Notes under the pieces: generated by a model
What the model was told of the DNA's origin: nothing
The model's database searches: none
Seen by the model: only the letters and a program-made list of their open reading frames with translations
Program-made: the position numbers and the translations under genes
In this document: one piece after another, positions 1-64,000 of the stretch
Position numbering within the stretch: the stretch's first letter is position 1
How the letters are laid out: each line of letters starts with the position of its first letter
Assembly: GCA_035402765.1 (NCBI GenBank)
Contig: DAONDX010000005.1
Location: forward strand, 7,304 to 71,303
Direction of reading: 5' to 3'
Origin: Candidatus Omnitrophota bacterium
GTDB lineage: Bacteria > Omnitrophota > Gorgyraeia > Gygaellales > Profunditerraquicolaceae
Length of the DNA stretch: 64,000 nucleotides

Positions 1-170
1 AGATTAAGGTTGTTTCGGGTGACTGGAATCCGTCCAGGATTATTATCGTAGAATTTGATTCTATGGATAAGTTCAGTGCCTGGTGGAACTCACCGGAATA
101 TAAATTAATAGCACCGCTACGTGAGCAAGCTACTAAAACAAATGCTATAGTGACGGAGGGGATTAAGTGA
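1..170 (+). CDS. DUF1330-like protein, C-terminal fragment (5' end outside window)
   Basis: In-frame translation ...IKVVSGDWNPSRIIIVEFDSMDKFSAWWNSPEYKLIAPLREQATKTNAIVTEGIK* ends at TGA 168-170, overlapping the next gene's GTG start (GTGA). The motif resembles the DUF1330 C-terminal region. Confidence 0.45.
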   Translation, partial: IKVVSGDWNPSRIIIVEFDSMDKFSAWWNSPEYKLIAPLREQATKTNAIVTEGIK

Positions 171-859
171 AAAATAGATTTAAAGTCATAAAAGAGCACT
201 TTGATAGAGAAGCTGCTGCATTCGATGAACTCTTCTTTAAGGTAATGCCGCGCTATGAGGAGATGATGCAGGCGTTAATTGATGCATTGCCATTTGGCAA
301 GAAGGATAGATTAAAAATTATTGATTTAGGTTGCGGTACCGGAAATTTAAGTAAAAAACTTATCTCGGCATATCCTAATGCGCGTATCGACTGTGTCGAT
401 ATGGCAGGAAATATGATTAAAATAGCCAAGGCAAAATTAAAAGGTAACCGTAATGTCGCATTTTGGTTAGGCGACATAAGGGATTTTGATTATAAGGGAA
501 AATATGATTGTATAGTCGCGTCCATGGTGCTGCACCATGTCGAAGGTAAAGATAAGCCGCGTTTTTATAGAAAACTCTATAATTCACTGTCAAAGAAAGG
601 AGTGTTCTTCTGTATTGATATATTTCTTTCTTCTAACCTTCATCTGCAAAAATTATATATGGATAAATGGAAGGCATTTATGAAAGCAAGCAAGCTGCCG
701 GTAAAGAAAACCGATGATATGATAGCTCGTCATCAAAGAGAAGATAGACCCGTTATTCTTACAGATGAACTCGCCATAATGCATAAAGCAGGATTTAAGC
801 ACGTAGATGTTATTTTGAAACATTATAATTTCGCTGTCTACGGGGGTAAAAAATATTAG
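167..859 (+). CDS. class I SAM-dependent methyltransferase
   Basis: Glycine-rich motif I IIDLGCGTGNLS; acidic D after the beta2 strand; about 230 aa. GTG start overlaps the upstream stop. Confidence 0.8.
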   Translation: MKNRFKVIKEHFDREAAAFDELFFKVMPRYEEMMQALIDALPFGKKDRLKIIDLGCGTGNLSKKLISAYPNARIDCVDMAGNMIKIAKAKLKGNRNVAFWLGDIRDFDYKGKYDCIVASMVLHHVEGKDKPRFYRKLYNSLSKKGVFFCIDIFLSSNLHLQKLYMDKWKAFMKASKLPVKKTDDMIARHQREDRPVILTDELAIMHKAGFKHVDVILKHYNFAVYGGKKY

Positions 860-871
860 GAGAATAGTAAT

Positions 872-1294
872 ATGAATAAGGCTGAAGATGCGGTTTTGAT
901 GTTTAAAGAAGGTTTTAGTTGTTCGCAGGCTATACTCTCGACATACGGGCAGGAATTGGGAATAGATAAAGCAACCGCGCTAAAAATTTCTGCGCCATTT
1001 GGCGGCGGAATGGCTCGTATGGGTGAAACCTGCGGAGCGGTTACGGGCGCTTTCATGGTTATGGGGCTTAAATACGCAAATGACAAAGGATCGAAAGAAA
1101 AACTCTATGGGTTGGTAAACAAATTCGCAGAAAAATTCAAATCAAAAAACGGTTCAATTTTATGCAAGGAATTACTTGGTTACAACATCGGTACTTCTGA
1201 GGGCATGAAAGCGGTAAAGGAAAAAGGGCTTATCGATACGCTGTGCCCAAAGTTAGTCAAAGACGCCGCAGAAATTCTGGAAGAGATATTATAA
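872..1294 (+). CDS. C_GCAxxG_C_C family protein (putative redox-active small protein)
   Basis: Cys spacing CSQAIL...ETCGAVTGA...LCKEL...LCPKL is typical of the C_GCAxxG_C_C family. RBS AGGAG lies 8 nt upstream of the ATG. Confidence 0.6.
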   Translation: MNKAEDAVLMFKEGFSCSQAILSTYGQELGIDKATALKISAPFGGGMARMGETCGAVTGAFMVMGLKYANDKGSKEKLYGLVNKFAEKFKSKNGSILCKELLGYNIGTSEGMKAVKEKGLIDTLCPKLVKDAAEILEEIL

Positions 1295-1321
1295 GTGCAA
1301 AGAACTTAAGGGAGATGAAGT

Positions 1322-1630
1322 ATGGATATTTACAAAAAATCATATCAGACTAAGAATGGTCTAGTTGAAGGAGTGCAGGTTAAGTGGTCGAATTTCAGTA
1401 TTCTTCTGGTAGCTGGAAAAAAGGCATTTTTAACATGCGGTGTTTTTGATCTGGACGCTATTGATGCTTTCGGAGGAGCGGCTGCTATAGTGGAGAGCAC
1501 ACCAGATAATCCGATTGGTAATCTGGAACGGTTCCCAAACAGGAAAATTACCAAAATTAATTCGAAAGCAAAAGCTTTAGGTATTACCGCAGGAATGGCA
1601 GTTAAAGATGCTTTTGATATAATAGCATGA
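1322..1630 (+). CDS. small conserved protein, possibly DUF1805/YunC-like
   Basis: 102-aa ORF with good RBS (GGGAGATGAAG). Gly-rich GGAAAIVESTPDNPIG segment. The family assignment is from memory only. Confidence 0.35.
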   Translation: MDIYKKSYQTKNGLVEGVQVKWSNFSILLVAGKKAFLTCGVFDLDAIDAFGGAAAIVESTPDNPIGNLERFPNRKITKINSKAKALGITAGMAVKDAFDIIA

Positions 1631-1661
1631 AGAAGTATTTATAAATTAAGGAGTAAATAAA

Positions 1662-2423
1662 ATGAAACAATGGTATGAGCTATTATTTGAGAATTACGCG
1701 CAGAAATATGACCAAGAGAGCTATGTTCATGGAACATCCGGGGAATGTGATTCTATTGAACAGGAGATAAACCGGGACAAGTCAATAAAAATTCTAGATA
1801 TCGGTTGCGGTACCGGCCGCCATGCTATTGAGCTGGCAAAAAGAGGATATCAAGTAACGGGAATTGATCTATCCGAGTCGCAGCTTAAGAGGGCGAAAGA
1901 AAAAGCAAAAGAGCAGGGAGTGAAGATTGACTTCCAGAGGCATGACGCAAGAAACCTTCCTTTCAAAAGTGATTTCGATTTGGCAATCATGCTCTGTGAG
2001 GGCGGTTTTTCTTTGATGGAAACGGATGAAATGAATTTTGAAATACTCAAGAATGCAACCAAGTCATTGAAAAATAACGGTAAGTTTATATTCACCACAT
2101 TGAATGGATTGTTTCCGTTGTTCCATTCGGTAAAGGAATTTTATGGGTCGGCGGGTAAAGAAGGGGGTTCGGTTTGTAAAAGTATATCCTTCGATTTGAT
2201 GACTTTCCGCGATCATAATCGCGTTGAATTTGAAGATGACGCGGGAAATAAAAATGCATTGGAATGCAACGAGCGATGTTATGTCCCCAGTGAGATAACC
2301 TGGCTTTTAAAAACGCTTGGGTATAAGAAGATAGAGATTTTTGGAGCTAAGCTCGGAGCTTATTCAAGGAAAGATAAATTAACTCCGGAAGATTTCGAAA
2401 TGCTTGTTATTGCAGAAAAATGA
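1662..2423 (+). CDS. class I SAM-dependent methyltransferase
   Basis: ILDIGCGTGRHAIELAKRGYQVTGIDLS motif I/II. RBS AAGGAG upstream. Confidence 0.8.
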   Translation: MKQWYELLFENYAQKYDQESYVHGTSGECDSIEQEINRDKSIKILDIGCGTGRHAIELAKRGYQVTGIDLSESQLKRAKEKAKEQGVKIDFQRHDARNLPFKSDFDLAIMLCEGGFSLMETDEMNFEILKNATKSLKNNGKFIFTTLNGLFPLFHSVKEFYGSAGKEGGSVCKSISFDLMTFRDHNRVEFEDDAGNKNALECNERCYVPSEITWLLKTLGYKKIEIFGAKLGAYSRKDKLTPEDFEMLVIAEK

Positions 2424-2544
2424 TAGATTAAAGAGTTAGAATCCCTTAGGGGAGGGGTTGAGAAAATTGTATTTTTGGTGAGTTCGGGTTCCGTCAGGTA
2501 CCCTGATTTGCTTTCGTTACGTAGTGAGGACGAGTTATAATGAA

Positions 2545-2598
2545 AGGCATTATTTTATTTTCGATTGGAACGAGAATAAGATAATGCCTTTTTGTTTT
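2545..2598 (+). terminator. rho-independent terminator candidate downstream of the methyltransferase gene
   Basis: 9-bp stem AGGCATTAT/ATAATGCCT with a long loop, followed by TTTTGTTTT. Confidence 0.45.
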
Positions 2599-2666
2599 AA
2601 TCTTGCCTGTTTACGGAGAGGTCGTTTCCTTGCGTAATATTATTGTTTGTTTTTAATAGGAATACC

Positions 2667-2695
2667 TTTACAGCGATAATTAACCGTGCTAAACT
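2667..2695 (+). promoter_or_regulatory. sigma-70-like promoter for the trehalose operon
   Basis: TTTACA, 17 nt, TAAACT. Confidence 0.4.
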
Positions 2696-2723
2696 ACTTT
2701 TATAATTAGGTAAGCTAAGTGGT

Positions 2724-2825
2724 CCGGAAATATAGAAATATATAGAAGTATTTCTGGAGGAGCTTTTGATGGTCGGGCCGCCATCTGATTTAATAATCAG
2801 GTGACGGTTTTTTGTTTTTCGGAGG
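2724..2825 (+). promoter_or_regulatory. conserved leader/attenuator element, copy 1
   Basis: Hairpin CCGGAAATA...TATTTCTGG. GGAGGA RBS. Mini-ORF ATGGTCGGGCCGCCATCT... spans 2769-2804 and encodes MVGPPSDLIIR. A terminator hairpin (CCGCCATCTGATT/AATCAGGTGACGG) is followed by TTTTTTGTTTTT, then the GGAGG RBS of the otsA-fusion gene. An alternative GATGG/CCATC hairpin overlaps the terminator's 5' arm. A near-identical copy lies at 8856-8945. Confidence 0.55.
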
Positions 2826-2833
2826 CTAATTAA

Positions 2834-5071
2834 ATGAAAAGAATTCTATTGTTTATCCTGCCCATATTAATCTTAGTTGCGCTTGGATTTGCTATTTCGG
2901 GCGTTATGCAAGCTCGTTTCACAGAAGATAAGCTTATGGATGATTTAAAAAGAAAAGCCAGGTCTGTGGATGAAGGCTTGGAATTATCAGCTAAGTATAT
3001 TCTTATTAACAATGATTTAAAGCAAGCCAACCGTTTAGTTGATAGCTTCCAGAAAAGAGAAAGGCTGCAAGGTTGTGTTATTTACGATAAAGATGGCCAG
3101 ATATTAGCGATTACTGAAAGATTCTCTGATTTTAAACAGAAAGAAAGGCCATATTTGAAAGATATCCTATCTTCTAAATCGCCGCGAGGAGCGCTGGAAA
3201 AGTTTAAAGAATACTCTGTATATAGCTACATTTTACCTGTCTTAAATGATGATGAGAGTGTATTAGGAATGGTAGAGGTAGTTTATGACACATCGTATAT
3301 GTTTACTACTTTAACTGAATTATGGAGAAAAATAAGCGTTACCTCCATTGCGCTTATCTTACTAATAGTTTTAACTGCCTTATTAATTCAGAGACAAATT
3401 TTTATTGTTCCGGTACGTAGGCTAACGCAGTGGTTTACGCATTTTCAAAGAGGAGAAACTGATAAATTGCGGCCGTTTGCTGAAAAAGGTGAATTTGGTA
3501 AGTTGATTAGTGAGGTAGAGCAGGTTGCCTTAAGCATTAGAGTAGCGCGTCGTACCATATCAGATGAAGCGCATGTGCGCTTGCAAAAAGAAGATCTTTG
3601 GACTGAAGCCAAGCTTAAAGATCTAATCCACGCAAAATTAGGAGAGAATTCTTTATTCGTGGTTTCTAATCGAGAGCCGTATATGCATGTTTTCGATGAG
3701 AATTTGGGTAAGGAGACATGCATAAGGCCGGCAAGTGGCGTGGTCACTGCGATACATCCAATACTTTCAGCTTGCGGTGGGACCTGGATTGCGCATGGCA
3801 GTGGTAATTCTGATAAAAAATTCGTTAACTCTAAAGATAAACTCGGCGTGCCTCCTGAGGATAACCGGTATATTCTTAAGAGAGTTTGGCTTAATAAGGA
3901 AGAAGAACAAGGTTATTATTATGGTTTTTCCAACGAAGGGTTATGGCCCTTATGCCATAATACACATACGCGGCCGGTTTTTAAAGAATCTGACTGGCGT
4001 ATGTATAAAGAAGTAAATCAGAAATTCGCAGACAGTATTTTAAATGAACTACCGGTAAGCAGCCCGTTTATATTTATCCAAGATTATCACTTTACTCTTT
4101 TGCCAAAGATGATCAAAGATAAACGGCCGGATGCAAAAGTAGCTTTATTCTGGCACATACCTTGGCCTACCCCTGAAGCTTTTATGATTTGTCCTTATCA
4201 GAATGAAATTTTAGAGGGCATGTTAGGATGTGATTTGATCGGTTTTCATGTTCAGAACCATTGCAACAATTTTTTGGATACCGCCAACCGTTTGCTTGAG
4301 TCACGCGTAGATACTGAAAAATTCAGTGTTGTGCGTTCGGGTAAGGAAACTTTTATCAGGGCTTTTCCTATCAGTATTGACTCGCATATTGGCGATGGTT
4401 CATTTAGAGTCGATCCTGTCAGACAGGTAGAGAAACTTAAGAAGGAGTTTGAGCTGAATGATGAAACTATTGTCGTGGGGGTGGATAGAATCGATTATAC
4501 TAAAGGCATAGTCGAGAAGATTTTAGCCGTCGATAGATTTTTAGATAAGTATCCTGAATATAAAAAGAAATTTGTTTTTATACAACTAGCCGCACCAAGC
4601 CGAACACATATTAAGCGTTATCATGATTTAATCGGGGAAATCGATGAATTAGTTGAAAAAATTAACTGGAAACATATAGATGGAAACTGGAAGCCAATAA
4701 TCTATCTAAAAAAGCATTTTTCTCAAGATGATATCCAGCCTTATTATAGGCTTGGTGATATTTGTATTGTTAGTTCGCTGCATGATGGCATGAATTTGGT
4801 GGCTAAAGAGTATGTTGCAGAGAAGGATGACTTATCCGGGGTGTTAATCTTAAGTCAATTCACCGGGGCAGCGCGAGAGCTTACCGATGCTATTTTGGTT
4901 AATCCATATTCAATTGAAGAGTTTGCGGATAGTATAAAATTGGCCATTCAGATGCCCAGGGAAGAGAAGGTGAGGCGTATGGTAAATATGCGTAAGGTGA
5001 TAGTGGAAAATAATATTTACCGCTGGGCAGCTAACATTATCAATGAGATGGTTGCATTAAAACAAATTTAA
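2834..5071 (+). CDS. otsA: membrane sensor (2 TM + periplasmic domain + HAMP) fused to trehalose-6-phosphate synthase (GT20)
   Basis: N-terminal ~260 aa: TM1 (ILLFILPILILVALGFAI), a periplasmic region, TM2 (ISVTSIALILLIVLTALLI), and a HAMP-like amphipathic segment (IVPVRRLTQWF...GEFGKLISEVEQVALSI). The C-terminal part aligns to OtsA motifs: LFVVSNREPY, GGTW, EGLWPLCH, VNQKFAD, IQDYHFTLLP, FWHIPWP, CDLIGFHVQ, VDRIDYTKGI, DGMNLVAKEYVA...LSQFTGAA...ILVNPY. Confidence 0.8.
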   Translation: MKRILLFILPILILVALGFAISGVMQARFTEDKLMDDLKRKARSVDEGLELSAKYILINNDLKQANRLVDSFQKRERLQGCVIYDKDGQILAITERFSDFKQKERPYLKDILSSKSPRGALEKFKEYSVYSYILPVLNDDESVLGMVEVVYDTSYMFTTLTELWRKISVTSIALILLIVLTALLIQRQIFIVPVRRLTQWFTHFQRGETDKLRPFAEKGEFGKLISEVEQVALSIRVARRTISDEAHVRLQKEDLWTEAKLKDLIHAKLGENSLFVVSNREPYMHVFDENLGKETCIRPASGVVTAIHPILSACGGTWIAHGSGNSDKKFVNSKDKLGVPPEDNRYILKRVWLNKEEEQGYYYGFSNEGLWPLCHNTHTRPVFKESDWRMYKEVNQKFADSILNELPVSSPFIFIQDYHFTLLPKMIKDKRPDAKVALFWHIPWPTPEAFMICPYQNEILEGMLGCDLIGFHVQNHCNNFLDTANRLLESRVDTEKFSVVRSGKETFIRAFPISIDSHIGDGSFRVDPVRQVEKLKKEFELNDETIVVGVDRIDYTKGIVEKILAVDRFLDKYPEYKKKFVFIQLAAPSRTHIKRYHDLIGEIDELVEKINWKHIDGNWKPIIYLKKHFSQDDIQPYYRLGDICIVSSLHDGMNLVAKEYVAEKDDLSGVLILSQFTGAARELTDAILVNPYSIEEFADSIKLAIQMPREEKVRRMVNMRKVIVENNIYRWAANIINEMVALKQI

Positions 5072-5085
5072 TTTATGAGGTGCAA

Positions 5086-6141
5086 ATGAATAAAGAGTTT
5101 TATGTAAAATTTAGTAGTTTAGCCGAAATGTTTATGCCTTTGATTATTTTCTTAATAGTTTTGCTTGTCGGGTTTATTATTAAAAAAATAATTCTCAGTC
5201 GACTTCTGCGCTGGGCAAAAAAAACATCTACCCAATTGGACGATATTATAGTGCAAGCTGCTAAAAGTCCACTTACGGTTATTTGCTTGATGTTGGCTTT
5301 ATATTTTGCGTTGCAATTTTCAAAACTCCCAGAAAATATTGTTCAGGTGATGAGTAAGAGTACTCTTATTCTAGGTATAATTGCTGCGGTATTAGCATTA
5401 GCGAATCTATTATCTGGGGTAATCAAGCTTTATGCTTCTCGAATTGATTCTGCTTTACCGGTTACTAGCCTCACTCAGAATATCGCCAGGGTTTTTGTTT
5501 TCTCAATCGGCGCGTTGATAATTCTTAACAGCTTAGGAATATCCATCACACCTATATTAGCTACTTTAGGAGTGGGTGGTTTAGCTGTAGCTTTGGCCCT
5601 CCAAGATACCCTAACTAATCTTTTCGCCGGATTCCATATTACTGTGGCTAAGCAAATCAGGGTCGGTGATTATATTAAATTGGAGTCAGGAGAAGAAGGT
5701 TATGTCGTGGATATTAACTGGCGATCAACAAAGATTAAAATGCTGTCCAATAACCTGGTGCTTATTCCAAATGATAAATTAAATAAAGCGATTGTTATCA
5801 ATTATTATTTACCGGATAAGGAAATGGCGGTTTTAGTTGATTTGGGGGTGCATTATAAAAGCGACTTGGGAAAAGTTGAGAAGGTTACCTGTGAAGTAGT
5901 AAGGTCTGTTATGAAAGAAGTAAACGGGGGAGTTGATTATTTTGAGCCATTTATCCGTTATCACACTTTTAGTGATTCTTGCATAAAATTTACAGTTATA
6001 TTAAGAGTTAAGGAATTTGCTGATCAGTATTTGATTAAACATGAGTTTATTAAGCGGCTGCATAAACGGTATACACAAGAAGGTATAAATATTCCTTATC
6101 CGATCATGACGATAAACTACGAGCAAGAGAAATCTGGATAA
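5086..6141 (+). CDS. mechanosensitive ion channel, MscS family
   Basis: TM helices followed by the conserved pore/beta-domain region GVGGLAVALALQDTLTNLFAGFHITVAKQIRVGDYIKL...GYVVDINWRSTKIKMLSNNLVLIPND. ATG 5086 is preferred over in-frame GTG 5080 because of the TGAGG RBS. Confidence 0.8.
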   Translation: MNKEFYVKFSSLAEMFMPLIIFLIVLLVGFIIKKIILSRLLRWAKKTSTQLDDIIVQAAKSPLTVICLMLALYFALQFSKLPENIVQVMSKSTLILGIIAAVLALANLLSGVIKLYASRIDSALPVTSLTQNIARVFVFSIGALIILNSLGISITPILATLGVGGLAVALALQDTLTNLFAGFHITVAKQIRVGDYIKLESGEEGYVVDINWRSTKIKMLSNNLVLIPNDKLNKAIVINYYLPDKEMAVLVDLGVHYKSDLGKVEKVTCEVVRSVMKEVNGGVDYFEPFIRYHTFSDSCIKFTVILRVKEFADQYLIKHEFIKRLHKRYTQEGINIPYPIMTINYEQEKSG

Positions 6142-6147
6142 TATAAA

Positions 6148-6948
6148 ATGCGTTATATTTTTAATGATTTAGATAAAATAAAAAGAAAATTGGTAGGTAA
6201 ATATATTTTTTTGTTCCTTGATTGCGATGGTACTTTGACGCCGATTGTTGATACGCCGGACAAAGCGATAATTCCCCCAGATACAAAAAAAATACTTAAT
6301 TTGTTGTCGCAGAAGAATAATTGTAGGATAGCCATTATTAGCGGTAGGGCCTTGGTTGATATTAAGAAAAAAGTTGGGCTTAAAAATATTATTTATTCAG
6401 GTAATCATGGTTTTCAAATCGAGGGGCCCAAGATTAATCATGAAATAGCAGTCCCCCTGGATTATAAAAAAATACTGGAGCGCATTAAGATTAAGCTCGA
6501 AGAGAGGCTTTTTGGCATAAAAGGAGTTTTTGTAGAAGATAAAAAGATTTCTTTGGCCTTGCATTATAGGCTAGCTAATCGAAAGCAGGTGCCCTTTATT
6601 AAAACTGTTTTTCATGAGAGCATTATTTTGTATTTAGTAAGAAATAAAATTAAGATTAGACCCGGGAAGGAGATTCTAGAAGTAATGCCTCCGGTTCATT
6701 GGGACAAAGGAAAGATTGTTTTGTGGCTTTTAGCCCGGCAGGAGGCTTTATCTAAAAACGGTCGGAATATTCCTATTTATATTGGAGATGATGCTACTGA
6801 TGAAGATGCTTTTAAAGCGCTTAAAAACAGAGGGTTAACCGTATTTGTAGGGAATGCCAATTCTTCGCAGGCAAAATATTATGTCAGAAATGTTAAAGAG
6901 GTCTATGAGTTATTAAAATATATCCTGGATATCCAGAATATAAAATAA
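6148..6948 (+). CDS. otsB: trehalose-6-phosphate phosphatase (HAD-IIB)
   Basis: FLFLDCDGTLTP (HAD motif I), IYIGDDATDEDAF (motif IV), typical OtsB length. Confidence 0.8.
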   Translation: MRYIFNDLDKIKRKLVGKYIFLFLDCDGTLTPIVDTPDKAIIPPDTKKILNLLSQKNNCRIAIISGRALVDIKKKVGLKNIIYSGNHGFQIEGPKINHEIAVPLDYKKILERIKIKLEERLFGIKGVFVEDKKISLALHYRLANRKQVPFIKTVFHESIILYLVRNKIKIRPGKEILEVMPPVHWDKGKIVLWLLARQEALSKNGRNIPIYIGDDATDEDAFKALKNRGLTVFVGNANSSQAKYYVRNVKEVYELLKYILDIQNIK

Positions 6949-6950
6949 CT

Positions 6951-7622
6951 ATGGTAGAGATAATAAGAGCTAAAGAGCCATTTAAATTTTACACCAGATT
7001 ACATTTAACTGAATTAACCGGGTTAAGAGCCACTACTTTAAGTCAGCTTGGCAGCCTTATTAAAAAGGTATCCGGATCAAGTATCTATCACCACACTCAC
7101 AGATTTCTGCAGCAGCATCAGTATCTTTCTCCCGAGCCCCCGAATGATTTTGCTTACTGGGTAACTGAAGTCCTGGGTGAGGATGAGTTGGGAGAGAAAT
7201 TAGCCAGCATTGATACTATTCAATATTCTACCATTCGTAGTCTTAGGGATAAAATCGTTTCAACAATTGATGATTATCTTGCGCATAGCCCTTTTGCTAA
7301 ATTAAAGTTTGCTAAAAGCGGAGAGGAGTTCCACTTTATGAAATCAGTAAGTTTTATTCTTCCTTCCGGATATAGCGTGACTGATTTAAGGGAATTTGCG
7401 GATTCCTTGCGGAAAATAACCATTGATTCCATATATTTCCATATTTTTGAGGCACGTTTAAGGCTTGAACGCGAAGGGAATGATTTTTCCAATTGGATCG
7501 AGCATTCTTTAGGAGATGAGGAATTAGCAAGAGAAATCTCAAACCTTGATCCGTATACCCAGACATTAGAAAATCTCAGGCAGTCGATTTTAAGCATTGT
7601 TCAAAAGAGGACGGGTTCTTAA
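6951..7622 (+). CDS. hypothetical protein conserved within the trehalose operon
   Basis: 223-aa ORF tightly packed between otsB and treT. No motif recognised. Confidence 0.4.
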   Translation: MVEIIRAKEPFKFYTRLHLTELTGLRATTLSQLGSLIKKVSGSSIYHHTHRFLQQHQYLSPEPPNDFAYWVTEVLGEDELGEKLASIDTIQYSTIRSLRDKIVSTIDDYLAHSPFAKLKFAKSGEEFHFMKSVSFILPSGYSVTDLREFADSLRKITIDSIYFHIFEARLRLEREGNDFSNWIEHSLGDEELAREISNLDPYTQTLENLRQSILSIVQKRTGS

Positions 7623-7623
7623 T

Positions 7624-8835
7624 ATGGCATACATAAAAGAATATATCCCGATTGTCGGACAGTCTATTATTGATGATTTACAGCTTCTTGGCGATAAGCT
7701 AGCTGGTAAGACAATTCAGCATATTAATTCTACGGCTGTAGGTGGAGGGGTGGCGGAAATATTAAATCGTATGGTTCCTCTTTTAAAGGAGCTTGGAGTG
7801 GATACGCGATGGGATGTGATTAAAGGTGGTGAGCAATTTTATGAAGTAACGAAAAAGTTTCATAACGCTTTGCATGGCAGGCAGGAATCTATAAATATGC
7901 GTGATTTCAATATCTTTATGGAAACTAGCGCTAAAAATATCGAGGAAGTAAATACATCCCGTGATATTGTTTTTGTTCATGATCCACAACCGATTGCGTT
8001 AGTAAAAAAGAAATCCGGGAATAAATGGATTTGGCGCTGCCATATTGATGTGTCAGGTCCTAACCAGAAAGTCTGGAAATTTCTCAGGAGTTATATTGAT
8101 AAATACGATGCAGCGGTATTCTCTGCTCCTGATTTTTCACCGCGATTGCCGATCAGGCAGTTTTTGATTGCTCCTTCGATCGATCCTTTAAGTGATAAAA
8201 ATAAGGAGTTGCCCCAAGATATAATTGATGGGGTTTTACAAAAATATAAGTTAACTATGGATAAGCCTATGTTGACGCAGATTTCGCGTTTTGACCGTTT
8301 AAAGGACCCTCTGGGGGTTATTGAAGCTTATCAGCAGGTAAAACGATATATCGATTGTCAGCTAATTTTAGCAGGAGGTACGGCCAGCGATGATCCTGAA
8401 GGTCTGAAGGTGCTTGAGGAAGTTCAAGAAAAGGCAAGTAAGGATAAAGATATTCATATTTTATTATTGCCTCAAAATGATATCGAAGTTAATGCTTTGC
8501 AGCGAGCCGCAACCGTTATTATTCAGAAGTCGCTTAAAGAAGGATTTGGCCTAACAGTTTCTGAAGCGTTATGGAAAGCCAAACCAGTTATTGCTTCCAA
8601 TGTTGGAGGGATTCCTCTGCAGATTAAGCATAAATACTCCGGATTGCTTTGTAGTTCGATTGATGGAGCAGCGTTTTCTATAAAACAGCTTTTTAATAGC
8701 CCAGAGTACGCTAAGAAATTGGGCCAGAACGGTAGAGAACACGTTAAAAATAATTTTTTACTAACCAGGCATTTACGTGAATATATGCTTTTGTTTCTTT
8801 CATTATATCATCCTGAAGATATCGTTTATCTTTAG
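7624..8835 (+). CDS. treT: trehalose glycosyltransferring synthase, TreT-like (GT4)
   Basis: Motifs shared with archaeal TreT: INSTAVGGGVAEIL, VFVHDPQP, WRCHIDVS, PSIDPLS, SRFDRLKDP, KEGFGLTVSEALWKAKPVI. ATG 7624 directly follows the upstream stop. The in-frame extension back to 7597 overlaps the previous gene. Confidence 0.75.
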   Translation: MAYIKEYIPIVGQSIIDDLQLLGDKLAGKTIQHINSTAVGGGVAEILNRMVPLLKELGVDTRWDVIKGGEQFYEVTKKFHNALHGRQESINMRDFNIFMETSAKNIEEVNTSRDIVFVHDPQPIALVKKKSGNKWIWRCHIDVSGPNQKVWKFLRSYIDKYDAAVFSAPDFSPRLPIRQFLIAPSIDPLSDKNKELPQDIIDGVLQKYKLTMDKPMLTQISRFDRLKDPLGVIEAYQQVKRYIDCQLILAGGTASDDPEGLKVLEEVQEKASKDKDIHILLLPQNDIEVNALQRAATVIIQKSLKEGFGLTVSEALWKAKPVIASNVGGIPLQIKHKYSGLLCSSIDGAAFSIKQLFNSPEYAKKLGQNGREHVKNNFLLTRHLREYMLLFLSLYHPEDIVYL

Positions 8836-8855
8836 TTAATTTGGTATACAAGGGT

Positions 8856-8945
8856 TCGGAAGTTTTTTCTTCCGGAGGATCTAGATGGTCGGGCCGCCAT
8901 CTTGCATGTTAGTGCAGGATGGCGTTTTTGTTTTATAAGGATAAA
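8856..8945 (+). promoter_or_regulatory. conserved leader/attenuator element, copy 2
   Basis: Hairpin CGGAAG...CTTCCGG. GGAGGA RBS. Mini-ORF 8885-8938 encodes MVGPPSCMLVQDGVFVL, with its first 18 nt identical to copy 1 (ATGGTCGGGCCGCCATCT). Hairpin CCATCTTGCA/TGCAGGATGG is followed by GTTTTTGTTTT. Confidence 0.55.
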
Positions 8946-8988
8946 TTTTAACCATAGATTGCAAGTTTTTTTAGAGAGAGGAAGAGTT

Positions 8989-9087
8989 ATGGACAAAGGA
9001 ATGAAGGTTATATTTATTATAATGGGAGTTTGTATTCTAACCGGGGTATTGTGTGTGATTTTTGCGTTTACTCATAACATTAGATAA
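8989..9087 (+). CDS. small single-TM peptide (32 aa)
   Basis: RBS GAGAGAGGAAGAG. MDKGMKVIFIIMGVCILTGVLCVIFAFTHNIR. Confidence 0.35.
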   Translation: MDKGMKVIFIIMGVCILTGVLCVIFAFTHNIR

Positions 9088-9244
9088 GGGGGTGCAGATT
9101 GAGGTTAAGTGGCTGGATATTTATGATAATTTCATGGACATGTATCTTGAGCATGTTAGTTTTTTGTTATAGCAAGATATTCAAAAAGGGACTTGGTGGT
9201 GATGATTCTAAAGTATTAAAACGGCTTAAGAAATAGGAGGTTTT

Positions 9245-9358
9245 ATGCGGGGTAATATATTACAAAATATAGGAGTAATTTTACTGGCAATTATAGTTTC
9301 GGCAGTTATCTATTTTATAAATAATAGAAAGACGATAAATAAAAGCAAAATTAAGTAA
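9245..9358 (+). CDS. small single-TM peptide (37 aa)
   Basis: Strong RBS AGGAGG 4 nt upstream. MRGNILQNIGVILLAIIVSAVIYFINNRKTINKSKIK. Confidence 0.4.
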   Translation: MRGNILQNIGVILLAIIVSAVIYFINNRKTINKSKIK

Positions 9359-9383
9359 GGCATAGATAGGATGGGAAGTCAAA

Positions 9384-9482
9384 ATGACTATAAACTTGGC
9401 TAGGGATTGGTCAACATTTCTTATTTGGGGCTTGGCAGTATTGAGTTTTATTGTTTTGGTTATCCTATATCATAAAAGTTAA
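9384..9482 (+). CDS. small single-TM peptide (32 aa), DW-motif paralog
   Basis: MTINLARDWSTFLIWGLAVLSFIVLVILYHKS. Shares the (R/Q)DW + TM pattern with the peptides at 10283 and 10421. Confidence 0.4.
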   Translation: MTINLARDWSTFLIWGLAVLSFIVLVILYHKS

Positions 9483-9522
9483 GAATAGAAAAAATTGATT
9501 AAATAATATGAAAGAGTAAAGA

Positions 9523-10131
9523 ATGAACCTAGGGCAGTTTTTAGCTATTTTTATCTCGGCAGTTTTTGTTAACAATGTTATCCTGTCACGTTTTTTAGGG
9601 TTGTGCCCCTTTGTCGCTATATCTAAAGACACAAGGCAGGCGTTTGTCATGAGTATGGCCGTTACGTTTGTGACTACAATATCGTCTGCCATAACCTGGC
9701 TGGTTTATAAATTTCTTTTGGTTCAATTTAACTTAACATATTTACGTACTTTAGTTTTTGTTTTAATCATTGCTGCTTTTGTGCAATTGGTGGAAATGAT
9801 AATAAGAAAAACGAGCCCCGCCCTTTATCGCGCCTTCGGTATTTATCTTGTTTTAATTACAACAAATTGCGCAGTTTTAGGCGTAGCGGTTTTAAATATT
9901 GATATGTTTTTTGTAGACAATAAAGCAATAACTGGAAGCTTTGCATTCTCAATATTCCAGGGGTTATGTGTAGGAATTGGCTATACTTTAGCTATGCTTT
10001 TGATGTCAGGTATTAGGGAGCGGCTTGAACTTTGTACTTCACCCAAAGCATTGCAAGGTTTGCCTTTAGCTTTTATTGTTGCTTCTATAATGAGTCTTGC
10101 TTTTATGGGGTTTGGCGGATTCAAATTCTGA
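9523..10131 (+). CDS. RnfA/NqrE-family membrane subunit (orphan)
   Basis: VNNVILSRFLGLCPF, LTYLRTLVFVLIIAAFVQLVEMIIRKTSPALYRAFGIYLVLITTNCAVLGVAVLN and MSLAFMGFGG closely match RnfA/RsxA. No other rnf/nqr subunit is in the window. Confidence 0.8.
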   Translation: MNLGQFLAIFISAVFVNNVILSRFLGLCPFVAISKDTRQAFVMSMAVTFVTTISSAITWLVYKFLLVQFNLTYLRTLVFVLIIAAFVQLVEMIIRKTSPALYRAFGIYLVLITTNCAVLGVAVLNIDMFFVDNKAITGSFAFSIFQGLCVGIGYTLAMLLMSGIRERLELCTSPKALQGLPLAFIVASIMSLAFMGFGGFKF

Positions 10132-10176
10132 AATAAAGGTTTATTAAGTTAATAAGAGACAGAATTGTACGATATC

Positions 10177-10302
10177 ATGCGTTTATGGGCGCTTATTATT
10201 GCTGTCTTTATGTTATTTTTCTTTATAATTTTCTCGCAGAAGATTAAAGAAGAAAGTAAGTGTAATAAAGAAGATAAAAATTATGGAAAGAATAAAGCCT
10301 GA
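10177..10302 (+). CDS. small single-TM peptide (41 aa)
   Basis: MRLWALIIAVFMLFFFIIFSQKIKEESKCNKEDKNYGKNKA. Weak RBS. Confidence 0.25.
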   Translation: MRLWALIIAVFMLFFFIIFSQKIKEESKCNKEDKNYGKNKA

Positions 10303-10375
10303 AATGACCGGAGATTTATCTAGAGATTGGATTCTTTATGTGTTTTTAGCCGGAGTAACAGGCGTTATTATTTAA
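10283..10375 (+). CDS. small single-TM peptide (30 aa), DW-motif paralog
   Basis: MERIKPEMTGDLSRDWILYVFLAGVTGVII. Overlaps the previous small ORF in a different frame. Confidence 0.3.
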   Translation: MERIKPEMTGDLSRDWILYVFLAGVTGVII

Positions 10376-10420
10376 TTATTCTAGTGAAAAAAACGAAAGT
10401 TAAAAAGGAGGGATTCTCAA

Positions 10421-10564
10421 ATGGCAGGTAATTTAGTGCAGGATTGGCCCGTGTATGTACTGGGAGGATTAGTAATATTTTTCTTTGCTTATATGATTAT
10501 CAAAAGTAACTTTGGTGAAAAAGACAAAAATACAACTCAACCGTCAGATAAGGTTAATAAATAG
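10421..10564 (+). CDS. small single-TM peptide (47 aa), DW-motif paralog
   Basis: Strong RBS AAGGAGGG. MAGNLVQDWPVYVLGGLVIFFFAYMIIKSNFGEKDKNTTQPSDKVNK. Confidence 0.45.
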   Translation: MAGNLVQDWPVYVLGGLVIFFFAYMIIKSNFGEKDKNTTQPSDKVNK

Positions 10565-10566
10565 GA

Positions 10567-11188
10567 ATGGATAGAAGTATTATTCCGCTTTTTCTATTTG
10601 TTCTGGGCTATATTTTATTCGTGGCGTTTCCCGGAAGGATGTCTTTGGTTGTATAATTGCAGCCAGGTTACTTTCAATAACCCGACTGTTGTCCTTTCTT
10701 GGGGCCATGAATTTTGTAAATTGGAATGTCATGGGAATTTTCGTGGGCACATTAGCCGTAGCGGATGTTTTTATGGAAAGTAAGGTGCCTGTGGTTATTG
10801 CTGAGATTATTGTTGATAAAGCCCATAATACTGCTTGGGCAATTTTATTTTTGTGTGTTTTACAGTTTTTACCTCTGCGTTTGTGGACAATATTCCTTTC
10901 TTAGTAGCTATGTTATCTGTGGCCATTTAGATGGCTAGTAAACTTAATGTAAGCCCTTCATTGTTTCTTTTTGGGATACTTATTGGTGCAAGTTTAGGAG
11001 GCGATATTACACCGATCGGAGCTTTGGCTAATATTGTTACCTGTGGTTTACTTAAAAAAGAGGGATATATATTTAAGTTTAAAGATTTTATGAAAATTGG
11101 AATTCGTTTTACTTTTGCCGCTGTAGCTGCCGCGTATTTATTTGTTTGGTTCATTTGGAGGCCACGATTTTCTTATTGTCTGCCATAG
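10567..11188 (+). pseudogene. degraded ArsB/NhaD/CitMHS-type anion permease (frameshifts plus internal deletion)
   Basis: Three frames together encode an N-terminal part (IIPLFLFVLGYILFVAFPG; NFVNWNVMGIFVGTLAVADVF...AILFLCV; SAFVDNIPFLVAMLSVAI in a shifted frame) and a C-terminal part (GGDITPIGALANIVTCGLL...) of a ~420-aa permease. The middle ~220 aa are missing. Confidence 0.55.
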
Positions 11189-11363
11189 AGAAGCGGTCAA
11201 TTGGTTAACCTTTTAATTGTAAACAGTTACACGATTTAGAGCTAAAAATTACCGGATAAAACGGACTTCTGCTCCGCCTTCGGTTTCGCAGGATTTGACT
11301 AAATCAAAGCTTAATGTGCTCAAAATTTAGCGAGGAAATAGCCTCTCCAAATACAGAATATTC

Positions 11364-11392
11364 TTGATATGTCGGGGTATTACACCTGTAAT
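11364..11392 (+). promoter_or_regulatory. sigma-70-like promoter of the candidate sRNA
   Basis: TTGATA, 17 nt, TGTAAT. Confidence 0.35.
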
Positions 11393-11398
11393 TAAGCT

Positions 11399-11562
11399 AA
11401 TATATTTAGAGAGGTTTCCCCTTGGCCTATCCGAGTGGGACCCTTAAATTTCCCTCATTTGCGGATAAGAAATTTATCCCGGGTGAAGTGAGGGATAGCA
11501 TAAAACACAAGTAAGCCTAAAGGCTATTGATTGGAAACGATCAATAGCCTTTATATTTGTTT
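11399..11562 (+). ncRNA. candidate small RNA (promoter + nested hairpins + intrinsic terminator)
   Basis: Nested inverted repeats TCCCTCA...TGAGGGA enclose GGATAA-N5-TTATCC. The transcript ends in the strong terminator at 11521-11562. No ORF with an RBS is present. Confidence 0.3.
11521..11562 (+). terminator. rho-independent terminator
   Basis: AGGCTATTGAT / ATCAATAGCCT 11-bp stem with a 7-8-nt loop, then TTTATATTTGTTT. Confidence 0.6.
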
Positions 11563-11616
11563 ACCGACGGACAAAATATTTAAATAATTTTGTTTTTCTT
11601 TTTAGAAAAAATAAAC

Positions 11617-11644
11617 TTGACAAAAAAATATTAAATGTTATACT
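11617..11644 (+). promoter_or_regulatory. consensus sigma-70 promoter upstream of amtB
   Basis: TTGACA, 16 nt, TATACT, with an A-rich UP-like tract upstream. Confidence 0.6.
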
Positions 11645-11649
11645 TTTTC

Positions 11650-11665
11650 TTGACAGTGATGTCAA
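11650..11665 (+). promoter_or_regulatory. perfect palindromic operator candidate at the predicted TSS
   Basis: TTGACAGTGATGTCAA (6-4-6 perfect inverted repeat) immediately downstream of the -10. Confidence 0.4.
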
Positions 11666-11676
11666 AGAAGTAAAGA

Positions 11677-11758
11677 GACAAAGATGCCCCGGGAACTATC
11701 TGGGGTTTTTCTATTTTTCAGGGACAAAGATGCCCTTTTTTAAAAGCAGAGATGCTTT
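11677..11758 (+). repeat. direct repeats GACAAAGATGCCC (two copies) plus palindrome AAAGCAGAGATGCTTT
   Basis: Copies at 11677-11689 and 11724-11736. The palindrome is at 11743-11758. Each is followed by a T-rich run. Confidence 0.5.
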
Positions 11759-11786
11759 CGAAAAAGGGTTTTATTTTTTTAAAGAC

Positions 11787-11830
11787 AGAGACGTCTTCAA
11801 TCTAACAGAAAGAAGTCGTCTCTTTTTTTT
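11787..11830 (+). terminator. hairpin + U8 intrinsic-terminator-like structure directly upstream of amtB
   Basis: AGAGACGTCTTC...GAAGTCGTCTCT (11/12 complementary) followed by TTTTTTTT. Confidence 0.5.
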
Positions 11831-11845
11831 GGGACGGGAAAGGCA
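11830..11845 (+). promoter_or_regulatory. sigma-54-like -24/-12 element
   Basis: TGGGACGGGAAAGGCA versus consensus TGGCACG-N4-TTGCA (GG and GC correctly spaced). It lies only ~4 nt upstream of the annotated ATG, so the true amtB start may be the downstream ATG at 11882. Confidence 0.3.
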
Positions 11846-11848
11846 GGA

Positions 11849-13078
11849 ATGATAAATTCGGGAGATACAGCGTGGGTTTTAATGTCGGCGGCTTTAGTTT
11901 TGTTAATGACTCCGGCTTTGGCGTTCTTTTATGGCGGGATGGTCAGGCGAAAGAATGTTTTGAGTGTTTTAATGCAGTGTTTTATTGTAATGTGCGTTTT
12001 AAGCCTGCATTGGGTATTAATCGGTTATAGCTTATCTTTTGCCCCGGCAAAAGGATTTTGGGGAGGGCTGCAGTGGTTTGGTTTAAACGGAGTAGGTTTA
12101 GAGCCATATGCCGATTATGCCGGAACGATTCCTCACCAGGCATTTATGATCTACCAGTGTATGTTTGCGATCATCACCCCGGCTTTAATTATTGGGGCGT
12201 TTGCAGAAAGGATGAAATTTTCCTCTTTTCTGGTATTTACACTACTGTGGGCTACTTTGGTATATAACCCTTTATGCCACTGGGTTTGGGGTGTTGGAGG
12301 CTGGTTAAGGAATCTGGGGGCGTTGGATTTTGCCGGAGGCACTGTGGTACATATCAATGCCGGAATTGCTGCGTTGGTGACTGCAATAATATTAGGTAAG
12401 CGGGTTAATCTCGATAAAAATATTCCTACTCCTCATAATATGCCGTTAGTAGTTTTGGGCACGGGTCTATTGTGGTTTGGCTGGTTCGGGTTTAATGCCG
12501 GAAGCGCCCTGGCTGCTAATGGTTTAGCGGTTAATGCCTTTGTGGTGACCAATACTGCTGCTGCCGCTGCGGGTTTAAGCTGGGCGTTAATTGAGTGGAT
12601 GCGTAATGGTAAGCCGACAATTTTCGGTGTTTGTTCAGGAGCAGTTGCCGGATTAGTGGCAATTACTCCGGCGGCTGGTTTTGTCAGTGTGATTCCCGCA
12701 ATTATTATCGGATTGTTAGTCAGCGTGTTTTGTTTTGCCGCGGTTACCATAATTAAGCCAAAATTAGGTTATGATGACTCTTTGGATGCTTTTGGCGTGC
12801 ATTGTATCGGCGGTATCTGGGGCGCTTTAGCAACCGGGTTATTTGCTTCTAAATTAGTTAATCCTGCCGGTTCAGACGGGTTATTTTTTGGTAATCCCAA
12901 ACAACTATTAATCCAGCTGACTACTGTTTTAGTTACGATTATTTATACTCTGATTGTGACGCTGATAATTTATAAGCTGGTCGACTTGTTCATGGGGGTG
13001 CGGGTAAAAAAAGATGAAGAGCTTATCGGATTAGATCTTACTCAGCACCATGAACGGGCCTATACCGTATTGGAATAA
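11849..13078 (+). CDS. amtB: ammonium transporter
   Basis: DTAWVLMSAALVLLMTPALAFFYGGMVRRKN, 11 TM helices, conserved His pair region, typical Amt length. Confidence 0.9.
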   Translation: MINSGDTAWVLMSAALVLLMTPALAFFYGGMVRRKNVLSVLMQCFIVMCVLSLHWVLIGYSLSFAPAKGFWGGLQWFGLNGVGLEPYADYAGTIPHQAFMIYQCMFAIITPALIIGAFAERMKFSSFLVFTLLWATLVYNPLCHWVWGVGGWLRNLGALDFAGGTVVHINAGIAALVTAIILGKRVNLDKNIPTPHNMPLVVLGTGLLWFGWFGFNAGSALAANGLAVNAFVVTNTAAAAAGLSWALIEWMRNGKPTIFGVCSGAVAGLVAITPAAGFVSVIPAIIIGLLVSVFCFAAVTIIKPKLGYDDSLDAFGVHCIGGIWGALATGLFASKLVNPAGSDGLFFGNPKQLLIQLTTVLVTIIYTLIVTLIIYKLVDLFMGVRVKKDEELIGLDLTQHHERAYTVLE

Positions 13079-13087
13079 GGAGGAAAG

Positions 13088-13429
13088 ATGAAACTGATTA
13101 TCGCAATAATTCAACCTTCGAAATTAGAAGAAGTCAAAGAAGAGCTTTATAAACAAGAGATTAACCTGATTACGGTCAGTGAAGTTTTGGGGCATGGCCG
13201 TCAGAAAGGGATTACCGAGGTCTACCGCGGCGCGAAAGAAAGCGGCAATCTGCTAAGAAAAATCCGGCTGGAGATCGCGGTAAACCAGAATTTCGTTGAA
13301 CCGACAATTAAGGCCATTGTTAAAGGCGCTAAAACCGGGGAGACTGGGGATGGCAAGATTTTTGTTTTGGATTTAGAAGAATGTGTCCGTATCCGGACAG
13401 AAGAACGCGGCTCGGTTGCAATCGGATAA
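13088..13429 (+). CDS. glnK: nitrogen regulatory protein P-II (GlnK type, linked to amtB)
   Basis: 113 aa. T-loop [15 protein letters not shown] with the conserved Tyr. Located directly downstream of amtB. Confidence 0.9.
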
Positions 13430-13466
13430 ATTTTGATAAACTAAATAATAATAGAGAGGAAAAAAG

Positions 13467-15662
13467 ATGAGCATAAGGCAAAAAGTTCTATTCAAGATTA
13501 AAAGCATAGCATTAGACAAAAATAATTCTCCTGAAAAAGTTTCCAGTTATTTCGGCGAAAATACCTTTAGCTTAGAAACGATGCGTAAGCATATTTCTAA
13601 AACTACTTTTTTAGCATTTAAATCTTGGATGTCGGAAGGGAAAACCATAAGTATGAGCCAGGCCAATGAGATTGCCGATGCGATGAAAGAATGGGCAGTT
13701 TCAAAAGGAGCCACTTATTATACCCACTGGTTTCAGCCAATGACCGGGCTTACTGCAGAGAAACACGATAGTTTTATTTCTTTTGTCCAGCCGAATAAAG
13801 TAATTGAAAAATTTTCCGGAAATAAACTGATCCAGGGAGAGCCGGACGCATCGAGTTTTCCTTCCGGAGGCATCCGGGCTACTTTTGAAGCCCGCGGTTA
13901 TACCGCCTGGGATCCTTCAAGCCCGGCATTTATTATTGAAAGCCTGCTCGGTAAAACTCTTTGCATTCCGACGATATTCATCTCTTATAATGGCGAAGCT
14001 TTGGATAAAAAACTGCCGCTTTTACGTTCTGATGAGGCGTTAAATAAAGCAGCGCTTGGTCTGTTAAAACTTTTCGGCCGGCAGGATGTAAAAAAAGTGT
14101 TTTCTACCTGCGGAGCCGAACAGGAGTATTTTTTGATCGACCGGAATTATTATAATCTGCGCCAGGATTTATTAATGACCGGGAGGACTTTAATTGGCGC
14201 CCCTTCCCCCAAGGGCCAGCAGCTGGAGGATCAGTACTTTGGGACAATTAAAGAACGGGTGGTTAATTTTATGTTTGAAGTTGCTCAGGAGGCGTATAAA
14301 TTGGGAATTCCGATAATGACCCGGCATAATGAAGTAGCGCCGCATCAGTATGAATTCGCCCCTATTTTTGAGGAATCAAATATTGCTGCTGACCATAATC
14401 AACTTTTAATGGAGTTGATGAAAAAAACAGCCCTGCGGCATAATTTAGTCTGCCTTTTGCATGAAAAACCTTTTGGCGGAATAAACGGAAGCGGTAAACA
14501 CTTAAACTGGTCGCTTTCAGATGATCAGGGTAACAATCTTTTAAATCCCGGCAAGACTCCGGAAGAAAACCTGCAGTTTTTGATAATTTTGGTGGCGGTA
14601 TTACATGCTGTGCATTCTCACGCAGATCTTCTGCGGGCAAGCGTGGCTTTAGCCGGCAATGAACACCGTTTAGGCGCAAATGAAGCGCCTCCGGCAATTA
14701 TCAGCGTATTTCTAGGCGAACAATTGGATTCAATCCTGAACATGCTTGAAAACGGCGTTAAATCCAAAGTCTCCAAACAGAATATCATGGATTTAGGAAT
14801 CGGCCGCCTGCCTAGATTTAATAAAGATATGACTGACCGGAATCGTACTTCGCCTTTTGCTTTTACCGGGGCTAAGTTTGAATTCCGCGCGGTTGGTTCG
14901 TCACAGAATATATCTACACCGATTACTATAATTAATACGATCATCGCCGAAAGCCTTGAATATGTCACTAATCAGATTAAAACAGTTAAAGGTACAGGCA
15001 AGGATTTTAATTCTGAAGTTCTAAAGGTAATCAGTAATCTGGTTAAGGAAACTAAAGCTATCCGTTTTGAAGGCAATAATTATGCCCAGGAATGGATCCA
15101 GGAAGCTCAGAAACGGGGTCTGCCTAATATCGCTTCGACCTATGAGGCGCTAGAAGCTTTTACTAAAGTTAAAAATATATCTCTTTTCGAGAAATATAAA
15201 GTTCTTTCCAAGGATGAATTGATCGCCAGATACCATATCTGGATCCATATGTATAATTTGACTTTGGAAATCGAAGCTAATACTTTAAAAGAAATGGTAA
15301 ATGCTTCGGTAGTTCCGGCAGGTTATAAATATGAGAAACTTTTGGCGCGTATTCTGCGTGAGTTGGTGGAATTGGAAAAAAGCGCCGGACTTAAGATAGA
15401 CCCGGCGGCATTAGAAGATAAGAAAACGCATTTAAGTGACGTGGTTTCGAAGATCTATTATGTCAGGCGCAATACAAATGAAATGAGTGATTTACTTGAG
15501 CAAGCTAAAAAATGCAGCAATGAAGAACGCGCTGAGTTGTATTTTAAAGAGCTCAAGCCGTTAATGGAACATATCCGCAGGCACGCGGATGAGTTGGAAT
15601 GCGTGGTGTCCGATGATACTTGGGATCTTCCCAAGTACCGTGAGATGCTGTTTATTAAATAG
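13467..15662 (+). CDS. glnN: glutamine synthetase type III
   Basis: 731 aa. HWFQPMTGLTAEKHDSFISF...KFSGNKLIQGEPDASSFPSGGIRATFEARGYTAWDPSSPAFI matches the GSIII N-terminal signature. Confidence 0.9.
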   Translation: MSIRQKVLFKIKSIALDKNNSPEKVSSYFGENTFSLETMRKHISKTTFLAFKSWMSEGKTISMSQANEIADAMKEWAVSKGATYYTHWFQPMTGLTAEKHDSFISFVQPNKVIEKFSGNKLIQGEPDASSFPSGGIRATFEARGYTAWDPSSPAFIIESLLGKTLCIPTIFISYNGEALDKKLPLLRSDEALNKAALGLLKLFGRQDVKKVFSTCGAEQEYFLIDRNYYNLRQDLLMTGRTLIGAPSPKGQQLEDQYFGTIKERVVNFMFEVAQEAYKLGIPIMTRHNEVAPHQYEFAPIFEESNIAADHNQLLMELMKKTALRHNLVCLLHEKPFGGINGSGKHLNWSLSDDQGNNLLNPGKTPEENLQFLIILVAVLHAVHSHADLLRASVALAGNEHRLGANEAPPAIISVFLGEQLDSILNMLENGVKSKVSKQNIMDLGIGRLPRFNKDMTDRNRTSPFAFTGAKFEFRAVGSSQNISTPITIINTIIAESLEYVTNQIKTVKGTGKDFNSEVLKVISNLVKETKAIRFEGNNYAQEWIQEAQKRGLPNIASTYEALEAFTKVKNISLFEKYKVLSKDELIARYHIWIHMYNLTLEIEANTLKEMVNASVVPAGYKYEKLLARILRELVELEKSAGLKIDPAALEDKKTHLSDVVSKIYYVRRNTNEMSDLLEQAKKCSNEERAELYFKELKPLMEHIRRHADELECVVSDDTWDLPKYREMLFIK

Positions 15663-15733
15663 AAATAATTCTTGGAAGCGGCGCAAAGTTTATGTTTTAT
15701 TTTGGAAAAAACTGATTAAGGATTGTGCAAAAT

Positions 15734-16114
15734 ATGATTACTATTGTGATATCCGAGTCAGATGAAGGGAAAGTTAAAGAGCTGCTGAATAAAATACTCA
15801 AGGAAGAAGGTTATGACTTATCCGAGAGTTTAGCCCAGGGGAACGTCATCCGTCTGGCCCACAGGGATAATATCCGGGATTTAGCTTTTATTAAAGACAA
15901 AGCGATTACGCTGGGAGATTCCTGGTATAGTGAAAAAAGAGGCCAATTATATAAATCAGTTTTATTTGAGATTGAGAAACCTTTGATCGAGCATGTCTTA
16001 GAACGCACCGAGGGTAATCAGCTCAAGGCCGCTAAGATCCTAGGTATGAACCGGAATACTATGCGGGCAAAGATTAAGAAATTAGGGATAGATCCTGATC
16101 AATGGAAGATATAA
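15734..16114 (+). CDS. small Fis-family HTH DNA-binding protein (NtrC C-terminal-like)
   Basis: C-terminal GNQLKAAKILGMNRNTMRAKIKKLGI is a Fis-type HTH. No receiver or AAA+ domain. ATG 15734 is preferred over GTG 15725 (RBS AAGGA). Confidence 0.55.
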   Translation: MITIVISESDEGKVKELLNKILKEEGYDLSESLAQGNVIRLAHRDNIRDLAFIKDKAITLGDSWYSEKRGQLYKSVLFEIEKPLIEHVLERTEGNQLKAAKILGMNRNTMRAKIKKLGIDPDQWKI

Positions 16115-16174
16115 TCAGGAATCTCTAAAAAAGCCGCTTTAAGCTTTAAATTAGAAATAAAAGAAGGGAGTTGG

Positions 16175-16897
16175 ATGGACCTCTCAAAGAAAATAAGCAA
16201 ATGGATTAAAGAACAGGTTGATCAGGCCGGGAAAAAAGGTATTGTGGTCGGATTAAGCGGCGGCATTGATTCTGCGGTAACCGCGGTACTCTCTAAAATG
16301 GCTTTGGAAGATAATGTATTGGGATTGATCATGCCGTGCGGTAATCAATCTCAAGATGAGAAATTGGCTCTGGAAATCGCAAAGAAATTCAGCATCCGGA
16401 CCAAGAAAATAAACTTGGCTGCTATCCATAAAGACTTAAGCACGATTCTGCCTCAAGGGAGTGCTTTGGCTATGGCTAATTTAAAGCCCAGATTGAGGAT
16501 GATGATGCTTTATTATTACGCCAATACATTAAATTATTTAGTCGCCGGCACGGGCAATAAGAGTGAACTGGCGATCGGTTATTTTACCAAGCACGGAGAT
16601 GGAGGGTGTGATATCCTTCCATTGGGTGAATTGTTAAAAACTGAGGTCAGAAGTTTGGCAAAAGATTTAAGGATTCCCGGTGTAATTATCCGCAGGCCTC
16701 CTACCGCCGGGCTTTGGAAAGGCCAGACTGATGAGGGGGAGATGGGGGTAACTTATCAAGAGCTCGATAATTGCCTTGAAGCTTTAGAACAGGGAAGGGT
16801 TCCAAAGCTTAAAGATAAAAAACTAACCAAAATAAAGTTAATGATCAAGAACTCTAAACATAAAAGGGATAAGACCCCGATTTTTAAGAAAAAATGA
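16175..16897 (+). CDS. nadE: NH3-dependent NAD+ synthetase
   Basis: PP-loop GLSGGIDSAV. 240 aa, so no glutaminase domain. Confidence 0.85.
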   Translation: MDLSKKISKWIKEQVDQAGKKGIVVGLSGGIDSAVTAVLSKMALEDNVLGLIMPCGNQSQDEKLALEIAKKFSIRTKKINLAAIHKDLSTILPQGSALAMANLKPRLRMMMLYYYANTLNYLVAGTGNKSELAIGYFTKHGDGGCDILPLGELLKTEVRSLAKDLRIPGVIIRRPPTAGLWKGQTDEGEMGVTYQELDNCLEALEQGRVPKLKDKKLTKIKLMIKNSKHKRDKTPIFKKK

Positions 16898-19800
16898 AAC
16901 CATATCATTTTCCTAATAAACAGGGGCTTTATGATCCGCAGTTTGAACACGATGCCTGCGGGGTGGGGTTTGTCTGTAATATCAAAGGAGCCCGGACTAA
17001 TGAAATTATCCGCCAGGGTTTAGAGGTTCTTAAACGGCTGGCACATCGGGGTGCCACCGGCGCAGATCCTCTGACCGGGGATGGGGCAGGTATCCTTATC
17101 CAAATACCGCATGAGTTTTTGCTGAAGGTTTGCCGTGAGATAGCCATCGATCTACCTAAAAAAGGGGATTATGGCACTGGCTTGGTATTTTTGCCTACTG
17201 ATAAAAAAGAGCAGGAGTTTTGTCAGGAAGAATACGCCAGGATTATTGCTGAAGAAAACCTCATACTTCTTGGCTGGCGTCAAGTGCCGGTAAATAATGC
17301 AACCATCGGCATTACCGCTCAACTTACTCAGCCGGCCATTCAACAAATTTTTATTGGTAAAAGCAAAGCATTAACTGATCCTCTGGCTTTTGAACGGAAG
17401 CTCTACGTAGTTAGAAGGCGGATCGAAAATTTAATCCGCAATTCAACGTTAAAGCAAAAATTATTTTTTTACATTACTAATTTATCCTGTCGTACTTTAG
17501 CTTATAAAGGCTTGTTGATGCCGCAGCAATTGGATAGTTTTTTTACGGATCTAAAAGACAGCGATATTAAAAGTGCTTTGTGTTTGGTGCATTCGCGTTA
17601 TTCTACCAATACTTTTCCTACCTGGGATTTGTCACAGCCCTTTAGGTTTCTTGCTCATAACGGAGAAATTAATACTTTGCGCGGTAACGTAAATTGGGTG
17701 AGCGCACGTGAGCGATTATTGGCAAGCGAGTTTTTCGGCGAGGATATTGAGAAAATAAAGCCGGTGATTGTGCCGGGGGGGAGCGACTCGGCGACCATCG
17801 ATAATTTTTTCGAGCTTTTAGTGCTATCCGGAAGATCTCTGGAGCAGGCGATGATGATGTTGATTCCTGCGGCCTGGGAACATGACAACCTTATGAATAA
17901 GAAACTTAGGGAGTTTTATCAATACCATGCTTGTTTTATGGAGCCTTGGGATGGCCCGGCAGCGATTGCTTTTACCGATGGCAAAAATATCGGGGCGATA
18001 TTGGATAGAAACGGGCTGCGGCCTGCCCGTTATATAGTCACTAAAAAAGATTTCGTAGTCATGGCTTCCGAAGTGGGAGTGTTGGATATCGACCCGGCAG
18101 AGATTATGATCTCCGGCCGCCTTGAGCCGGGAAAGATATTTTTTATCGATACCGAAGCTGGTTGTATTGTGCAGGATCAAGTGATAAAAGAAAGCGTGGC
18201 AAAGCATGCCCCATATGGCGACTGGAACGCGAAGAATCTTGTGGATTTGGATGATATTCTTGCAGGCAATATCCCGCAAGAGAAATCAGCGGATTTACTG
18301 CCTCTTTTAAGGGCTTTTGGTTATTCGCGCGAAGATCTTACTTTAATTATCAAGTCTATGGCTCAAGATGGCAAGGAGCCGGTGGGGTCGATGGGATATG
18401 ATACGCCGCACGCCTTTCTTTCTAAAATGCCCCGTATTTTCTATAGCTATTTTAAGCAGCTATTTGCGCAGGTGACTAATCCTCCCATTGATTCTATAAG
18501 AGAAAAACTGGTGATGAGCCTGGAAAGTTTTATCGGGCCTGCGCATAATGTCCTGGATGAGTCCAGCGCGCATGCTCACAAACTGAAAATAAAAAACCCG
18601 ATTCTTAAAAACGAAGAGTTGGAGAAAATCCGGGATATTAGTTTAAATGGATTTAGAACCAAAACCATATTTACTTTTTTTGATGCTAATTTAGGAGTGG
18701 AAGGTTTTAAGCAGGCCCTTGAGAGAATCTGTTTTGAGGCGGAGTACGCGATAGATCAAGGCTATTCATTTATTATTTTGAGTGACCGCGGAGCAGATAA
18801 AGATGCGATTGCTTTGCCTGCGCTTCTGGCGACTAGCGCGATACATCATTACCTGGTGCGTAAAACCAGCCGTTCGCAAGTGGCGATTATCGTTGAAAGC
18901 GCAGAGCCGCGGGAGGTGCATCATTTTGCTTTACTCTTTGGATACGGTGCCGATTGCGTGAATCCCTATCTTGCTTATGAAACCGTTGAATATCTTATAA
19001 AAGAGAACGAGGTTTCGCTTGACTATGAAAGCGCTTTAACGAATTACCATAAGGCTTTAACTGACGGAATATTGAAAATACTTTCTAAAATGGGGATATC
19101 GACATTGAGAAGCTACCGGGGTGCCCAGATATTCGAGGCGCTGGGTTTGGATAATGGGCTTATTGATCAATATTTTACCGGTACGGTTTCACGTATTGCC
19201 GGCGTAAATTTGGAAGGGATTGCCAATGAAACAATCCAGCGGCATCGTGAAGCGTATTGCCTAACCTCACAGCAGCGGCCTTACTTATCCAGCGGCGGGA
19301 TTTATCAATGGAAAAAAGACGGAGAGTTCCATTTGTGGAATCCGGAGAGCATTGCCGCGCTTCAAGATGCCTGTCGCGCAGATAACTATAACAAGTATAA
19401 AGAATTCGCTCTTTTGATCGATGAACAATCAAATCATCCTACAACGCTTCGGAGTTTATTTAATTTTAAGAAAGCTGAAGCAATCCCCCTGGATGAGGTC
19501 GAGCCGGTTGAGGATATTATGTGCCGGTTTGTCACCGGAGCAATGAGTTTTGGTTCCATCAGCGGCTCTGCGCATGAAACTATTGCTATTGCCATGAACC
19601 GGATCGGCGGTAAGTCTAATACGGGGGAAGGCGGCGAAGACCCTAACCGTTTTATTACTTTGCCTAACGGTGATTCCCGCAGGAGCGCGACTAAGCAGGT
19701 TGCTTCCGGAAGATTCGGGGTGACTACCAATTATTTGGTGAATGCGGATGAAATACAAATCAAGATCGCTCAAGGGGCCAAACCCGGTGAGGGCGGGCAA

Positions 19801-21426
19801 TTGCCGGGGCATAAAGTAAGTGAGATTATCGCGCGTACACGTTTTACCACTCAGGGGGTAACTTTGATTTCTCCTCCCCCGCATCATGATATATATTCAA
19901 TCGAAGATTTGGCGCAGTTGATTTTCGATTTGAAGAATGTTAATCCTTATGCGCGTGTGAGCGTCAAGCTGGTATCAGAAACCGGAGTAGGGACGGTTGC
20001 TGCCGGAGTAGCCAAAGGGAACGCGGATATGATTCTTATATCCGGAGGAGACGGGGGAACCGGTGCTTCTCCGCGTTCTTCAATACGCCATGCCGGGCTT
20101 CCCTGGGAACTGGGGGTTGCAGAAACCCATCAGACGCTGTTATTAAATAATTTACGTTCCCGGGTGCGTTTACAGACTGACGGACAGATGCGTACCGGCC
20201 GCGATGTGGCGATTGCCGCTATGTTGGGAGCTGAAGAGTTTGGTTTTTGCTCAAGCGTGTTGGTGGTGATGGGCTGCGTTATGTTAAGACATTGTCATCT
20301 TAACAACTGCTCGGTAGGTATCGCCACCCAGGATAATATTTTACAAAAGAGATTTAAGGGAAGGCCGGAATATATCGTAAATTATTTCCATTTTGTAGCT
20401 CAAGAAGTGCGTCAGATTATGAGCGCATTGGGTTTTAGGACTTTAAATGAGCTGATTGGCAGGACGGATTTGCTCGAAGTTAATACAGAAATCCTGCCGG
20501 AAAAATCCAAAGGAGTGGATTATTCGCGCATACTTTATAAGCCGGAATTGCCGGATGGTGCAAGCAGATTTTGTACTATGAAACAAGAAAATAATCTCGA
20601 TTCGGTGCTGGATAGGAAACTGATTATCTTATGCCGGGATGCTTTGGAGAAGAATAAGCCGGTTACGATAACTCAAGAGATTAATAATACTAACCGTGCA
20701 GTCGGAACAATGCTTAGCGGAGAAGTATGCAGGTCATGCGGCGATGGTGTGCTTTTAGAAGATACCATTACTTGTAAATTTAAAGGTATTGCCGGACAGA
20801 GTTTCGGCGCGTTTCTGGCTAAGGGGATTACTTTTGAATTAGAAGGGATGAGCAATGACTATGTAGGCAAAGGTATCTCCGGCGGGAAAATTATTATTTA
20901 CCCATCAACGAGGGCGCAAATTAAGCCCGATGAGAATATTATTATCGGTAATACCAGTTTTTATGGAGCTATTTTCGGTGAGGCTTACATTTGCGGGAAG
21001 GCGGGAGAGAGGTTTTGTATCAGAAACTCCGGCTTGTATGCTGTAGTTGAGGGTGTGGGTGACCATGGGTGTGAATATATGACCGGGGGCCGGGTAATTG
21101 TTTTAGGTGAAACCGGCAGGAATTTTGCCGCCGGGATGTCCGGAGGTATCGCGTATGTATATGATGAAAATAAAACCTTTAAAGAACGTTGCAATCAGGA
21201 CATGGTCAGGCTGGAGGCGGTAAAAGGTGATGATTTGGATACGATTTATCAGCTGCTGCATAATCATCTGAAGTATACCAAAAGTATAAAGGCGGAAAAA
21301 ATTATCGATAATATGCGCAAAGAACTTAAGAAATTTGTTAAGGTTATACCTATAGAATATAAGCGGATACTCGAAGGCAAGATTATCGAAGAGCAGCTGG
21401 ATCTAACGGAGAAATCCGATGGGTGA
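16894..21426 (+). CDS. gltB: glutamate synthase large subunit
   Basis: N-terminal CGVGFVCNIKG amidotransferase Cys. FMN and Fe-S domain motifs. 1510 aa. Confidence 0.95.
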   Translation: MKPYHFPNKQGLYDPQFEHDACGVGFVCNIKGARTNEIIRQGLEVLKRLAHRGATGADPLTGDGAGILIQIPHEFLLKVCREIAIDLPKKGDYGTGLVFLPTDKKEQEFCQEEYARIIAEENLILLGWRQVPVNNATIGITAQLTQPAIQQIFIGKSKALTDPLAFERKLYVVRRRIENLIRNSTLKQKLFFYITNLSCRTLAYKGLLMPQQLDSFFTDLKDSDIKSALCLVHSRYSTNTFPTWDLSQPFRFLAHNGEINTLRGNVNWVSARERLLASEFFGEDIEKIKPVIVPGGSDSATIDNFFELLVLSGRSLEQAMMMLIPAAWEHDNLMNKKLREFYQYHACFMEPWDGPAAIAFTDGKNIGAILDRNGLRPARYIVTKKDFVVMASEVGVLDIDPAEIMISGRLEPGKIFFIDTEAGCIVQDQVIKESVAKHAPYGDWNAKNLVDLDDILAGNIPQEKSADLLPLLRAFGYSREDLTLIIKSMAQDGKEPVGSMGYDTPHAFLSKMPRIFYSYFKQLFAQVTNPPIDSIREKLVMSLESFIGPAHNVLDESSAHAHKLKIKNPILKNEELEKIRDISLNGFRTKTIFTFFDANLGVEGFKQALERICFEAEYAIDQGYSFIILSDRGADKDAIALPALLATSAIHHYLVRKTSRSQVAIIVESAEPREVHHFALLFGYGADCVNPYLAYETVEYLIKENEVSLDYESALTNYHKALTDGILKILSKMGISTLRSYRGAQIFEALGLDNGLIDQYFTGTVSRIAGVNLEGIANETIQRHREAYCLTSQQRPYLSSGGIYQWKKDGEFHLWNPESIAALQDACRADNYNKYKEFALLIDEQSNHPTTLRSLFNFKKAEAIPLDEVEPVEDIMCRFVTGAMSFGSISGSAHETIAIAMNRIGGKSNTGEGGEDPNRFITLPNGDSRRSATKQVASGRFGVTTNYLVNADEIQIKIAQGAKPGEGGQLPGHKVSEIIARTRFTTQGVTLISPPPHHDIYSIEDLAQLIFDLKNVNPYARVSVKLVSETGVGTVAAGVAKGNADMILISGGDGGTGASPRSSIRHAGLPWELGVAETHQTLLLNNLRSRVRLQTDGQMRTGRDVAIAAMLGAEEFGFCSSVLVVMGCVMLRHCHLNNCSVGIATQDNILQKRFKGRPEYIVNYFHFVAQEVRQIMSALGFRTLNELIGRTDLLEVNTEILPEKSKGVDYSRILYKPELPDGASRFCTMKQENNLDSVLDRKLIILCRDALEKNKPVTITQEINNTNRAVGTMLSGEVCRSCGDGVLLEDTITCKFKGIAGQSFGAFLAKGITFELEGMSNDYVGKGISGGKIIIYPSTRAQIKPDENIIIGNTSFYGAIFGEAYICGKAGERFCIRNSGLYAVVEGVGDHGCEYMTGGRVIVLGETGRNFAAGMSGGIAYVYDENKTFKERCNQDMVRLEAVKGDDLDTIYQLLHNHLKYTKSIKAEKIIDNMRKELKKFVKVIPIEYKRILEGKIIEEQLDLTEKSDG

Positions 21427-22864
21427 GATAAGAGGTTTTTTAAAATTTGCCAGAAAAAATAATCCCAGCCGTCAGGTCTGTGAGCGGGTTAAGGATTATA
21501 ACCAGGTTGCTATTCCCAGGCTTGATGCGATAGCGCAAGAGCAAGCCGCGCGGTGTATGAATTGCGGTACGCCTTTTTGCCACTCTGCCTGCCCGATCGG
21601 AAATTATATTCCGGAGTGGAATGATTTTATGTTTCGCGGTAACTGGAAAGCAGCGCTTGCTTTGCTGGAGGCTGCGAATAACCTTCCTGAAATCACCGGC
21701 CGGTTGTGCCCGGGGTTATGCGAATATGCCTGCGTGCTGGGTTTAAATGATGACGCAATAACCATCCGCGAAAATGAACTTTCGATTATCGAATTTGGTT
21801 TTAAAAATGGCATGCTTACACCCTTATGCAAAAGCAATCCTACGGGTAAAGAAGTTGCGGTCGTTGGCAGCGGGCCGGCAGGTTTATCAGCCGCTGCGCA
21901 ATTGAATAGGGCCGGCCATCGGGTAACTGTCTTTGAAAAGGATGATGCTGTCGGAGGGATTTTACGTTACGGGATCCCGGATTTTAAGCTGGAAAAACAC
22001 CTAATCCAGCGGCGTATCGATTTATGGAAAAAAGAAGGAATTGTTTTTAAAACCGGCATTGAGGTAGGTAAAGATTACCCCGGGAAAAAACTTTTAGTGG
22101 ATTTTGATGCCGTATGCCTGGCGTTGGGCAGTCGTCAACCTCGGGATCTTCCTATCGAAGGCCGCGATTTAAAAGGGATTCATTTTGCGATGGATTATTT
22201 AACGCAATCAAATAAGCGCATTGCTGGTAAAAAAATCGAGCCGAAAGACTTAATTGACGCTAAAGGTAAAAAAGTAGTAATAATCGGTGGAGGAGATACG
22301 GGGGCCGATTGTCTAGGTACTGCGCATCGCCAAGGAGCATCCTGCGTGGTACAGATTGAAGTAATGCCGCGCCCGGCAGAATGCCGGACACAATCTTTTC
22401 CCTGGCCGAGCTATCCTTTATTGCTTAAAACTTCTTCCAGCCACCAAGAGGGGGGAGAACGCCACTGGGCAGTGCTGACTAAACGTTTTATCGGAGCAAA
22501 CGGGCAAGTTAAGAAGCTGGCGTGTGTAAGAACCGAATTCACGAAAACTGAAAGTGATAGCTGCCCGGTAATGCGTGAAATTAAGGGAAGCGAATTTGAG
22601 ATCGAGGCGGATTTAATTATTATTGCCGTAGGTTTTTTACATACATCCAGATCCGGAATCTTGACTGATCTTGATGTGGCAATCGATCAGCGGGGAAATG
22701 TAAAAACCGATGCGCTATATAAAACTTCAGTGAAAAAGGTTTTTGGCTGCGGCGATATGCGCCGCGGGCAATCTTTGGTCGTCTGGGCGATCTCAGAAGG
22801 CCGGCGTGCAGCTTATTGTATTGATACCTATCTGATGGGTAAAAGCAATTTGCCGCTTATGTAA
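21419..22864 (+). CDS. gltD: glutamate synthase small subunit (NADPH)
   Basis: Cys clusters CMNCGTPFCHSACP. Dinucleotide-binding VAVVGSGPAGLSAAAQL and IIGGGDTGADC motifs. Confidence 0.9.
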   Translation: MGEIRGFLKFARKNNPSRQVCERVKDYNQVAIPRLDAIAQEQAARCMNCGTPFCHSACPIGNYIPEWNDFMFRGNWKAALALLEAANNLPEITGRLCPGLCEYACVLGLNDDAITIRENELSIIEFGFKNGMLTPLCKSNPTGKEVAVVGSGPAGLSAAAQLNRAGHRVTVFEKDDAVGGILRYGIPDFKLEKHLIQRRIDLWKKEGIVFKTGIEVGKDYPGKKLLVDFDAVCLALGSRQPRDLPIEGRDLKGIHFAMDYLTQSNKRIAGKKIEPKDLIDAKGKKVVIIGGGDTGADCLGTAHRQGASCVVQIEVMPRPAECRTQSFPWPSYPLLLKTSSSHQEGGERHWAVLTKRFIGANGQVKKLACVRTEFTKTESDSCPVMREIKGSEFEIEADLIIIAVGFLHTSRSGILTDLDVAIDQRGNVKTDALYKTSVKKVFGCGDMRRGQSLVVWAISEGRRAAYCIDTYLMGKSNLPLM

Positions 22865-22920
22865 CGGCTCAACCTGTCAGATGCCCCGGTGTCTGGCTGA
22901 TTGCAGGAGGAGGATTTATT

Positions 22921-25551
22921 ATGATAAGTACAGGGATAAAAGGGTTAGATACGATTCTTACCGGTCTAAGGGCCGGAGACAATGTGGTTTGGCAGATTGA
23001 CGATATTAAGGACTATGTCCAATTGGTAGAACCGTTTGTCCAAGAGGCTTTAAAAGAAAAAAAGAAAGTCATTTATATGCGTTTTGCGGCGCATAAAGAA
23101 TTACTTAAGCCTTCTAAACAGATAAAACGTTATGAGTTGAATGCCCGGGCGGGATTTGAGTCGTTCACTACCAAAATCAACACGATTATTACTCAAGAAG
23201 GCCAGGACGCCTATTATGTGTTCGATTGTCTTTCTGAACTGCTTTCTGCCTGGGCCACTGACCTGATGATCGGGAATTTTTTCATGGTCACCTGCCCCTA
23301 CCTTTATGAGCTTAAGACCGTCACCTATTTTTCACTTTTACGCAACAACCACTCTTTTAAATCTATCGCCCGTATTCGTGAAACCACGCAGTTATTGATC
23401 GATGTTTATCACAGCGGGGGTGTTTTTTATATTCACCCACTTAAGGTGTGGAACCGGTATTCACCGACGATGTTCCTGCCGCATCAAAAGAAAGGTGCAG
23501 CCTGCATTCCTGTGACCGATAGCGTAAATGCGGCAAAAGTGTTGTCTTATATCCACAAAAAAGGTATCCAGAACGCCCAGAGAAATCTAGATTATTGGGA
23601 TCGCTTATTTCTCGCTGCTGAAGAGTTGCTTAGAAAAAACGGGACGCAAGATAAAAAACAAAGAATGGTTAAAGAATTTTGCGGCCTGATGATTACCAAA
23701 AACAAAAAAATCCTGGCATTAGCGATGCGCCATTTCTCGCTTGAAGAGCTGGTGGAGATAAAATCCCGTTTAATCGGCACGGGTTTTATCGGGGGCAAAA
23801 GCGTGGGCATGCTTTTAGCCAGACAAATACTTGCTAAAAACTCTGCGCTGGATTGGCAGTCAGTTACCGAGCCGCACGATTCATTTTATATCGGATCGGA
23901 TATATTCTATTCCTATATTGTTCAGAATCACTGGTGGAAGCTGCGGATGCAGCAAAAGACCGAAAATGGGTATTTTTCTGTAGCAAAAATTCTCAAAGAG
24001 AAGATGCTTTACGGTGTATTTTCCGAGGAGATTATGGAAGATTTCCAACAAATCATAGAATACTTTGGTACTTCTCCGATTATTGTGCGTTCGAGTTCGC
24101 TTCTGGAAGATGGGTTTGGTAATGCTTTTGCCGGAAAATACGAGAGCATATTCTTAGCTAACCAGGGGACTCCTGAGCAGCGGTATATTCAGTTCGCTGA
24201 GGCGGTAAAAAAAATCTATGCCAGTACGATGAATGAAGATGCCCTCACTTACCGTAAGCAACGGGGTTTGGATAAACTAGATGAACAGATGGCGCTTCTG
24301 GTGCAGCGGGTTTCAGGCAGCCCGCATAAGCAGTATTTTTTTCCGGATATCGCCGGAGTAGGAGTTTCATATAACACTTATGTGTGGAATGATGTTATGG
24401 ACCCCAAGGTAGGAATGCTGCGTCTGGTGTGCGGGTTAGGAACCCGGGCCGTGAACCGCGTGGAGGGTGATTATCCCAGGATGGTGGCGCTGGATAATCC
24501 TTTACGACGCCCTTATTCCGAACGTGATGACGTAAAAAGGTATTCGCAGCGCGCAGTAGATGTTATCAACATTAAGGAAAATAACTTATCAACGGTCACT
24601 TTCGATAGCCTGATTAAAGAAAGGTCTTATCCCCATCCGGAGCGTATCGCCACTAAAGATTATGATGCTATGCGGATGATGGATGAAAGAGGGATCCAGA
24701 CGGAAGAATCATGGATACCGACTTTCGATAATTTGTTTCAGGATTCGCTCTTTGCAGGTTACTTTAAAAAGATTATGGAATCCCTAAAACAGGTTTACCA
24801 GTATCCCGTGGAGATAGAATTTACGGTGAATTTTACCGCTAACAACACTTTTAAAATAAATCTTTTGCAATGCCGTCCTTTGCAAACACGGGGATTGGGC
24901 AGTAAAGTAGAAATTCCATCCCAGATAAATAAAGATGATATCTTTTTTGAGTCCAATGGGTATTTTCTGGGAGGAAATATTTCGCAGAAGATATCTTGGG
25001 TTGTAAACGTTGATCCCGAAAGATACAGTTTGCTCAATTTACAGGATAAATACGAGGTTGCGCGGATCGTGGGTAAAATAAACCGCACCATCCAGAACAA
25101 AGAGGAATTGCCGACTTTGATGATCGCGCCGGGGCGTTGGGGTACCACTACTCCGTCGTTAGGCGTGCCAGTAAAGTTTGCCGAGATAAATAATGTTACC
25201 GTACTCACCGAAGTCGCCTCGGACAAAGGCAATCTTATGCCGGAGTTATCCTTCGGCACGCACTTCTTCCAGGATTTAGTGGAGACGGGCATATTTTTTG
25301 TTGCGTTATTTCCTGAAAGAAAAGGAGTGGTATTTAATAATAAGTGGCTGAAAGAATTAAAAAATCTGTTTGTGGATCTTATCCCCGAATCACCCAGGTT
25401 TAAAGACGTAATCGGGGTCTATGGTGTCGGTGATAGAAATTTAAAGATTATGTCAGATGTCGTATCGCAAAAGGTTGTTTGTTTTGGGTCTAAAAAAGAA
25501 TTTCCAAAACCTGAAGAAAAAGTTTTGGAAAGCGCAAAAAGGGGGAGTTAA
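22921..25551 (+). CDS. KaiC/RecA-like (P-loop-less) N-domain + PEP/pyruvate-binding (PPDK_N-like) domain protein
   Basis: N-terminal [23 protein letters not shown] resembles the KaiC/RadA fold but lacks a Walker A. Central [13 protein letters not shown] and ATP-grasp-like PPDK_N segments. 876 aa. Confidence 0.5.
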
Positions 25552-25553
25552 GG

Positions 25554-27155
25554 ATGGCCAAATACATTTTTATAACCGGCGGGGTTATTTCAAGTTTAGG
25601 CAAAGGTATAGCCAGCGCTTCGATCGGGAAAATTTTAGAGTCGCGGGGTTTAAAGGTTGCTTTGATGAAACTTGATCCTTATATCAATGTTGACCCCGGA
25701 ACTATGAACCCTTATCAACATGGCGAGGTCTATGTTACTGAAGACGGAGCAGAAACAGATCTGGATCTGGGGCATTATGAACGTTTCACGAATACGCTTT
25801 CATCAAAGTTTAATAATATAACGACCGGGCAGATTTATAACAGTGTAATCTCCAGAGAAAGGAAGGGAGATTATCTAGGTAAAACCATCCAGGTTATTCC
25901 GCACATTACCGATGAAGTGAAAAACAGGATAAAAAAATGCGCGGAGGTTTCCAAGGCGGATATTGTTATTGTTGAGATAGGCGGCACAGTGGGGGATATC
26001 GAAAGCCTGCCTTTTCTGGAAGCGGCCAGACAATTCAGGCTGGATATGGGTTATGATAATGTGCTTTATATTCATCTAACCCTGGTACCATATATTAAGG
26101 CCGCAGAAGAGGTAAAAACCAAACCCACCCAGCATAGCGTGGGTACTTTGCGCGGGATAGGGATTATTCCGGATATTTTAATCTGCCGTACGGAAAAACC
26201 GTTGTCGGAGAGTGTTAAAGAGAAGATTTCTTTATTCTGTAATGTAAAAAAAGAAGCGGTGATCGAATCCCCGGATATGGAATCAATATATCAGGTCCCT
26301 TTAGTTTTTAAAAAACAAATTCTGGATGAAATAATTTTAAGCCATTTTAAGCTGATCTGTAAGTTTTCGGATTTAAAAGAATGGGAGCATGATGTTGTAA
26401 ACAGAATGCTTAATCCGGAAAACCGGGTTACCATTGCTGTGGTGGGAAAATATATCGAACTTCAGGATGCTTATAAGTCAATATATGAAGCGCTTGTCCA
26501 TGGCGGTATCTATAATGATACTAAAGTAGAAATAAAAAAAATCGATTCTGAAATTCTGGAAAGATCCGGGATAGAAAGAATAATGCAGGGTATTTCGGGA
26601 ATTCTGGTTCCCGGAGGATTCGGCTACCGGGGGATCGAAGGCAAAATTAAAGCCGTTAAATTCGCCCGGCTGAACAAAATTCCTTTTCTGGGACTTTGTT
26701 TAGGGATGCAGTGTGCGGCGATAGAGCTGGCCAGAGATATTTGTAATTTGCCCGGGGCAAATTCCTCGGAATTTAAAAAAACAAAATATCCGGTTATCAG
26801 TTTATTGGAGGAGCAGGAGGGGGTTTCTGATTTAGGCGGAACGATGCGTTTAGGCGGCTATCCCTGTAAGATTAAAAAAAATACCCTGGCGGCTAAGGTA
26901 TATGGTAGGATGCTTATTCAGGAACGCCACCGCCACCGCTATGAATTCAATAATAAATACCGGAAAATTTTTGAGAAAAAAGGCGTGATTTTTTCCGGGA
27001 TATACCCTAAGAAAAATTTAGTTGAAATAATTGAACTGAAAGGGCATCCTTATTTTATTGCGGTACAGTTCCACCCGGAGTTTAAATCTAAACCGGATAA
27101 GGCGCATCCTTTGTTTAAAAAGTTTATCAAAGCTGCGTTAGAGAAGGCAGGATAG
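25554..27155 (+). CDS. pyrG: CTP synthase
   Basis: [25 protein letters not shown]. GATase Cys in GLCLGMQ. Confidence 0.95.
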
Positions 27156-27162
27156 AAAAAAA

Positions 27163-28260
27163 ATGGAAGCAATACTGGCTTTAGAAGACGGTAAAATTTT
27201 TAGAGGAAAATCATTCGGGGCACCCGGAGAAAGATACGGCGAAGTGGTATTTAATACCGGCATGACCGGTTATCAAGAGGTGCTTACCGACCCTTCTTAT
27301 AAGGGGCAGATTGTGGTGATGACCTATCCTTTGATCGGAAATTACGGTATTAACAAAGAGGATGCAGAGTCTTCCGGAATATCTTTGGAAGGTTTTGTTG
27401 TTAAGGAGTGCAGTGCGATTGCCAGCTCCTGGCGTTCTCAGCAGTCACTCTCTGATTATTTATCCGAGAATAACATTCTAGGTATGCAGGGAATAGATAC
27501 GCGGGCCTTAACTTTGCATATCCGCAAAGCCGGAGCGATGAAAGCGGTTTTGTCTACGCTGGATTTGGATGAAAAGAGTTTAGTCCAAAAAGCCAGGAAT
27601 TCTGCCGGTTTAGTCGGCAGGGATTTAGTCAAAGAAGTTGCTTGCCGAAGTAAGCATGTTTGGCCAGGGATGCTTCCAAAAAACAAATATAAGGTTGTGG
27701 TTGTTGATTGCGGAGTAAAGTATAACATTTTGAATAAGCTAGCGGAAAATAAATGCCGGGTAATTGTTGTCCCGGCTAAAACATCCGCTAACGAAATTTT
27801 GAAAATGAAACCGGATGGTATTCTGCTTTCAAACGGCCCGGGAGATCCTGCGGCAGTCAGTTATGTTATTGAAACAACAAAACGATTAATCGGAAAGATC
27901 CCGATATTCGGAATCTGTTTAGGGCATCAGATACTCGGTTTGGCTTTAGGGGGCAGGACTTTTAAGCTTAAATTCGGCCATCACGGGGTAAACCACCCGG
28001 TTAAAGATTTAAAAACAAATAAAGTTTTAATCACGGTTCAGAACCATGGTTTTTGTGTGGATATAGATTCTTTAAGCAAGAAAGATATAGAAGTTACCCA
28101 TATTAATTTAAACGATCAAACTTTAGAAGGTATGCGGCATAAAAAACTGCCTATATTTTCGGTGCAATTCCATCCGGAATCTTCAGCCGGTCCGCATGAC
28201 GCCGGATACTTATTTAGAGAGTTTATTAAGATGATGGAGAAATATGCCCAAGAGAACTGA
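27163..28260 (+). CDS. carA: carbamoyl-phosphate synthase small (glutaminase) subunit
   Basis: GICLGHQ catalytic Cys. HNHGF...FHPE triad region. Confidence 0.9.
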
Positions 28261-29887
28261 TATTAAGAAGATTTTAATTATTAGCTCAGGCCCGATTGTC
28301 ATCGGCCAGGCCTGTGAGTTTGATTATTCCGGGACGCAAGCCTGTAAAGTTTTAAGACAGGAAGGTTATCATGTGATTTTAGCTAATTCCAACCCGGCTA
28401 CGATCATGACCGACCCGGAATCGGCCAATAAGACTTATATTGAGCCTCTTTCGGTAGAGGTTTTAGAAAAAATCATCATCCGGGAAAAACCGGATTGCTT
28501 ACTGCCTACTTTGGGCGGTCAGACGGCTTTGAATTTAGCGGTAGAATTGGCGGAAAAAGGAATATTAAAAAAACATAAAGTCCAGGTTATCGGGGCAAAT
28601 ATTAAAGCCATTAAAAAAGGCGAGGACCGCCGGCTTTTTAAGGCGGCCATGCAAAAAATCGGGCTGGATTTACCCAGGAGCCAAAAAGCGTATAATTTAG
28701 CAGAAGCTTCTGCCGTGGTTAAGGAGATAGGTTTTCCGGTGATTATCCGGCCGAGTTTTACTTTGGGCGGTACCGGCGGCAGCGTGGCTTATAATTTAGA
28801 GGAATTCAAAAAATTGGCTAAATTCGGGCTGGAATCCAGCATGATCAGTGAAATTTTAATCGAAGAAAGCGTTGCCGGTTGGAAAGAATTTGAGCTTGAG
28901 GTTATGCGGGATAAAAAAGATAATGTCGTAATTATCTGTTCCATTGAAAATTTTGATCCGATGGGGGTGCATACCGGGGATAGTATTACGGTTGCTCCGA
29001 TCCAGACGCTCACCGATAAAGAATACCAGAAAATGCGCGATGCGGCGATTGCCTGTATCCGGGAAATCGGTGTTGAGACGGGCGGTTCGAATATCCAGTT
29101 TGCCGTCGACCCTAAGACCGGGCGGCTGGTTGTAATTGAAATGAATCCGCGAGTTTCCAGAAGCTCGGCTTTATCTTCTAAAGCCACGGGTTTTCCGATT
29201 GCAAAAATTGCCGCCAAATTAGCGGTGGGCTATACTCTGGATGAGATTTCCAATGATATTACTAAAAAGACCCCCGCTTGTTTTGAGCCGACGATTGATT
29301 ATTGCGTAGTGAAAATTCCCCGTTTTACCTTTGAAAAATTTCCCCAAGCTGATTCTACCCTTACGGTATCGATGAAGTCAGTAGGCGAGGTAATGTCGAT
29401 CGGCAGGAGCTTTAAAGAGGCCCTGCAAAAAGCGCTGCGTTCTTTAGAAATCGGCTTGAGCGGTTTGGATGATTTGAAATCTTTACCGGATGATGACCAG
29501 TTATTAAAAAATTTAAGGGTGCCCAACGCTTTAAGGATTCTTTATATTAAGGCGGCGATAAAGAAAGGCTATAGTTTAGATAAAATAAATAGTTTGACCG
29601 GAATTGACATCTGGTTTTTAGAGAATATCAGGCAGATTATTGAAATGGAGACAGAAATTAAAGAAAAATTGAGATTAAATAACGAGGATTCCTCAATTCG
29701 GCTTCTCAAAAAAGCAAAAGAATTTGGTTTTTCAGATGTGCAGTTGGCGCGATTATCCGGCCAAAGCCAGACTGCTATAAGAAAGTGGCGGGTGGGTTTA
29801 GGAATAATTCCGGATTACAAATTAGTTGATACCTGCGCGGCGGAATTTGAGGCAGCCACTCCTTATTATTATTCGACCTATGAATAG
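28244..29887 (+). CDS. carB: carbamoyl-phosphate synthase large subunit, N-terminal half only (split carB)
   Basis: [26 protein letters not shown]... aligns with the carboxyphosphate ATP-grasp and oligomerisation domains. The ORF ends at ~547 aa with a stop followed by an RBS and purF. Confidence 0.85.
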
Positions 29888-29897
29888 GAGGTTTTAA

Positions 29898-31268
29898 ATG
29901 TGCGGAATATTAGGGATATATCCACATAAAGATGCGGCGACCTTGGCTTGTTTAGGCCTGTATGCGCTTCAACATCGGGGGGAAGAATCCGCCGGGATAA
30001 TTACCCGCAACGGTAAGAAGGTGCATTTGCATAAAGCCTTAGGCTTAGTCAGCGATGTGTTTGATGAAAAAATCCTGCGCAGTTTACGCGGTGATTTTGC
30101 TATTGGACATCTGCGTTATTCGACTACCGGAAGCAGCAATATTAAAAATACCCAACCCTTTTACGTAAAATCAAAGATCGGGAATATTGCTATCGCGCAT
30201 AACGGAAATCTTACTAATACGCTGGAGCTTTCCAAAGAGTTGGAAAATAACGGCGCCTTATTCCAGACGACCATGGATTCAGAGATTATTGCCCACCTTC
30301 TTGCGCATAGCCAGAAAAAAGATATTAAGGAGGCGATTATCTGGTCGCTTGCTAAACTGGAAGGGGCGTATTCTTTAGTTTTAATGCTTAAGGACACTTT
30401 GGTCGGAGCCAGGGATACTTTCGGCTGGCGCCCGCTTTGCCTGGGAAAATTTGAAGGGGCTTATATTCTGGCCAGTGAAACCTGCGCTTTGGATTTAATT
30501 AATGCGGAGTATATCCGGGATATTGAACCGGGTGAAATAGTATTTATTAACAAAGGAAGCTTGGAGTCGATTAAGCCTTTTAAAAAGACAAAGCATGCGC
30601 ATTGTATTTTTGAATATATTTATTTTGCCCGTCCGGATAGCAATATTTTCGGCCATAACGTGTATCTGGCGCGGAAAAAACTGGGCGCGCAATTAGCCAG
30701 GGAATTTCCGGTTCAGGCGGATATGGTGATGCCGATTCCTGATTCCGGGGTATTTGCCGCTTTGGGATATTCGGAAATTTCCAAGATTCCTTTTGAGTTC
30801 GGGATGATCCGTAATCATTATATCGGAAGGACTTTTATTCAACCTAGCCAAGAGATGCGCGATTTTCGGGTAAAAATAAAACTTAATCCTTTAAGGGATG
30901 TCTTAAGAGGCAAAGAAGTAATTTTGGTTGAAGATTCTATCGTGCGTGGCACTACCAGCAGGGCGCGGCTTAAGACTTTACGCCAGGCAGGAGTAAAAAA
31001 GATCCATATGCGGGTCAGCTGTCCGCCGCTTAAATTTCCTTGTTTTTACGGTATAGATTTCCCCACTAAGAAAGAGCTGGTTGCCTCCAAGCATGATATT
31101 GCCTGGATCCGTGATTTTATCGGCGCCGATAGCCTGGAATATTTAAGCTTGGAAGGGATGTTAAGTGCCATGCCTTTGCCTAAAGAAAATTTCTGCACCG
31201 CTTGTTTTACGGGCAAATACCCGCTTGACCATGCCTGCCATTTTTCTAAAAACATTTTAGAGAAATAG
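29898..31268 (+). CDS. purF: amidophosphoribosyltransferase
   Basis: MCGILGIY N-terminal nucleophile. PRTase motif. C-terminal Cys ligands. Confidence 0.95.
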   Translation: MCGILGIYPHKDAATLACLGLYALQHRGEESAGIITRNGKKVHLHKALGLVSDVFDEKILRSLRGDFAIGHLRYSTTGSSNIKNTQPFYVKSKIGNIAIAHNGNLTNTLELSKELENNGALFQTTMDSEIIAHLLAHSQKKDIKEAIIWSLAKLEGAYSLVLMLKDTLVGARDTFGWRPLCLGKFEGAYILASETCALDLINAEYIRDIEPGEIVFINKGSLESIKPFKKTKHAHCIFEYIYFARPDSNIFGHNVYLARKKLGAQLAREFPVQADMVMPIPDSGVFAALGYSEISKIPFEFGMIRNHYIGRTFIQPSQEMRDFRVKIKLNPLRDVLRGKEVILVEDSIVRGTTSRARLKTLRQAGVKKIHMRVSCPPLKFPCFYGIDFPTKKELVASKHDIAWIRDFIGADSLEYLSLEGMLSAMPLPKENFCTACFTGKYPLDHACHFSKNILEK

Positions 31269-31392
31269 AGTCTTATTATATATTAAGGTATTACGTATAT
31301 AATAAGGCCAATAAATTAGAGAGGCTGATTCTTGTAGAATATGAGATGAATACCGGTAATATTGTTATTTTTTACTTAATAGGAGAGTTTAT

Positions 31393-31430
31393 GGCCTATG
31401 ATCGCTAGTAGCGGTTGTAGGCCTTTTTAT
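31393..31430 (+). terminator. rho-independent terminator after the nitrogen supercluster
   Basis: GGCCTA...TAGGCC stem with an internal CGCTA-G-TAGCG hairpin, followed by TTTTTA. Confidence 0.45.
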
Positions 31431-31488
31431 GGTCTCCTGCCCGACAATCTAGTTTTTATCTTAATTTAGGGATAAATTAAAAAAAATA

Positions 31489-31517
31489 TTGACAATTAAG
31501 CTTAAATATGGTATCTT
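31489..31517 (+). promoter_or_regulatory. sigma-70-like promoter upstream of the abrB-like gene
   Basis: A-tract, then TTGACA, 17 nt, TATCTT. Confidence 0.35.
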
Positions 31518-31593
31518 TTGTATACTATGTAATACTTTTCATACCAGTGACCCGGAAGATTTTAAAGCAATTAATTAAGAAAGAGGGCAGAAG

Positions 31594-31833
31594 ATGAGTA
31601 ATCCCACGAAGTTTTACGGTAAAGTCCCGGTAGGCTCAAAGGGGCAGATTGTTATTCCTGCAGAAGCCAGAAGAGCAATGGATATTAAGCCGGGAGATAA
31701 TGTTGTTATTATTTCTGGTCCGGCTCATCTGAATAAGGTAATGAGTATTGTACCTGAGGGCGAATTTAATAAATTCCTTAAGTTTTTTGAAGATCATCTC
31801 GCGGATATGAAAAAAATAATTACCGAAAAATAA
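31594..31833 (+). CDS. AbrB/MazE/SpoVT-family DNA-binding protein
   Basis: GQIVIPAEARRAMDIKPGDNVVI swapped-hairpin motif. Confidence 0.65.
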   Translation: MSNPTKFYGKVPVGSKGQIVIPAEARRAMDIKPGDNVVIISGPAHLNKVMSIVPEGEFNKFLKFFEDHLADMKKIITEK

Positions 31834-31856
31834 ATATAACGTTATTTGGAGAGAAA

Positions 31857-33053
31857 ATGCAAAGTAAAGTAAATTTTTTTGATTTCGGATGGGTATCCCT
31901 AAAAAACAGGTTGACCAAAGTCTATCGGCCTGGTTTTTTTATAGCTGCCATGTTTTTGGGAATTTCATTTTTGCTTTTAACGGTGTCGGGTTGTAAGCCG
32001 TCCGCCCGGCCTCTGCCGCCGGGGCCCGAAGTGGACGTGGTGGTCTTGCGTCCGGAACGGTTAGTACTTAAGACTGAATTACCTGGCCGCACATCCGCCT
32101 TTTTAGTTGCTGAAATCCGTCCCCAGGTTAACGGGTTGATCCTGAAACGTTTATTTACTGAAGGTTCTGAAATCAAAGCCGGCCAAATACTTTATCAAAT
32201 CGATCCGGCTCCGTTTCAAGCGGCATTTGAGAAAGTCAGGGCTAATTTACCGGCCCTCCAGTTGAGGGTTGACCGTTATAAGGAAGCGTTGATCGAAAAA
32301 GCAATTAGCCAACAGGATTTTGATGATGCCAGCGCCGCTTTGAAACAGGCTAAAGCGGAATTAAAGACCGCCCGCATTAATCTTAACTATACTACCATTA
32401 CCTCGCCAATTACCGGCCGTATCGGGACCTCTACTGTTACAGAGGGGGCGATTGTAACGGCATATCAACCGCAAGCCCTGGCAACTATCCAACAACTGGA
32501 TCCGATTTATGTTGATATTCCTCAGTCTACTACTGAATTGCTCCGCTTGCGGCGTAGTTTAGAAGACGGTCGTCTTAATCAGGATGGCACGGATCAGAAT
32601 AAAGTAAAACTTATTTTGGAGGACGGCACGCCGTATCCTTTAGACGGAGTGCTTCAATTCCAGGATATTACAGTGGATCCGACAACAGGTTCAGTTATTT
32701 TACGGGTAATTTTTCCGAATCCGCAGGGTATTCTTTTGCCGGGCATGTTTGTCCGGACAGAGATTATAGAAGGTGTTGATGAGCGGGCTATTCTTGTTCC
32801 TCAACAGGGAGTTTCCCGCAACCCGAAAGGTGAAGCCATTGCTTTTATTGTGGATGTTGAAAATAAGGTTCAGCAAAGAATGCTTACTCTTGACCGGGCG
32901 ATCGGCGATAAATGGTTTGTTTCCTCAGGCCTTAATCCCGGTGACCGGGTAATTGTTGAGGGTATACAAAAGGTCAGACCCGGTGTTTCGGTGAAAGTTG
33001 TTTCTTCTGACGGCGGTCTTAAGAATAGCTCGCCGTCTATAAATACGAATTAA
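31857..33053 (+). CDS. RND efflux periplasmic adaptor (membrane fusion protein), lipoprotein
   Basis: Lipobox LLTVSGC. AcrA-like coiled-coil and beta-barrel segments. Alternative start at the internal Met preceding the signal peptide. Confidence 0.8.
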   Translation: MQSKVNFFDFGWVSLKNRLTKVYRPGFFIAAMFLGISFLLLTVSGCKPSARPLPPGPEVDVVVLRPERLVLKTELPGRTSAFLVAEIRPQVNGLILKRLFTEGSEIKAGQILYQIDPAPFQAAFEKVRANLPALQLRVDRYKEALIEKAISQQDFDDASAALKQAKAELKTARINLNYTTITSPITGRIGTSTVTEGAIVTAYQPQALATIQQLDPIYVDIPQSTTELLRLRRSLEDGRLNQDGTDQNKVKLILEDGTPYPLDGVLQFQDITVDPTTGSVILRVIFPNPQGILLPGMFVRTEIIEGVDERAILVPQQGVSRNPKGEAIAFIVDVENKVQQRMLTLDRAIGDKWFVSSGLNPGDRVIVEGIQKVRPGVSVKVVSSDGGLKNSSPSINTN

Positions 33054-33066
33054 ACGGAGAAATTTT

Positions 33067-36000
33067 ATGTTATCGAAATTTTTTCTCAAGCGTCCGGTTT
33101 TTGCCTGGGTAATTGCGATTATGATCATGATCTTGGGAGGATTAGCGATCTATAATCTGCCGATTGCTCAATATCCTCCGCTTGCTCCGCCATCTATCCG
33201 GATTGGCTGTCTTTATACCGGTGCTTCGGCGGAAACCGTGGAGAACGGCGTGACGCAGATCATTGAACAGCAAATGACCGGTTTGGACAAGATGTTGTAC
33301 ATGTCCAGCAGTAGTGATTCTTCCGGGCTTTCTTCCATTGAATTGACCTTTGCTCCGGGGACTGATCCGGATATTGCCTGGACTAAAGTTCAGAATAAGC
33401 TTCAACTGGCGATGGCGCGGCTGCCTGATGCCGTGCAACGCAGAGGTATTTCAGTCCGTAAATCCACTAAGAATTATCTATTGGTTGTGGGTTTGGTTTC
33501 TGAAGACGGCAGTATGAGTGATGTTGATTTACGTGATTATATGCTTAGTGTTGTGCAACCGGTATTAGCCAGGGTGCCCGGGGTAGGGGAAGCCGAAGGC
33601 ATTGGCGGTGAATACGCGATGCGTATTTGGTTTGACCCCAAAAAGCTGACCAACTACGGATTGACAGTAGCAGATGTTATGCAGGCTCTGCAAGATTATA
33701 ATGTCGAGGTCTCCGGCGGCCAGTTTGGCGCAGCTCCGTCAGTAGAAGGACAGCGTTTAAATGCTTCAATCATCGTACAGAATTTACTTAAAACTCCTGA
33801 AGAATTTTCTGCTGTTCCCGTCCGGATTAATCCGGACGGTTCGATTATCCGGATAAAAGATGTGGCGCGCACCGAATTGGGGAGCGATCTGGTGGATTCA
33901 AAAGTTTTCTTTAACCGGGATCAGCCGGCTTCCGGTATCACTATCCGTCAGGAACCCGGCGCTAATGCTTTGAAAACGGCTGACGCGATCAAGGCAAAAA
34001 TGGAGGAATTGAGCCGTTATTTTCCTAAAGGGGTGAAGGTTATTTATCCTTATGATACTACTCCTTTTACCCGGGTAGCCATTAAAGAGGTAGCTAAGAC
34101 TTTAGTTGAGGCGATCTTTTTGGTCTTTTTGGTTATGTATCTGTTTATGGGGAACATCCGGGCAACATTGATACCTACAATCGCGGTGCCGGTGGTATTA
34201 CTGGGGACTTTTGCGGTACTCGGATTTTTTGGGTATTCCATCAACATGTTGACGATGTTCGCTATGGTTTTGGCAATTGGTCTGCTGGTGGATGACGCGA
34301 TTGTGGTAGTGGAGAATGTGGAGCGGTTGATGAGCGAGGAAGGACTTTCGCCGCGGGAAGCCGCCGCCAAATCCATGGAACAGATTACTCCGGCGTTAAT
34401 TGGTATTGGCCTGGTGCTTTCAGCGGTTTTTGGACCGATGGCGTTTTTTACTGGATCGACAGGTGTTATTTATCGTCAATTTTCAGTGACGGTTATCGCC
34501 TCGATGCTTCTTTCAGTGCTCGTGGCTTTGATTTTAAGCCCGGTGCTTTGCGCGACGTTTTTAAAGCCGGTACCCAAAGGCCATCAACTTGCGGAAAGCG
34601 GGGTTTGGTTCCTGCGTCCTTTTTTCCGGTGGTTTGACAAAATATTTTTCGGGATCCGCGACCGGTACGTGCGGCTAGTGAGCAATTCGTTTAATAAAAA
34701 AACGCGTTATATCTTTTTCTATTTTGTGATTGTTGCGGTTATGTTATTTGCGTTCATGAGGATGCCTACGGGTTATCTGCCGGATGAAGACCAGGGTATT
34801 TTGGCGATTATGGCAACATTGCCCGCAGGCTCTACGCTGGAACAAAGCGAAGCGGTAATGAATAAGATCCGGAATTATTTTGCGGCTAATGAAAAAGATG
34901 CGGTTGAATCTGTGATGACGGTTGCCGGCCAGAATCAATCCGGCCGCGGCCAGAATATCGGTATGGCTTTTGTTAAGCTTAAAGATTGGGAGTTACGCAA
35001 GCGGGCTAATCTAAAATCGGATGCTGTAGCTGATCGGGCAATGAAGAATTTTGCCCTCTATAACGAAGCATTGGTTTATGCTTTTTCACCGCCATCGATT
35101 ATCGAGTTGGGCAATGCCAAAGGTTTTGATTTTCAGTTACAGGACCGGGGGGGTGCCGGCCATTTAAAACTTATGGAGGCCCGCAATCAACTTATCGGAT
35201 TGGCGGCTCGGGATCAGCGCCTGATCCGCGTACGGCCAAATGGGCTGGAAGATGTCTCCCAATATAAGATCGATTTGGATTGGGAGAAAGCCGGAAGCCT
35301 GGGTGTTTCGATCGCTTCTATTCAAGATACGATTTCTACCACTTTCGGTTCCAGTTACGTTAATGATTATGTAAAAGACGGGCGGATCAAGCATGTCGAT
35401 GTTCAGGCGGACGCTCCTTACCGCATGCTGCCCGAAGATCTGAAAAATATTTACGTGCGTAACAAACAGGGGAAAATGGTGCCCTATTCTTCTTTTGCTT
35501 CCGGCCACTGGATTTTTGGATCTCCGAAGCTAGAACGTTACAATGCCTTTCCGTCTATCAATATCTGGGGAGAACCGGCCAAGGGCAGGAGCTCGGGAGA
35601 AGCGATGCAGGCGATGGAAGAACTTGCTTCAAAGCTACCGCGTGAGTTTGGTTACGATTGGACCGGGCTTTCTTACCAGGAAAGGCAAAGCGGCGCACAG
35701 ACAGGACCGCTTTACGCCTTTTCCCTATTGATTATCTTTTTGTGTGTGGCGGCTTTGTACGAAAGTTGGAGTATCCCGATCGTTAATTTATTAATGTTAC
35801 CGCTGGGTGTTCTTGGAGCGACCTTGGCTACGAGTTTACGCGGGATGCCCAATGATGTTTACTTTCAGATCGGATTCCTTACTACCTTGGGTTTATCTAC
35901 TAAAAATGCTATATTAATCATCCAGTTTGCGCAACAGCGTTTGGAGCATGGAGAAAAGATGGTGGAGGCAACCCTGGGAGCAGTGAAAACCCGATTCCGC

Positions 36001-36252
36001 CCGGTTATTATGACTTCTATGGCTTTCTTTTTCGGCGTTTTGCCGTTAGCTATCACTTCCGGCGCAGGAGCCGGAGCCCAGAATGCTATTGGAACGGCAG
36101 TTGTCGGAGGGATGCTTTCGGCTACATTCATCGATCTTATTTTTATCCCGCTGTTTTTTATCATTGTAACCCGTTTCTTCGGACGCAAGCAACAGCAGCA
36201 AATTATTCCTGTTGAACTACCTGTGGTTACAGCCCTACAGAAGAAAAAATAA
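33067..36252 (+). CDS. RND efflux permease (HAE1, AcrB-like)
   Basis: 1061 aa, 12 TM helices, two large periplasmic loops, conserved TM4/TM10 motifs. Confidence 0.95.
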   Translation: MLSKFFLKRPVFAWVIAIMIMILGGLAIYNLPIAQYPPLAPPSIRIGCLYTGASAETVENGVTQIIEQQMTGLDKMLYMSSSSDSSGLSSIELTFAPGTDPDIAWTKVQNKLQLAMARLPDAVQRRGISVRKSTKNYLLVVGLVSEDGSMSDVDLRDYMLSVVQPVLARVPGVGEAEGIGGEYAMRIWFDPKKLTNYGLTVADVMQALQDYNVEVSGGQFGAAPSVEGQRLNASIIVQNLLKTPEEFSAVPVRINPDGSIIRIKDVARTELGSDLVDSKVFFNRDQPASGITIRQEPGANALKTADAIKAKMEELSRYFPKGVKVIYPYDTTPFTRVAIKEVAKTLVEAIFLVFLVMYLFMGNIRATLIPTIAVPVVLLGTFAVLGFFGYSINMLTMFAMVLAIGLLVDDAIVVVENVERLMSEEGLSPREAAAKSMEQITPALIGIGLVLSAVFGPMAFFTGSTGVIYRQFSVTVIASMLLSVLVALILSPVLCATFLKPVPKGHQLAESGVWFLRPFFRWFDKIFFGIRDRYVRLVSNSFNKKTRYIFFYFVIVAVMLFAFMRMPTGYLPDEDQGILAIMATLPAGSTLEQSEAVMNKIRNYFAANEKDAVESVMTVAGQNQSGRGQNIGMAFVKLKDWELRKRANLKSDAVADRAMKNFALYNEALVYAFSPPSIIELGNAKGFDFQLQDRGGAGHLKLMEARNQLIGLAARDQRLIRVRPNGLEDVSQYKIDLDWEKAGSLGVSIASIQDTISTTFGSSYVNDYVKDGRIKHVDVQADAPYRMLPEDLKNIYVRNKQGKMVPYSSFASGHWIFGSPKLERYNAFPSINIWGEPAKGRSSGEAMQAMEELASKLPREFGYDWTGLSYQERQSGAQTGPLYAFSLLIIFLCVAALYESWSIPIVNLLMLPLGVLGATLATSLRGMPNDVYFQIGFLTTLGLSTKNAILIIQFAQQRLEHGEKMVEATLGAVKTRFRPVIMTSMAFFFGVLPLAITSGAGAGAQNAIGTAVVGGMLSATFIDLIFIPLFFIIVTRFFGRKQQQQIIPVELPVVTALQKKK

Positions 36253-36253
36253 T

Positions 36254-37759
36254 ATGAAACGTATATCTGTTTTAATTTTAGCGATGGTTATTTGCTTGGG
36301 CGGTTGTACAATGATCCCGCCATACCGCCGGCCAAACGCTCCAATTTCTGAGCATTGGCCTAGCGGAGAGGCTTATTTACAGACGACTCCACAGGAGAAT
36401 AGCCAATTGGATGTCCGGCAATTAGAATGGCGGGAATTTTTCAACGATTCAAAATTGCAACAGGTTATCGAGATGGCTTTTAATAACAACCGGGATTTGC
36501 GGCTGGCTGTTTTGAATATGGAAAATGCGCGCGCTCTCTACGGAGTGCAACGGGCGAATTTGCTGCCTACGGTAAATGTGGCAGCAGGACTAAATAAACA
36601 GCGGTATTCTTCAGATTTTTTAGCTTCAACCGCCTCCAAGGAAGTAGAAAAATACAGCGTGGATTTAGGCATTACCGCTTGGGAGGTCGATTTTTTCGGA
36701 CGTATCCGCAGCTTAAAGAAACAGGCATTGGAAGAATATCTGGGCACTAAAGAAGCCCGCCGCAGCGCTCAGATCGCATTGGTTTACGAAGTGGTTAAAG
36801 CATATTTAACTATTGCTGCTGACCGGTCAAATCTTAATCTGGTTAAATCTATCCTTAAGACGCAGGAGGGCGTTTATAATCTAGCTCAGCGCAAGTATAA
36901 ACTTAAACTTATCAATGAAATAGATCTTTACCGGGCTAAAACCCAGATGGATACCGCCTATGCCGATGTTGTGCGTTATACGCAGCAGGAAGCTCTGGAT
37001 CATAATGCGCTGAACCTATTAGCCGGTGAATTGGTGCCGGAAGATCTCCTGCCGTCTGATCTGGAAAGTGTTAGCCCACTTAAAGATTTATCTGCCGGTT
37101 TATCTTCGCAGGTATTGCTTAAGCGGCCGGATATTATGGAAGCAGAACATCAACTAAAAGGCGCTTATGCTAATATTGGGGCGGCCCGGGCTGCTTTTTT
37201 TCCGAGTATTTCGCTGACTACTATATTGGGTACTGCCAGCAATGAGTTTTCAGGTTTATTTAAAGCCGGCAGGAATACTTGGACTTATGCCCCGCAGATA
37301 GTGATGCCGATTTTTGATGCGCGTACCTGGTCGGCATACAGGGTTAGTGAATCTACGCGCCAGATTGCGCTGGCTCAGTATGAAAAAGTTATTCAAACGG
37401 CTTTTCGCGAGGTGGCGGATGTACTTGCCGTGCAAGGTACCGTGGATAAACAAATAATGGGGGAACAATCCATCGTTGATTCCGCGCAGAAAATTTATGA
37501 TCTTTCAAGCAAACGTTATGCCAATGGGATCGATAGTTATTTAAGCGTTCTGGATGCGCAGCGTTCGCTTTATAGCGCGCAACGGGGGTTGATTTTCGCA
37601 AAATTTTCTAAACTCGCCAACCAGGCGAAGGCTTATGCGGTATTAGGCGGAGGCGGGCTTGATGAGCAGGAGGCCAGCAAACAGGATAACCGGGGATCCT
37701 TTCAAGACAAAATTCTTTCATTATTAGATTTTGAGTTTAAAAGAATGGATGCTGAATAA
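36254..37759 (+). CDS. outer-membrane efflux factor (NodT/TolC family lipoprotein)
   Basis: Signal peptide plus lipobox LGGCTM. Repeated OEP domains. ATG 36254 follows the acrB-like stop. Confidence 0.85.
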   Translation: MKRISVLILAMVICLGGCTMIPPYRRPNAPISEHWPSGEAYLQTTPQENSQLDVRQLEWREFFNDSKLQQVIEMAFNNNRDLRLAVLNMENARALYGVQRANLLPTVNVAAGLNKQRYSSDFLASTASKEVEKYSVDLGITAWEVDFFGRIRSLKKQALEEYLGTKEARRSAQIALVYEVVKAYLTIAADRSNLNLVKSILKTQEGVYNLAQRKYKLKLINEIDLYRAKTQMDTAYADVVRYTQQEALDHNALNLLAGELVPEDLLPSDLESVSPLKDLSAGLSSQVLLKRPDIMEAEHQLKGAYANIGAARAAFFPSISLTTILGTASNEFSGLFKAGRNTWTYAPQIVMPIFDARTWSAYRVSESTRQIALAQYEKVIQTAFREVADVLAVQGTVDKQIMGEQSIVDSAQKIYDLSSKRYANGIDSYLSVLDAQRSLYSAQRGLIFAKFSKLANQAKAYAVLGGGGLDEQEASKQDNRGSFQDKILSLLDFEFKRMDAE

Positions 37760-37960
37760 TCTTTTAGAGTAAATTAGGGGCTATCTTTAGACAGAAGAAG
37801 ATTACTTTAAAAGCAGTTTTTTACCGTTTGCCTATAAAGATGCGGATATATTTTTAACTCATATTTTTAAAATTTGTTGTAAAGATATTCGCAGCGCGGT
37901 AGAATATAAGTAAATAATTTGCGTTATGTTTTTTAAGAAGTTTTTAAAATATAGAGAATT

Positions 37961-39532
37961 ATGTCTAAACAGCATTACCCTAAAACTGCAGCAATGATTG
38001 ATTGTTTAGAGAATGCGTTAAAGTTTAGAAGAAAAAGTCGATCCGTAAAACTGCCTGGTTTAAAAACTAGCGGTGGAGCGGTTCGACTTTTTGTTTTATT
38101 TTTATTCGTAACCAGCGCATCCGGGTGCAGTTTTTTGGCTCCCGTTTATGAGAAGCCGAAACTTCCGGTTGCTGAAAGCTATCCGTATGATACCGTGGCA
38201 GAATCAGTTTCGGAGCCTACGGCTTCGGCGGCTATCGGATGGAAAGATTACTTTTTGGATAAAAAGCTATGTGCGATTATCGAGCAGGCTTTAAGATATA
38301 ATCGAGATTTGCGTAGTGCTGTGTTGCGCGTGGAAGAGGCGTGCGCTCTCTACGGAATTCAGCGGGCTGATCAGTTTCCCACGATCAATGCCGGAGCCAG
38401 CGGAATGCGTACACGTACGCCAGCTGATCTAAGCCTGACCGGTAATAAACAGACTAGCAAGCAATTTCAGGTGGATTTGAATTCAGCCGCCTGGGAAGTT
38501 GATTTTTGGGGGCGGGTGCGTAATTTAAAAGATGCGGCACTAGAAAATTACCTGGCCACTGGCGCAGCCCGCCAAGCGGCGATTGTTAGTTTGATTGCGA
38601 ATGTGGCTAATAGCTACTTAAGATTGAGCGAACTTGATGAACGTATAGCGCTAACGCGGCAGACGATTTCTACCCGGGAAGAATCGTTGCGGATTTTTAA
38701 ACGCCGGTTTGAAGAGGGGGCAATATCGCGTTTGGATGTGACTCAAGTCGAAACATTATTGAAGCAGGCGCAGGCTTTAGGCGCGCAGCTTGAACAAGAG
38801 CGTGCGATTGAGGCGCATTTTTTAGTCTTTCTTGCGGGTTCATCTTTGGATTTGGCTCCTGCCCAAAAACGCTTAAACGATTTTAATGTTTTACGCCCTT
38901 TGCGTTGCGGGCTTCCGTCAGAGCTGCTTATTAACCGTCCCGATATTATTGCTGCTGAACATCAGCTTCGGGCGGCGGGTGCTAATATCGGCGCTGCGCG
39001 TGCGGCATTCTTTCCGCGGGTGACGTTAATCGGTTCTTGGGGGTCGGCGAGTGCTGATCTTGAAGGATTGTTCGCTCCGGAAAGTTTAGTTTGGAAGTAT
39101 GGTCCAAATATTTCAATTCCAATTTTTGATACAGGACGTAATATGAATAATTTAAGTCTAGCCAAAGCCCGCCAGCATCTAGCGGTGGCCGGATACGAAA
39201 AAACCGTGCAGGCGGCTTTTCGCGAGGTCGCCGATGCTTTAGCGGAGCAAAAATGGTTAAGCGAACAGGTGCGTATTCAGCAGGAGACTTTGGTTGTCCA
39301 GACTGAGCGCGCCCGTCTTGCGCAATTGCGCTATGATAACGGGACCTCGGCCTTTTTGGAAGTGCTCGATGCTCAACGTGATTTGCTTTCCATCGAACAA
39401 CAATTAGTGCAAACGCGCCGCGCGCTACTTTCCAGCCGCGTTCGTTTATACGCCGCATTGGGCGGTGGCGCTCAGACTAGCGTGGTTGAGCAGGTTACTC
39501 TGGAAAATTTAAGCCAAATGAAAGGAAGTTAG
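37961..39532 (+). CDS. outer-membrane efflux factor paralog (NodT family lipoprotein)
   Basis: Lipobox SASGCSF. Paralogous to the 36254 gene. Confidence 0.85.
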   Translation: MSKQHYPKTAAMIDCLENALKFRRKSRSVKLPGLKTSGGAVRLFVLFLFVTSASGCSFLAPVYEKPKLPVAESYPYDTVAESVSEPTASAAIGWKDYFLDKKLCAIIEQALRYNRDLRSAVLRVEEACALYGIQRADQFPTINAGASGMRTRTPADLSLTGNKQTSKQFQVDLNSAAWEVDFWGRVRNLKDAALENYLATGAARQAAIVSLIANVANSYLRLSELDERIALTRQTISTREESLRIFKRRFEEGAISRLDVTQVETLLKQAQALGAQLEQERAIEAHFLVFLAGSSLDLAPAQKRLNDFNVLRPLRCGLPSELLINRPDIIAAEHQLRAAGANIGAARAAFFPRVTLIGSWGSASADLEGLFAPESLVWKYGPNISIPIFDTGRNMNNLSLAKARQHLAVAGYEKTVQAAFREVADALAEQKWLSEQVRIQQETLVVQTERARLAQLRYDNGTSAFLEVLDAQRDLLSIEQQLVQTRRALLSSRVRLYAALGGGAQTSVVEQVTLENLSQMKGS

Positions 39533-39533
39533 G

Positions 39534-40433
39534 ATGAATCTTAAAGTGAAAAAAATATTGATAATGGTTGTGATTGCGGTAGTGGTCGTTGTAGCGGGCT
39601 TTTATTTTTGGAATAGGCTGCGGCTTAATGATAAATCTCTGGTTAGCGGTAATGGCAGGATTGAAGCTACTGAAATTGACGTGTCGGCTAAACTGGCCGG
39701 CCGCGTGATAAATATTTTTGTTGACGAGGGTGATTTTGTCGAACCGGGACAACTCCTGGTGCAAATGCAAGTTGATGTATTAGAGGCACAGCGTGATGAG
39801 GCTAAGGCAGTGGTTGCGCAACGGGAGAGCGAATTAGACGCCGCGCAGCGTCGTCTGGTGCGAACAGAGGCATTAGCTAAAGAAGGGGCTGCTTCGATTC
39901 AAGAACTTGATGATGACCGGGCTAATGCACGCAGCGCTCAGGCAGCACTGGTCGCGGCCGAGGCTACGGTTACGCGAGTAGAAGCTGAAATTACCGATAG
40001 CGCTTTGAAAGCCCCTTGTTCCGGCAGAATCCAGTATCGGATCGCCCAAATTGGTGAAGTCCTTGGTGCCGGAGGCAAAGCGTTGAATATGGTGGATTTG
40101 TCCGATGTATATATGACGTTTTTTTTGCCTGAACATGCGGCGGGCCGGGTGTCAATAGGGGCGGAGGCGCGTATTGTGTTGGATGCCGCCCCGGAGTATG
40201 TAATCCCGGCTAAGATTAGTTTTGTAGCTTCTACCGCTCAATTTACACCTAAGACGGTGGAGACATCCAGTGAACGGCAGAAGTTAATGTTTCGAGCCAA
40301 GGCTCAAATTTCTCGTGAATTACTTTTGAAGTATCCTAAATATGTCAAAACAGGCCTGCCCGGGGTGGCCTGGATTAAGCTTGATTCCCTAGCTCAGTGG
40401 CCGAATAAACTCAAAATAAAAATACTGGAATGA
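39534..40433 (+). CDS. HlyD-family secretion/adaptor protein (YhiI-like)
   Basis: N-terminal TM helix, coiled coil, barrel-sandwich segments. Sits upstream of a double-NBD ABC gene, as in yhiI-rbbA. Confidence 0.8.
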
Positions 40434-43207
40434 TCAAAAATACAACCAGCTCCGTCGATGCGGTTGCCCGTTTATCCGGCGTCAGCTTGCGTTATCGAAA
40501 GACGATTGCGCTGGATAATGTTAATCTAGAGATCCCAGCGGCCTGTATGGTGGGGTTGATTGGTCCGGATGGCGTGGGTAAATCCAGTTTGTTATCGCTG
40601 GTTTCCGGGGCCCGCGCTGTACAACAGGGGAAAGTTGAGGTGTTGGGCGGAGATATGTCTAATGTCCGCCACCGGAATATTGTTTGTCCTCATATTGCTT
40701 ATATGCCGCAAGGCTTAGGAAAAAATCTTTATCCTACTTTATCGGTTGAAGAAAATCTGCAGTTTTTTGCCCGCCTGTTCGGCCATGGTGCCGCTGAACG
40801 TAGACGCCGGATTGATAACTTGACTTCAGCTACCGGTTTACACCAATTTCTTGGACGTCCGGCCGGTAAACTTTCCGGGGGTATGAAGCAGAAATTAGGA
40901 TTATGCTGCGCGTTGATCCATGACCCGGAGTTACTGATTTTAGATGAACCGACTACCGGGGTTGATCCGCTGGCCCGCAGGCAATTTTGGAATCTGATTG
41001 ACGGTATCCGCCGTTTGCGGCCGGCGATGAGTGTAATTGTGGCTACTGCCTATACCGAAGAAGCTGAAGGTTTTGATTGGTTAGTGGCAATGGATGCCGG
41101 AGGAATATTAGCTGTCGGTACGCCGCTTCAGTTGCATGAACGTACGGGGGCTGATTCGTTGGAAGCGGCATTTATTGCGTTATTACCTGAAGAAAAAAAA
41201 CGTTCTCATCGTAAAGTTGTTGTTCCCCCGTTGATTACTAGCGGTAAAGAGGAAGTAGCTATTGAAGCGCATGAATTGACTATGAAGTTTGGTGATTTTA
41301 CGGCGGTTGACCATGTGAGTTTTCGTATTCGCCGCGGCGAGATCTTCGGGTTTTTGGGTTCTAATGGTTGTGGTAAATCCACGACCATGAAAATGCTTAC
41401 CGGACTTCTGCCGGCGAGTGAGGGTGAGGCTTGGCTTTTTGCCCAACCGGTAGACGCGCATGACATTGCCACGCGCCGGCGCGTCGGCTATATGTCGCAA
41501 TCATTCTCATTGTACACTGAACTTAGCGTAAAACAGAATCTGATGCTGCATGCGCGTCTGTTCAATGTGCCGGAGCCGGAAATCCCGCAACGGGTTGAAG
41601 CGATGGTTAATCGTTTTGACCTTAAAGATGCACTCAATATCTTGCCGGATAATCTTCCGTTAGGTATCCGGCAGCGCCTATCACTGGCGGTAGCCATGGT
41701 GCACCAGCCGGAATTGCTAATATTGGATGAGCCGACCTCGGGTGTTGATCCAATCGCGCGCGATAATTTTTGGTATTTAATGATTGAGTTAGCGCGTAAG
41801 GATAAGGTTACAATTTTTATTTCCACGCACTTTATGAATGAAGCTGAGCGTTGCGACCGTATTTCTCTTATGCATGCCGGCCGGGTTCTGGTGAGTGATG
41901 CACCGGCGGAGTTAGTGCGCAAACGCGGCTCCTCTACTTTGGAGCAGGCATTTATCGGCTATCTTGAGGATGCCGGAGCTACCGGTGAGCAGGTTAAATT
42001 GCCTGTTAACACTCCGCTTGTTCAGTCGGTTAAAGCTGCCGTTGAACAGGGAAGAATAAAATTTTTAAATAAATTAAGTAAATTTTTTAATATTAAACGT
42101 GCGTTTAGTTATTCGCTGCGCGAAACCCTGGAATTAGATCGTGATCCGGTGAGAAAGACGCTGGCGTTAGTGGGCAGCCTTATTTTAATGTTCGTTATGG
42201 GATTTGGTATTAGTATGGATGTGGAAAATCTTAGTTTTGCGGTACTTGATCGCGATCAGACAATTTTGAGCCAGAGTTACGCTTTAAGTTTAGACGGATC
42301 GCGGTATTTTGACGAAAAACCTCCGATTGCTAACTATGCTGAACTTGACCGGCGTATGCGCAGCGGGGAACTTTCGTTAGCGATTGAAATTCCTCCGGGT
42401 TTTGCGCGTGACCTGGGGCGTGGAGACCCGGTGCAAATTGCTGCCTGGATTGATGGAGCGATGCCATCGCGCGCTGAGACTGTGCAGGGTTATGTCAAAG
42501 GAATGCATCAAAGCTGGCTAGTAGATAAGGCTAAACATCGATTCGGCTTAGACTTTAAAGGGCTGGCGACGATTGAAACTCGTTTTCGATATAACCCGGA
42601 TGTTAAAAGCTTACCGGCTATGGTCCCAGTGGTTATCCCGCTTTTACTGCTGATGATTCCCGGTATGCTTACGGCTTTATCAGTGGTGCGTGAGAAAGAA
42701 TTGGGTTCAATTATTAACCTCTATGTTACTCCGGTTACCCGCGCTGAGTTTTTGCTTGGTAAACAATTACCGTATATTGCTTTGGGTATGGTCAGTTTTC
42801 TGCTGATGACGTTGTTGGCAGTTACCGTTTTTGGCGTACCGATTAAGGGCAGCTTCCCGGCGTTAGCCTTGGCCGCGCTGATCTTTATTATTTTTTCTAC
42901 CGGGTTTGGATTATTTGCCTCTACTTTTACCAAGAGTCAGATTGCGGCGATGTTTATGGCAATGATCGGGACGATGATCCCGGCAACTCAATTTTCCGGG
43001 ATGCTTGATCCGGTGTCTTCGCTGGAGGGGGTCAGTCGTTTAATGGGGGAAGTGTATCCGGCGACACATTTTTTCATCATTAGCCGTGGAATATTTAACA
43101 AATCCTTGGGGCTAGGTGATTTGCAGGTAGCGTTTTGGTCAATGTTGCTTGCCGGCCCGGTGATTATGGGTTTGTCTATAATGTTGCTAAAAAAACAGGA
43201 TGCTTAA
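40430..43207 (+). CDS. ABC transporter with two ATP-binding domains fused to an ABC-2 permease (RbbA/YhiH-like)
   Basis: Two Walker A motifs (GPDGVGKSS; GSNGCGKST), two LSGG signatures, and a C-terminal 6-TM ABC-2 domain. Confidence 0.85.
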
Positions 43208-43209
43208 TT

Positions 43210-44334
43210 ATGCGTTATATTTCTAACATTCGTCGTCTCGGTGTAAAGGAATTATGGAGCCTCTGGCGTGATCCGATAATGCTGGTGTTAATTATTTGGA
43301 CATTTACCGGCGCAGTCTATATGCATGGTACGGCGATGCCCGATGCTTTGAGTAAGGCCACGATTGCTATTGTAGATGAAGACCGATCTCCGTTATCAGA
43401 GCGCATCGTTTCAGCTTTTTACCCACCGTATTTTGTAAAACCGCGGATGATTTCATTAGCTCAGGTTGATCAGGGTATGGATAAGGGTAAATTTACTTTT
43501 GCATTGGATATTCCGCCGGAATTCCAGCGCGATGTGCTGGCTGGGCGTTCTCCGGCTGTTCAGCTGAATGTAGATGCTACGCGAATGAGCCAGGCTTTTA
43601 CCGGTAGCGGTTATATTCAGGAAATCATACTTGGTCAGGTTAGCGAATTTGCTCAGCGTTATCGCGGGAATGCAGCTCTTCCGGTAGAACTGAACTTGCG
43701 GGCACGCTTTAATCCTTCATTGAAGCAGTCTTGGTTTGGGGCATTAATGGAGTTGATCAATGTCGTTACTATGCTGTCAATCATTTTGTCCGGAGCCGCG
43801 CTGATCCGCGAACGCGAGCATGGCACTATTGAACATCTTCTGGTTATGCCGGTAACTCCGGCAGAGATCATGTTAGCTAAGATTTGGTCGATGGGCCTGG
43901 TAGTTTTAGTGGTTACTGCTTTATCGTTAGCACTGGTTGTCCATGGCGCATTAAAGATACCGATTGGAAGTATGGTGTGGTTATTTTTTGTCTGCGCAGC
44001 ATTGCACTTGTTTGCCACTACTTCTATGGGAATTTTTCTTGCAACGATTGCCCGGAGCATGCCGCAGTTTGGACTGTTGATAGTATTATTATTGTTGCCA
44101 TTACAGATGTTGTCGGGAGGCATTACTCCGCGGGAGAGCATGCCGGTATTCGTGCAAAGTATAATGCTGACTATGCCGACCACGCATTTTGTGTCCGCCT
44201 CTCAGGCAATTCTCTATCGCAGCGCAGGTATTGGCGTAGTCTGGCAGCAGATGATCGCTTTGGCTATAATCGGCATGGTGTTTTTTGCTATTTCATTATC
44301 TCAATTCCGTAAGACTATCGGTCAAATGGTTTGA
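43210..44334 (+). CDS. ABC-2 family permease (YhhJ-like)
   Basis: N-terminal periplasmic domain plus 6 TM helices. Start ATG 43210 just after the rbbA-like stop. Confidence 0.75.
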   Translation: MRYISNIRRLGVKELWSLWRDPIMLVLIIWTFTGAVYMHGTAMPDALSKATIAIVDEDRSPLSERIVSAFYPPYFVKPRMISLAQVDQGMDKGKFTFALDIPPEFQRDVLAGRSPAVQLNVDATRMSQAFTGSGYIQEIILGQVSEFAQRYRGNAALPVELNLRARFNPSLKQSWFGALMELINVVTMLSIILSGAALIREREHGTIEHLLVMPVTPAEIMLAKIWSMGLVVLVVTALSLALVVHGALKIPIGSMVWLFFVCAALHLFATTSMGIFLATIARSMPQFGLLIVLLLLPLQMLSGGITPRESMPVFVQSIMLTMPTTHFVSASQAILYRSAGIGVVWQQMIALAIIGMVFFAISLSQFRKTIGQMV

Positions 44335-44407
44335 TGAAGAGCATAAAAAATTTAGTAAATATTTTAACGCAATGCCAGAGATTAATAAATTCAAGCTTTA
44401 TTTGTCC

Positions 44408-44555
44408 TTGACATCGATATATAAGGGGGGATAATATTGATGAACTAACTCACAAAGGAGGTTCTTTGGTGAGCAAGAAAAGATCAGATATTTTAGCCAA
44501 ATTTTAAATCGCCGCCCAAGTCCAGCAGAGATGCCGTCCTTGGGTTTATTATTAT
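44408..44555 (+). promoter_or_regulatory. promoter (TTGACA-17-ATAATA) plus leader with RBS-preceded 12-codon mini-ORF and terminator-like hairpin
   Basis: Mini-ORF GTG 44469-44507 (MSKKRSDILAKF) behind AAAGGAGG. Hairpin CCCAAG...CTTGGG at 44515-44544 followed by TTTATTATTAT. Confidence 0.35.
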
Positions 44556-44565
44556 AAAGGATAAA

Positions 44566-45537
44566 ATGTCAGGTAAAAAAAGAATTCTCATTGTTGATGA
44601 TGAAGAAGATCTTTGTTTCATCTTGTCTAAGAATTTTGAAATTCTTGGGGGTTTTGATGTATCTTACGCTTTGACTGGCCAACAGGCATTGAGCCAGGTA
44701 AGAAGCTTTGCGCCGGATTTAGTTTTTTTGGATATTGGACTGCAAGATATAGATGGAATAAGCCTGATCAAAAGAATGCTCGCCTTGAACAGCAATTTGC
44801 GGATTATAATTTTGACGGGCAAAGGAACTCATGATTATGTGGAGACGGCATTTAAAGCTGGAGCGGTTGATTTCGCGTTGAAGCCTTGTGAAACTAAAAA
44901 ATTAATTGCGTTGGTTAAAAAGCATATTCCCGAAGGACCGGAAAATCAAGAGTTGAAATCGCCTAAAACTGCTAGATTCACGAAAATATTATTTCTGGAT
45001 ATCTTAGCTAGTTTTGTTTCTGCTTCAGAAGCTAAAAGTAAATATTTAAAGGGCCACTCTGAAAGGGTAGCGGATTTATCTAAAAAAATCGGACAAAAAT
45101 TAGGATTCAATCAAGACCAATTGGATGTGCTGGAGTACAGTGCTATTATGCATGATGTGGGCAAGATCGGAGTAAAAGATGAGATCTTGGATAAAGAGGC
45201 AAAGCTGACTTTAGAAGAGTGGGAGCAGATTAAGCAACATCCGGTTATCGGCAGCGAAATTATTAATAAAATCCGCCTTTTACGTTTAGAAGCGCCTAAC
45301 ATAGAACATCATCATGAGCGTTTTGACGGAGCAGGCTATCCTGATGGGCTAAAAGAAAAGGAAATTCCTTTAATGGCCAGGATAATCGCGATTGCCGATA
45401 CTTATGACGCGATAACTTCCAAGAGGCCATACCGAAATCAGAATACCATTGAAGAAGCTGCGCGGGAGATTAAGAAAAACAGCGGTAGCCAATTTGACCC
45501 CCAGATAGTCGAAGCTTTTTTGAAGATTATCCAGTAG
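44566..45537 (+). CDS. response regulator with HD-GYP phosphodiesterase domain (RpfG-like)
   Basis: REC domain (LVFLDIGL). HD at HDVGKIG. HHHERFDGAGYPDG. Confidence 0.85.
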   Translation: MSGKKRILIVDDEEDLCFILSKNFEILGGFDVSYALTGQQALSQVRSFAPDLVFLDIGLQDIDGISLIKRMLALNSNLRIIILTGKGTHDYVETAFKAGAVDFALKPCETKKLIALVKKHIPEGPENQELKSPKTARFTKILFLDILASFVSASEAKSKYLKGHSERVADLSKKIGQKLGFNQDQLDVLEYSAIMHDVGKIGVKDEILDKEAKLTLEEWEQIKQHPVIGSEIINKIRLLRLEAPNIEHHHERFDGAGYPDGLKEKEIPLMARIIAIADTYDAITSKRPYRNQNTIEEAAREIKKNSGSQFDPQIVEAFLKIIQ

Positions 45538-45643
45538 GTTTACGGTTTTTGATTGCCCCTATTTATTAGAAAGCTTCTTAACGGTATTCACATGAGGTTT
45601 TCTTCGGCGTGGGCGTAACTATTTATGTAAATAAGTCCCCCGC

Positions 45644-45764
45644 TTGATTTTTATTCTATGAAATGGTAAACTTTTTATAAGGGTAAGTAAAGGTATTTTC
45701 TCCTCATAGCTATAAGCTAGTTCAAGTAAAGACAACTCTAAAGGGGAGGGTTGTCTTTTTTTAT
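45644..45764 (+). promoter_or_regulatory. promoter (TTGATT-17-TAAACT) plus terminator-like leader hairpin upstream of the PAS-GGDEF gene
   Basis: Hairpin GACAAC...GTTGTC at 45731-45755 with a TTTTTTTA tract. The downstream gene's RBS AAAGAGG follows immediately. Confidence 0.35.
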
Positions 45765-45783
45765 TTTTAAAGAGGCCTTGAAT

Positions 45784-47724
45784 ATGAATAATTCTTCGCC
45801 GGAAGAAAGAGAACTTTGCGAGCGTATAATTAGCAGTGATACCGTTATTAATAAGATAAGCGATGGCATCACGGTTTCTGATGTTAACGGGTATTTTGAA
45901 ATATTTAATCTCAAAATGCAGGAGATTACCGGTTATACTAAAGAAGAAGCAAATTCTGCCAAGGATTTTAATGAGCTGATCCACCCTGATTTTAACGATC
46001 GTCAAAACATCCTGGCCAGTTTAAGCGAGATTGCTAAAGAAAAGAATTGCCTTGAAGCTGAAACCGCTGTCTGGGCCAAAGATGGGACGAAGAAAATACT
46101 CCTTGTGTCGACTTCCTTAATCCGTTATAAAAACCAGGATATGTTTTTAAGTATTTGGCGCGAAGTTACTCAGCGCAGCCATGCACAAAGCGTTTCGGAT
46201 GAATCTGAAATTATCTACCGGCGGCTTTTTGAAGCCGCTCAGGATGGGATTTTGATCCTGGATGCTGAAACCGGAAAAATTACGGAGGCTAATAAATTCA
46301 TAACTGATATGCTGGGTTATCCCCGCGATGAACTTTTAGGCAAAAAACTCTGGGAGATCGGAGCTTTTATAAATATCGAAGAAAGCAAGAGTGCTTTTGA
46401 GGCATTGCAAGCCCAAGGTTATATCCGCTATGAAAATTTGCCTTTGCAAGCCAAAAGCGGTAGCTTGGTTAATGTGGAGTTTGTTAGCAATGTCTATATC
46501 GCTGATCAAAAGAAGGTCATTCAGTGTAATATCCGCGACATTACTGTTCGCAGACGTTTGGAAGAGGAGGAGAACAAGAAATTTAAAGAGATGGCTTTAA
46601 AGGATTCCCACACCGGTCTTTACAACTATGATTATCTTAAAGAGGCGCTCAGGGTTAATTTTTCACGCGCAGAGAGGGAAGCTACCCTTCTTTCGATAAC
46701 CATGATGGACTTGGATTATTTTAAATCCATAAACGATGTTTACGGACACCTTTTTGGGGATTTAATATTAAAACAATTTGCTATGCTGTTAATCGAAACC
46801 ATCCGTCCCTATGATGTAGCGATTCGTTACGGAGGGGAAGAATTCATTATTATTTCTCCGGATACCAGCAGAGCCGGAGCATTAATTTTAGCAAATCGAA
46901 TACTAAATAAAGCGCAGTTGTTGGATTTCGGGGATAAAACGCATGTGATTAAATTAAAGTTAAGCTTAGCAGTGGCAACTTACCCAGAAGATAATGTTTG
47001 TAATGACCTGGAGCTTTTAGCTTTGGTTGATCAGATTCTGATTAAGGCTAAAGAGAGCGGCGGCAACCGAGTTTATTCCTCTTTGAATATAGGAAAAATT
47101 AAAGTTCAAACCCGGGAATCTTCCGATATTCATTTGCTCAAAGATAAAATCGGTAAACTTAATCAGCGGGTGACGCAGAGCCTGGTAGAAGAAACTTTCG
47201 CTTTTGCCAAATCGATCGAGCAAAAAGACCATTATACCGGAGAGCATTCTGAAAGAACGATCGGTTATGCTGTGGGTATCGCCCGGAAATTAAATTTATC
47301 CCAAGAGGCGATCGGGCTTATTGAGCAGGCAGCCATGCTGCATGATCTGGGAAAGGTTGGGATCAGTGAAAAAATTTTGCTTAAGAAGTCTAAGCTCAGC
47401 AATGAGGAATTCACTGAGATAAAAAAACACCCCCAGATCGGAGTAGATATTATCAGGTCAATTAATTCTCTGCATCCGATAATTCCGGCTATTCTTTATC
47501 ATCATGAGAGATGGGACGGCAAGGGATATCCTTATGGGTTTAAAAAAGAAAGAATCCCTCTGGCCGCCAGGATTATTTCTATTGCTGATGTATATGAGGC
47601 GTTGGTTTCTGATCGCCCTTATCGCAAGGCTTACTCAAAAGAAAAGGCGGTCAGCATCGTAAAAAAAGCTTCCGGAACCCAATTTGATCCGGAAATAGTA
47701 GAATATCTATTAAAGATCCTATAA
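45784..47724 (+). CDS. PAS/PAC sensor with diguanylate cyclase (GGDEF) and HD-GYP domains
   Basis: Two PAS-like segments. RYGGEEFII active site. HDLGKVG...HHERWDGKGYPYG. Start moved to ATG 45784 (RBS AAAGAGG), because the tracked TTG 45751 lies inside the terminator hairpin. Confidence 0.85.
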   Translation: MNNSSPEERELCERIISSDTVINKISDGITVSDVNGYFEIFNLKMQEITGYTKEEANSAKDFNELIHPDFNDRQNILASLSEIAKEKNCLEAETAVWAKDGTKKILLVSTSLIRYKNQDMFLSIWREVTQRSHAQSVSDESEIIYRRLFEAAQDGILILDAETGKITEANKFITDMLGYPRDELLGKKLWEIGAFINIEESKSAFEALQAQGYIRYENLPLQAKSGSLVNVEFVSNVYIADQKKVIQCNIRDITVRRRLEEEENKKFKEMALKDSHTGLYNYDYLKEALRVNFSRAEREATLLSITMMDLDYFKSINDVYGHLFGDLILKQFAMLLIETIRPYDVAIRYGGEEFIIISPDTSRAGALILANRILNKAQLLDFGDKTHVIKLKLSLAVATYPEDNVCNDLELLALVDQILIKAKESGGNRVYSSLNIGKIKVQTRESSDIHLLKDKIGKLNQRVTQSLVEETFAFAKSIEQKDHYTGEHSERTIGYAVGIARKLNLSQEAIGLIEQAAMLHDLGKVGISEKILLKKSKLSNEEFTEIKKHPQIGVDIIRSINSLHPIIPAILYHHERWDGKGYPYGFKKERIPLAARIISIADVYEALVSDRPYRKAYSKEKAVSIVKKASGTQFDPEIVEYLLKIL

Positions 47725-47755
47725 GAAAAAGATAAATATTCGTCTAAAGTCTGCC

Positions 47756-49285
47756 TTAGCTTTCATGAGTAGATTTTCTAAAGCAGTGGATATAAAAGCC
47801 GTCGTTTGTTGAATTAACTACCCGGTTGAAATCTTTATTAAAACTATCGATTACTTTTTGTCCTGCCTGGCTATTGTCATTTCTTTCCCAGTTGCTGCCG
47901 ATTATCCAGATTAAATTATCCGCATTTTTAATTTTAGCTTTAGCGGTTTCGATGTTAATGAACCTACCTTTTTCCACAAAAGGCGTCTTAAAAGTATCAT
48001 GGAGGGCGCCATTGGGGAAAATAAAATAATGGGGGTACTTAAAGTTATAAAAGCTAAAGGCCGGGTATATCGAAAGATGGGAGATCAAATAAAGATCATT
48101 GGGCCGGCCTGATTTTTCCAGGAAGCTTATAGCAGATTTTATTTTTTCTTTAGGGGTTACCCCGATCCTGTGCTGCAGGAAACAAAGGTTAGTTTGCGCA
48201 TAATAATTAAAAAGCGCATAACAGAGTAAAAATAAAACAACGGCGATTGAAAATATTTTGGCCCATTTTTTTAAGTTTAAAATAGCAAAAGAAACAAGCA
48301 GATAGAATAAGGGAATAAAAATAATTAATCCGCGATCCAGCCAGATCGCAAGAATTGATCTGGAAAATAAAAAAGAAATTACTAGCCCAATAGTTAATAG
48401 GCTGAATCCGCACCGGTAAACAGGGTTATTCAGCAGCTCTTTTTTTAGGATAAAAATGTAGCCAAAAATAAATATTAAAAATAAATCGTAAAAAATATAC
48501 ACGCCCGTTGCGCAATTATAGCCCATTCCGAAATTTTCAAAAACGTACTTTAAGTTGAGCAGCGGCAGCGTGGGGATGGTATTCCAAAAGCCCTGTTTAA
48601 TAAACAGGTATTCTTTGGTAAAAGAGGGCAGCCAGTAACTGTAGATTACCAGAATAAAGCTGTAGCAGATTATAATCTTGCCAAAGCTGACTTTAAACAG
48701 TGAATAAATAAATTCTGCGCACAAAAGTAAAATAAAGAAATAAGATGAATACAAGCCCAGGATGGAAATTAGAGAAAACTTTAGCCATCCGGCTAGGTTT
48801 TTATTTTTTAGGAGGCTTAAAAAATAATAGATATTTAAGACTGCCAATAAACAGCTTAATATGTAGTGCCGCACTTCTTGAGAATACCAGATATGAAAAG
48901 GGGAGAGAGCGATTAAAGCGGTAGCTAAATATACTATTTTTTTATCGGTAATAATTTTTTTGAAATTGAAGGTAGCGATTACCGTAAAAACCCCGATGAT
49001 TACGGAAGGGAGCCTGAGCCAAAATTCATTCGCCGGAAAGATTTTAATCCAATAGTGTAAAAGAAAATAAAATAAGGGCGGTTCGATGAATTTTTGGTGT
49101 GTGGGGTGAAAAAAATCCCGGGCCGAGTAAAAAGAAATAATTTCATCATACCAAAGGTCATATTTGGCCAGCTGGTAAGTACGCAACGCCAGGGCAACGG
49201 CAATTATCAATAACAGGAAAGCGCCCTCTGCGGACAGCCGTTTGCGGATGGAACAATTAAGACGTTCAAGATTTAAATATTTCAT
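47756..49285 (-). CDS. GT-C membrane glycosyltransferase (GT39/GT83 ArnT/PMT-like)
   Basis: About 12 TM helices. First-loop YDLWYDEIISF contains the DE catalytic motif. Alternative start at 49321. Confidence 0.65.
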   Translation of the reverse strand: MKYLNLERLNCSIRKRLSAEGAFLLLIIAVALALRTYQLAKYDLWYDEIISFYSARDFFHPTHQKFIEPPLFYFLLHYWIKIFPANEFWLRLPSVIIGVFTVIATFNFKKIITDKKIVYLATALIALSPFHIWYSQEVRHYILSCLLAVLNIYYFLSLLKNKNLAGWLKFSLISILGLYSSYFFILLLCAEFIYSLFKVSFGKIIICYSFILVIYSYWLPSFTKEYLFIKQGFWNTIPTLPLLNLKYVFENFGMGYNCATGVYIFYDLFLIFIFGYIFILKKELLNNPVYRCGFSLLTIGLVISFLFSRSILAIWLDRGLIIFIPLFYLLVSFAILNLKKWAKIFSIAVVLFLLCYALFNYYAQTNLCFLQHRIGVTPKEKIKSAISFLEKSGRPNDLYLISHLSIYPAFSFYNFKYPHYFIFPNGALHDTFKTPFVEKGRFINIETAKAKIKNADNLIWIIGSNWERNDNSQAGQKVIDSFNKDFNRVVNSTNDGFYIHCFRKSTHES

Positions 49286-50516
49286 CAGATATTCTTTTGT
49301 GTTGGTTCGGGAAAGAATCATCCAAGCCAGCCAGGTGTTTTAACAAATAGAATATATCCAAGATATTGATTTTTTGGGAAAGATTTTGTTTTTCCCGGAT
49401 GTTTTTACCGCTGATAATAAAAATGGCATTTTCTTTGGTGTGAATGGGGCCGTTTTCAGTTTTTCCTGTTTTCCAGGCGGAGATGCCATGATCGCTGGCG
49501 ACTAAAATTACCCAATCTTCTGAAAGCAGGGGAAACATCTCGCCGATTTTTTTATCGATATATTTATAGATATTAGCGATAGTTTTTACCTTGGCTGGAG
49601 AGCTGTTATCAACAGGAAAATAGAGATGCTCAAGAATGTCCGGACCGCCTAGGTAGAGAGAGAGGAATTCTACCTGGGGGTCGTTGGAGATGATTTCTTT
49701 AGCAATTTCAAAGGGGTATTTTGTAATTGCGTAAATGATGGGAGGCAGTAATCCGGCGTCGATTACCAGAAAAGGTATATTTAAAGCCGGCTGAAAAGGA
49801 GATAATTTGTTTTTTTTGATTACTTTAGAAGCCATTTCCCGGATATCATTTTGCATATCATCCCTATATTTTTTGACCCGGTCCGCAGGCAGATTTAAAG
49901 GAAAACCGTTTTTCGACATTTCTTCGCGCAGTTTAAAGTAGTTGGGAGTAAACATGGCGTCAATTTTTTTACTATAATCGGCTGGAAAAATCAATTTTTT
50001 TTCATCAGTAAAATTAAATAATAAGTCGGGCATGTATTTTTTTAAAAAATACCAGGGGAGAGCCCACTGGGAAAGCATATAGCCGTCTATTTTCTCTATC
50101 GGCCAGCTACCTAAAAAAGCAATAAAAGCGCTCTTAACACCATGATCGCTTAATAAATTCCATAATGCGGGAACTTTGCGCTGCTGAGAAGAGCACATTA
50201 ACACCAGCCGTCCGTCAATTACGTTAACAAAACCCCGCATGCCGTGTTCTTCTGCGGATTTCCCGGTCAACATGCTTACCCATATTTCCTGCGACCAAAA
50301 TGACTCGGTAGCCGTTTGCCCGGCAACTCCATGCTCGATTAATTTTTTAAAGTTAGGCAACTCTCCGGATTCTATCAGCGGGTTAACCACATCCCAGCTT
50401 GCGCCGTCAATACCGATAAATAAAACCTTCTGAGAGGCATGAGCCGTACCAGGTGTTAAACTTAATAGGCTGATCAAGATTAAGACCAGAATAATTGTTT
50501 TTCTTTTTGCGTTCAT
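49266..50516 (-). CDS. secreted alkaline-phosphatase-superfamily protein (type I phosphodiesterase/nucleotide pyrophosphatase-like)
   Basis: Signal peptide. LFIGIDGASWD metal-site motif. Confidence 0.6.
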   Translation of the reverse strand: MNAKRKTIILVLILISLLSLTPGTAHASQKVLFIGIDGASWDVVNPLIESGELPNFKKLIEHGVAGQTATESFWSQEIWVSMLTGKSAEEHGMRGFVNVIDGRLVLMCSSQQRKVPALWNLLSDHGVKSAFIAFLGSWPIEKIDGYMLSQWALPWYFLKKYMPDLLFNFTDEKKLIFPADYSKKIDAMFTPNYFKLREEMSKNGFPLNLPADRVKKYRDDMQNDIREMASKVIKKNKLSPFQPALNIPFLVIDAGLLPPIIYAITKYPFEIAKEIISNDPQVEFLSLYLGGPDILEHLYFPVDNSSPAKVKTIANIYKYIDKKIGEMFPLLSEDWVILVASDHGISAWKTGKTENGPIHTKENAIFIISGKNIREKQNLSQKINILDIFYLLKHLAGLDDSFPNQHKRISDEIFKS

Positions 50517-51280
50517 CGGGATATCTCTTTTAAGGATTTAACATTTTGTAATGAATAAGACAGCTCATTCTCGGATAACTCTGATAAAAAATAATTTTTC
50601 CATCTTTTAGGTTTTTGATATTGGCTGCCGGGAATATACCGGATAGACTTTTTGGCATATAAAAAAGGCAGAGAGGTATCTATCCTTTTCACAAAACCTA
50701 ATTCTTTGATCAGGGATGCCTCCTGAAAATCATTGAGCCCCAGGCAGTGGTAGTTTTTATTTTTAGATACCAGTCCTTCATTTTTTAAGTGATTTAGGAA
50801 TTTAACCCTTTTCATTTTACGCAGACTTAAATTTTCTCTTAATCTCAAGCCAAAAGGTATCCCGATAGTAGAAATTCTGGGTTCTCGCAGGAACTGTTGA
50901 TAACAATAGAGTATTTGCTTTAAGTCTTTCCCATGAACAACGGCCTGGATTTTTAGGGAGGTATTCATTTTAGTGATGGAATCGCAAAATTTTAAAGTTG
51001 AATAAACCGTGGATTTGGTATCACCCGGTTTATCCGGGGCGACTACTTCATCAGGGTTGATGAGCTCAATCGCCCGAAAGAGATCACTAGGCGATACGGG
51101 CCTGCGTAATTCATAGCTGGAATTATCTAAAACTATGGATTTACCTGCTTGAGATTGATTTTTCAAAAAATTTCTATAGGGATCGCAGGCCACGACCAGG
51201 TGCGCCAGGGCCATTTCGAAATCGCTGTATTGAGAAAAAATATGATAATAGTTAACCGGACAGATTATTGCCAGGTCCAT
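50513..51280 (-). CDS. hypothetical protein
   Basis: 255-aa ORF, translationally coupled (overlapping) with both neighbouring genes. Confidence 0.4.
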   Translation of the reverse strand: MDLAIICPVNYYHIFSQYSDFEMALAHLVVACDPYRNFLKNQSQAGKSIVLDNSSYELRRPVSPSDLFRAIELINPDEVVAPDKPGDTKSTVYSTLKFCDSITKMNTSLKIQAVVHGKDLKQILYCYQQFLREPRISTIGIPFGLRLRENLSLRKMKRVKFLNHLKNEGLVSKNKNYHCLGLNDFQEASLIKELGFVKRIDTSLPFLYAKKSIRYIPGSQYQKPKRWKNYFLSELSENELSYSLQNVKSLKEISR

Positions 51281-52388
51281 AAAGACTCCCTAATTTTAAG
51301 GCAGCATATATTCTAAGCCAAGATAAACAGGCGGTAAAATTCGATAAAGTGTTTATATAATGATAGTTTACATTGTAACACATACAACTGACCGGAGCTT
51401 GTTTTTTGTGCGACAGGTTACCGGCATCCAGGATATTTCCTGAGCAATCGCCTTTTATCGCGCAATTCCAGATTTTCCCTTGAGGGGTTATGTGCAAGGC
51501 AAAATTGCCTATCCGGCAATCGATATTCTTTGGTGAAATAATATTTTTTTCTAAAAAGTCAGCGTAGGAAATCAAAAAAGTCCTTTTTACCGGATCAGTA
51601 GGCAATGTTTTTATATATTTTCTAAAAACATTGATTATCGGCAGCAACTCTTCTTTTTCGAGATTTTGGGAAAGGGAGGAGTTTTCATTAAACAATTCTT
51701 TTCTGCTTTCAGCGATGCCGATACCATATGAAAAATTTAATTTATGTTTTATACGGTTGCTTTTAACGAAAGAGAGGATCTCTTGGAAATTTCCGATATT
51801 GTATTGAGAGATAGTAGTAAAGAAGCCTAATTCTAAATAATTTGAATTCTCTTTGGTTAAATTTGCTAATAATTCAATGGTTTTCAGGGTAGATTGGAAT
51901 GCCCCCTGGCGCCCCCGCATTAGGTCATGCGTTGCGCCGACTCCGTCCAAACTGATGTTTAAGAATGTTTTATTCTGGTATCTTCTGTTCAACTTGCAGA
52001 TTAATTTAGAATCTTCATAAATTTTTTTAGGACAGGTAGCCGAGACCGGGATAGTGATAACCAGGGGTTTTAAGTGTTCCAGGCAGGCAGAATAAATATC
52101 TATTAAATCCGCCCGCAGGAAAGGGTTCCCCCCGGTAAGGGTAACCCAGATAATATTTTCTTTGGATATTTTTTTAATTACTTGCAGCCATTGCTGGGTG
52201 TTTAGTTCTTTTTTGCCGCGGCCATTTTCCCAGATGTTGCAGGTTTTGCACGCCGAGTCACATTTGAAGGTTAAGCTGAATACGCAAGAAAAGAAATAAC
52301 GGTGATTGTTCAGCCAGATAAAAGGAAGCTTGGACAGAAAAAATAATTTTTTTCGCAAATTTTGTTTAATCAAATTAGCCATTTCCAA
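51252..52388 (-). CDS. radical SAM protein with C-terminal SPASM/twitch-like Cys-rich domain
   Basis: CDSACKTCNIW (CxxxCxxC), GGNPFL. C-terminal CRIGNF...NCAIKGDCSGN...CMC. Confidence 0.7.
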   Translation of the reverse strand: MEMANLIKQNLRKKLFFLSKLPFIWLNNHRYFFSCVFSLTFKCDSACKTCNIWENGRGKKELNTQQWLQVIKKISKENIIWVTLTGGNPFLRADLIDIYSACLEHLKPLVITIPVSATCPKKIYEDSKLICKLNRRYQNKTFLNISLDGVGATHDLMRGRQGAFQSTLKTIELLANLTKENSNYLELGFFTTISQYNIGNFQEILSFVKSNRIKHKLNFSYGIGIAESRKELFNENSSLSQNLEKEELLPIINVFRKYIKTLPTDPVKRTFLISYADFLEKNIISPKNIDCRIGNFALHITPQGKIWNCAIKGDCSGNILDAGNLSHKKQAPVSCMCYNVNYHYINTLSNFTACLSWLRIYAALKLGSLYGPGNNLSG

Positions 52389-53772
52389 GCCGTTTAATTA
52401 ATAAATTTCCCAGGGCCATAAAATGATCCCCGGTATGAATTAAATCATATCTTAATATCGCGGTAATTAACTTAAAGACTTTTTTATAAAATGGATCGTT
52501 AAAAGCGGCGAGCAAGTGATAATTTTTATATAAAAGGTTGCTTTGATAATACATTTTAATTTTTAGGGAAGCTGGATAATCTAACCCGGAAACAACCGGT
52601 TTTATTTCTACGCATTGGCTGCTTTTTTCCCAATCCGCTCCGCCTTTGCGTTTTTCCGAGATTTGCTCCCAGATGGGAGTTTGGGGGTAGGCGATAAAAT
52701 AATTAAAGATCGCCGCATTCAAGCCGAGCTCCCGGGTTTTTTTTACGGTTTGGCAATCCTTTTGATAATTACTATAAGGAAGGCCCAGGATGAATTGGCC
52801 GATAACTTTTATTCCCGCTTTTTGCAGGTATTTGACAGTAGCGGTTATATCTTGAAGGGTCTCGCCTTTATTTAGATTTTCAAATACTTCTTGGTCCAGG
52901 CTTTCAATGCCGATGCTTATATATTCGCAGCCTGCTTTTTTCATGAGGCTGAGAAGATTAAAATTCAAGGTATCTGCCCGGAATCCATTTACGCATCCCC
53001 ATTTTAAATTCCAGGTATTTTTTAATAATGCTTCGCAAAACTCCGCAACCCTTTTTTCATCTAAAGTGAAATTATCGTCTTTTATCCTGAAATTCTTTAT
53101 CTGGTGTTTCTTTATGGCTGCTTGAAGCTCATCGATAACATTGGCGATCGTACGGCTGCGCCATTGGGGCCCGGATACTTTTGGCACGACACAATAGCTG
53201 CATTGGTATGGGCATCCTCTGCTGGTAACTAAAGGGTAGGACTTGATACCTTGTCTCTTAATTGAATCGAAAACTTCATAGTTCGGATAGGGGAGAGCGT
53301 CCAAATCTTTGATAAAAGAGTATTGGGTATATTTTATTTGGCCGGCGTATTTATAGACAATGCCTTCCACCTCATCCAGGGATTGCTGGCCGGCCAACGC
53401 TTTGACTAATTCTAAGAAAGAATTTTCTCCCTCGCCAATTATCCCCGCGTCGAAGATCGGGTATTGTTTGATAAAATCTTCTTTTAGTAAAGTTACTCCC
53501 GGTCCGCCGCCAACGATTATTTTACTTTTATCATGCTGTTTGATGATCCTGGCAATTTTAACGGCTTCCGGTAAAGTAGCCGTTTTTATGGAAATTCCGA
53601 TGATTGGTGAAGAAATAGCTTTTAGCCGGGATAGAAAGTTTGCAGGATAATTATTAAAATCGATTATTTCCGGATCGAATCCTTTAGAAATTAACGCCCC
53701 CGCCAAATACCCCAGGCCGGTATTTAAGCCTTCCAGGGTGCCTTTAGGGTCAATGAGAGTGATTCTTAGCAT
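52375..53772 (-). CDS. B12-binding domain radical SAM protein (class B)
   Basis: N-terminal Rossmann-like B12 domain, SRGCPYQCSYCVV. Confidence 0.8.
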   Translation of the reverse strand: MLRITLIDPKGTLEGLNTGLGYLAGALISKGFDPEIIDFNNYPANFLSRLKAISSPIIGISIKTATLPEAVKIARIIKQHDKSKIIVGGGPGVTLLKEDFIKQYPIFDAGIIGEGENSFLELVKALAGQQSLDEVEGIVYKYAGQIKYTQYSFIKDLDALPYPNYEVFDSIKRQGIKSYPLVTSRGCPYQCSYCVVPKVSGPQWRSRTIANVIDELQAAIKKHQIKNFRIKDDNFTLDEKRVAEFCEALLKNTWNLKWGCVNGFRADTLNFNLLSLMKKAGCEYISIGIESLDQEVFENLNKGETLQDITATVKYLQKAGIKVIGQFILGLPYSNYQKDCQTVKKTRELGLNAAIFNYFIAYPQTPIWEQISEKRKGGADWEKSSQCVEIKPVVSGLDYPASLKIKMYYQSNLLYKNYHLLAAFNDPFYKKVFKLITAILRYDLIHTGDHFMALGNLLIKRLGNG

Positions 53773-55076
53773 GTTGTTTTTTGAATATCCGATATTAAAA
53801 TTTTATATTTACCGTGTTTAGTCAAAGGTAAGTCTTGGACCAATTGGACAGTAACTTCAATTTTTTCCCGGAGAGCTTCCTGGATCCTGACGGCAATTTC
53901 TTTTTTAAACGTTTCATCGATATTTCTGCGCGCCACTATGAATACGATAAATTTATCATAGTCTTTTTGGATTATTTTATAGCGGTAAATTTTTTCCGTA
54001 AATTCGTCGGTATTAAAATAACTGTCCTTTTGGATGCTATCTAAAACTTGACGGGGGGAAATAAGCTTACCTGAAGGGAGGATAACAAAATCGTCATTGC
54101 GGCCTTCGATTTCCAGGATCTTAGAGAATTCTCTGCCGCATTTACATTTTGTTTTTGGCCCCCGGATACCAATGTCTCCGGTGGCATAACGGATAAGCGG
54201 CATGGCTAAATTGAATAAAGAGGTAATTACAATCATGCCGCGTTCTCCGGGCTGCGCGGGAGTCTGGTCATCTTTGAGAATTTCTACGATTAGGTAGTCA
54301 TCGTCAACATGGTATCCGCCTCCTTGAGGGCATTCCCAGGCGATCCTGGTAAATTCAGATAATCCGTATTCATCTAACAGCCTGCAGTGGAAGGTGGCTT
54401 CCAGGAATTCCCGCATTTGGCGGGTGACTGTTTCGCCGTGGGTAATAATGAGCCGGGGTCTGATCGGCAGTGAGTTCTTTTTGACTTCTTTAGCGATGGA
54501 GTATAGGGTAGAAGGAAAACAATGTATGACCGTGGGTTTCATTGAAATTAATTTTTTAATTTGGGTTTCCACCGGTTCAGTAAAAAGAATCAGGTTTTTT
54601 TTCATTAAGCCCAGATGCTCCCAGAGTTTTTTCTTTTCAAAAGGTTTATACCAAAAGTATGCCATCCTGTCCCAGGGCTTAAGCTGATGTATAAAAAAAG
54701 CCCGCGCATAAATGGCCTCAACATAATCGTAATTTTGCAAGTCATAATAAGTTACCATGGGGATGCCGCTGGAACCCGAGGAGTCTTTTTTGATACACTT
54801 TTTGACCGCTGTTCCTTGAGCGATAAAGTCCGGCAGGTTAGCTACCACCAGTTCATTATTGATAATAGGCAGCAGTTTTAAATCTTCTATTCCTTTGAAT
54901 TTATCAGGATCAAGGTTGAGTTTATTGAATAGATGATGATAAAAATTAACGTTCTTTCCAGCATAGCGCAAAATAAACCGTAATTTTAAGTTTTGGAATT
55001 TATTCAACCGGTTAAAATCCCACCACTGTTGTATAAAAAAAGCCTTGATTAAAAAATAGAATTTTCTGATTATCAT
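53766..55076 (-). CDS. phenylacetate-CoA ligase family adenylating enzyme (PaaK/CapK/F390-synthetase-like)
   Basis: SSGSSGIPMVTYYD P-loop-like AMP-binding motif. YATGDIG and KHGKYK C-terminal lysine. 436 aa. Confidence 0.7.
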   Translation of the reverse strand: MIIRKFYFLIKAFFIQQWWDFNRLNKFQNLKLRFILRYAGKNVNFYHHLFNKLNLDPDKFKGIEDLKLLPIINNELVVANLPDFIAQGTAVKKCIKKDSSGSSGIPMVTYYDLQNYDYVEAIYARAFFIHQLKPWDRMAYFWYKPFEKKKLWEHLGLMKKNLILFTEPVETQIKKLISMKPTVIHCFPSTLYSIAKEVKKNSLPIRPRLIITHGETVTRQMREFLEATFHCRLLDEYGLSEFTRIAWECPQGGGYHVDDDYLIVEILKDDQTPAQPGERGMIVITSLFNLAMPLIRYATGDIGIRGPKTKCKCGREFSKILEIEGRNDDFVILPSGKLISPRQVLDSIQKDSYFNTDEFTEKIYRYKIIQKDYDKFIVFIVARRNIDETFKKEIAVRIQEALREKIEVTVQLVQDLPLTKHGKYKILISDIQKTTC

Positions 55077-55087
55077 TTTTTGCGCCT

Positions 55088-55987
55088 TTATTGTTTAGTG
55101 GTATTAATTGCCGGCCACTTAAGCAGATCCCTGCCCCGGAAATTATCGCATAGCCCCAACATTAAAGCGTATGCTTCGATAAGCATTAATAAAATTATTG
55201 AAACTACCTTGGTTAAATTCAGATTATGCCGAAGCAGGAATTTATGCCAAATTTTAAGGTCGCGGGTCGAGGCCCGGTAGTTTCTTTTTAAAGAATAATT
55301 AATATATTGCGCTGAAATCCTCCTTCTTTGGGATAAGTATTCTTTCCAGCTCAGCGGAACGCGGGTGTAAACATGCTTAGAAGGCAGATACTGGATTTTA
55401 AGCCCGCTTTTTGAAACCAGTTCTTCGATAATTAGATCATCTAAGCCTACCAACGGTAAATTAATGAATCTTTTTTTGAATCCGATTACCTCACTTATTT
55501 TAGGTTTGATTAAAGACAACTGGTGATGTAAGTCCCACAGAGTATTGATGATTCGTCTTAGAGTAGCTGAAGGGATGCGTTCTGGGTCCAGAGGCCCGAT
55601 GCGTGGACCGATCATTCCGATCTCAGGATTCTCGGCTAGAGCGCAGGTGAGATTTTTTAATACATCCTCACCGAGAATAACATCCATGTTAGATATAATG
55701 CAGAAGTCATACTTTGATTCTTTCAGGAATAAATTTATGGCATTGATTTTGCCGATTCTTTGAGGGTTGCAGATTATTTTACAATCCAAAAATCCGGCCT
55801 GGTTTATCTCAAGTTGCAAGCGCTCTTGATCAGCCGGTGATAATTCGTCAAAAATGAAGTAAATTTGAAGAGGAATATTCTGATCGAATAAACGGATATT
55901 TTTCAAAAAGCTTTCGAAGAATTTAGGGAAATTATTAACTTCTAGATAACCGATAACACCTATGCTTATGCCGTTGTGAATATTCAT
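55088..55987 (-). CDS. family 2 glycosyltransferase
   Basis: GT-A fold motifs. DxD-like ISNMDV. About 300 aa, consistent with a polyprenyl-phosphate sugar synthase. Confidence 0.7.
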   Translation of the reverse strand: MNIHNGISIGVIGYLEVNNFPKFFESFLKNIRLFDQNIPLQIYFIFDELSPADQERLQLEINQAGFLDCKIICNPQRIGKINAINLFLKESKYDFCIISNMDVILGEDVLKNLTCALAENPEIGMIGPRIGPLDPERIPSATLRRIINTLWDLHHQLSLIKPKISEVIGFKKRFINLPLVGLDDLIIEELVSKSGLKIQYLPSKHVYTRVPLSWKEYLSQRRRISAQYINYSLKRNYRASTRDLKIWHKFLLRHNLNLTKVVSIILLMLIEAYALMLGLCDNFRGRDLLKWPAINTTKQ

Positions 55988-56004
55988 TTAGGAGCGTTAA
56001 AGTT

Positions 56005-57360
56005 TTAATAAGGCGTAAAATCAACTATGGGAAATACCTCTTGATATAAATCCGCGTTTTGGAACTCTAACAAGGTTATTGGCCAGGAGTATGGCAATCC
56101 AAATACGGTATCAAATTTCTTAGTGACGAAACTTACTAAAATGGGCACGACATTATCTTTTTCAGCAAGCCGTTGAAAAAATGCGCGGTTGATTTTCATA
56201 AGTAGAATATAAATAGCCCATCTTGATAATTGCGGCTGAAAAACAAGCTTTGCGTAGCGCTTGTTTCTTAAAATATCAATTATTTTATCTAAAACGGCTT
56301 CTTCCATGGCTAAGGATAATTTGTTTTGCCTGCGTTGAGTATAAATACCCCCGAACCTAAAAACCGGTAAATTAACCGGGATTTTATTCTTTACGATAAA
56401 TTCAACCAGCTCTTGGCGGAGAGCATCAAATTTATTAAATATCCTTTGGTTGGAATTGAAATATTCTCCGATATCCTGCATGATCATTTCGATATCCGTG
56501 ATAATTTGTTCTCCGAAATTGTTCAAAACCTCAGGTTCCAGATAAATAGACTTGAAATTTACTCCCTGGATGAACTTATTTTTAGCGGTGAAATCTAAAA
56601 TGGGGTGGATTTGACTGCGGTTTATGCCTTGGACAACCGTGGTATGCAGCGTAGCTTTAAGGCCTAAAGCGGCGATATTCTCCAGGGCTTGCAATTTTAA
56701 ATTTAGTTCGCCAGGGTTATCCCTTAATAGCGCATAAGTTTTAGGATCGAATCCGTCAAAAGATAAAAAAATAGTTTCTAACCCGGAATCTTTTAAACCC
56801 TGCAGGAAATTTTTGTCCGCCAATTTCAGGCCGTTGGTAAAAACTACCGGGGTATTACCTGATTTTTTCGTAGCTTCAATTATTCCCCTCAGGTTGTTGT
56901 GTAAGGTCGGTTCTCCTCCGAAGAGGATGATGGATTTATTTTTGTTACGGATTTTACCCAAAAAACTTATAAAATTATTAAAGTTAAAATCCGGTAACTT
57001 ATCCTTATCCCGTTCGTAGCATATTTTACAGTTTGTATTGCAGGTTTTATTTACAAAGAAAAGGAAGGAAGGTATTTCCTCCCAATTAATGATATCTTCA
57101 AAGGTAAATTTTTCCTTCCCCAGTTCTACTTTTAACTTTGGCCAGTTTCTAGGAAGGAATTCTTTTTTCCATTGTCCGGGGTAGCCGTTTTTGGAAATAA
57201 TTCTTTCGAAATCTTTGTTTTCAGCCGGGCAATGCCCCGCAAAACGCAGGTATTTATCCTTGTGGAAGGCAGCGGGGGCTAACCGCAGGCAGGATGGGCA
57301 GAAAGAAGCTCCCTTAAGATTTATTCCTGAATCGGCGTAAGTTTTAGTTGAAGTTGACAA
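56005..57360 (-). CDS. radical SAM protein
   Basis: CNTNCKICY (CxxxCxxC). N-terminal Cys pairs (CPSC...HCP) are zinc-ribbon-like. Confidence 0.75.
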   Translation of the reverse strand: MSTSTKTYADSGINLKGASFCPSCLRLAPAAFHKDKYLRFAGHCPAENKDFERIISKNGYPGQWKKEFLPRNWPKLKVELGKEKFTFEDIINWEEIPSFLFFVNKTCNTNCKICYERDKDKLPDFNFNNFISFLGKIRNKNKSIILFGGEPTLHNNLRGIIEATKKSGNTPVVFTNGLKLADKNFLQGLKDSGLETIFLSFDGFDPKTYALLRDNPGELNLKLQALENIAALGLKATLHTTVVQGINRSQIHPILDFTAKNKFIQGVNFKSIYLEPEVLNNFGEQIITDIEMIMQDIGEYFNSNQRIFNKFDALRQELVEFIVKNKIPVNLPVFRFGGIYTQRRQNKLSLAMEEAVLDKIIDILRNKRYAKLVFQPQLSRWAIYILLMKINRAFFQRLAEKDNVVPILVSFVTKKFDTVFGLPYSWPITLLEFQNADLYQEVFPIVDFTPY

Positions 57361-57550
57361 GTCTATCCTTAAAGAGGCTTTAATTTTTTTTACAACCGGA
57401 GGATTTATTTATATCCGGCAGTTTAATTCCATCTAGTTATAATGTTACTTAGATAAGGTGTTTATCCGACTCCTGGCTAGCGGCGGGTTTTTGTTGATAT
57501 ATGAAATAATCCGGTTTCAGGAGGGGGAAATTCTGCAATTTGAGCCAAGT

Positions 57551-58438
57551 TTAGCGCGCATTTATCTGATCTTCTAACGGAATAGCTGTAGGTGTAAAGT
57601 AAAAGCTTTCGATAATGCCAACTCCGGTTTTAGAAAATTCAAAATTGATAAACTTATTTATGTCGCTTTGGGCAGGATCTTTTACCACTTGCTTGAGCAC
57701 ATTCAATAGGACTGTTTTTTCTTTTCCATCTTGATCAACAATAGTCAAAAAATCAATATTGATGAAATCTTTTTTAGAAATTAATCCGGTTTTTGCTCCG
57801 ATCACTCCCAGGCCCAGAGGATCATTTTCAACTTTTTGGATTACCTCTTCATCGGTGGCTGCTAATTCCGTGCGGGCAATATCATCGCCTCCTAAAAGGA
57901 TTTTTAAGAATTCTAAATCCTGAGAATTAGTTGTTTGTTTGGCGTAGATATTAATTTTGCCATTTACCTGGGGGTTTATTTCCTGCCATTCGTTTATTTC
58001 TCCCGAGAGGGCTCTTTTTAATGTATCCCACTCTACTTTTTTAGCAGCGGCGGTTTTGTGAACGATAAAGTTGACTCCTGAATAAGCTAACTCCAAAATT
58101 TTAGCATTCGGAAATTTCATCAACAGTTCCATGGATTCTTCAGGGTTAAGCGTCCTGGATATATTTGCGATATCGCAGCTGCCGTCTAGTAAATTTTTAA
58201 ATCCTTGGGTTGAGCTGGTGCTTTTAACCTGAATTTTTATTTCGGGGTTGGTTTTAGTAAATTCTTCAGCAAATAGAGAGGTAAAATCCAACATGGCCAG
58301 CGAACCATCGATATTAATTGTTGTTTCCTGAGCCAGGAGTTTTCCGGTAAAGGAGTTTTCTTTAGCCGGCAGGAGGAAGAGCATTAAGAATGAAATTAAA
58401 ATTATACTTAATTTTTGTCTATGCATGGTTATTCCCAT
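57551..58438 (-). CDS. periplasmic substrate-binding protein, PstS/PBP-like
   Basis: Signal peptide. TSSTQGFKNLLDGSCDIANISR resembles the PstS-family binding-site segment. Low certainty. Confidence 0.35.
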   Translation of the reverse strand: MGITMHRQKLSIILISFLMLFLLPAKENSFTGKLLAQETTINIDGSLAMLDFTSLFAEEFTKTNPEIKIQVKSTSSTQGFKNLLDGSCDIANISRTLNPEESMELLMKFPNAKILELAYSGVNFIVHKTAAAKKVEWDTLKRALSGEINEWQEINPQVNGKINIYAKQTTNSQDLEFLKILLGGDDIARTELAATDEEVIQKVENDPLGLGVIGAKTGLISKKDFINIDFLTIVDQDGKEKTVLLNVLKQVVKDPAQSDINKFINFEFSKTGVGIIESFYFTPTAIPLEDQINAR

Positions 58439-58440
58439 CC

Positions 58441-58683
58441 TTAATCAGCTACTGGTTTATTAAAGTAACTGATTAATATTGTGCCATAATCAGGTTTATT
58501 TGTCAATAATTCTATTAATTGTTTTGCGGCTGTTTTATGGGCCAAACTGCTGTTTTTTTGATCGTTTGGGAATAATTTAATTTTTAGCCCGGAGATACCG
58601 GTTGGACGGTTTTTATATACCAAACGGATAGATGATCGGCTTAAATTTGTTAATCGAATTCTAATTTTTAAATTTTCAGCCAC
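58441..58683 (-). CDS. small hypothetical protein (first gene of the minus-strand operon)
   Basis: 80-aa ORF abutting the next gene. No motif recognised. Confidence 0.3.
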   Translation of the reverse strand: MAENLKIRIRLTNLSRSSIRLVYKNRPTGISGLKIKLFPNDQKNSSLAHKTAAKQLIELLTNKPDYGTILISYFNKPVAD

Positions 58684-58928
58684 TTTTAAGCGGTTACTTA
58701 CCGAATTTGTTTGATAATTTCTGGATTGTGGTTATAATTAATTTAAAGGGTTAAGATTAATCCGCGTGTTTTTAAGGAGCAAATTAAAGCTAAGGAGGAT
58801 TATTCCTTTTAATTATAGAGCAGCTAGCAGATTTCTTCTTTATTATTAGAAATAAACGCAGTTTAATTAAACTAGCCGCAATTATCTGAAGCATTCGGTA
58901 ATAGCGTAGCTGGTTTAAGATAGGCAGT

Positions 58929-59573
58929 GTGAGAGATCTCCCACCCCATAAAAAAAATATTTCTCAAAAACTCATCAGGCATGTTAAGCAGCTGCGGCAA
59001 TGCCGGAAGTGCCGGGAAATGTATCCTCCGGTAGTTAGCGGGGGGGCGGTAGTCAGCAAAGTTTTATTGGTGGGGCAGGCGCCCGGGGATAAAGAACCTA
59101 AGCTTGGCCGGCCTTTTGCCTGGACCGCGGGGAAAACTCTTTTTGGCTGGTTTAACCAAGCCGCGGGAATAAGCGAGGAACAATTTCGCGCTTCTATATA
59201 TATGGTTGCTGTCTGCCGTTGCTTTCCCGGGAAAAATCCTGAAGGCGGAGACCGGGTGCCTTCGCCGCAGGAAGTATCAAGGTGCTCCGTTTGGCTTAAA
59301 CGTGAGTTTGATATTTTACATCCCACTTTAGTAATCCCGGTCGGTAAGCTGGCAATTTCTCAATTTCTTCCATTACAAAAACTTGATCAAATCATCGGGC
59401 GCCGGTTTAAAGTTACTTACGCCGGGCATAACCTTGATCTTATTCCTTTGCCCCATCCTTCAGGAGCTTCTCCTTGGCATCGCCAAGAGCCGGGTAAGCG
59501 CCTGCTCAAGAAAGGTCTAAAACTTATTGTTAAACATAAGTCTTTTAATTTTAAAAAAGGCAGTACAATATGA
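58929..59573 (+). CDS. uracil-DNA glycosylase superfamily protein (family 4-like, Fe-S)
   Basis: CRKC...CRC Cys ligands, GQAPG motif A, LPHPSG motif B. Start codon uncertain (GTG). Confidence 0.65.
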   Translation: MRDLPPHKKNISQKLIRHVKQLRQCRKCREMYPPVVSGGAVVSKVLLVGQAPGDKEPKLGRPFAWTAGKTLFGWFNQAAGISEEQFRASIYMVAVCRCFPGKNPEGGDRVPSPQEVSRCSVWLKREFDILHPTLVIPVGKLAISQFLPLQKLDQIIGRRFKVTYAGHNLDLIPLPHPSGASPWHRQEPGKRLLKKGLKLIVKHKSFNFKKGSTI

Positions 59574-59776
59574 ATTTTCAACTTAAATTCGAATTTATCG
59601 AGTTGGATAACCTGCTGAAAGTGTTAGAATTGGCCGCTAGCGGCTCAGAGGCTAAACAAATTATTTTATCCGGGGAAGTTAAGGTTAACGGCCAGGTGGA
59701 AAGCCGTATCCGCCGGAAACTGTATCCTGGGGATTTCGTGGAATTCCGGCAGCAGCAGATCAGTGTTGTAAAATAG
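59570..59776 (+). CDS. S4-domain RNA-binding protein
   Basis: 68 aa. ILSGEVKVNGQVESRIRRKLYPGD, typical S4 fold. Confidence 0.65.
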   Translation: MNFQLKFEFIELDNLLKVLELAASGSEAKQIILSGEVKVNGQVESRIRRKLYPGDFVEFRQQQISVVK

Positions 59777-59838
59777 CCGGTGTAAATTAAAAAAAGTAAT
59801 AATTTCGGGAATAAAATTTAAATTTTTACGTCTAATCT

Positions 59839-60393
59839 ATGGAAAACCGGATGGATGAAGATATTCTTTATATTGAACAGTTCCTGGGTGGAGAGATCAG
59901 GGGGTTTGAAATGCTGGTCAGGAAATATCAGAACCGGGTTTTAAATATTGTTTATTCGCTGATCGGGCAAGATCAGGAGAGCGAAGATATCCTGCAGGAA
60001 TCATTTATGAAGGTTTATCATAATTTAAAGTTTTTTAGGCGGCAAAGCCAATTTCCGACCTGGCTTTACCGGATTGTTGTAAATACCGCATATGATTATA
60101 TGCGTAGAAGGAAAAATTTTATCAGTGATGAAGGCATTTTGGAGATGAGCGCGTCTGCCGCCAAAGGGCCCCGGGATGTTCTGTTAACTCAGGAGAAGGA
60201 AGCGATGATCCAGGCGGCCTTGGGTAATATCCCGCTTAAATTCAGGGCAGCGGTAGTGCTTAAAGACATTGAAGGCTTAAGCTATGCGCAAATATCCGAA
60301 ATTTTACATTGCAGCATCGGGACAGTAGAGTCAAAGATTTACCGGGCCAGGCAGTTTCTTAAAAATGAATTGTTTAAGTTAGCAGGAGAATAA
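59839..60393 (+). CDS. ECF-type RNA polymerase sigma factor
   Basis: Sigma-70 region 2 (DILQESFMKVY..FPTWLYRIVVNTAYD) and region 4 HTH. Confidence 0.85.
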   Translation: MENRMDEDILYIEQFLGGEIRGFEMLVRKYQNRVLNIVYSLIGQDQESEDILQESFMKVYHNLKFFRRQSQFPTWLYRIVVNTAYDYMRRRKNFISDEGILEMSASAAKGPRDVLLTQEKEAMIQAALGNIPLKFRAAVVLKDIEGLSYAQISEILHCSIGTVESKIYRARQFLKNELFKLAGE

Positions 60394-60395
60394 GC

Positions 60396-60839
60396 ATGGA
60401 AAAATGCGCAAAAATAAAAAGATTATTGTCGCGTTATCTGGATAAAGAAACTGCCGCTAGCGATACATCTTTAGTTCAAGAGCATCTGGATAGCTGTATT
60501 TTTTGTAAAAAAGAATTAGCTCAGCTTGTACGGGCCAAGGAATTTGTTTCGGGAAAAGTCCGCCAAATCCTTCCGCCGGATTATCTGGTTTGCCGTTTAA
60601 GGGAAAAAATCGCAAGTCAAAAGCAGGCTGAAGAAAAATTTTCTTGGGTAGCGGGTATGGGGATCCTTTCCCGCAGGCTGATCCCGGTTCCGGTTACCGC
60701 GGTGTTATTATCTTTGGTGCTTATGATCTTAAGTTTTCAGCAATCCGCCAGCAGTTATTCTTTAGAGGAACATATGTTAAGCGGTAATCAAACGACACTA
60801 ATCACGGCTGCAGGATTGATATTGGGAACGCAAAGTTAA
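60396..60839 (+). CDS. anti-sigma factor (zf-HC2) with C-terminal TM helix
   Basis: HLDSCIFCKKEL zinc-finger motif. Immediately downstream of the ECF sigma gene. Confidence 0.7.
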   Translation: MEKCAKIKRLLSRYLDKETAASDTSLVQEHLDSCIFCKKELAQLVRAKEFVSGKVRQILPPDYLVCRLREKIASQKQAEEKFSWVAGMGILSRRLIPVPVTAVLLSLVLMILSFQQSASSYSLEEHMLSGNQTTLITAAGLILGTQS

Positions 60840-60853
60840 ACCGGAGGTGGTCA

Positions 60854-61336
60854 ATGAATAGGAATGCGCTATATCTGGCAATTTTTGCAGTTTTATGTGT
60901 TTTAGCTGGAGTTTTAATGGGAGCAAGCATAACTAAATGGTCGAATCTTCCGGGGCCGGGCCGGGACAAACCGGATTTCCGGAAAAAAGCCGAATATTTT
61001 ATGGGCTATGGATCAAAAGAACGCAAAGATAGAAAAAGCGGCGGACCGATCGAGATGCTCGCCGCTAAACTTGAGTTAAGTACTGACCAAAAAGTAAAAA
61101 TTACCGGGATTTTAGAGAAATCACGCCAGGAGATTGATCAGGTGGGGGATGGCGTCCGCAATGCGATCACACAGATTAAGGAAAAAGGGGATCAGGAGAT
61201 CATGGCTATGCTTAACCCTAAGCAACAGGAAAAGTTTAAAGATTTACTGGCTGAGCTTAAGCGAAAGCACGATCTTAGGAAAGGAAGAGGCCAGTTACCT
61301 CCTTTCGGTGAAAGATTCACCTCACCGCGGGAATAA
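60854..61336 (+). CDS. periplasmic Spy/CpxP-like protein (LTXXQ motifs)
   Basis: Signal/TM segment. LSTDQKVKI and LNPKQQEKF repeats. Confidence 0.5.
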   Translation: MNRNALYLAIFAVLCVLAGVLMGASITKWSNLPGPGRDKPDFRKKAEYFMGYGSKERKDRKSGGPIEMLAAKLELSTDQKVKITGILEKSRQEIDQVGDGVRNAITQIKEKGDQEIMAMLNPKQQEKFKDLLAELKRKHDLRKGRGQLPPFGERFTSPRE

Positions 61337-61410
61337 TGGTATAATTTCAACCGGGAAACTAAAGTGGTTTTTTATTGCGTCTTAAATTGTAAGGAAATAA
61401 TCTTAAAAAG

Positions 61411-62703
61411 ATGAAAAGATTTATAAACAGCGTAATAATCATCTTGTCCCTAAGTTTTATTTCGCCGGCCTTTTGCGCTGAGGAAATTTTAACTTGGGAT
61501 GGCTGTCTTGCCGAAGCAGGAAAGAATAATCCGGAACTGATTTCTGCGGTAGAAATTATTAACCAGGAAAAAGCGGGTAAGGATATAACCGCAAGCGCGC
61601 TTTACCCTCAGATCAGCACTAATCTGGGTGTTGCTACCAGAGGGGCGACTTCCACGAGTGTTGCTACCGGAGTTAAAACCAGCACAACTACTGATACTTA
61701 TTCTTATGGGGTCAGCGGAACCCAATTATTATTCGATGGTTCTAAAACCCGTAACAATGTGAAATCTGCTGCGGAGAATATCAAGGCCGCGCAGCAGGGT
61801 TACCGTTTTACCTCCAGCCAGGTAAGATTGAGTTTACGGACCGCGTTTATTAATTTATTAAAAGCGCAGGAATTAATCCAGGTGGCCGAAGACATTGTTA
61901 AAATCAGAAGGGACAATTTGGAATTAATAACTTTGCGTTACCAGTCCGGGCTGGAACATAAAGGAGCTTTGTTGACTGCCGAGGCAAATGTGGCGCAGGC
62001 AAAATTTGAATTGGCACAGGCTAAACGGGATGTTGGGTTAGCGCAAAGGCAATTAACCAAAGCCATGGGGCGGAAAGAATTTAAGCTGATGTCGGTTAAA
62101 GGGGATTTTACGATTAAAGATGCGGCTAAAGAAAAACCTGATTTTGAGGTGATCGTTAAAAATAATCCTTCTCTGCTGCAGGCGCAGGCCAAGAGAAATG
62201 CCGCTTCTTTTAGCTTAAAAGCTGCCTACGCTAAATTTTTCCCCCAGTTATCCGGTAGCGTCGGAGCGGATCGGTCAGGTTCGCGCTGGCCGCCGAAAGA
62301 TAAAAGCTGGGATGCCGCTTTAAGCTTGACTTTGCCTTTATTTGAGGGCGGATTGAAAGCCGCGCAGGTCACCCAGGCTCAGTCGGTCTACCGGCAGGCA
62401 GAAGCCGATGCAAGAGATATTAAGGATAGCGCGGTTGTCAGCCTTGAGCAGGCTTGGGCGGCATTGCAGGATGCCGATGAAACAGTGGAAGTCCAAAATA
62501 AATCTTTGGAGGCGACAGTTGAGCGTTCTAAAATTGCTGAAGCGCAGTATTCCACGGGTTTTATTACTTTTGACAGCTGGATAATTATTGAAGATAATCT
62601 GGTCAGCGCGAAAAAATCATTTTTGAACGCCCAGACTGATGTTTTGCTGGCAGAAGCCAATTGGATTCAAGCGAAAGGAGAGACATTAGAATATGCGCAA
62701 TAA
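61411..62703 (+). CDS. TolC-family outer-membrane protein
   Basis: Signal peptide. Two OEP repeats. 430 aa. Confidence 0.8.
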   Translation: MKRFINSVIIILSLSFISPAFCAEEILTWDGCLAEAGKNNPELISAVEIINQEKAGKDITASALYPQISTNLGVATRGATSTSVATGVKTSTTTDTYSYGVSGTQLLFDGSKTRNNVKSAAENIKAAQQGYRFTSSQVRLSLRTAFINLLKAQELIQVAEDIVKIRRDNLELITLRYQSGLEHKGALLTAEANVAQAKFELAQAKRDVGLAQRQLTKAMGRKEFKLMSVKGDFTIKDAAKEKPDFEVIVKNNPSLLQAQAKRNAASFSLKAAYAKFFPQLSGSVGADRSGSRWPPKDKSWDAALSLTLPLFEGGLKAAQVTQAQSVYRQAEADARDIKDSAVVSLEQAWAALQDADETVEVQNKSLEATVERSKIAEAQYSTGFITFDSWIIIEDNLVSAKKSFLNAQTDVLLAEANWIQAKGETLEYAQ

Positions 62704-63676
62704 AAAATTCATTATTATTTTAGTGATTTTAATATTAGCAGCCGTAACGGCAGCCGTATCCCGGATGGTCTTCAAAAGGGATAAAAACGGCGGCGAAGTG
62801 ATTAAAGAGGTAAAACCTGTACCGGGCAGTATCTACAATATTGTCTCTACAACCGGGACAGTTTTACCTAAGAACAGGCTGGAGATAAAACCTCCGGTTA
62901 GCGGAAGGATTGAAAACATCTTGGTTCAGGAGGGAGAGAAAATTAAATCCGGCCAAACTTTGGCTTGGATGAGTTCAACGGAAAGGGCAGCCTTGCTTGA
63001 TGCGGCTCGCGGCCAGGGGGAGGAGACCCTAAAATACTGGCAGGAAGTCTATAAAGCTATTCCTTTGATATCGCCGATTGACGGAGAAGTTATCGTCGCC
63101 ACCGTTCAACCTGGTCAAACGGTGGCTACCTCCGATGCGATCGTAGTATTATCGGATCAGCTTATCGTGCGGGCCCAGGTAGATGAAACGGATGTAGGCA
63201 AGATTAAACTTAACCAAAAAGCGCAGGTTAGCCTGGATGCGTATCCGGATATTAAAATTAATGCGCTGGTCGGCCATATTTATTATGAATCTGAGACGGT
63301 AAATAATGTAACGATCTATAAAGTTGACCTGATCCCTGAAAATGCCCCGGAATTTTTCCGTTCCGGGATGAATGCTTCAGTGGATTTTCGAGTTGAAGGT
63401 AAAGAAGATGCTTTACTTTTGTCGATCGAGGCGGTGCATAAAGAAAATAATGAGAATTATGTTTTATTGAAGCAGGAAGGCAGCCAAAATCCGATCAAGC
63501 GTAGTATCGTTTTAGGCATTACCGATGATAAGAATTATGAAGTTGTTTCAGGGCTGACTGCTAATGATACGGTAATTATTTCAACCAAAGAATATGTTTT
63601 CCCGGTTGATAACAGCAGTTCGGGCAGTAATCCGTTTTTGCCCAAGATGCCCGGCGCAAAGAAAAACAAAAGTTAA
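62693..63676 (+). CDS. efflux periplasmic adaptor (MacA/HlyD-like)
   Basis: N-terminal TM helix, lipoyl-like and beta-barrel segments. Upstream of the macB-like ATPase. Confidence 0.8.
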   Translation: MRNKKFIIILVILILAAVTAAVSRMVFKRDKNGGEVIKEVKPVPGSIYNIVSTTGTVLPKNRLEIKPPVSGRIENILVQEGEKIKSGQTLAWMSSTERAALLDAARGQGEETLKYWQEVYKAIPLISPIDGEVIVATVQPGQTVATSDAIVVLSDQLIVRAQVDETDVGKIKLNQKAQVSLDAYPDIKINALVGHIYYESETVNNVTIYKVDLIPENAPEFFRSGMNASVDFRVEGKEDALLLSIEAVHKENNENYVLLKQEGSQNPIKRSIVLGITDDKNYEVVSGLTANDTVIISTKEYVFPVDNSSSGSNPFLPKMPGAKKNKS

Positions 63677-63685
63677 TCGATTAAA

Positions 63686-64000
63686 ATGATCAAAGCAAAA
63701 CATTTATATAAAACCTATCAAATGGGCAGCGTTAAAGTCGCAGCCTTAGCCGATGTGTCGCTGGCAATATCTTCCGGTGAGTTTGTCGCGATTATGGGTG
63801 CTTCCGGTTCCGGTAAGTCGACTTTGATGCATGTGCTGGGGCTTTTGGACCGGCCGGATTCCGGAGAATATTTCTTAGGCCAAGAGGATATGACTAAACT
63901 TACGGATAAGGAATTAGCTTTAGTGAGAAGCCAGCTGGTGGGTTTTGTTTTCCAACAGTTCCATTTATTGCCCAAGATGACCGCCCTGGAAAATGCGGAA
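63686..64000 (+). CDS. MacB/LolD-type ABC ATP-binding protein, 5' fragment (continues beyond window)
   Basis: MIKAKHLYKTYQMGSVKVAALADVSLAISSGEFVAIMGASGSGKSTLMHVLG (Walker A). Not in the ORF track because no stop is reached. Confidence 0.8.
   Translation, partial: MIKAKHLYKTYQMGSVKVAALADVSLAISSGEFVAIMGASGSGKSTLMHVLGLLDRPDSGEYFLGQEDMTKLTDKELALVRSQLVGFVFQQFHLLPKMTALENAE

Follow-up and report, generated by a model that had tools for sequence, protein, structure and literature searches.

A candidate ANTAR-gated operon for nitrogen assimilation and distribution in an uncultivated Omnitrophota bacterium

In enterobacteria, glnK-amtB, glnALG, gltBDF, carAB, pyrG and purF each stand in an operon of their own, controlled by NtrC/sigma-54, PurR, PepA/ArgR and further regulators. 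An uncultivated Candidatus Omnitrophota bacterium has these enzymes too and likewise pairs AmtB with GlnK, but here the genes form one co-directional block behind one leader. In the 64-kb stretch of DNA analysed (the window), twelve genes from amtB to purF occupy 19.4 kb of the + strand, and their products take up ammonium and distribute its nitrogen to glutamate, NAD, CTP, carbamoyl phosphate and purines. Is so broad a set of genes governed from a single control region? Our analysis suggests that amtB to purF is probably one ANTAR-gated operon for nitrogen assimilation and distribution, which would be controlled after transcription initiation. This would represent a known kind of nitrogen control applied to an unusually large gene set, in a phylum without earlier examination for ANTAR substrates.

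Gene identities were assigned from ORF coordinates and Pfam/NCBIfam profile matches (Table 1). They agree with the ten genes named in an initial annotation of the locus, and the overlaps that it described are exact (4 nt for nadE/gltB, 8 nt for gltB/gltD and 17 nt for carA/carB). However, its gene list was incomplete, as a Fis-like HTH_8 DNA-binding protein and an 876-aa protein were overlooked. The latter consists of a KaiC/RecA-like N-domain without Walker A, a PPDK_N ATP-grasp and a C-domain with an invariant His781. Because these two genes lie inside the span, the claim that every enzyme after glutamine synthetase (GS) uses NH3 or the glutamine amide is unproven; two members of the cluster fall outside the amide-nitrogen theme. 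Four amidotransferases were counted instead of the three proposed, namely class I PyrG and CarA and class II GltB and PurF. NadE is taken as the NH3-dependent type, since NAD_synthase is the sole domain of this 240-aa protein. The carB gene is split, and its C-terminal half was not found in the 64-kb window.

Table 1. Genes and predicted signals of the cluster, with positions in the window
Feature	Position	Strand	Evidence or remark
Intrinsic terminator closing upstream unit	11518..11553	+	terminator scan; 16-bp stem, T-rich tail
Sigma-70-type promoter, TTGACA-16-TATACT	11617..11644	+	11/12 matches; TG extended -10
H0, 5'-terminal hairpin, TTGAC[AGTGAT]GTCAA	11650..11665	+	-4.9 kcal/mol
H1, hairpin, GAC[AAAGAT]GCC	11677..11688	+	3' arm is start of T1
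T1, intrinsic terminator	11686..11718	+	-11.0 kcal/mol; 8-bp stem, U-run
H2, hexaloop hairpin, AGGG(A)C[AAAGAT]GCCCT	11720..11736	+	3' arm GCCC is base of T2
T2, intrinsic terminator	11732..11780	+	-18.7 kcal/mol; U-run
H3, hexaloop hairpin, AAAGC[AGAGAT]GCTTT	11742..11759	+	also T2 apex
H4, hexaloop hairpin, AAGAC[AGAGAC]GTCTT	11782..11797	+	P2 type, consensus RAC[RANGRC]GUY
T3, intrinsic terminator	11787..11830	+	-15.7 kcal/mol; U8
amtB, ammonium transporter	11849..13078	+	Ammonium_transp, 442 bits
glnK, PII signal protein	13088..13429	+	P-II; T-loop Tyr51 present
glnN, type III glutamine synthetase	13467..15662	+	GSIII_N, 252 bits
Fis-like HTH_8 DNA-binding protein, 129 aa	15725..16114	+	profile match
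nadE, NH3-dependent NAD+ synthase	16175..16897	+	NAD_synthase
gltB, glutamate synthase large subunit	16894..21426	+	Pfam/NCBIfam
gltD, glutamate synthase small subunit	21419..22864	+	Pfam/NCBIfam
Uncharacterised KaiC-like/PPDK_N protein	22921..25551	+	PPDK_N is sole Pfam/NCBIfam domain
pyrG, CTP synthase	25554..27155	+	Pfam/NCBIfam
carA, carbamoyl-phosphate synthase small subunit	27163..28260	+	Pfam/NCBIfam
carB, N-terminal half	28244..29887	+	model positions 1-542 of 1058
purF, amidophosphoribosyltransferase	29898..31268	+	TIGR01134, 530 bits; starts MCGI
Intrinsic terminator ending cluster	31393..31430	+	14-bp stem, 7 GC pairs
Next promoter-like site beyond cluster	31489-31517	+	promoter-like match

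The predicted fold of the leader comprises H0 and three hairpin-and-U-run terminators (z = -3.65 vs shuffles). All of the small hairpins (5/5) have a hexaloop with A in position 1 and G in position 4 (A1 and G4). T1, T2 and T3 share sequence with the 3' arms of H1, H2 and H4, respectively; the 5' arm of T3 is made of the H4 loop together with the H4 3' arm. The small hairpins range from 0 kcal/mol (H1, unfolded alone) to -5.2 kcal/mol, and termination would be the default state because the terminators are more stable. Only 18 nt separate the end of T3 from the amtB start codon, too short a spacer for a further promoter. In other genomes, five homologous leaders retain H0, T1-T3 and the promoter, the last as CTTGACA-N17-TATAnT, and leader DNA identity in the homologue comparison is 79%; the six-sequence alignment shows slight covariation only (covariation term -0.38). 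The H0 stem covaries in one relative, L003 (CTAC/GTAG), but the A..G.. pattern of the H0 loop, G4 in particular, is not kept in all relatives, so H0 may be just a 5' stabiliser. Two further details fit an ANTAR target less well: H1 is weak in the window, where it has an A.C mismatch, whereas close relatives have a clean GGC[AAAGAA]GCC, and the H2 stem carries a bulge. Co-regulation of ammonium uptake, GS/GOGAT and the amide-consuming enzymes from this leader is nonetheless well supported computationally. The proposal in the initial annotation that the cluster is co-regulated from positions 11617-11848 gains a conserved promoter with attenuators, but the probable mechanism, protein-mediated antitermination, had gone unrecognised.

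Ramesh et al. (2012, PMC3369931) described ANTAR substrates as having stems of 3 bp or more, an A1/G4 hexaloop and an overlap with a terminator. In the dual-hexaloop substrates (EutV/eut, NasR/nasF and AmiR/amiE), two short stem-loops are mutually exclusive with the adjacent terminator. ANTAR matches were also reported ahead of genes for PII, ammonium transporters, glutamine synthase and glutamate synthase, with Desulfotomaculum acetoxidans as an example of a nitrogen regulon, and GAF-ANTAR proteins were described as uncharacterised (PMC3369931). The window hairpins share the A1/G4 hexaloops and terminator overlap of these substrates, and in both cases a regulon contains several elements, but the window's units are chained, with five hairpins and three terminators. 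The H2/H3/T2 unit departs from the canonical P1-P2-terminator layout, as H3 is the terminator apex and not a competitor. Nucleotide-biosynthesis genes, which are present in the Omnitrophota cluster, are not among the ANTAR targets listed by these authors.

In another study, Ueki and Lovley (2010, PMC2995071) reported antitermination of nitrogen genes by GnfK/GnfR in Geobacter sulfurreducens, where intrinsic terminators in the glnK-amtB and nif leaders are relieved by the ANTAR protein. With these two studies, ANTAR control of amtB, glnK, GS and GOGAT genes has documented precedent. The GnfR element CAGGCAANGGCGCC, that is GGC[AANGGC]GCC, overlaps the terminator (PMC2995071), and P2 hairpins of the same type (GGC[AAAGAA]GCC, GAAC[AAAGGC]GUUC and AAGAC[AGAGAC]GUCUU) occur in Omnitrophota. 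Compared to Geobacter, the Omnitrophota system exhibits several distinct features. First, GnfR is a phosphorylated response regulator under an RpoN/GnfLM cascade (PMC2995071), whereas the Omnitrophota promoters are of the sigma-70 type and the relatives' regulators are one-component GAF-ANTAR proteins. Second, a single leader carries a stack of three terminators. Third, the Omnitrophota regulon adds GOGAT and the NAD, CTP, carbamoyl-phosphate and purine amidotransferases, and contains no nif genes.

Two motif searches agreed on one part of the leader. A descriptor derived from relatives gave a single match on both strands of the 64-kb window, at 11743-11797, compared with a mean of 0.23 matches per strand in shuffles. 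The top match of covariance model R2, which was trained only on elements from more distant relatives, is at 11742-11797 (16.7 bits, 8/8 pairs formed), with H3 in position P1 and with an E of about 0.1 that is not significant taken alone; among related leaders, six have their homologous site recovered by this model. Model R1, built on a 7-nt-loop subfamily, missed the leader (6.5 bits, E 6.7).

These features suggest how the leader might operate. The strong conserved promoter would fire, and by default the transcript would stop at T1, T2 or T3, all within a 200-nt leader; three terminators in series would give very low basal read-through. Under nitrogen limitation, an RNA-binding ANTAR-domain dimer, of the one-component GAF-ANTAR type in relatives, would bind pairs of the A..G.. 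hexaloop hairpins H1-H4. Binding would stop terminator folding because the hairpin 3' arms are also terminator 5' arms, and RNA polymerase would then read into amtB-glnK-glnN-HTH8-nadE-gltBD-PPDK_N-pyrG-carA-carB(N)-purF. The trans-acting factor in the window organism would presumably be an ANTAR protein, and the signal nitrogen status, perhaps sensed as 2-oxoglutarate or PII via the GAF domain.

The terminators might instead be controlled by a riboswitch (e.g., for glutamine) or by a PyrR- or TRAP-like protein, or attenuation might be constitutive and simply set a low expression level. A search of the 64-kb window, 10-17 kb of flanking contig and the retrieved parts of the closest relatives revealed no ANTAR-domain gene near the cluster in the window's clade, which also counts against the ANTAR reading. 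The repeated ACARAGAYG motif could serve any protein, and a weak PyrR-site match is present at 11730-11830, in a cluster that contains pyrG and carAB. However, this match is sub-threshold (26.1 bits vs a gathering score of 54), no Rfam family, riboswitch and leader families included, reaches its threshold, and hairpins of 12-18 nt are too small for a ligand pocket. In addition, the geometry and A1/G4 loops fit ANTAR substrates as well as the GnfR site of Geobacter, and relatives with the same element type have an in-cluster GAF-ANTAR gene. Control by anything other than an ANTAR protein is therefore very unlikely.

Such GAF-ANTAR genes are located within the syntenic clusters of six relatives (L016, L017, L022, L026, L028 and L030), and Pfam confirms GAF_2 and ANTAR domains for L030 and L017. 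In the relatives, hairpin-and-terminator units precede amtB, porin-amtB, glnA, glnN, HTH8-gltB, gltB, pyrG, carA and the ANTAR gene itself. Across the Omnitrophota loci, 46/407 + strand terminators have an overlapping A..G.. hairpin, compared with 14/385, 12/323 and 10/394 in controls, and the dual-hairpin descriptor gave 21 matches on the + strand vs 1 on the - strand. Since the relatives' pyrG and carA carry ANTAR attenuators of the same type, these genes would belong to the same regulon even if transcribed separately, and co-regulation would stand with different transcripts.

Whether the window's genes share one transcript depends on the junctions between them. Operon prediction, a check proposed with the initial annotation, favours linkage: the seven gaps between non-overlapping genes (2-62 nt each) are free of terminator-like sites, the first such non-coding site past the cluster, a strong terminator, lies 125 nt after purF, and promoter-like matches are about as numerous as chance would give (50 found vs 42.6 +/- 6.7 expected from shuffles). 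We infer that all twelve genes may be carried on one 19.7-kb transcript. Alternatively, control by the leader might stop after amtB-glnK, or perhaps glnN, and the remainder would be separate units with promoters in the 56-62-nt gaps before HTH8, nadE and PPDK_N or within coding sequence, their adjacency reflecting lineage history rather than co-transcription. Relatives do split the same genes, each unit with its own promoter and attenuator, but such junctions are 130-300 nt there, and the window's gaps lack the relatives' boundary marks, namely the CTTGACA-N17-TATAnT promoter, a GTTACC...TTACTT box and a terminator. Weak promoters could hide in the A+T-rich gaps, and promoter-like sites matching at 10 of 12 positions are present inside genes (at 12681, 22596 and 28669), although such matches are no commoner than in shuffles. 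Three junctions overlap and three are 2-10 nt, consistent with translational coupling. The single-strand layout is real but is weak evidence for linkage here, because every ORF of at least 100 aa from 1 to 47.7 kb is on the + strand (counting those that are annotated or that no larger + strand gene contains), and co-direction spans this whole 47-kb stretch regardless. Taken together, separate units are unlikely.

Conserved synteny in relatives is confined to the core of the cluster. The order amtB-glnK-GS-HTH8-gltB-gltD(-PPDK_N) recurs in about 30 related loci, with HTH_8 kept immediately upstream of gltB in Omnitrophota. The full order is not kept: pyrG, carA, carB and purF follow the core in shuffled order among these loci, and nadE is seen only in the window species' version of the cluster, both of which would also suit separate units. 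Housekeeping genes might instead have piled up on the leading strand by chance, with no regulatory meaning, which would agree with the window-wide + strand bias and positive GC skew. Nevertheless, this explanation is disfavoured as extremely improbable, given the leader conservation and the fact that, across many genomes, attenuators of one type precede the same gene families. Furthermore, many Omnitrophota genomes share the core order, with protein identities of 60-76%, and the arrangement is unusual, as initially proposed, being absent from 50 gltBD loci of other phyla, which retain gltB-gltD alone.

The nitrogen cluster of this Omnitrophota contig consists of twelve genes on the + strand, from amtB to purF (11849-31268), which were called from an ORF list together with Pfam and NCBIfam scans. 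The initial annotation had named ten of these genes, all of which were recovered at the same coordinates, and the overlaps that it gave for nadE/gltB, gltB/gltD and carA/carB (4, 8 and 17 nt) were exact. It was largely correct as a whole, but it had passed over two genes, those of a Fis-type HTH_8 protein and of an 876-aa protein, and had counted three amidotransferases where four are present. The gaps between the non-overlapping genes are 2 to 62 nt. The carB gene is split, with purF placed directly 3' of its N-terminal half; the C-terminal half was absent throughout the 64-kb window, and adjoins the N-terminal half in six related gltD loci (L001, L011, L014, L022, L023 and L030). The shared direction of the genes is little evidence of co-regulation in itself, because from 1 to 47.7 kb the + strand carries every ORF of at least 100 aa that is annotated, or not nested in a larger gene of that strand; GC skew is also positive throughout.

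Features of the leader and the nitrogen cluster, in window coordinates
Feature	Position	Strand	Evidence or remark
Terminator closing the upstream unit	11518-11553	+	
Promoter TTGACA-16-TATACT, extended -10	11617-11644	+	11/12 matches; best promoter match of the region
Intrinsic terminator T1	11686-11718	+	-11.0 kcal/mol
Intrinsic terminator T2	11732-11780	+	-18.7 kcal/mol
Intrinsic terminator T3	11787-11830	+	-15.7 kcal/mol
amtB	11849-13078	+	Pfam/NCBIfam
glnK	13088-13429	+	Pfam/NCBIfam
Type III glutamine synthetase (glnN)	13467-15662	+	Pfam/NCBIfam
Fis-type HTH_8 protein, 129 aa	15725-16114	+	Pfam/NCBIfam
nadE, NH3-type, 240 aa, NAD_synthase domain alone	16175-16897	+	Pfam/NCBIfam
gltB	16894-21426	+	Pfam/NCBIfam
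gltD	21419-22864	+	Pfam/NCBIfam
876-aa protein, sole Pfam domain PPDK_N	22921-25551	+	Pfam/NCBIfam
pyrG	25554-27155	+	Pfam/NCBIfam
carA	27163-28260	+	Pfam/NCBIfam
carB, N-terminal half	28244-29887	+	Pfam/NCBIfam
purF	29898-31268	+	Pfam/NCBIfam

The leader in front of amtB (11617-11848) has an elaborate predicted structure. Its 200-nt transcript folds into a 5' hairpin followed by three hairpins, each with a U-run (z = -3.65), and the last terminator ends 18 nt 5' of the amtB ATG, so that transcription of amtB would require read-through of T1, T2 and T3. Five small hairpins, H0 to H4, are found in the same leader. Their loops (AGUGAU, AAAGAU, AAAGAU, AGAGAU and AGAGAC) are all hexaloops with A at the first and G at the fourth position, and the 3' arms of H1, H2 and H4 double as the 5' arms of T1, T2 and T3, respectively. 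H3 forms the apex of T2 and is compatible with it rather than exclusive. H3 and H4, each of 5 bp, are separated by a linker of 23 nt, and H2 (5 bp plus a bulge) lies 6 nt from H3, so two tandem pairs with stems of at least 3 bp are available; H1 is sub-standard, with 2 bp and a mismatch. In isolation the small hairpins reach only 0 to -5.2 kcal/mol, H1 remaining unfolded, and termination would therefore be the default state.

This anatomy fits the published definition of RNA substrates of the ANTAR RNA-binding domain, namely two stem-loops of at least 3 bp with A1 and G4 in their hexaloops, exclusive with a terminator (PMC3369931). A dual-hairpin descriptor of this layout had a single match on the two strands of the window, at H3 and H4 (11743-11797), compared to a mean of 0.23 matches per strand in the shuffled window. 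Two covariance models were also applied. The first, R1, built from seven elements of a subfamily with 7-nt loops, did not detect the leader (6.5 bits, E 6.7). The second, R2, built from six hexaloop elements, none of them from the clade of the window, had its top match in the window at 11742-11797 (16.7 bits, E about 0.1, 8 of 8 pairs formed) and also detected the homologous site in the related leaders L093, L094, L099, L100, L098 and L005. The R2 E-value would be weak by itself, and the weight of this match would come from the top rank falling within a leader of 230 nt. The proposal that the cluster is co-regulated from this leader is supported in its main point, and can be restated as control by a predicted ANTAR-type antitermination leader.

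Other assignments were considered and rejected. A search of Rfam 15, at the gathering score and also with E relaxed to 10, gave nothing credible in the leader, where no known family of cis-regulatory RNA (glutamine riboswitch, PyrR, T-box and others) reached its gathering threshold; the PyrR site scored 26.1 against a threshold of 54, and the best leader score, that of SpR14, was 26.3 against 50. Some simpler measures were not informative. A plain count of A..G.. hairpins, with stems of 4 bp or more, is non-specific, giving 102 on the + strand, and was replaced by the dual-hairpin test and a test of overlap with terminators. A 10-mer regular expression for the second (P2) hairpin showed no overall enrichment, as it also matched control genomes of high GC content. 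As for the regulator, tblastn with ANTAR consensus sequences found no ANTAR gene in the window or in the fragments from close relatives, nor was one found in the flanks when the contig was extended past both ends of the window.

Candidates for such a regulator are encoded in more distant relatives. ANTAR proteins of about 235 aa were found by tblastn within the syntenic clusters of six loci (L016, L017, L022, L026, L028 and L030), and Pfam confirmed a GAF_2 and an ANTAR domain in the two that were scanned, L030 (gene at 3794-4510) and L017. In L026 the leader of the GAF-ANTAR gene itself (17440-17720) contains, besides a strong promoter, three ANTAR-type attenuators in tandem, which implies positive autoregulation.

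The intergenic regions of the relatives contain many attenuator units in which a hairpin of consensus RAC[RANGRC]GUY shares sequence with the 5' arm of a terminator, usually with another hairpin, for example GCAC[AAAGUU(U)]GUGC, on its 5' side, and which stand 3' of strong CTTGACA-N17-TATAnT promoters. The units precede amtB, porin-amtB, glnA, glnN, HTH8-gltB and gltB, a gene with an archaeal-type glutamate synthase domain, nfnA-like and gltD-like genes, and also pyrG (L003, L009) and carA (L023, L022). On the + strand of the Omnitrophota loci, 46 of 407 terminators had an overlapping A..G.. hairpin, compared to 14 of 385 on the - strand; the corresponding figures for loci of other phyla were 12 of 323 and 10 of 394. 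The descriptor of a dual hairpin plus U-run behaved similarly, matching 21 times on the + strand and once on the - strand of the Omnitrophota loci, and five and four times in the other-phyla loci, which comprise nearly twice the sequence. As this descriptor was learned in part from the same loci, the independent part of the result is the strand asymmetry and the association with particular genes.

With GltD as query, species-representative genomes yielded 80 loci, to which all cluster proteins were compared by tblastn. The best loci were from Candidatus Omnitrophota MAGs, with up to 71% identity, and the same gene order together with the 876-aa protein was found on contigs from several metagenomes. 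The order amtB-glnK-GS-HTH8-gltB-gltD recurs among about 30 loci of Omnitrophota and allied groups, the glutamine synthetase (GS) being of either type I or type III, and the PPDK_N gene is directly next in the closest relatives and in one Auribacterota MAG. In these loci pyrG, carA, both halves of carB and purF come after the core in varying order, and nadE is in the cluster in this species alone. The 50 loci of other phyla retain gltB-gltD and nothing else of the cluster. Gene order in relatives, which the initial annotation had put forward as a check, is therefore kept for the core and not for the genes that follow it; the supercluster is a trait of the lineage, stable at its core and fluid at its edges.

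Homologous leaders were obtained by a pattern scan of metagenomes; they come from close relatives whose amtB is about 90% identical. Together with that of L005 they align at 79% identity, and the promoter, H0, T1, T2 and T3 are present in all of them, with variable terminator loops and a few compensatory changes. A covariation analysis of six homologous leaders had little power, given their 79% identity and two motifs fixed by the search pattern. The leader is located 5' of porin-amtB in L094 and L100 and directly 5' of HTH8-gltB in L005 and L098, which suggests that it acts as a mobile control module for the gene set. The closest relatives carry two tandem amtB-glnK pairs (L093, 8704-12544; L099, 4416-7955), whose amtB copies are 36% and 90% identical to that of the window and between which the triple-terminator leader is placed.

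The cluster of the window has the layout of one operon, with one strand, short gaps or overlaps, an upstream promoter and an end terminator. There are no terminator-like sites in its seven non-overlapping intergenic gaps, and promoter-like matches are no more frequent than by chance (50 against 42.6 +/- 6.7 expected). The next non-coding terminator-like site is at 31393-31423, 125 nt 3' of purF, and is followed by a new promoter. In relatives, the clusters are split by internal attenuators, with promoters and attenuators at five junctions of 130-300 nt; the same junctions in the window are 37 nt (glnK to GS), 62 nt (GS to HTH8), 56 nt (gltD to the next gene), 2 nt (before pyrG) and 7 nt (before carA). 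Most simply, several ANTAR-gated units that are separate elsewhere would have been fused in this species into one, presumably read as a single transcript, behind a triple attenuator.

Some relatives may have an additional layer of control. A GTTACC-N10-20-TTACTT box has 15 + strand matches in 12 Omnitrophota loci (L001 2123-2149; L002 1285-1311 and 3539-3565; L007 3473-3499; L026 395-421 and 3538-3564; L030 3357-3383; L093 7438-7464; L099 3418-3444; and others) and none in the window. It stands directly 5' of ANTAR-type elements in the loci whose surroundings were read, and may be a promoter recognised by an alternative sigma factor. A sigma-54 promoter (GG-N10-GC), sought by eye in this box and in the glnN-HTH8 gap, was rejected because the spacing was wrong. 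A small divergent sigma-like protein of 171-174 aa, with a weak Sigma70_r2 match and a GerE-type HTH, is encoded 5' of porin-amtB (L093 6914-7438, L099 2894-3418, L002 785-1300), and its gene has a three-terminator leader in L093 and L099 and a single ANTAR-type attenuator in L002. This arrangement suggests a cascade from ANTAR protein to sigma factor to GTTACC-box promoters.

The HTH_8 protein is similar to Fis and to the C-terminus of NtrC, its gene (72-129 aa) is immediately 5' of gltB in most Omnitrophota loci, and it is possibly a DNA-level regulator of the cluster. The 876-aa protein belongs to a very large, uncharacterised family, with 827 cluster representatives at E < 1e-30 and at least 8000 clusters at 90% identity. 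Identification as PEP synthase, pyruvate phosphate dikinase or rifampin phosphotransferase was rejected, as the best NCBIfam score was 58.7 bits against a cutoff of 883 and Pfam found PPDK_N alone, with no PEP-utilizer swivel or PEP/pyruvate-binding domain. A sequence search of the PDB returned no relative (E = 0.11). The AlphaFold model is confident (pLDDT 89) and has three parts: a KaiC/RecA-like N-domain without a Walker A motif and with a weak MEDS match, an ATP-grasp domain resembling those of rifampin phosphotransferase and PEP synthase, and a C-terminal domain whose invariant SxGTH781 motif recalls phospho-histidine swivel domains. In a fold search rifampin phosphotransferase was matched by the ATP-grasp part alone, and the N-domain led to KaiC. 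Across Omnitrophota the protein is 72-81% identical, more conserved than GltD, and its gene adjoins gltD; its tie to nitrogen metabolism is one of position only. Distant homologues showed no consistent functional link from context, their neighbours being alpha-amylase and PGI (as with the 1470-aa homologues of Geobacter), pyrF or ADC.

Control of nitrogen genes by ANTAR proteins is established, for the most part from single operons of cultivated Proteobacteria and Firmicutes. According to Ramesh et al., ANTAR substrates lie 5' of genes for PII, ammonium transporters, glutamine synthase and glutamate synthase, and Desulfotomaculum acetoxidans has 13 elements arranged in six units (PMC3369931); GnfR of Geobacter relieves terminators 5' of glnK-amtB and nif genes through GGC[AANGGC]GCC (PMC2995071). 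The leader of the window would work by the same principle, as read from its sequence, and differs from these systems in four features. First, ANTAR antitermination would extend to an uncultivated phylum. Second, the likely regulator is of the GAF-ANTAR type, a sensor class with no characterised member. Third, three terminators are stacked in one leader, and such a natural series of attenuators should yield very tight and steep control. Fourth, the regulon would reach beyond ammonium assimilation to CTP, carbamoyl-phosphate, purine and NAD synthesis, including the first committed glutamine-consuming steps of the pyrimidine, purine and NAD pathways, which suggests that one RNA switch can throttle all major amide-nitrogen sinks. 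These features do not overturn current understanding and constitute a well-defined, testable extension of it. The conserved 876-aa protein, genetically tied to glutamate synthase, is a target for biochemistry.

A much broader scheme is conceivable, although we regard it as rather unlikely. Omnitrophota and the neighbouring Auribacterota would share a phylum-wide, one-component GAF-ANTAR regulon metering all of the ammonium and glutamine-amide nitrogen of the cell, from uptake and GS/GOGAT to NAD, CTP, carbamoyl-phosphate and the entry into purines, compacted here into a single 12-gene operon with a three-stage attenuator. The conserved, uncharacterised KaiC-like/ATP-grasp/His781 protein, invariably encoded beside gltD, would then have a previously unrecognised role in nitrogen assimilation, perhaps as a phosphotransfer enzyme or as a regulator of GOGAT.

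The surroundings of the cluster contain other regulatory elements. Two nhaA-I elements (Na+ riboswitch class, RF03057) score above the gathering threshold, at 2720-2786 (39.9 bits) and 8852-8902 (49 bits). The former precedes a trehalose/osmoprotection cluster (2834-8835) with genes for a Cache+GT20 trehalose-6-P-synthase-like protein, MscS, a trehalose phosphatase, a DUF5752 protein and a TreT-like protein, and the latter precedes a lone Rnf/Nqr-subunit ORF (9523-10131). The A+T-rich stretch at 8900-11600 (GC about 0.36) contains fragments only, namely this single subunit, an 85-aa CitMHS piece (10931-11188) and tiny ORFs, and has the appearance of degenerate transporter genes, situated between the riboswitch and the nitrogen leader. 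The leader motif RCARAGAYGY has its sole other copy in the window at 44507-44550, in a terminator-like hairpin (CCCAAG...CTTGGG, apex GC[AGAGAU]GC) with a U-rich tail, 5' of a gene for a REC-HD (HD-GYP-like) response regulator (44566-45537). On the 3' side of the cluster, a 79-aa MazE/AbrB-like gene (31594-31833) is followed by an RND efflux system (MFP, AcrB and two OEP) and then by an ABC-2 exporter set, up to 44334; these genes have their own promoter (31489-31517) and are unrelated to nitrogen metabolism.

Follow-up and report, generated by a model that had tools for sequence, protein, structure and literature searches.

What a single operon might make with three radical SAM enzymes, two glycosyltransferases, an adenylating ligase and a homologue of a DNA-modifying transglycosylase is the question raised by a locus of an uncultured Candidatus Omnitrophota bacterium (assembly GCA_035402765.1, contig DAONDX010000005.1). 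The operon lies in a window (the whole stretch of DNA analysed) of 64 kb, which is ordinary chromosome and neither phage nor defence island.

Architecture of the operon

A preliminary description listed ten minus-strand open reading frames, and all ten are present with identical coordinates. In 5' to 3' order, and with the one long gap included, they are:

58441-58683, minus strand: 80-aa ORF with a GTG start, doubtful as a gene
57551-58438, minus strand: PstS-like periplasmic binding protein (PF12849, TIGR02136), with an N-terminal signal-type hydrophobic segment
57361-57550, minus strand: intergenic gap of 190 nt that follows the binding-protein gene and precedes the first radical SAM gene
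56005-57360, minus strand: Tes-like radical SAM enzyme (Zn-ribbon_HMPTM / Tes / GDGT-MAS / TrsS-like group; PF04055)
55088-55987, minus strand: GT2-like glycosyltransferase carrying a single C-terminal membrane helix (weak Pfam matches; D,D,D,QxxR-type motifs)
53766-55076, minus strand: PaaK/CapK-type adenylate-forming ligase (NCBIfam, 4r1l, PF27533)
52375-53772, minus strand: cobalamin-binding (class B) radical SAM enzyme (PF02310 and PF04055)
51252-52388, minus strand: radical SAM enzyme whose twitch-like C-terminus is conserved and Cys-rich (PF04055)
50513-51280, minus strand: 255-aa DpdA3-family, TGT-fold guanine/7-deazaguanine transglycosylase homologue (family profile, AlphaFold2, Foldseek)
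49266-50516, minus strand: secreted AlkP-superfamily phosphodiesterase/nucleotide-pyrophosphatase-like protein (PF01663, Sulfatase C-terminal)
47756-49321, minus strand: GT-C membrane glycosyltransferase, PMT_2/ArnT-like (PF13231, WYDE)

Public assemblies carry the same gene calls for nine of the ten. The exception is the 80-aa ORF, called in three of the five public contigs that span its position. Pfam, NCBIfam and PHROG give it no match, it lacks cysteine and a clear ribosome-binding site, and no homologues were found; the "small protein" once read here is unsupported as a gene. Overlaps of 4-29 nt had been described throughout, but the coordinates give only five overlapping junctions. The first four junctions are gaps of 2 (between the 80-aa ORF and the binding-protein gene), 190, 17 and 11 nt, followed by overlaps of 7, 14, 29, 4 and 56 nt. 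With other start codons, the 14-nt overlap between the cobalamin-binding and the 378-aa radical SAM genes becomes 8 nt or a 1-nt gap, and the 56-nt overlap between the AlkP and GT-C genes becomes 20 nt. The 190-nt gap is a possible site for an internal promoter; it has no Rfam match at E<=1 and does not fold better than shuffled sequences (z=-0.55).

No operon protein reaches a curated family cut-off, all NCBIfam matches being far below, and the gene combination matches no described pathway; the preliminary description likewise could not place it in one. The arrangement exceeds chance, because seven genes, from the GT2 to the GT-C gene, keep their order in an independent contig.

A transglycosylase homologue in mid-operon

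The 255-aa protein had been left as a hypothetical. Judged by profile searches and a structural model, it is a DpdA3-family, TGT-fold guanine transglycosylase homologue. The profile of its family (3,272 representatives) matches DpdA 7ui4 with E=1.3e-3 and aligns the motifs H116-G117, HxLG and D201-T-S. The AlphaFold2 model has a pLDDT of 95.5, the best 50 PDB matches listed by Foldseek are all TGT or DpdA, and tblastn with the protein matches the DpdA phages phiST, CP220 and immuto_2-6A. All 4 invariant and all 14 near-invariant family positions are kept, including the nucleophile Asp (Asp201), as is the base-reading H116-G117, and to judge from these residues the TGT/DpdA-type active site is intact. 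One would not expect such an operon to include a protein related to the phage enzyme by which guanine in DNA is exchanged for 7-deazaguanine.

Relatives of this gene mostly adjoin genes for 7-deazaguanine synthesis or import. The closest ones with readable context (P0054, P0055, P0057 and P0059; 30-36% identity) are without exception linked to such genes, with QueD/E/C/F and FolE as neighbours in phage contigs, the YhhQ transporter in locus L010 and GCHY-1 in others. Streptomyces plasmid copies adjoin QueD/QueE/FolE, and about 28 of 52 metagenome loci with a DpdA3-like gene, including most of those longer than 8 kb, have Que genes. The window copy differs, in that no Que synthesis gene or transporter gene was found in the 64 kb. 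Nor was a DpdB/DpdC-like partner or other DNA-handling gene found, PADLOC giving generic radical-SAM matches only. A homologue of the ligase, the GT2 or the radical SAM enzymes occurs in none of the 52 loci.

Related loci

The independent contig, L007, comes from a second metagenome and keeps the order GT2–CapK–B12-rSAM–rSAM–DpdA3-like–AlkP–GT-C at 48-63% identity to the window (28% for the GT-C). Its DpdA3-like gene occupies the same position, with 52% identity, a divergence equal to that of its neighbours. In the window this gene overlaps its upstream neighbour by 29 nt and its downstream one by 4 nt; short overlaps flank it in both genomes, and the 4-nt overlap with the AlkP gene is common to both. 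Directly downstream in L007 is a SynChlorMet-type cassette (ScmC, PqqD, rSAM-SPASM) that is absent from the window.

Partial sets occur in three other loci (L009, L072 and L073), where a Tes-like radical SAM gene adjoins a PMT_2 GT-C gene, with sugar aminotransferases among the neighbours of such pairs. The L072 locus adds GT2, ABC-2 exporter, DegT and FemAB-like genes, and L073 adds UbiA, a GT2 and a B12-rSAM that is 28% identical to that of the window. By tblastn (E<=1e-3), none of these three loci matches the DpdA3-like, CapK or AlkP proteins.

In two locus types with different organisation, that of the window and L007 and that of L010, a few kb at most separate a DpdA3-like gene from the gene for a specifically related CapK-type ligase. 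In L010, genes for a DUF6541 membrane protein and a Wzx flippase also lie within a few kb of the ligase gene. The L010 adjacency may be coincidental, because the DpdA3-like gene there is co-directional with the gene for the YhhQ queuosine-precursor transporter and not with the ligase gene.

Radical SAM enzymes

The preliminary description had predicted three radical SAM enzymes, including one that binds B12, and the CxxxCxxC motif is intact in all three (C107-x3-C-x2-C, C187-x3-C-x2-C and C43-x3-C-x2-C). Their PF04055 matches have E-values of 5e-15 (Tes-like), 3.8e-21 (cobalamin-binding) and 1.3e-11 (378-aa). The top two NCBIfam matches of the Tes-like enzyme are TrsS at 112 bits (cut-off 490) and, in second place, Tes at 96 bits (cut-off 450); among solved structures it is best matched by GDGT-MAS 7tol (E=1.3e-22, residues 13-273), and its homologues carry PF23545. 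It has six cysteines (21, 24, 44 and the motif at 107-114), none of them outside the N-terminal Zn ribbon (three) and the CxxxCxxC motif, and so lacks auxiliary-cluster cysteines. GDGT-MAS reportedly contains three [4Fe-4S] clusters and a rubredoxin-like iron; the present enzyme lacks cysteines for the extra clusters, and the likeness stops at residue 273.

The cobalamin-binding enzyme, whose identical sequence is found in 13 public contigs, matches PF02310 with E=7.6e-16. Its best NCBIfam matches are HpnJ (154 bits, cut-off 578), PhpK (142) and BchE (140), all far below cut-off, and others include HpnR and "lipid biosynthesis B12-binding/radical SAM protein". For the 378-aa enzyme, the best matches (SkfB, NirJ, PqqE and the like) extend over no more than the N-terminal core. 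Its Cys-rich tail had been called SPASM/twitch-like: a SPASM domain is not detected even at E<=10, but one twitch-like auxiliary cluster is plausible, because four C-terminal cysteines (C291, C309, C335 and C337) are also present in the L007 orthologue and a fifth is displaced there by one residue.

Glycosyltransferases, ligase and secreted proteins

The GT2 assignment is borderline in the window copy, which scores 22.3 bits against a Pfam cut-off of 23.3 (sub-cut-off matches to Glyco_trans_2_3, Glycos_transf_2 and Glyco_transf_21; weak NCBIfam matches to NodC and HpnI), but the L007 orthologue (50% identity) has a recorded PF00535 match (E<=1e-5). The two share D47, N100-x-D102, D183-D184 and Q220-R-R-R, and a TM-like segment spans residues 256-283. 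Its motifs suggest a D,D,D,QxxR(W)-type enzyme and not an ArnC/GtrB-type polyprenyl-phosphate transferase; its weak resemblance is to lipid-acceptor GT2 enzymes (HpnI, GT21), and the ArnC/ArnT logic proposed earlier is not borne out. A 22-bp deletion frameshifts the gene in one population (contigs L003 and L004).

Other assignments of the preliminary description stand. The GT-C protein matches PF13231 PMT_2 (E=3.6e-11), has at least nine hydrophobic segments, carries the expected DE motif as WYDE in its first loop, and is 26-28% identical to the PMT_2 proteins of L007, L009 and L073. The PaaK-like adenylating enzyme has PaaK 4r1l as its best solved structure (E=2.7e-27), a precomputed PF27533 CapK_C domain and sub-cut-off NCBIfam matches to the DVU_1553 family (127 bits) and PaaK (124 bits); it is 63% identical to the L007 copy and 36% to the L010 ligase. 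VpsH, another CapK-type ligase, has been proposed to add glycine to lipid-linked Vibrio polysaccharide (PMC13463779). The AlkP protein (55% identical to its L007 counterpart) matches PF01663 (E=4.2e-22) and Sulfatase C-terminal (E=5e-8), shows GIDG and SDHG metal-site motifs, and begins with a signal-like segment (residues 3-28, ending AHA-S). The binding protein matches PF12849 PBP_like_2 (E=2.9e-20) and the PstS family TIGR02136 (105 bits, cut-off 206.6), with a hydrophobic segment at residues 7-30.

A possible envelope glycoconjugate pathway

We tentatively favour the reading that the conserved operon makes a heavily tailored, lipid-anchored envelope glycoconjugate (a glycolipid or lipid-linked glycan), with the DpdA3-type enzyme recruited as an integral step. 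We infer all of its chemical steps, because no protein reaches a curated cut-off. The membrane-tethered GT2 would glycosylate a lipid acceptor at the cytoplasmic face, and the CapK/PaaK-type ligase would adenylate a carboxylate (e.g. of a uronic acid) and form an amide, the kind of step proposed for VpsH. C-H bonds would be functionalised, for example by methylation, C-C bond formation or rearrangement, by the three radical SAM enzymes, of which one depends on cobalamin. Through its Asp201, the DpdA3-like protein might form or cleave an N-glycosidic bond joining a guanine-type base to a ribosyl carbon of a pathway intermediate. After flipping, the GT-C would move a lipid-phosphate-linked sugar onto a periplasmic acceptor, the secreted AlkP-type enzyme would process a phosphodiester or pyrophosphate linkage, and the PstS-like protein would bind a phosphorylated ligand.

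The gene order and the overlaps around the DpdA3-like gene kept in L007 argue for this pathway, as do its proximity to CapK in two locus types, the lack of Que genes in the window and the ordinary chromosomal setting. The envelope direction, already suggested in the preliminary description, is indicated by the PMT_2 GT-C, the signal-peptide AlkP and the binding protein, by the Tes-like enzyme beside PMT_2 in three loci, and by the CapK_C ligase with its VpsH precedent and its L010 homologue near Wzx. Against it, guanine transglycosylases are not known to take part in making glycans or lipids, and the retention of all family-conserved DpdA3 residues argues for the ancestral nucleic-acid reaction over a new substrate. 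In addition, the L010 gene pairs in direction with YhhQ, the three envelope loci do without DpdA3-like, CapK and AlkP matches, the GT2 call is weak and its gene is frameshifted in one population.

Alternative readings

The main rival, rather unlikely in itself, is that an envelope module (Tes-like enzyme, GT2, cobalamin-binding enzyme, CapK, AlkP, GT-C and perhaps the binding protein) shares a transcript with a DpdA3-type insertase that acts independently of it and would replace guanine in the cell's own DNA or tRNA by salvaged 7-deazaguanine (preQ0/preQ1). The Que-linked company of the closest relatives, the plasmid copies and about half of the metagenome loci is consistent with this, as are the retained active-site and H116-G117 residues and the existence of rSAM/GT-C envelope loci that lack a DpdA3-like gene. 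An independent insertase would not, however, be expected from a gene embedded by overlaps of 29 and 4 nt, diverging in step with its neighbours at the same position in L007, with no Que or transporter gene in the window and no DNA-handling partner. It is improbable that the DpdA3-like protein, CapK, the radical SAM enzymes and the GT2 form a new guanine-analogue hypermodification pathway for DNA or tRNA, with the GT-C, AlkP and binding protein as passengers. Such a pathway would resemble queuosine and archaeosine chemistry, where the radical SAM enzymes QueE and RaSEA already occur alongside the cobalamin enzyme QueG, the ATP-dependent ligases QueC, ArcS and GluQRS, and glycosylation to mannosyl- and galactosyl-queuosine. 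Insertion by a TGT-family enzyme is the defining step of 7-deazaguanine pathways (PMC10516641, PMC10164549), and formylation or methylation of dPreQ1 is known in phages. However, the Tes-like and cobalamin-binding types recur with PMT_2 and GT2 where the DpdA3-like gene is absent, CapK-type ligases go with glycan loci and viral contigs yielded no CapK relative, the 52 metagenome loci lack the proposed partners, and in both genomes the 4-nt overlap couples translation of the AlkP gene to that of the DpdA3-like gene.

Membrane-lipid remodelling is quite improbable. Here the Tes-like and cobalamin-binding enzymes would couple lipid tails or give them methyl branches, modifications that have been proposed for bacterial membrane-spanning lipids. 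Head groups would be changed by the GT2, GT-C and AlkP, and the PstS-like protein hints at control by phosphate limitation. The GDGT-MAS and Tes matches of the first radical SAM enzyme, the HpnJ, HpnR and lipid-biosynthesis matches of the second, and the HpnI/GT21 likeness of the GT2 point this way, and bacterial Tes homologues are widespread, though functionally untested (10.1101/2024.06.25.600576). The Tes and HpnJ scores are nevertheless far below cut-off, the GDGT-MAS likeness ends early and without the extra-cluster cysteines, the operon has no ether-lipid or glycerol-lipid gene, and the DpdA3-like gene and the ligase are left unexplained. That the radical SAM enzymes mature a small RiPP precursor, such as the 80-aa ORF, is very improbable indeed, and the preliminary description had also discounted it. 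The best NCBIfam matches of the 378-aa enzyme are peptide maturases (SkfB, Nif11-class, ScmE) and a SynChlorMet-type cassette follows in L007, but those matches cover the generic core far below cut-off, the cassette is missing from the window, the operon has no PqqD/RRE, SPASM, peptidase or exporter, and the ORF is a Cys-free, unsupported gene.

Overall, the original observation is partly confirmed and its interpretation partly supported. The identity of the 255-aa protein opens a nucleobase or nucleic-acid reading of the operon, for which the envelope hypothesis offers no account.

Organization and surroundings of the operon

All ten of the minus-strand ORFs proposed in the preliminary description are present, with the following coordinates and junctions to the next gene downstream:

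58441-58683 (-): 80-aa ORF; gap of 2 nt
57551-58438 (-): PstS-like binding protein; gap of 190 nt
56005-57360 (-): Tes-like radical SAM enzyme, 451 aa; gap of 17 nt
55088-55987 (-): GT2 glycosyltransferase; gap of 11 nt
53766-55076 (-): CapK-type ligase; overlap of 7 nt
52375-53772 (-): B12-binding radical SAM enzyme, 465 aa; overlap of 14 nt, smaller with other start codons
51252-52388 (-): radical SAM enzyme, 378 aa; overlap of 29 nt
50513-51280 (-): DpdA3-like protein, 255 aa; overlap of 4 nt
49266-50516 (-): secreted AlkP-superfamily protein; overlap of 56 nt, or 20 nt with another start codon
47756-49321 (-): GT-C membrane glycosyltransferase

The expectation that all ten genes would be joined by overlaps of 4-29 nt was borne out in part: five junctions overlap, four are gaps, and one of the overlaps measures 56 nt. 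By their junction coordinates, eight genes, between 57360 and 47756, form a tightly packed unit, and the binding-protein gene may have a transcript of its own. Neither the 190-nt gap nor the sequence upstream of the operon has an Rfam match to a riboswitch or leader at E<=1, and RNA folding of the gap gave nothing unusual.

Apart from the operon, the window has no run of long ORFs on its minus strand, and it encodes ordinary chromosomal functions (an ammonium transporter, glutamine synthetase III, glutamate synthase, CTP synthase and RND efflux). A gene of the uracil-DNA-glycosylase family (58929-59573, plus strand; PF03167 on record) lies divergently next to the operon, at a distance of 245 nt from the 80-aa ORF; PADLOC gave no match for it. 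The G+C content of the operon region is 0.37-0.40, against 0.43-0.49 in the flank at 32-44 kb and 0.43-0.45 at 60-64 kb, and that of 1-12 kb is equally low; this is a weak and ambiguous sign of horizontal acquisition. Elsewhere in the window, two matches to the Na+ riboswitch nhaA-I (RF03057) lie above the gathering score, at 2720-2786 (+) and 8852-8902 (+). The first is immediately upstream of a gene for trehalose-6-phosphate synthase (GT20; 2834-5071) with a weak, below-cut-off dCache-like N-terminal region, a placement that suggests osmolyte synthesis under sodium-responsive control.

Altogether 13 public contigs have the exact sequence of the B12-binding radical SAM enzyme. Six of them were read, including one NCBI MAG with the label Candidatus Omnitrophota, and over the operon their identity to the window is 99.8-100%. 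Gene callers concur on nine of the operon genes, and the 80-aa ORF is called in three of the five contigs that cover it. Two assemblies (ENA ERZ795026 and NCBI MAG GCA_035354355.1; loci L003 and L004) carry a 22-bp deletion that shifts the GT2 reading frame within the conserved N-x-D region ('NMDVILGED', at about 8089-8110 in the coordinates of locus L001); apart from the deletion, identity over 9 kb is 100%. The GT2 may be dispensable in that population, or one error may be common to both assemblies.

A DpdA3-like protein within the operon

The gene at 50513-51280, previously left as a hypothetical, turns out to belong to a family. Its product is predicted from fold, motifs and similarity to phage proteins to be a DpdA3-type member of the TGT superfamily, lacking the genomic linkage to 7-deazaguanine genes. 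An exhaustive profile search gave a family of 3,272 representatives, for which there is no Pfam model. The AlphaFold2 model built from an 80-sequence alignment is a TIM barrel with a pLDDT of 95.5, superseding a model from two sequences only (pLDDT 57), and the best 50 matches listed by Foldseek against the PDB are all tRNA-guanine transglycosylases or DpdA (E of about 5e-8, TM-scores normalized to the query of 0.53-0.66). The 80-sequence profile also matches the solved DNA preQ0 insertase DpdA (7ui4), aligning H116-G117, H178-x-L-G181 and D201-T-S of the window protein with H181-G182, HLLG and the nucleophile D256 of DpdA (7ui4 numbering offset by 20). D201 falls on D264 of E. coli TGT in an independent alignment. 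D52 is invariant and D83 nearly so (77 of 80 sequences) across the family; going by motif order rather than by alignment, their counterparts would be D95 and D130 of DpdA. In all, the window protein keeps 4 of 4 invariant and 14 of 14 near-invariant family positions.

In tblastn searches of phage genomes, the protein matches Cellulophaga phiST (E=2e-5), Campylobacter CP220 (E=2e-7) and Flavobacterium immuto_2-6A (E=1e-15), at identities of 23-31% and E-values down to 1e-15; these are the phages that define the DpdA3 subfamily. The immuto_2-6A gene is annotated 'DNA guanine transglycosylase' and sits amid QueD, QueE, FolE and QueF. There are also matches to phrog_19058 and phrog_20335. The only paper found that names DpdA3 (PMC10516641) describes it from viruses alone, where the enzyme is said to replace guanine completely by 7-deazaguanines. 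The window protein resembles phage DpdA3 in size (roughly 255-265 aa), in its minimal TGT-type TIM barrel and in keeping every invariant and near-invariant residue, including the nucleophile Asp. However, its gene is cellular and chromosomal rather than viral, has no FolE, QueD, QueE, QueC or QueF neighbours, and is embedded through overlapping stop and start codons among genes for radical SAM enzymes, a ligase, a GT2, an AlkP protein and a GT-C. The window protein and its sole close homologue (P0002) form a separate long branch of the family; isoelectric point did not set the window protein apart from its DpdA3 counterparts in phages. Elsewhere in the family, one representative (P0068) has its DpdA3-like domain fused to a C-terminal stretch resembling purine-nucleoside phosphorylase (PNP_UDP_1, E=2e-4), and the gene of another (P0128) is split by an intein with an HNH endonuclease.

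Linkage to 7-deazaguanine genes

Most members of the DpdA3 family adjoin 7-deazaguanine genes. Such genes stand beside DpdA3-like genes in marine phage contigs, and Que genes are found in about 28 of 52 metagenome loci with DpdA3-like genes, including most of those longer than 8 kb. The second-closest relative of the window protein (P0057, 36% identity) is encoded on a phage contig with 7-deazaguanine genes, and two further relatives (P0055 and P0059) lie near GCHY-1. None of the 52 loci from the metagenome scan is of the window's type, and a scan of genome contigs with a narrow alignment gave one distant Clostridiales locus. In the 64-kb window and in L007, an independent metagenome contig with an orthologous operon, tblastn gave no match to FolE, QueD, QueE, QueC, QueF or YhhQ.

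In a third locus, L010, the DpdA3-like gene (P0054) and, next after it on the same strand, a gene for a YhhQ queuosine-precursor transporter (TIGR00697 55.7 bits, cut-off 50.95) lie at 5976-7440. The DpdA3-like gene is preceded, divergently, by genes for a DUF6541 membrane protein, a Wzx flippase and a CapK-type ligase. This arrangement looks like a putative cellular salvage-plus-insertion pair beside a glycan locus. Only the window, L007 (63% identity) and L010 (36%) lack Que synthesis genes yet have a specifically related CapK-type ligase.

Cellular DpdA3-like genes also occur on two Streptomyces linear plasmids, NZ_CP108712 (L070, 8222-14407) and NZ_CP020040 (L071, 8227-14406), in a conserved block encoding QueD, QueE, FolE, the DpdA3-like protein, a 351-aa protein of unknown function, thymidylate kinase, a DUF2797 protein, a class I methyltransferase and a NUDIX protein, without QueC. 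The block could be a cluster for 7-deazapurine DNA modification or for a nucleoside natural product.

Radical SAM enzymes

The assignment of three radical SAM enzymes was upheld: CxxxCxxC and a significant PF04055 match are found in each. The 465-aa enzyme matches PF02310 (E=7.6e-16) and PF04055 (E=3.8e-21) and has C187-x3-C-x2-C, features that confirm the prediction of a class B (cobalamin-dependent) enzyme without assigning it a type of reaction. Its best curated matches, HpnJ, PhpK and BchE, are three- to four-fold under cut-off; no equivalog cut-off is reached, and the reaction may be methylation, ring contraction or another.

The 451-aa enzyme belongs to the Zn-ribbon_HMPTM group, and its best solved relative is GDGT-MAS (PDB 7tol; E=1.3e-22 over residues 13-273). 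It has in common with GDGT-MAS and Tes the N-terminal Zn ribbon and radical SAM core, whereas its C-terminal 180 residues are unrelated. It has only six cysteines, namely C21, C24 and C44 of the Zn ribbon and those of the CxxxCxxC at 107-114, and none after residue 114. Identification as Tes was rejected on its score (NF045702, 95.8 bits against a cut-off of 450) and its lack of cysteines for auxiliary clusters. In another genome, that of Candidatus Saelkia tenebricola (GCA_030765145.1; L008, 8451-11906), three tandem Zn_ribbon_HMPTM radical SAM paralogues have two further radical SAM genes upstream; the family is expanded in Omnitrophota.

The 378-aa enzyme had been described as having a Cys-rich tail of SPASM/twitch type. 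SPASM is undetected at E<=10. Four C-terminal cysteines are kept in the L007 orthologue, and their conservation is compatible with one twitch-like cluster.

Ligase, glycosyltransferases and periplasmic proteins

The ligase has a PaaK-type adenylate-forming fold (solved PaaK structures, E=2.7e-27), and CapK_C (PF27533) is on record for the exact protein. Its neighbours are the GT2 and GT-C in the window and the Wzx flippase in L010. It is likened to VpsH and other CapK-like ligases (PMC13463779) by fold, by domain and by a locus with glycan-handling membrane proteins. A scan of viral contigs found no CapK ligase; the phage GenBank matches to the ligase are unannotated faecal contigs, none of them among the organisms matched by the DpdA3-like query. 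The 7-carboxyl or aminomethyl group of a 7-deazaguanine would be a formal alternative as substrate.

The Pfam matches of the window GT2 are below cut-off, and its L007 orthologue carries PF00535. Common to the two proteins are D47, N100-x-D102, D183-D184 and Q220-R-R-R, and there are weak similarities to HpnI, NodC and GT21. From these motifs we tentatively take the window enzyme to be of the D,D,D,QxxRW type, probably a lipid-acceptor or processive GT2 rather than one of the ArnC/GtrB type. The GT-C matches PMT_2 (E=3.6e-11) and has a WYDE motif after its first transmembrane segment and at least nine hydrophobic segments. Pfam, NCBIfam and hydrophobic segments agree with the earlier identification of the AlkP, GT-C and binding proteins. 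A sequence search of PDB chains gave no solved relative for the GT2, AlkP or GT-C.

Conservation of gene order and a recurrent core

The L007 contig, which begins at the GT2 gene, keeps the order GT2, ligase, B12-binding radical SAM, radical SAM, DpdA3-like, AlkP and GT-C, with identities of 48-63%, and of 28% in the case of the GT-C. In L007 the orthologous operon is followed immediately, at 8388-14338, by NTP_transf_5, ScmC, PqqD, rSAM-SPASM and another radical SAM gene, a SynChlorMet-type RiPP cassette that is absent from the window.

Homologues of the Tes-like radical SAM enzyme adjoin PMT_2 genes in three other loci: with PMT_2 only in L009; with PMT_2, a GT2, another radical SAM enzyme, an ABC-2 exporter, an acyltransferase and DegT and FemAB-like genes in L072; and with PMT_2, a B12-binding radical SAM enzyme, UbiA, a GT2 and EamA in L073. 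The DpdA3-like, CapK and AlkP proteins have no tblastn match (E<=1e-3) in these loci, and the recurrent envelope core therefore stands alone. Compared with this core, the window version adds the ligase, a third radical SAM enzyme, the DpdA3-like gene and the AlkP gene.

Comparison with known systems

The preliminary description could match the operon to no described pathway, and this judgement agrees with the NCBIfam matches of all ten proteins, which fall far under the curated cut-offs; no equivalog for capsule, O-antigen, cofactor, hopanoid, phosphonate or RiPP synthesis was matched. No description of this gene combination was found. As read from its sequence, the operon is not an Arn, Hpn, Tes, Dpd, phosphonate or RiPP system, a defining feature of each being missing or in doubt.

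In two-step envelope glycosylation of the ArnC/ArnT, GtrB/GtrV and Dpm1/PMT types, the GT2 makes a polyprenyl-phosphate sugar and the GT-C then transfers the sugar. The window operon is like these systems in that a GT2, a GT-C of the PMT_2 family with an acidic motif in its first loop, and periplasmic accessory proteins are encoded together. However, its GT2 shows D, NxD, DD and QRRR and has no ArnC/GtrB-type signature, and the operon adds three radical SAM enzymes, a CapK ligase and the DpdA3-like enzyme. Of the ArnC/ArnT logic first proposed, the GT-C with its WYDE motif is retained; ArnA-, ArnB- or ArnD-like domains are found in none of the ten proteins.

In hopanoid synthesis, HpnG takes the purine off a ribosyl-lipid, a step formally analogous to base cleavage. 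Among NCBIfam families, the B12-binding radical SAM enzyme matches HpnJ best (154 against 578 bits) and the GT2 matches HpnI weakly (15.5 against 310 bits), whereas the TGT-like pocket of the 255-aa protein keeps guanine-reading rather than adenine-reading residues. The hopanoid assignment was rejected on these low scores and on the lack of squalene-hopene cyclase, HpnH and HpnG in Pfam searches of the operon proteins and ten other large window ORFs. A phosphonate pathway, suggested by the PhpK-like B12-binding enzyme, a weak PhnA-like match of the AlkP protein and the PstS-like protein, was rejected in that PEP mutase is found in none of the ten proteins. In the bacterial Dpd system (DpdA-K; PMC10164549), too, a TGT-family enzyme is encoded by the cell, and it has the catalytic Asp pair and the His-Gly base-reading motif of the window protein, but the operon and its flanks lack DpdB ATPase, DpdC and the DpdD-K helicase/nuclease genes, and the window protein is of the short DpdA3 type without the large Ins8 insertion of DpdA. 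As for a defence system, PADLOC gave generic radical SAM matches only.

Possible functions of the operon

We tentatively favour a single pathway that produces a tailored, lipid-anchored envelope glycoconjugate. From the observed gene content, motifs and synteny we infer that the GT2 would glycosylate a lipid acceptor, the CapK ligase would amidate a carboxylate (with VpsH as precedent), and the radical SAM enzymes would functionalize C-H bonds; the GT-C and secreted AlkP protein would act in the periplasm, and the DpdA3-like enzyme may handle a guanine-type N-glycosidic bond on a pathway intermediate. The main rival takes the operon to be composite, with the DpdA3-like enzyme acting on its own to insert salvaged 7-deazaguanine into DNA or tRNA. 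This is possible, if on the doubtful side: compared with a single pathway, it agrees more closely with the retained active site and with the context seen across the family, but less closely with a gene that is embedded, translationally coupled and conserved in position.

The remaining explanations are weaker. The ligase, radical SAM enzymes and GT2 might instead hypermodify a nucleobase, but this is unlikely. Remodelling of membrane-lipid tails is slightly more unlikely still; it would suit the domains in common with GDGT-MAS and Tes, whereas the neighbours of the 451-aa enzyme are GT-C and GT2 genes and not lipid-synthesis genes. A RiPP system is highly improbable, as was already suspected: SPASM, PqqD/RRE and a precursor peptide were not found in the operon, and for the 378-aa enzyme in particular there is no PqqD match at E<=10 and no credible precursor. 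A more novel reading, speculative and improbable, is that a DpdA3-type transglycosylase has been exapted from nucleic-acid modification to small-molecule or glycan chemistry, and that the operon makes an envelope glycoconjugate with a guanine- or 7-deazaguanine-ribosyl unit, either as part of the product or as a means of its assembly. By one possible route, the CapK ligase would couple the carboxyl or aminomethyl group of the base to a glycan and the TGT-like enzyme would set the N-glycosidic bond. If true, this would give the TGT/DpdA superfamily its first substrate other than a nucleic acid, and no earlier nucleobase-bearing envelope polymer of this kind would precede it.

Biological significance

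Omnitrophota are ultra-small, possibly host-dependent bacteria, and to our knowledge their surface chemistry is unknown. The core of Tes-like radical SAM enzyme and PMT_2 GT-C, often with a GT2 or B12-binding radical SAM enzyme, is an uncharacterized envelope-modification module, and bacterial 'Tes homologues' should be taken with caution as markers of tetraether lipid synthesis. The association of the DpdA3-like gene with the operon, seen in two uncultured genomes and one looser case, would be unexpected to those who study 7-deazaguanines and can be tested directly. A cellular DpdA3-like copy with intact active-site residues, translationally coupled to genes for envelope and radical SAM enzymes and without nearby Que genes, has two possible meanings: Omnitrophota may modify their own nucleic acids with salvaged deazaguanines, co-regulated with surface remodelling, or the TGT fold may have gained a non-nucleic-acid substrate. 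Either would extend 7-deazaguanine biology.
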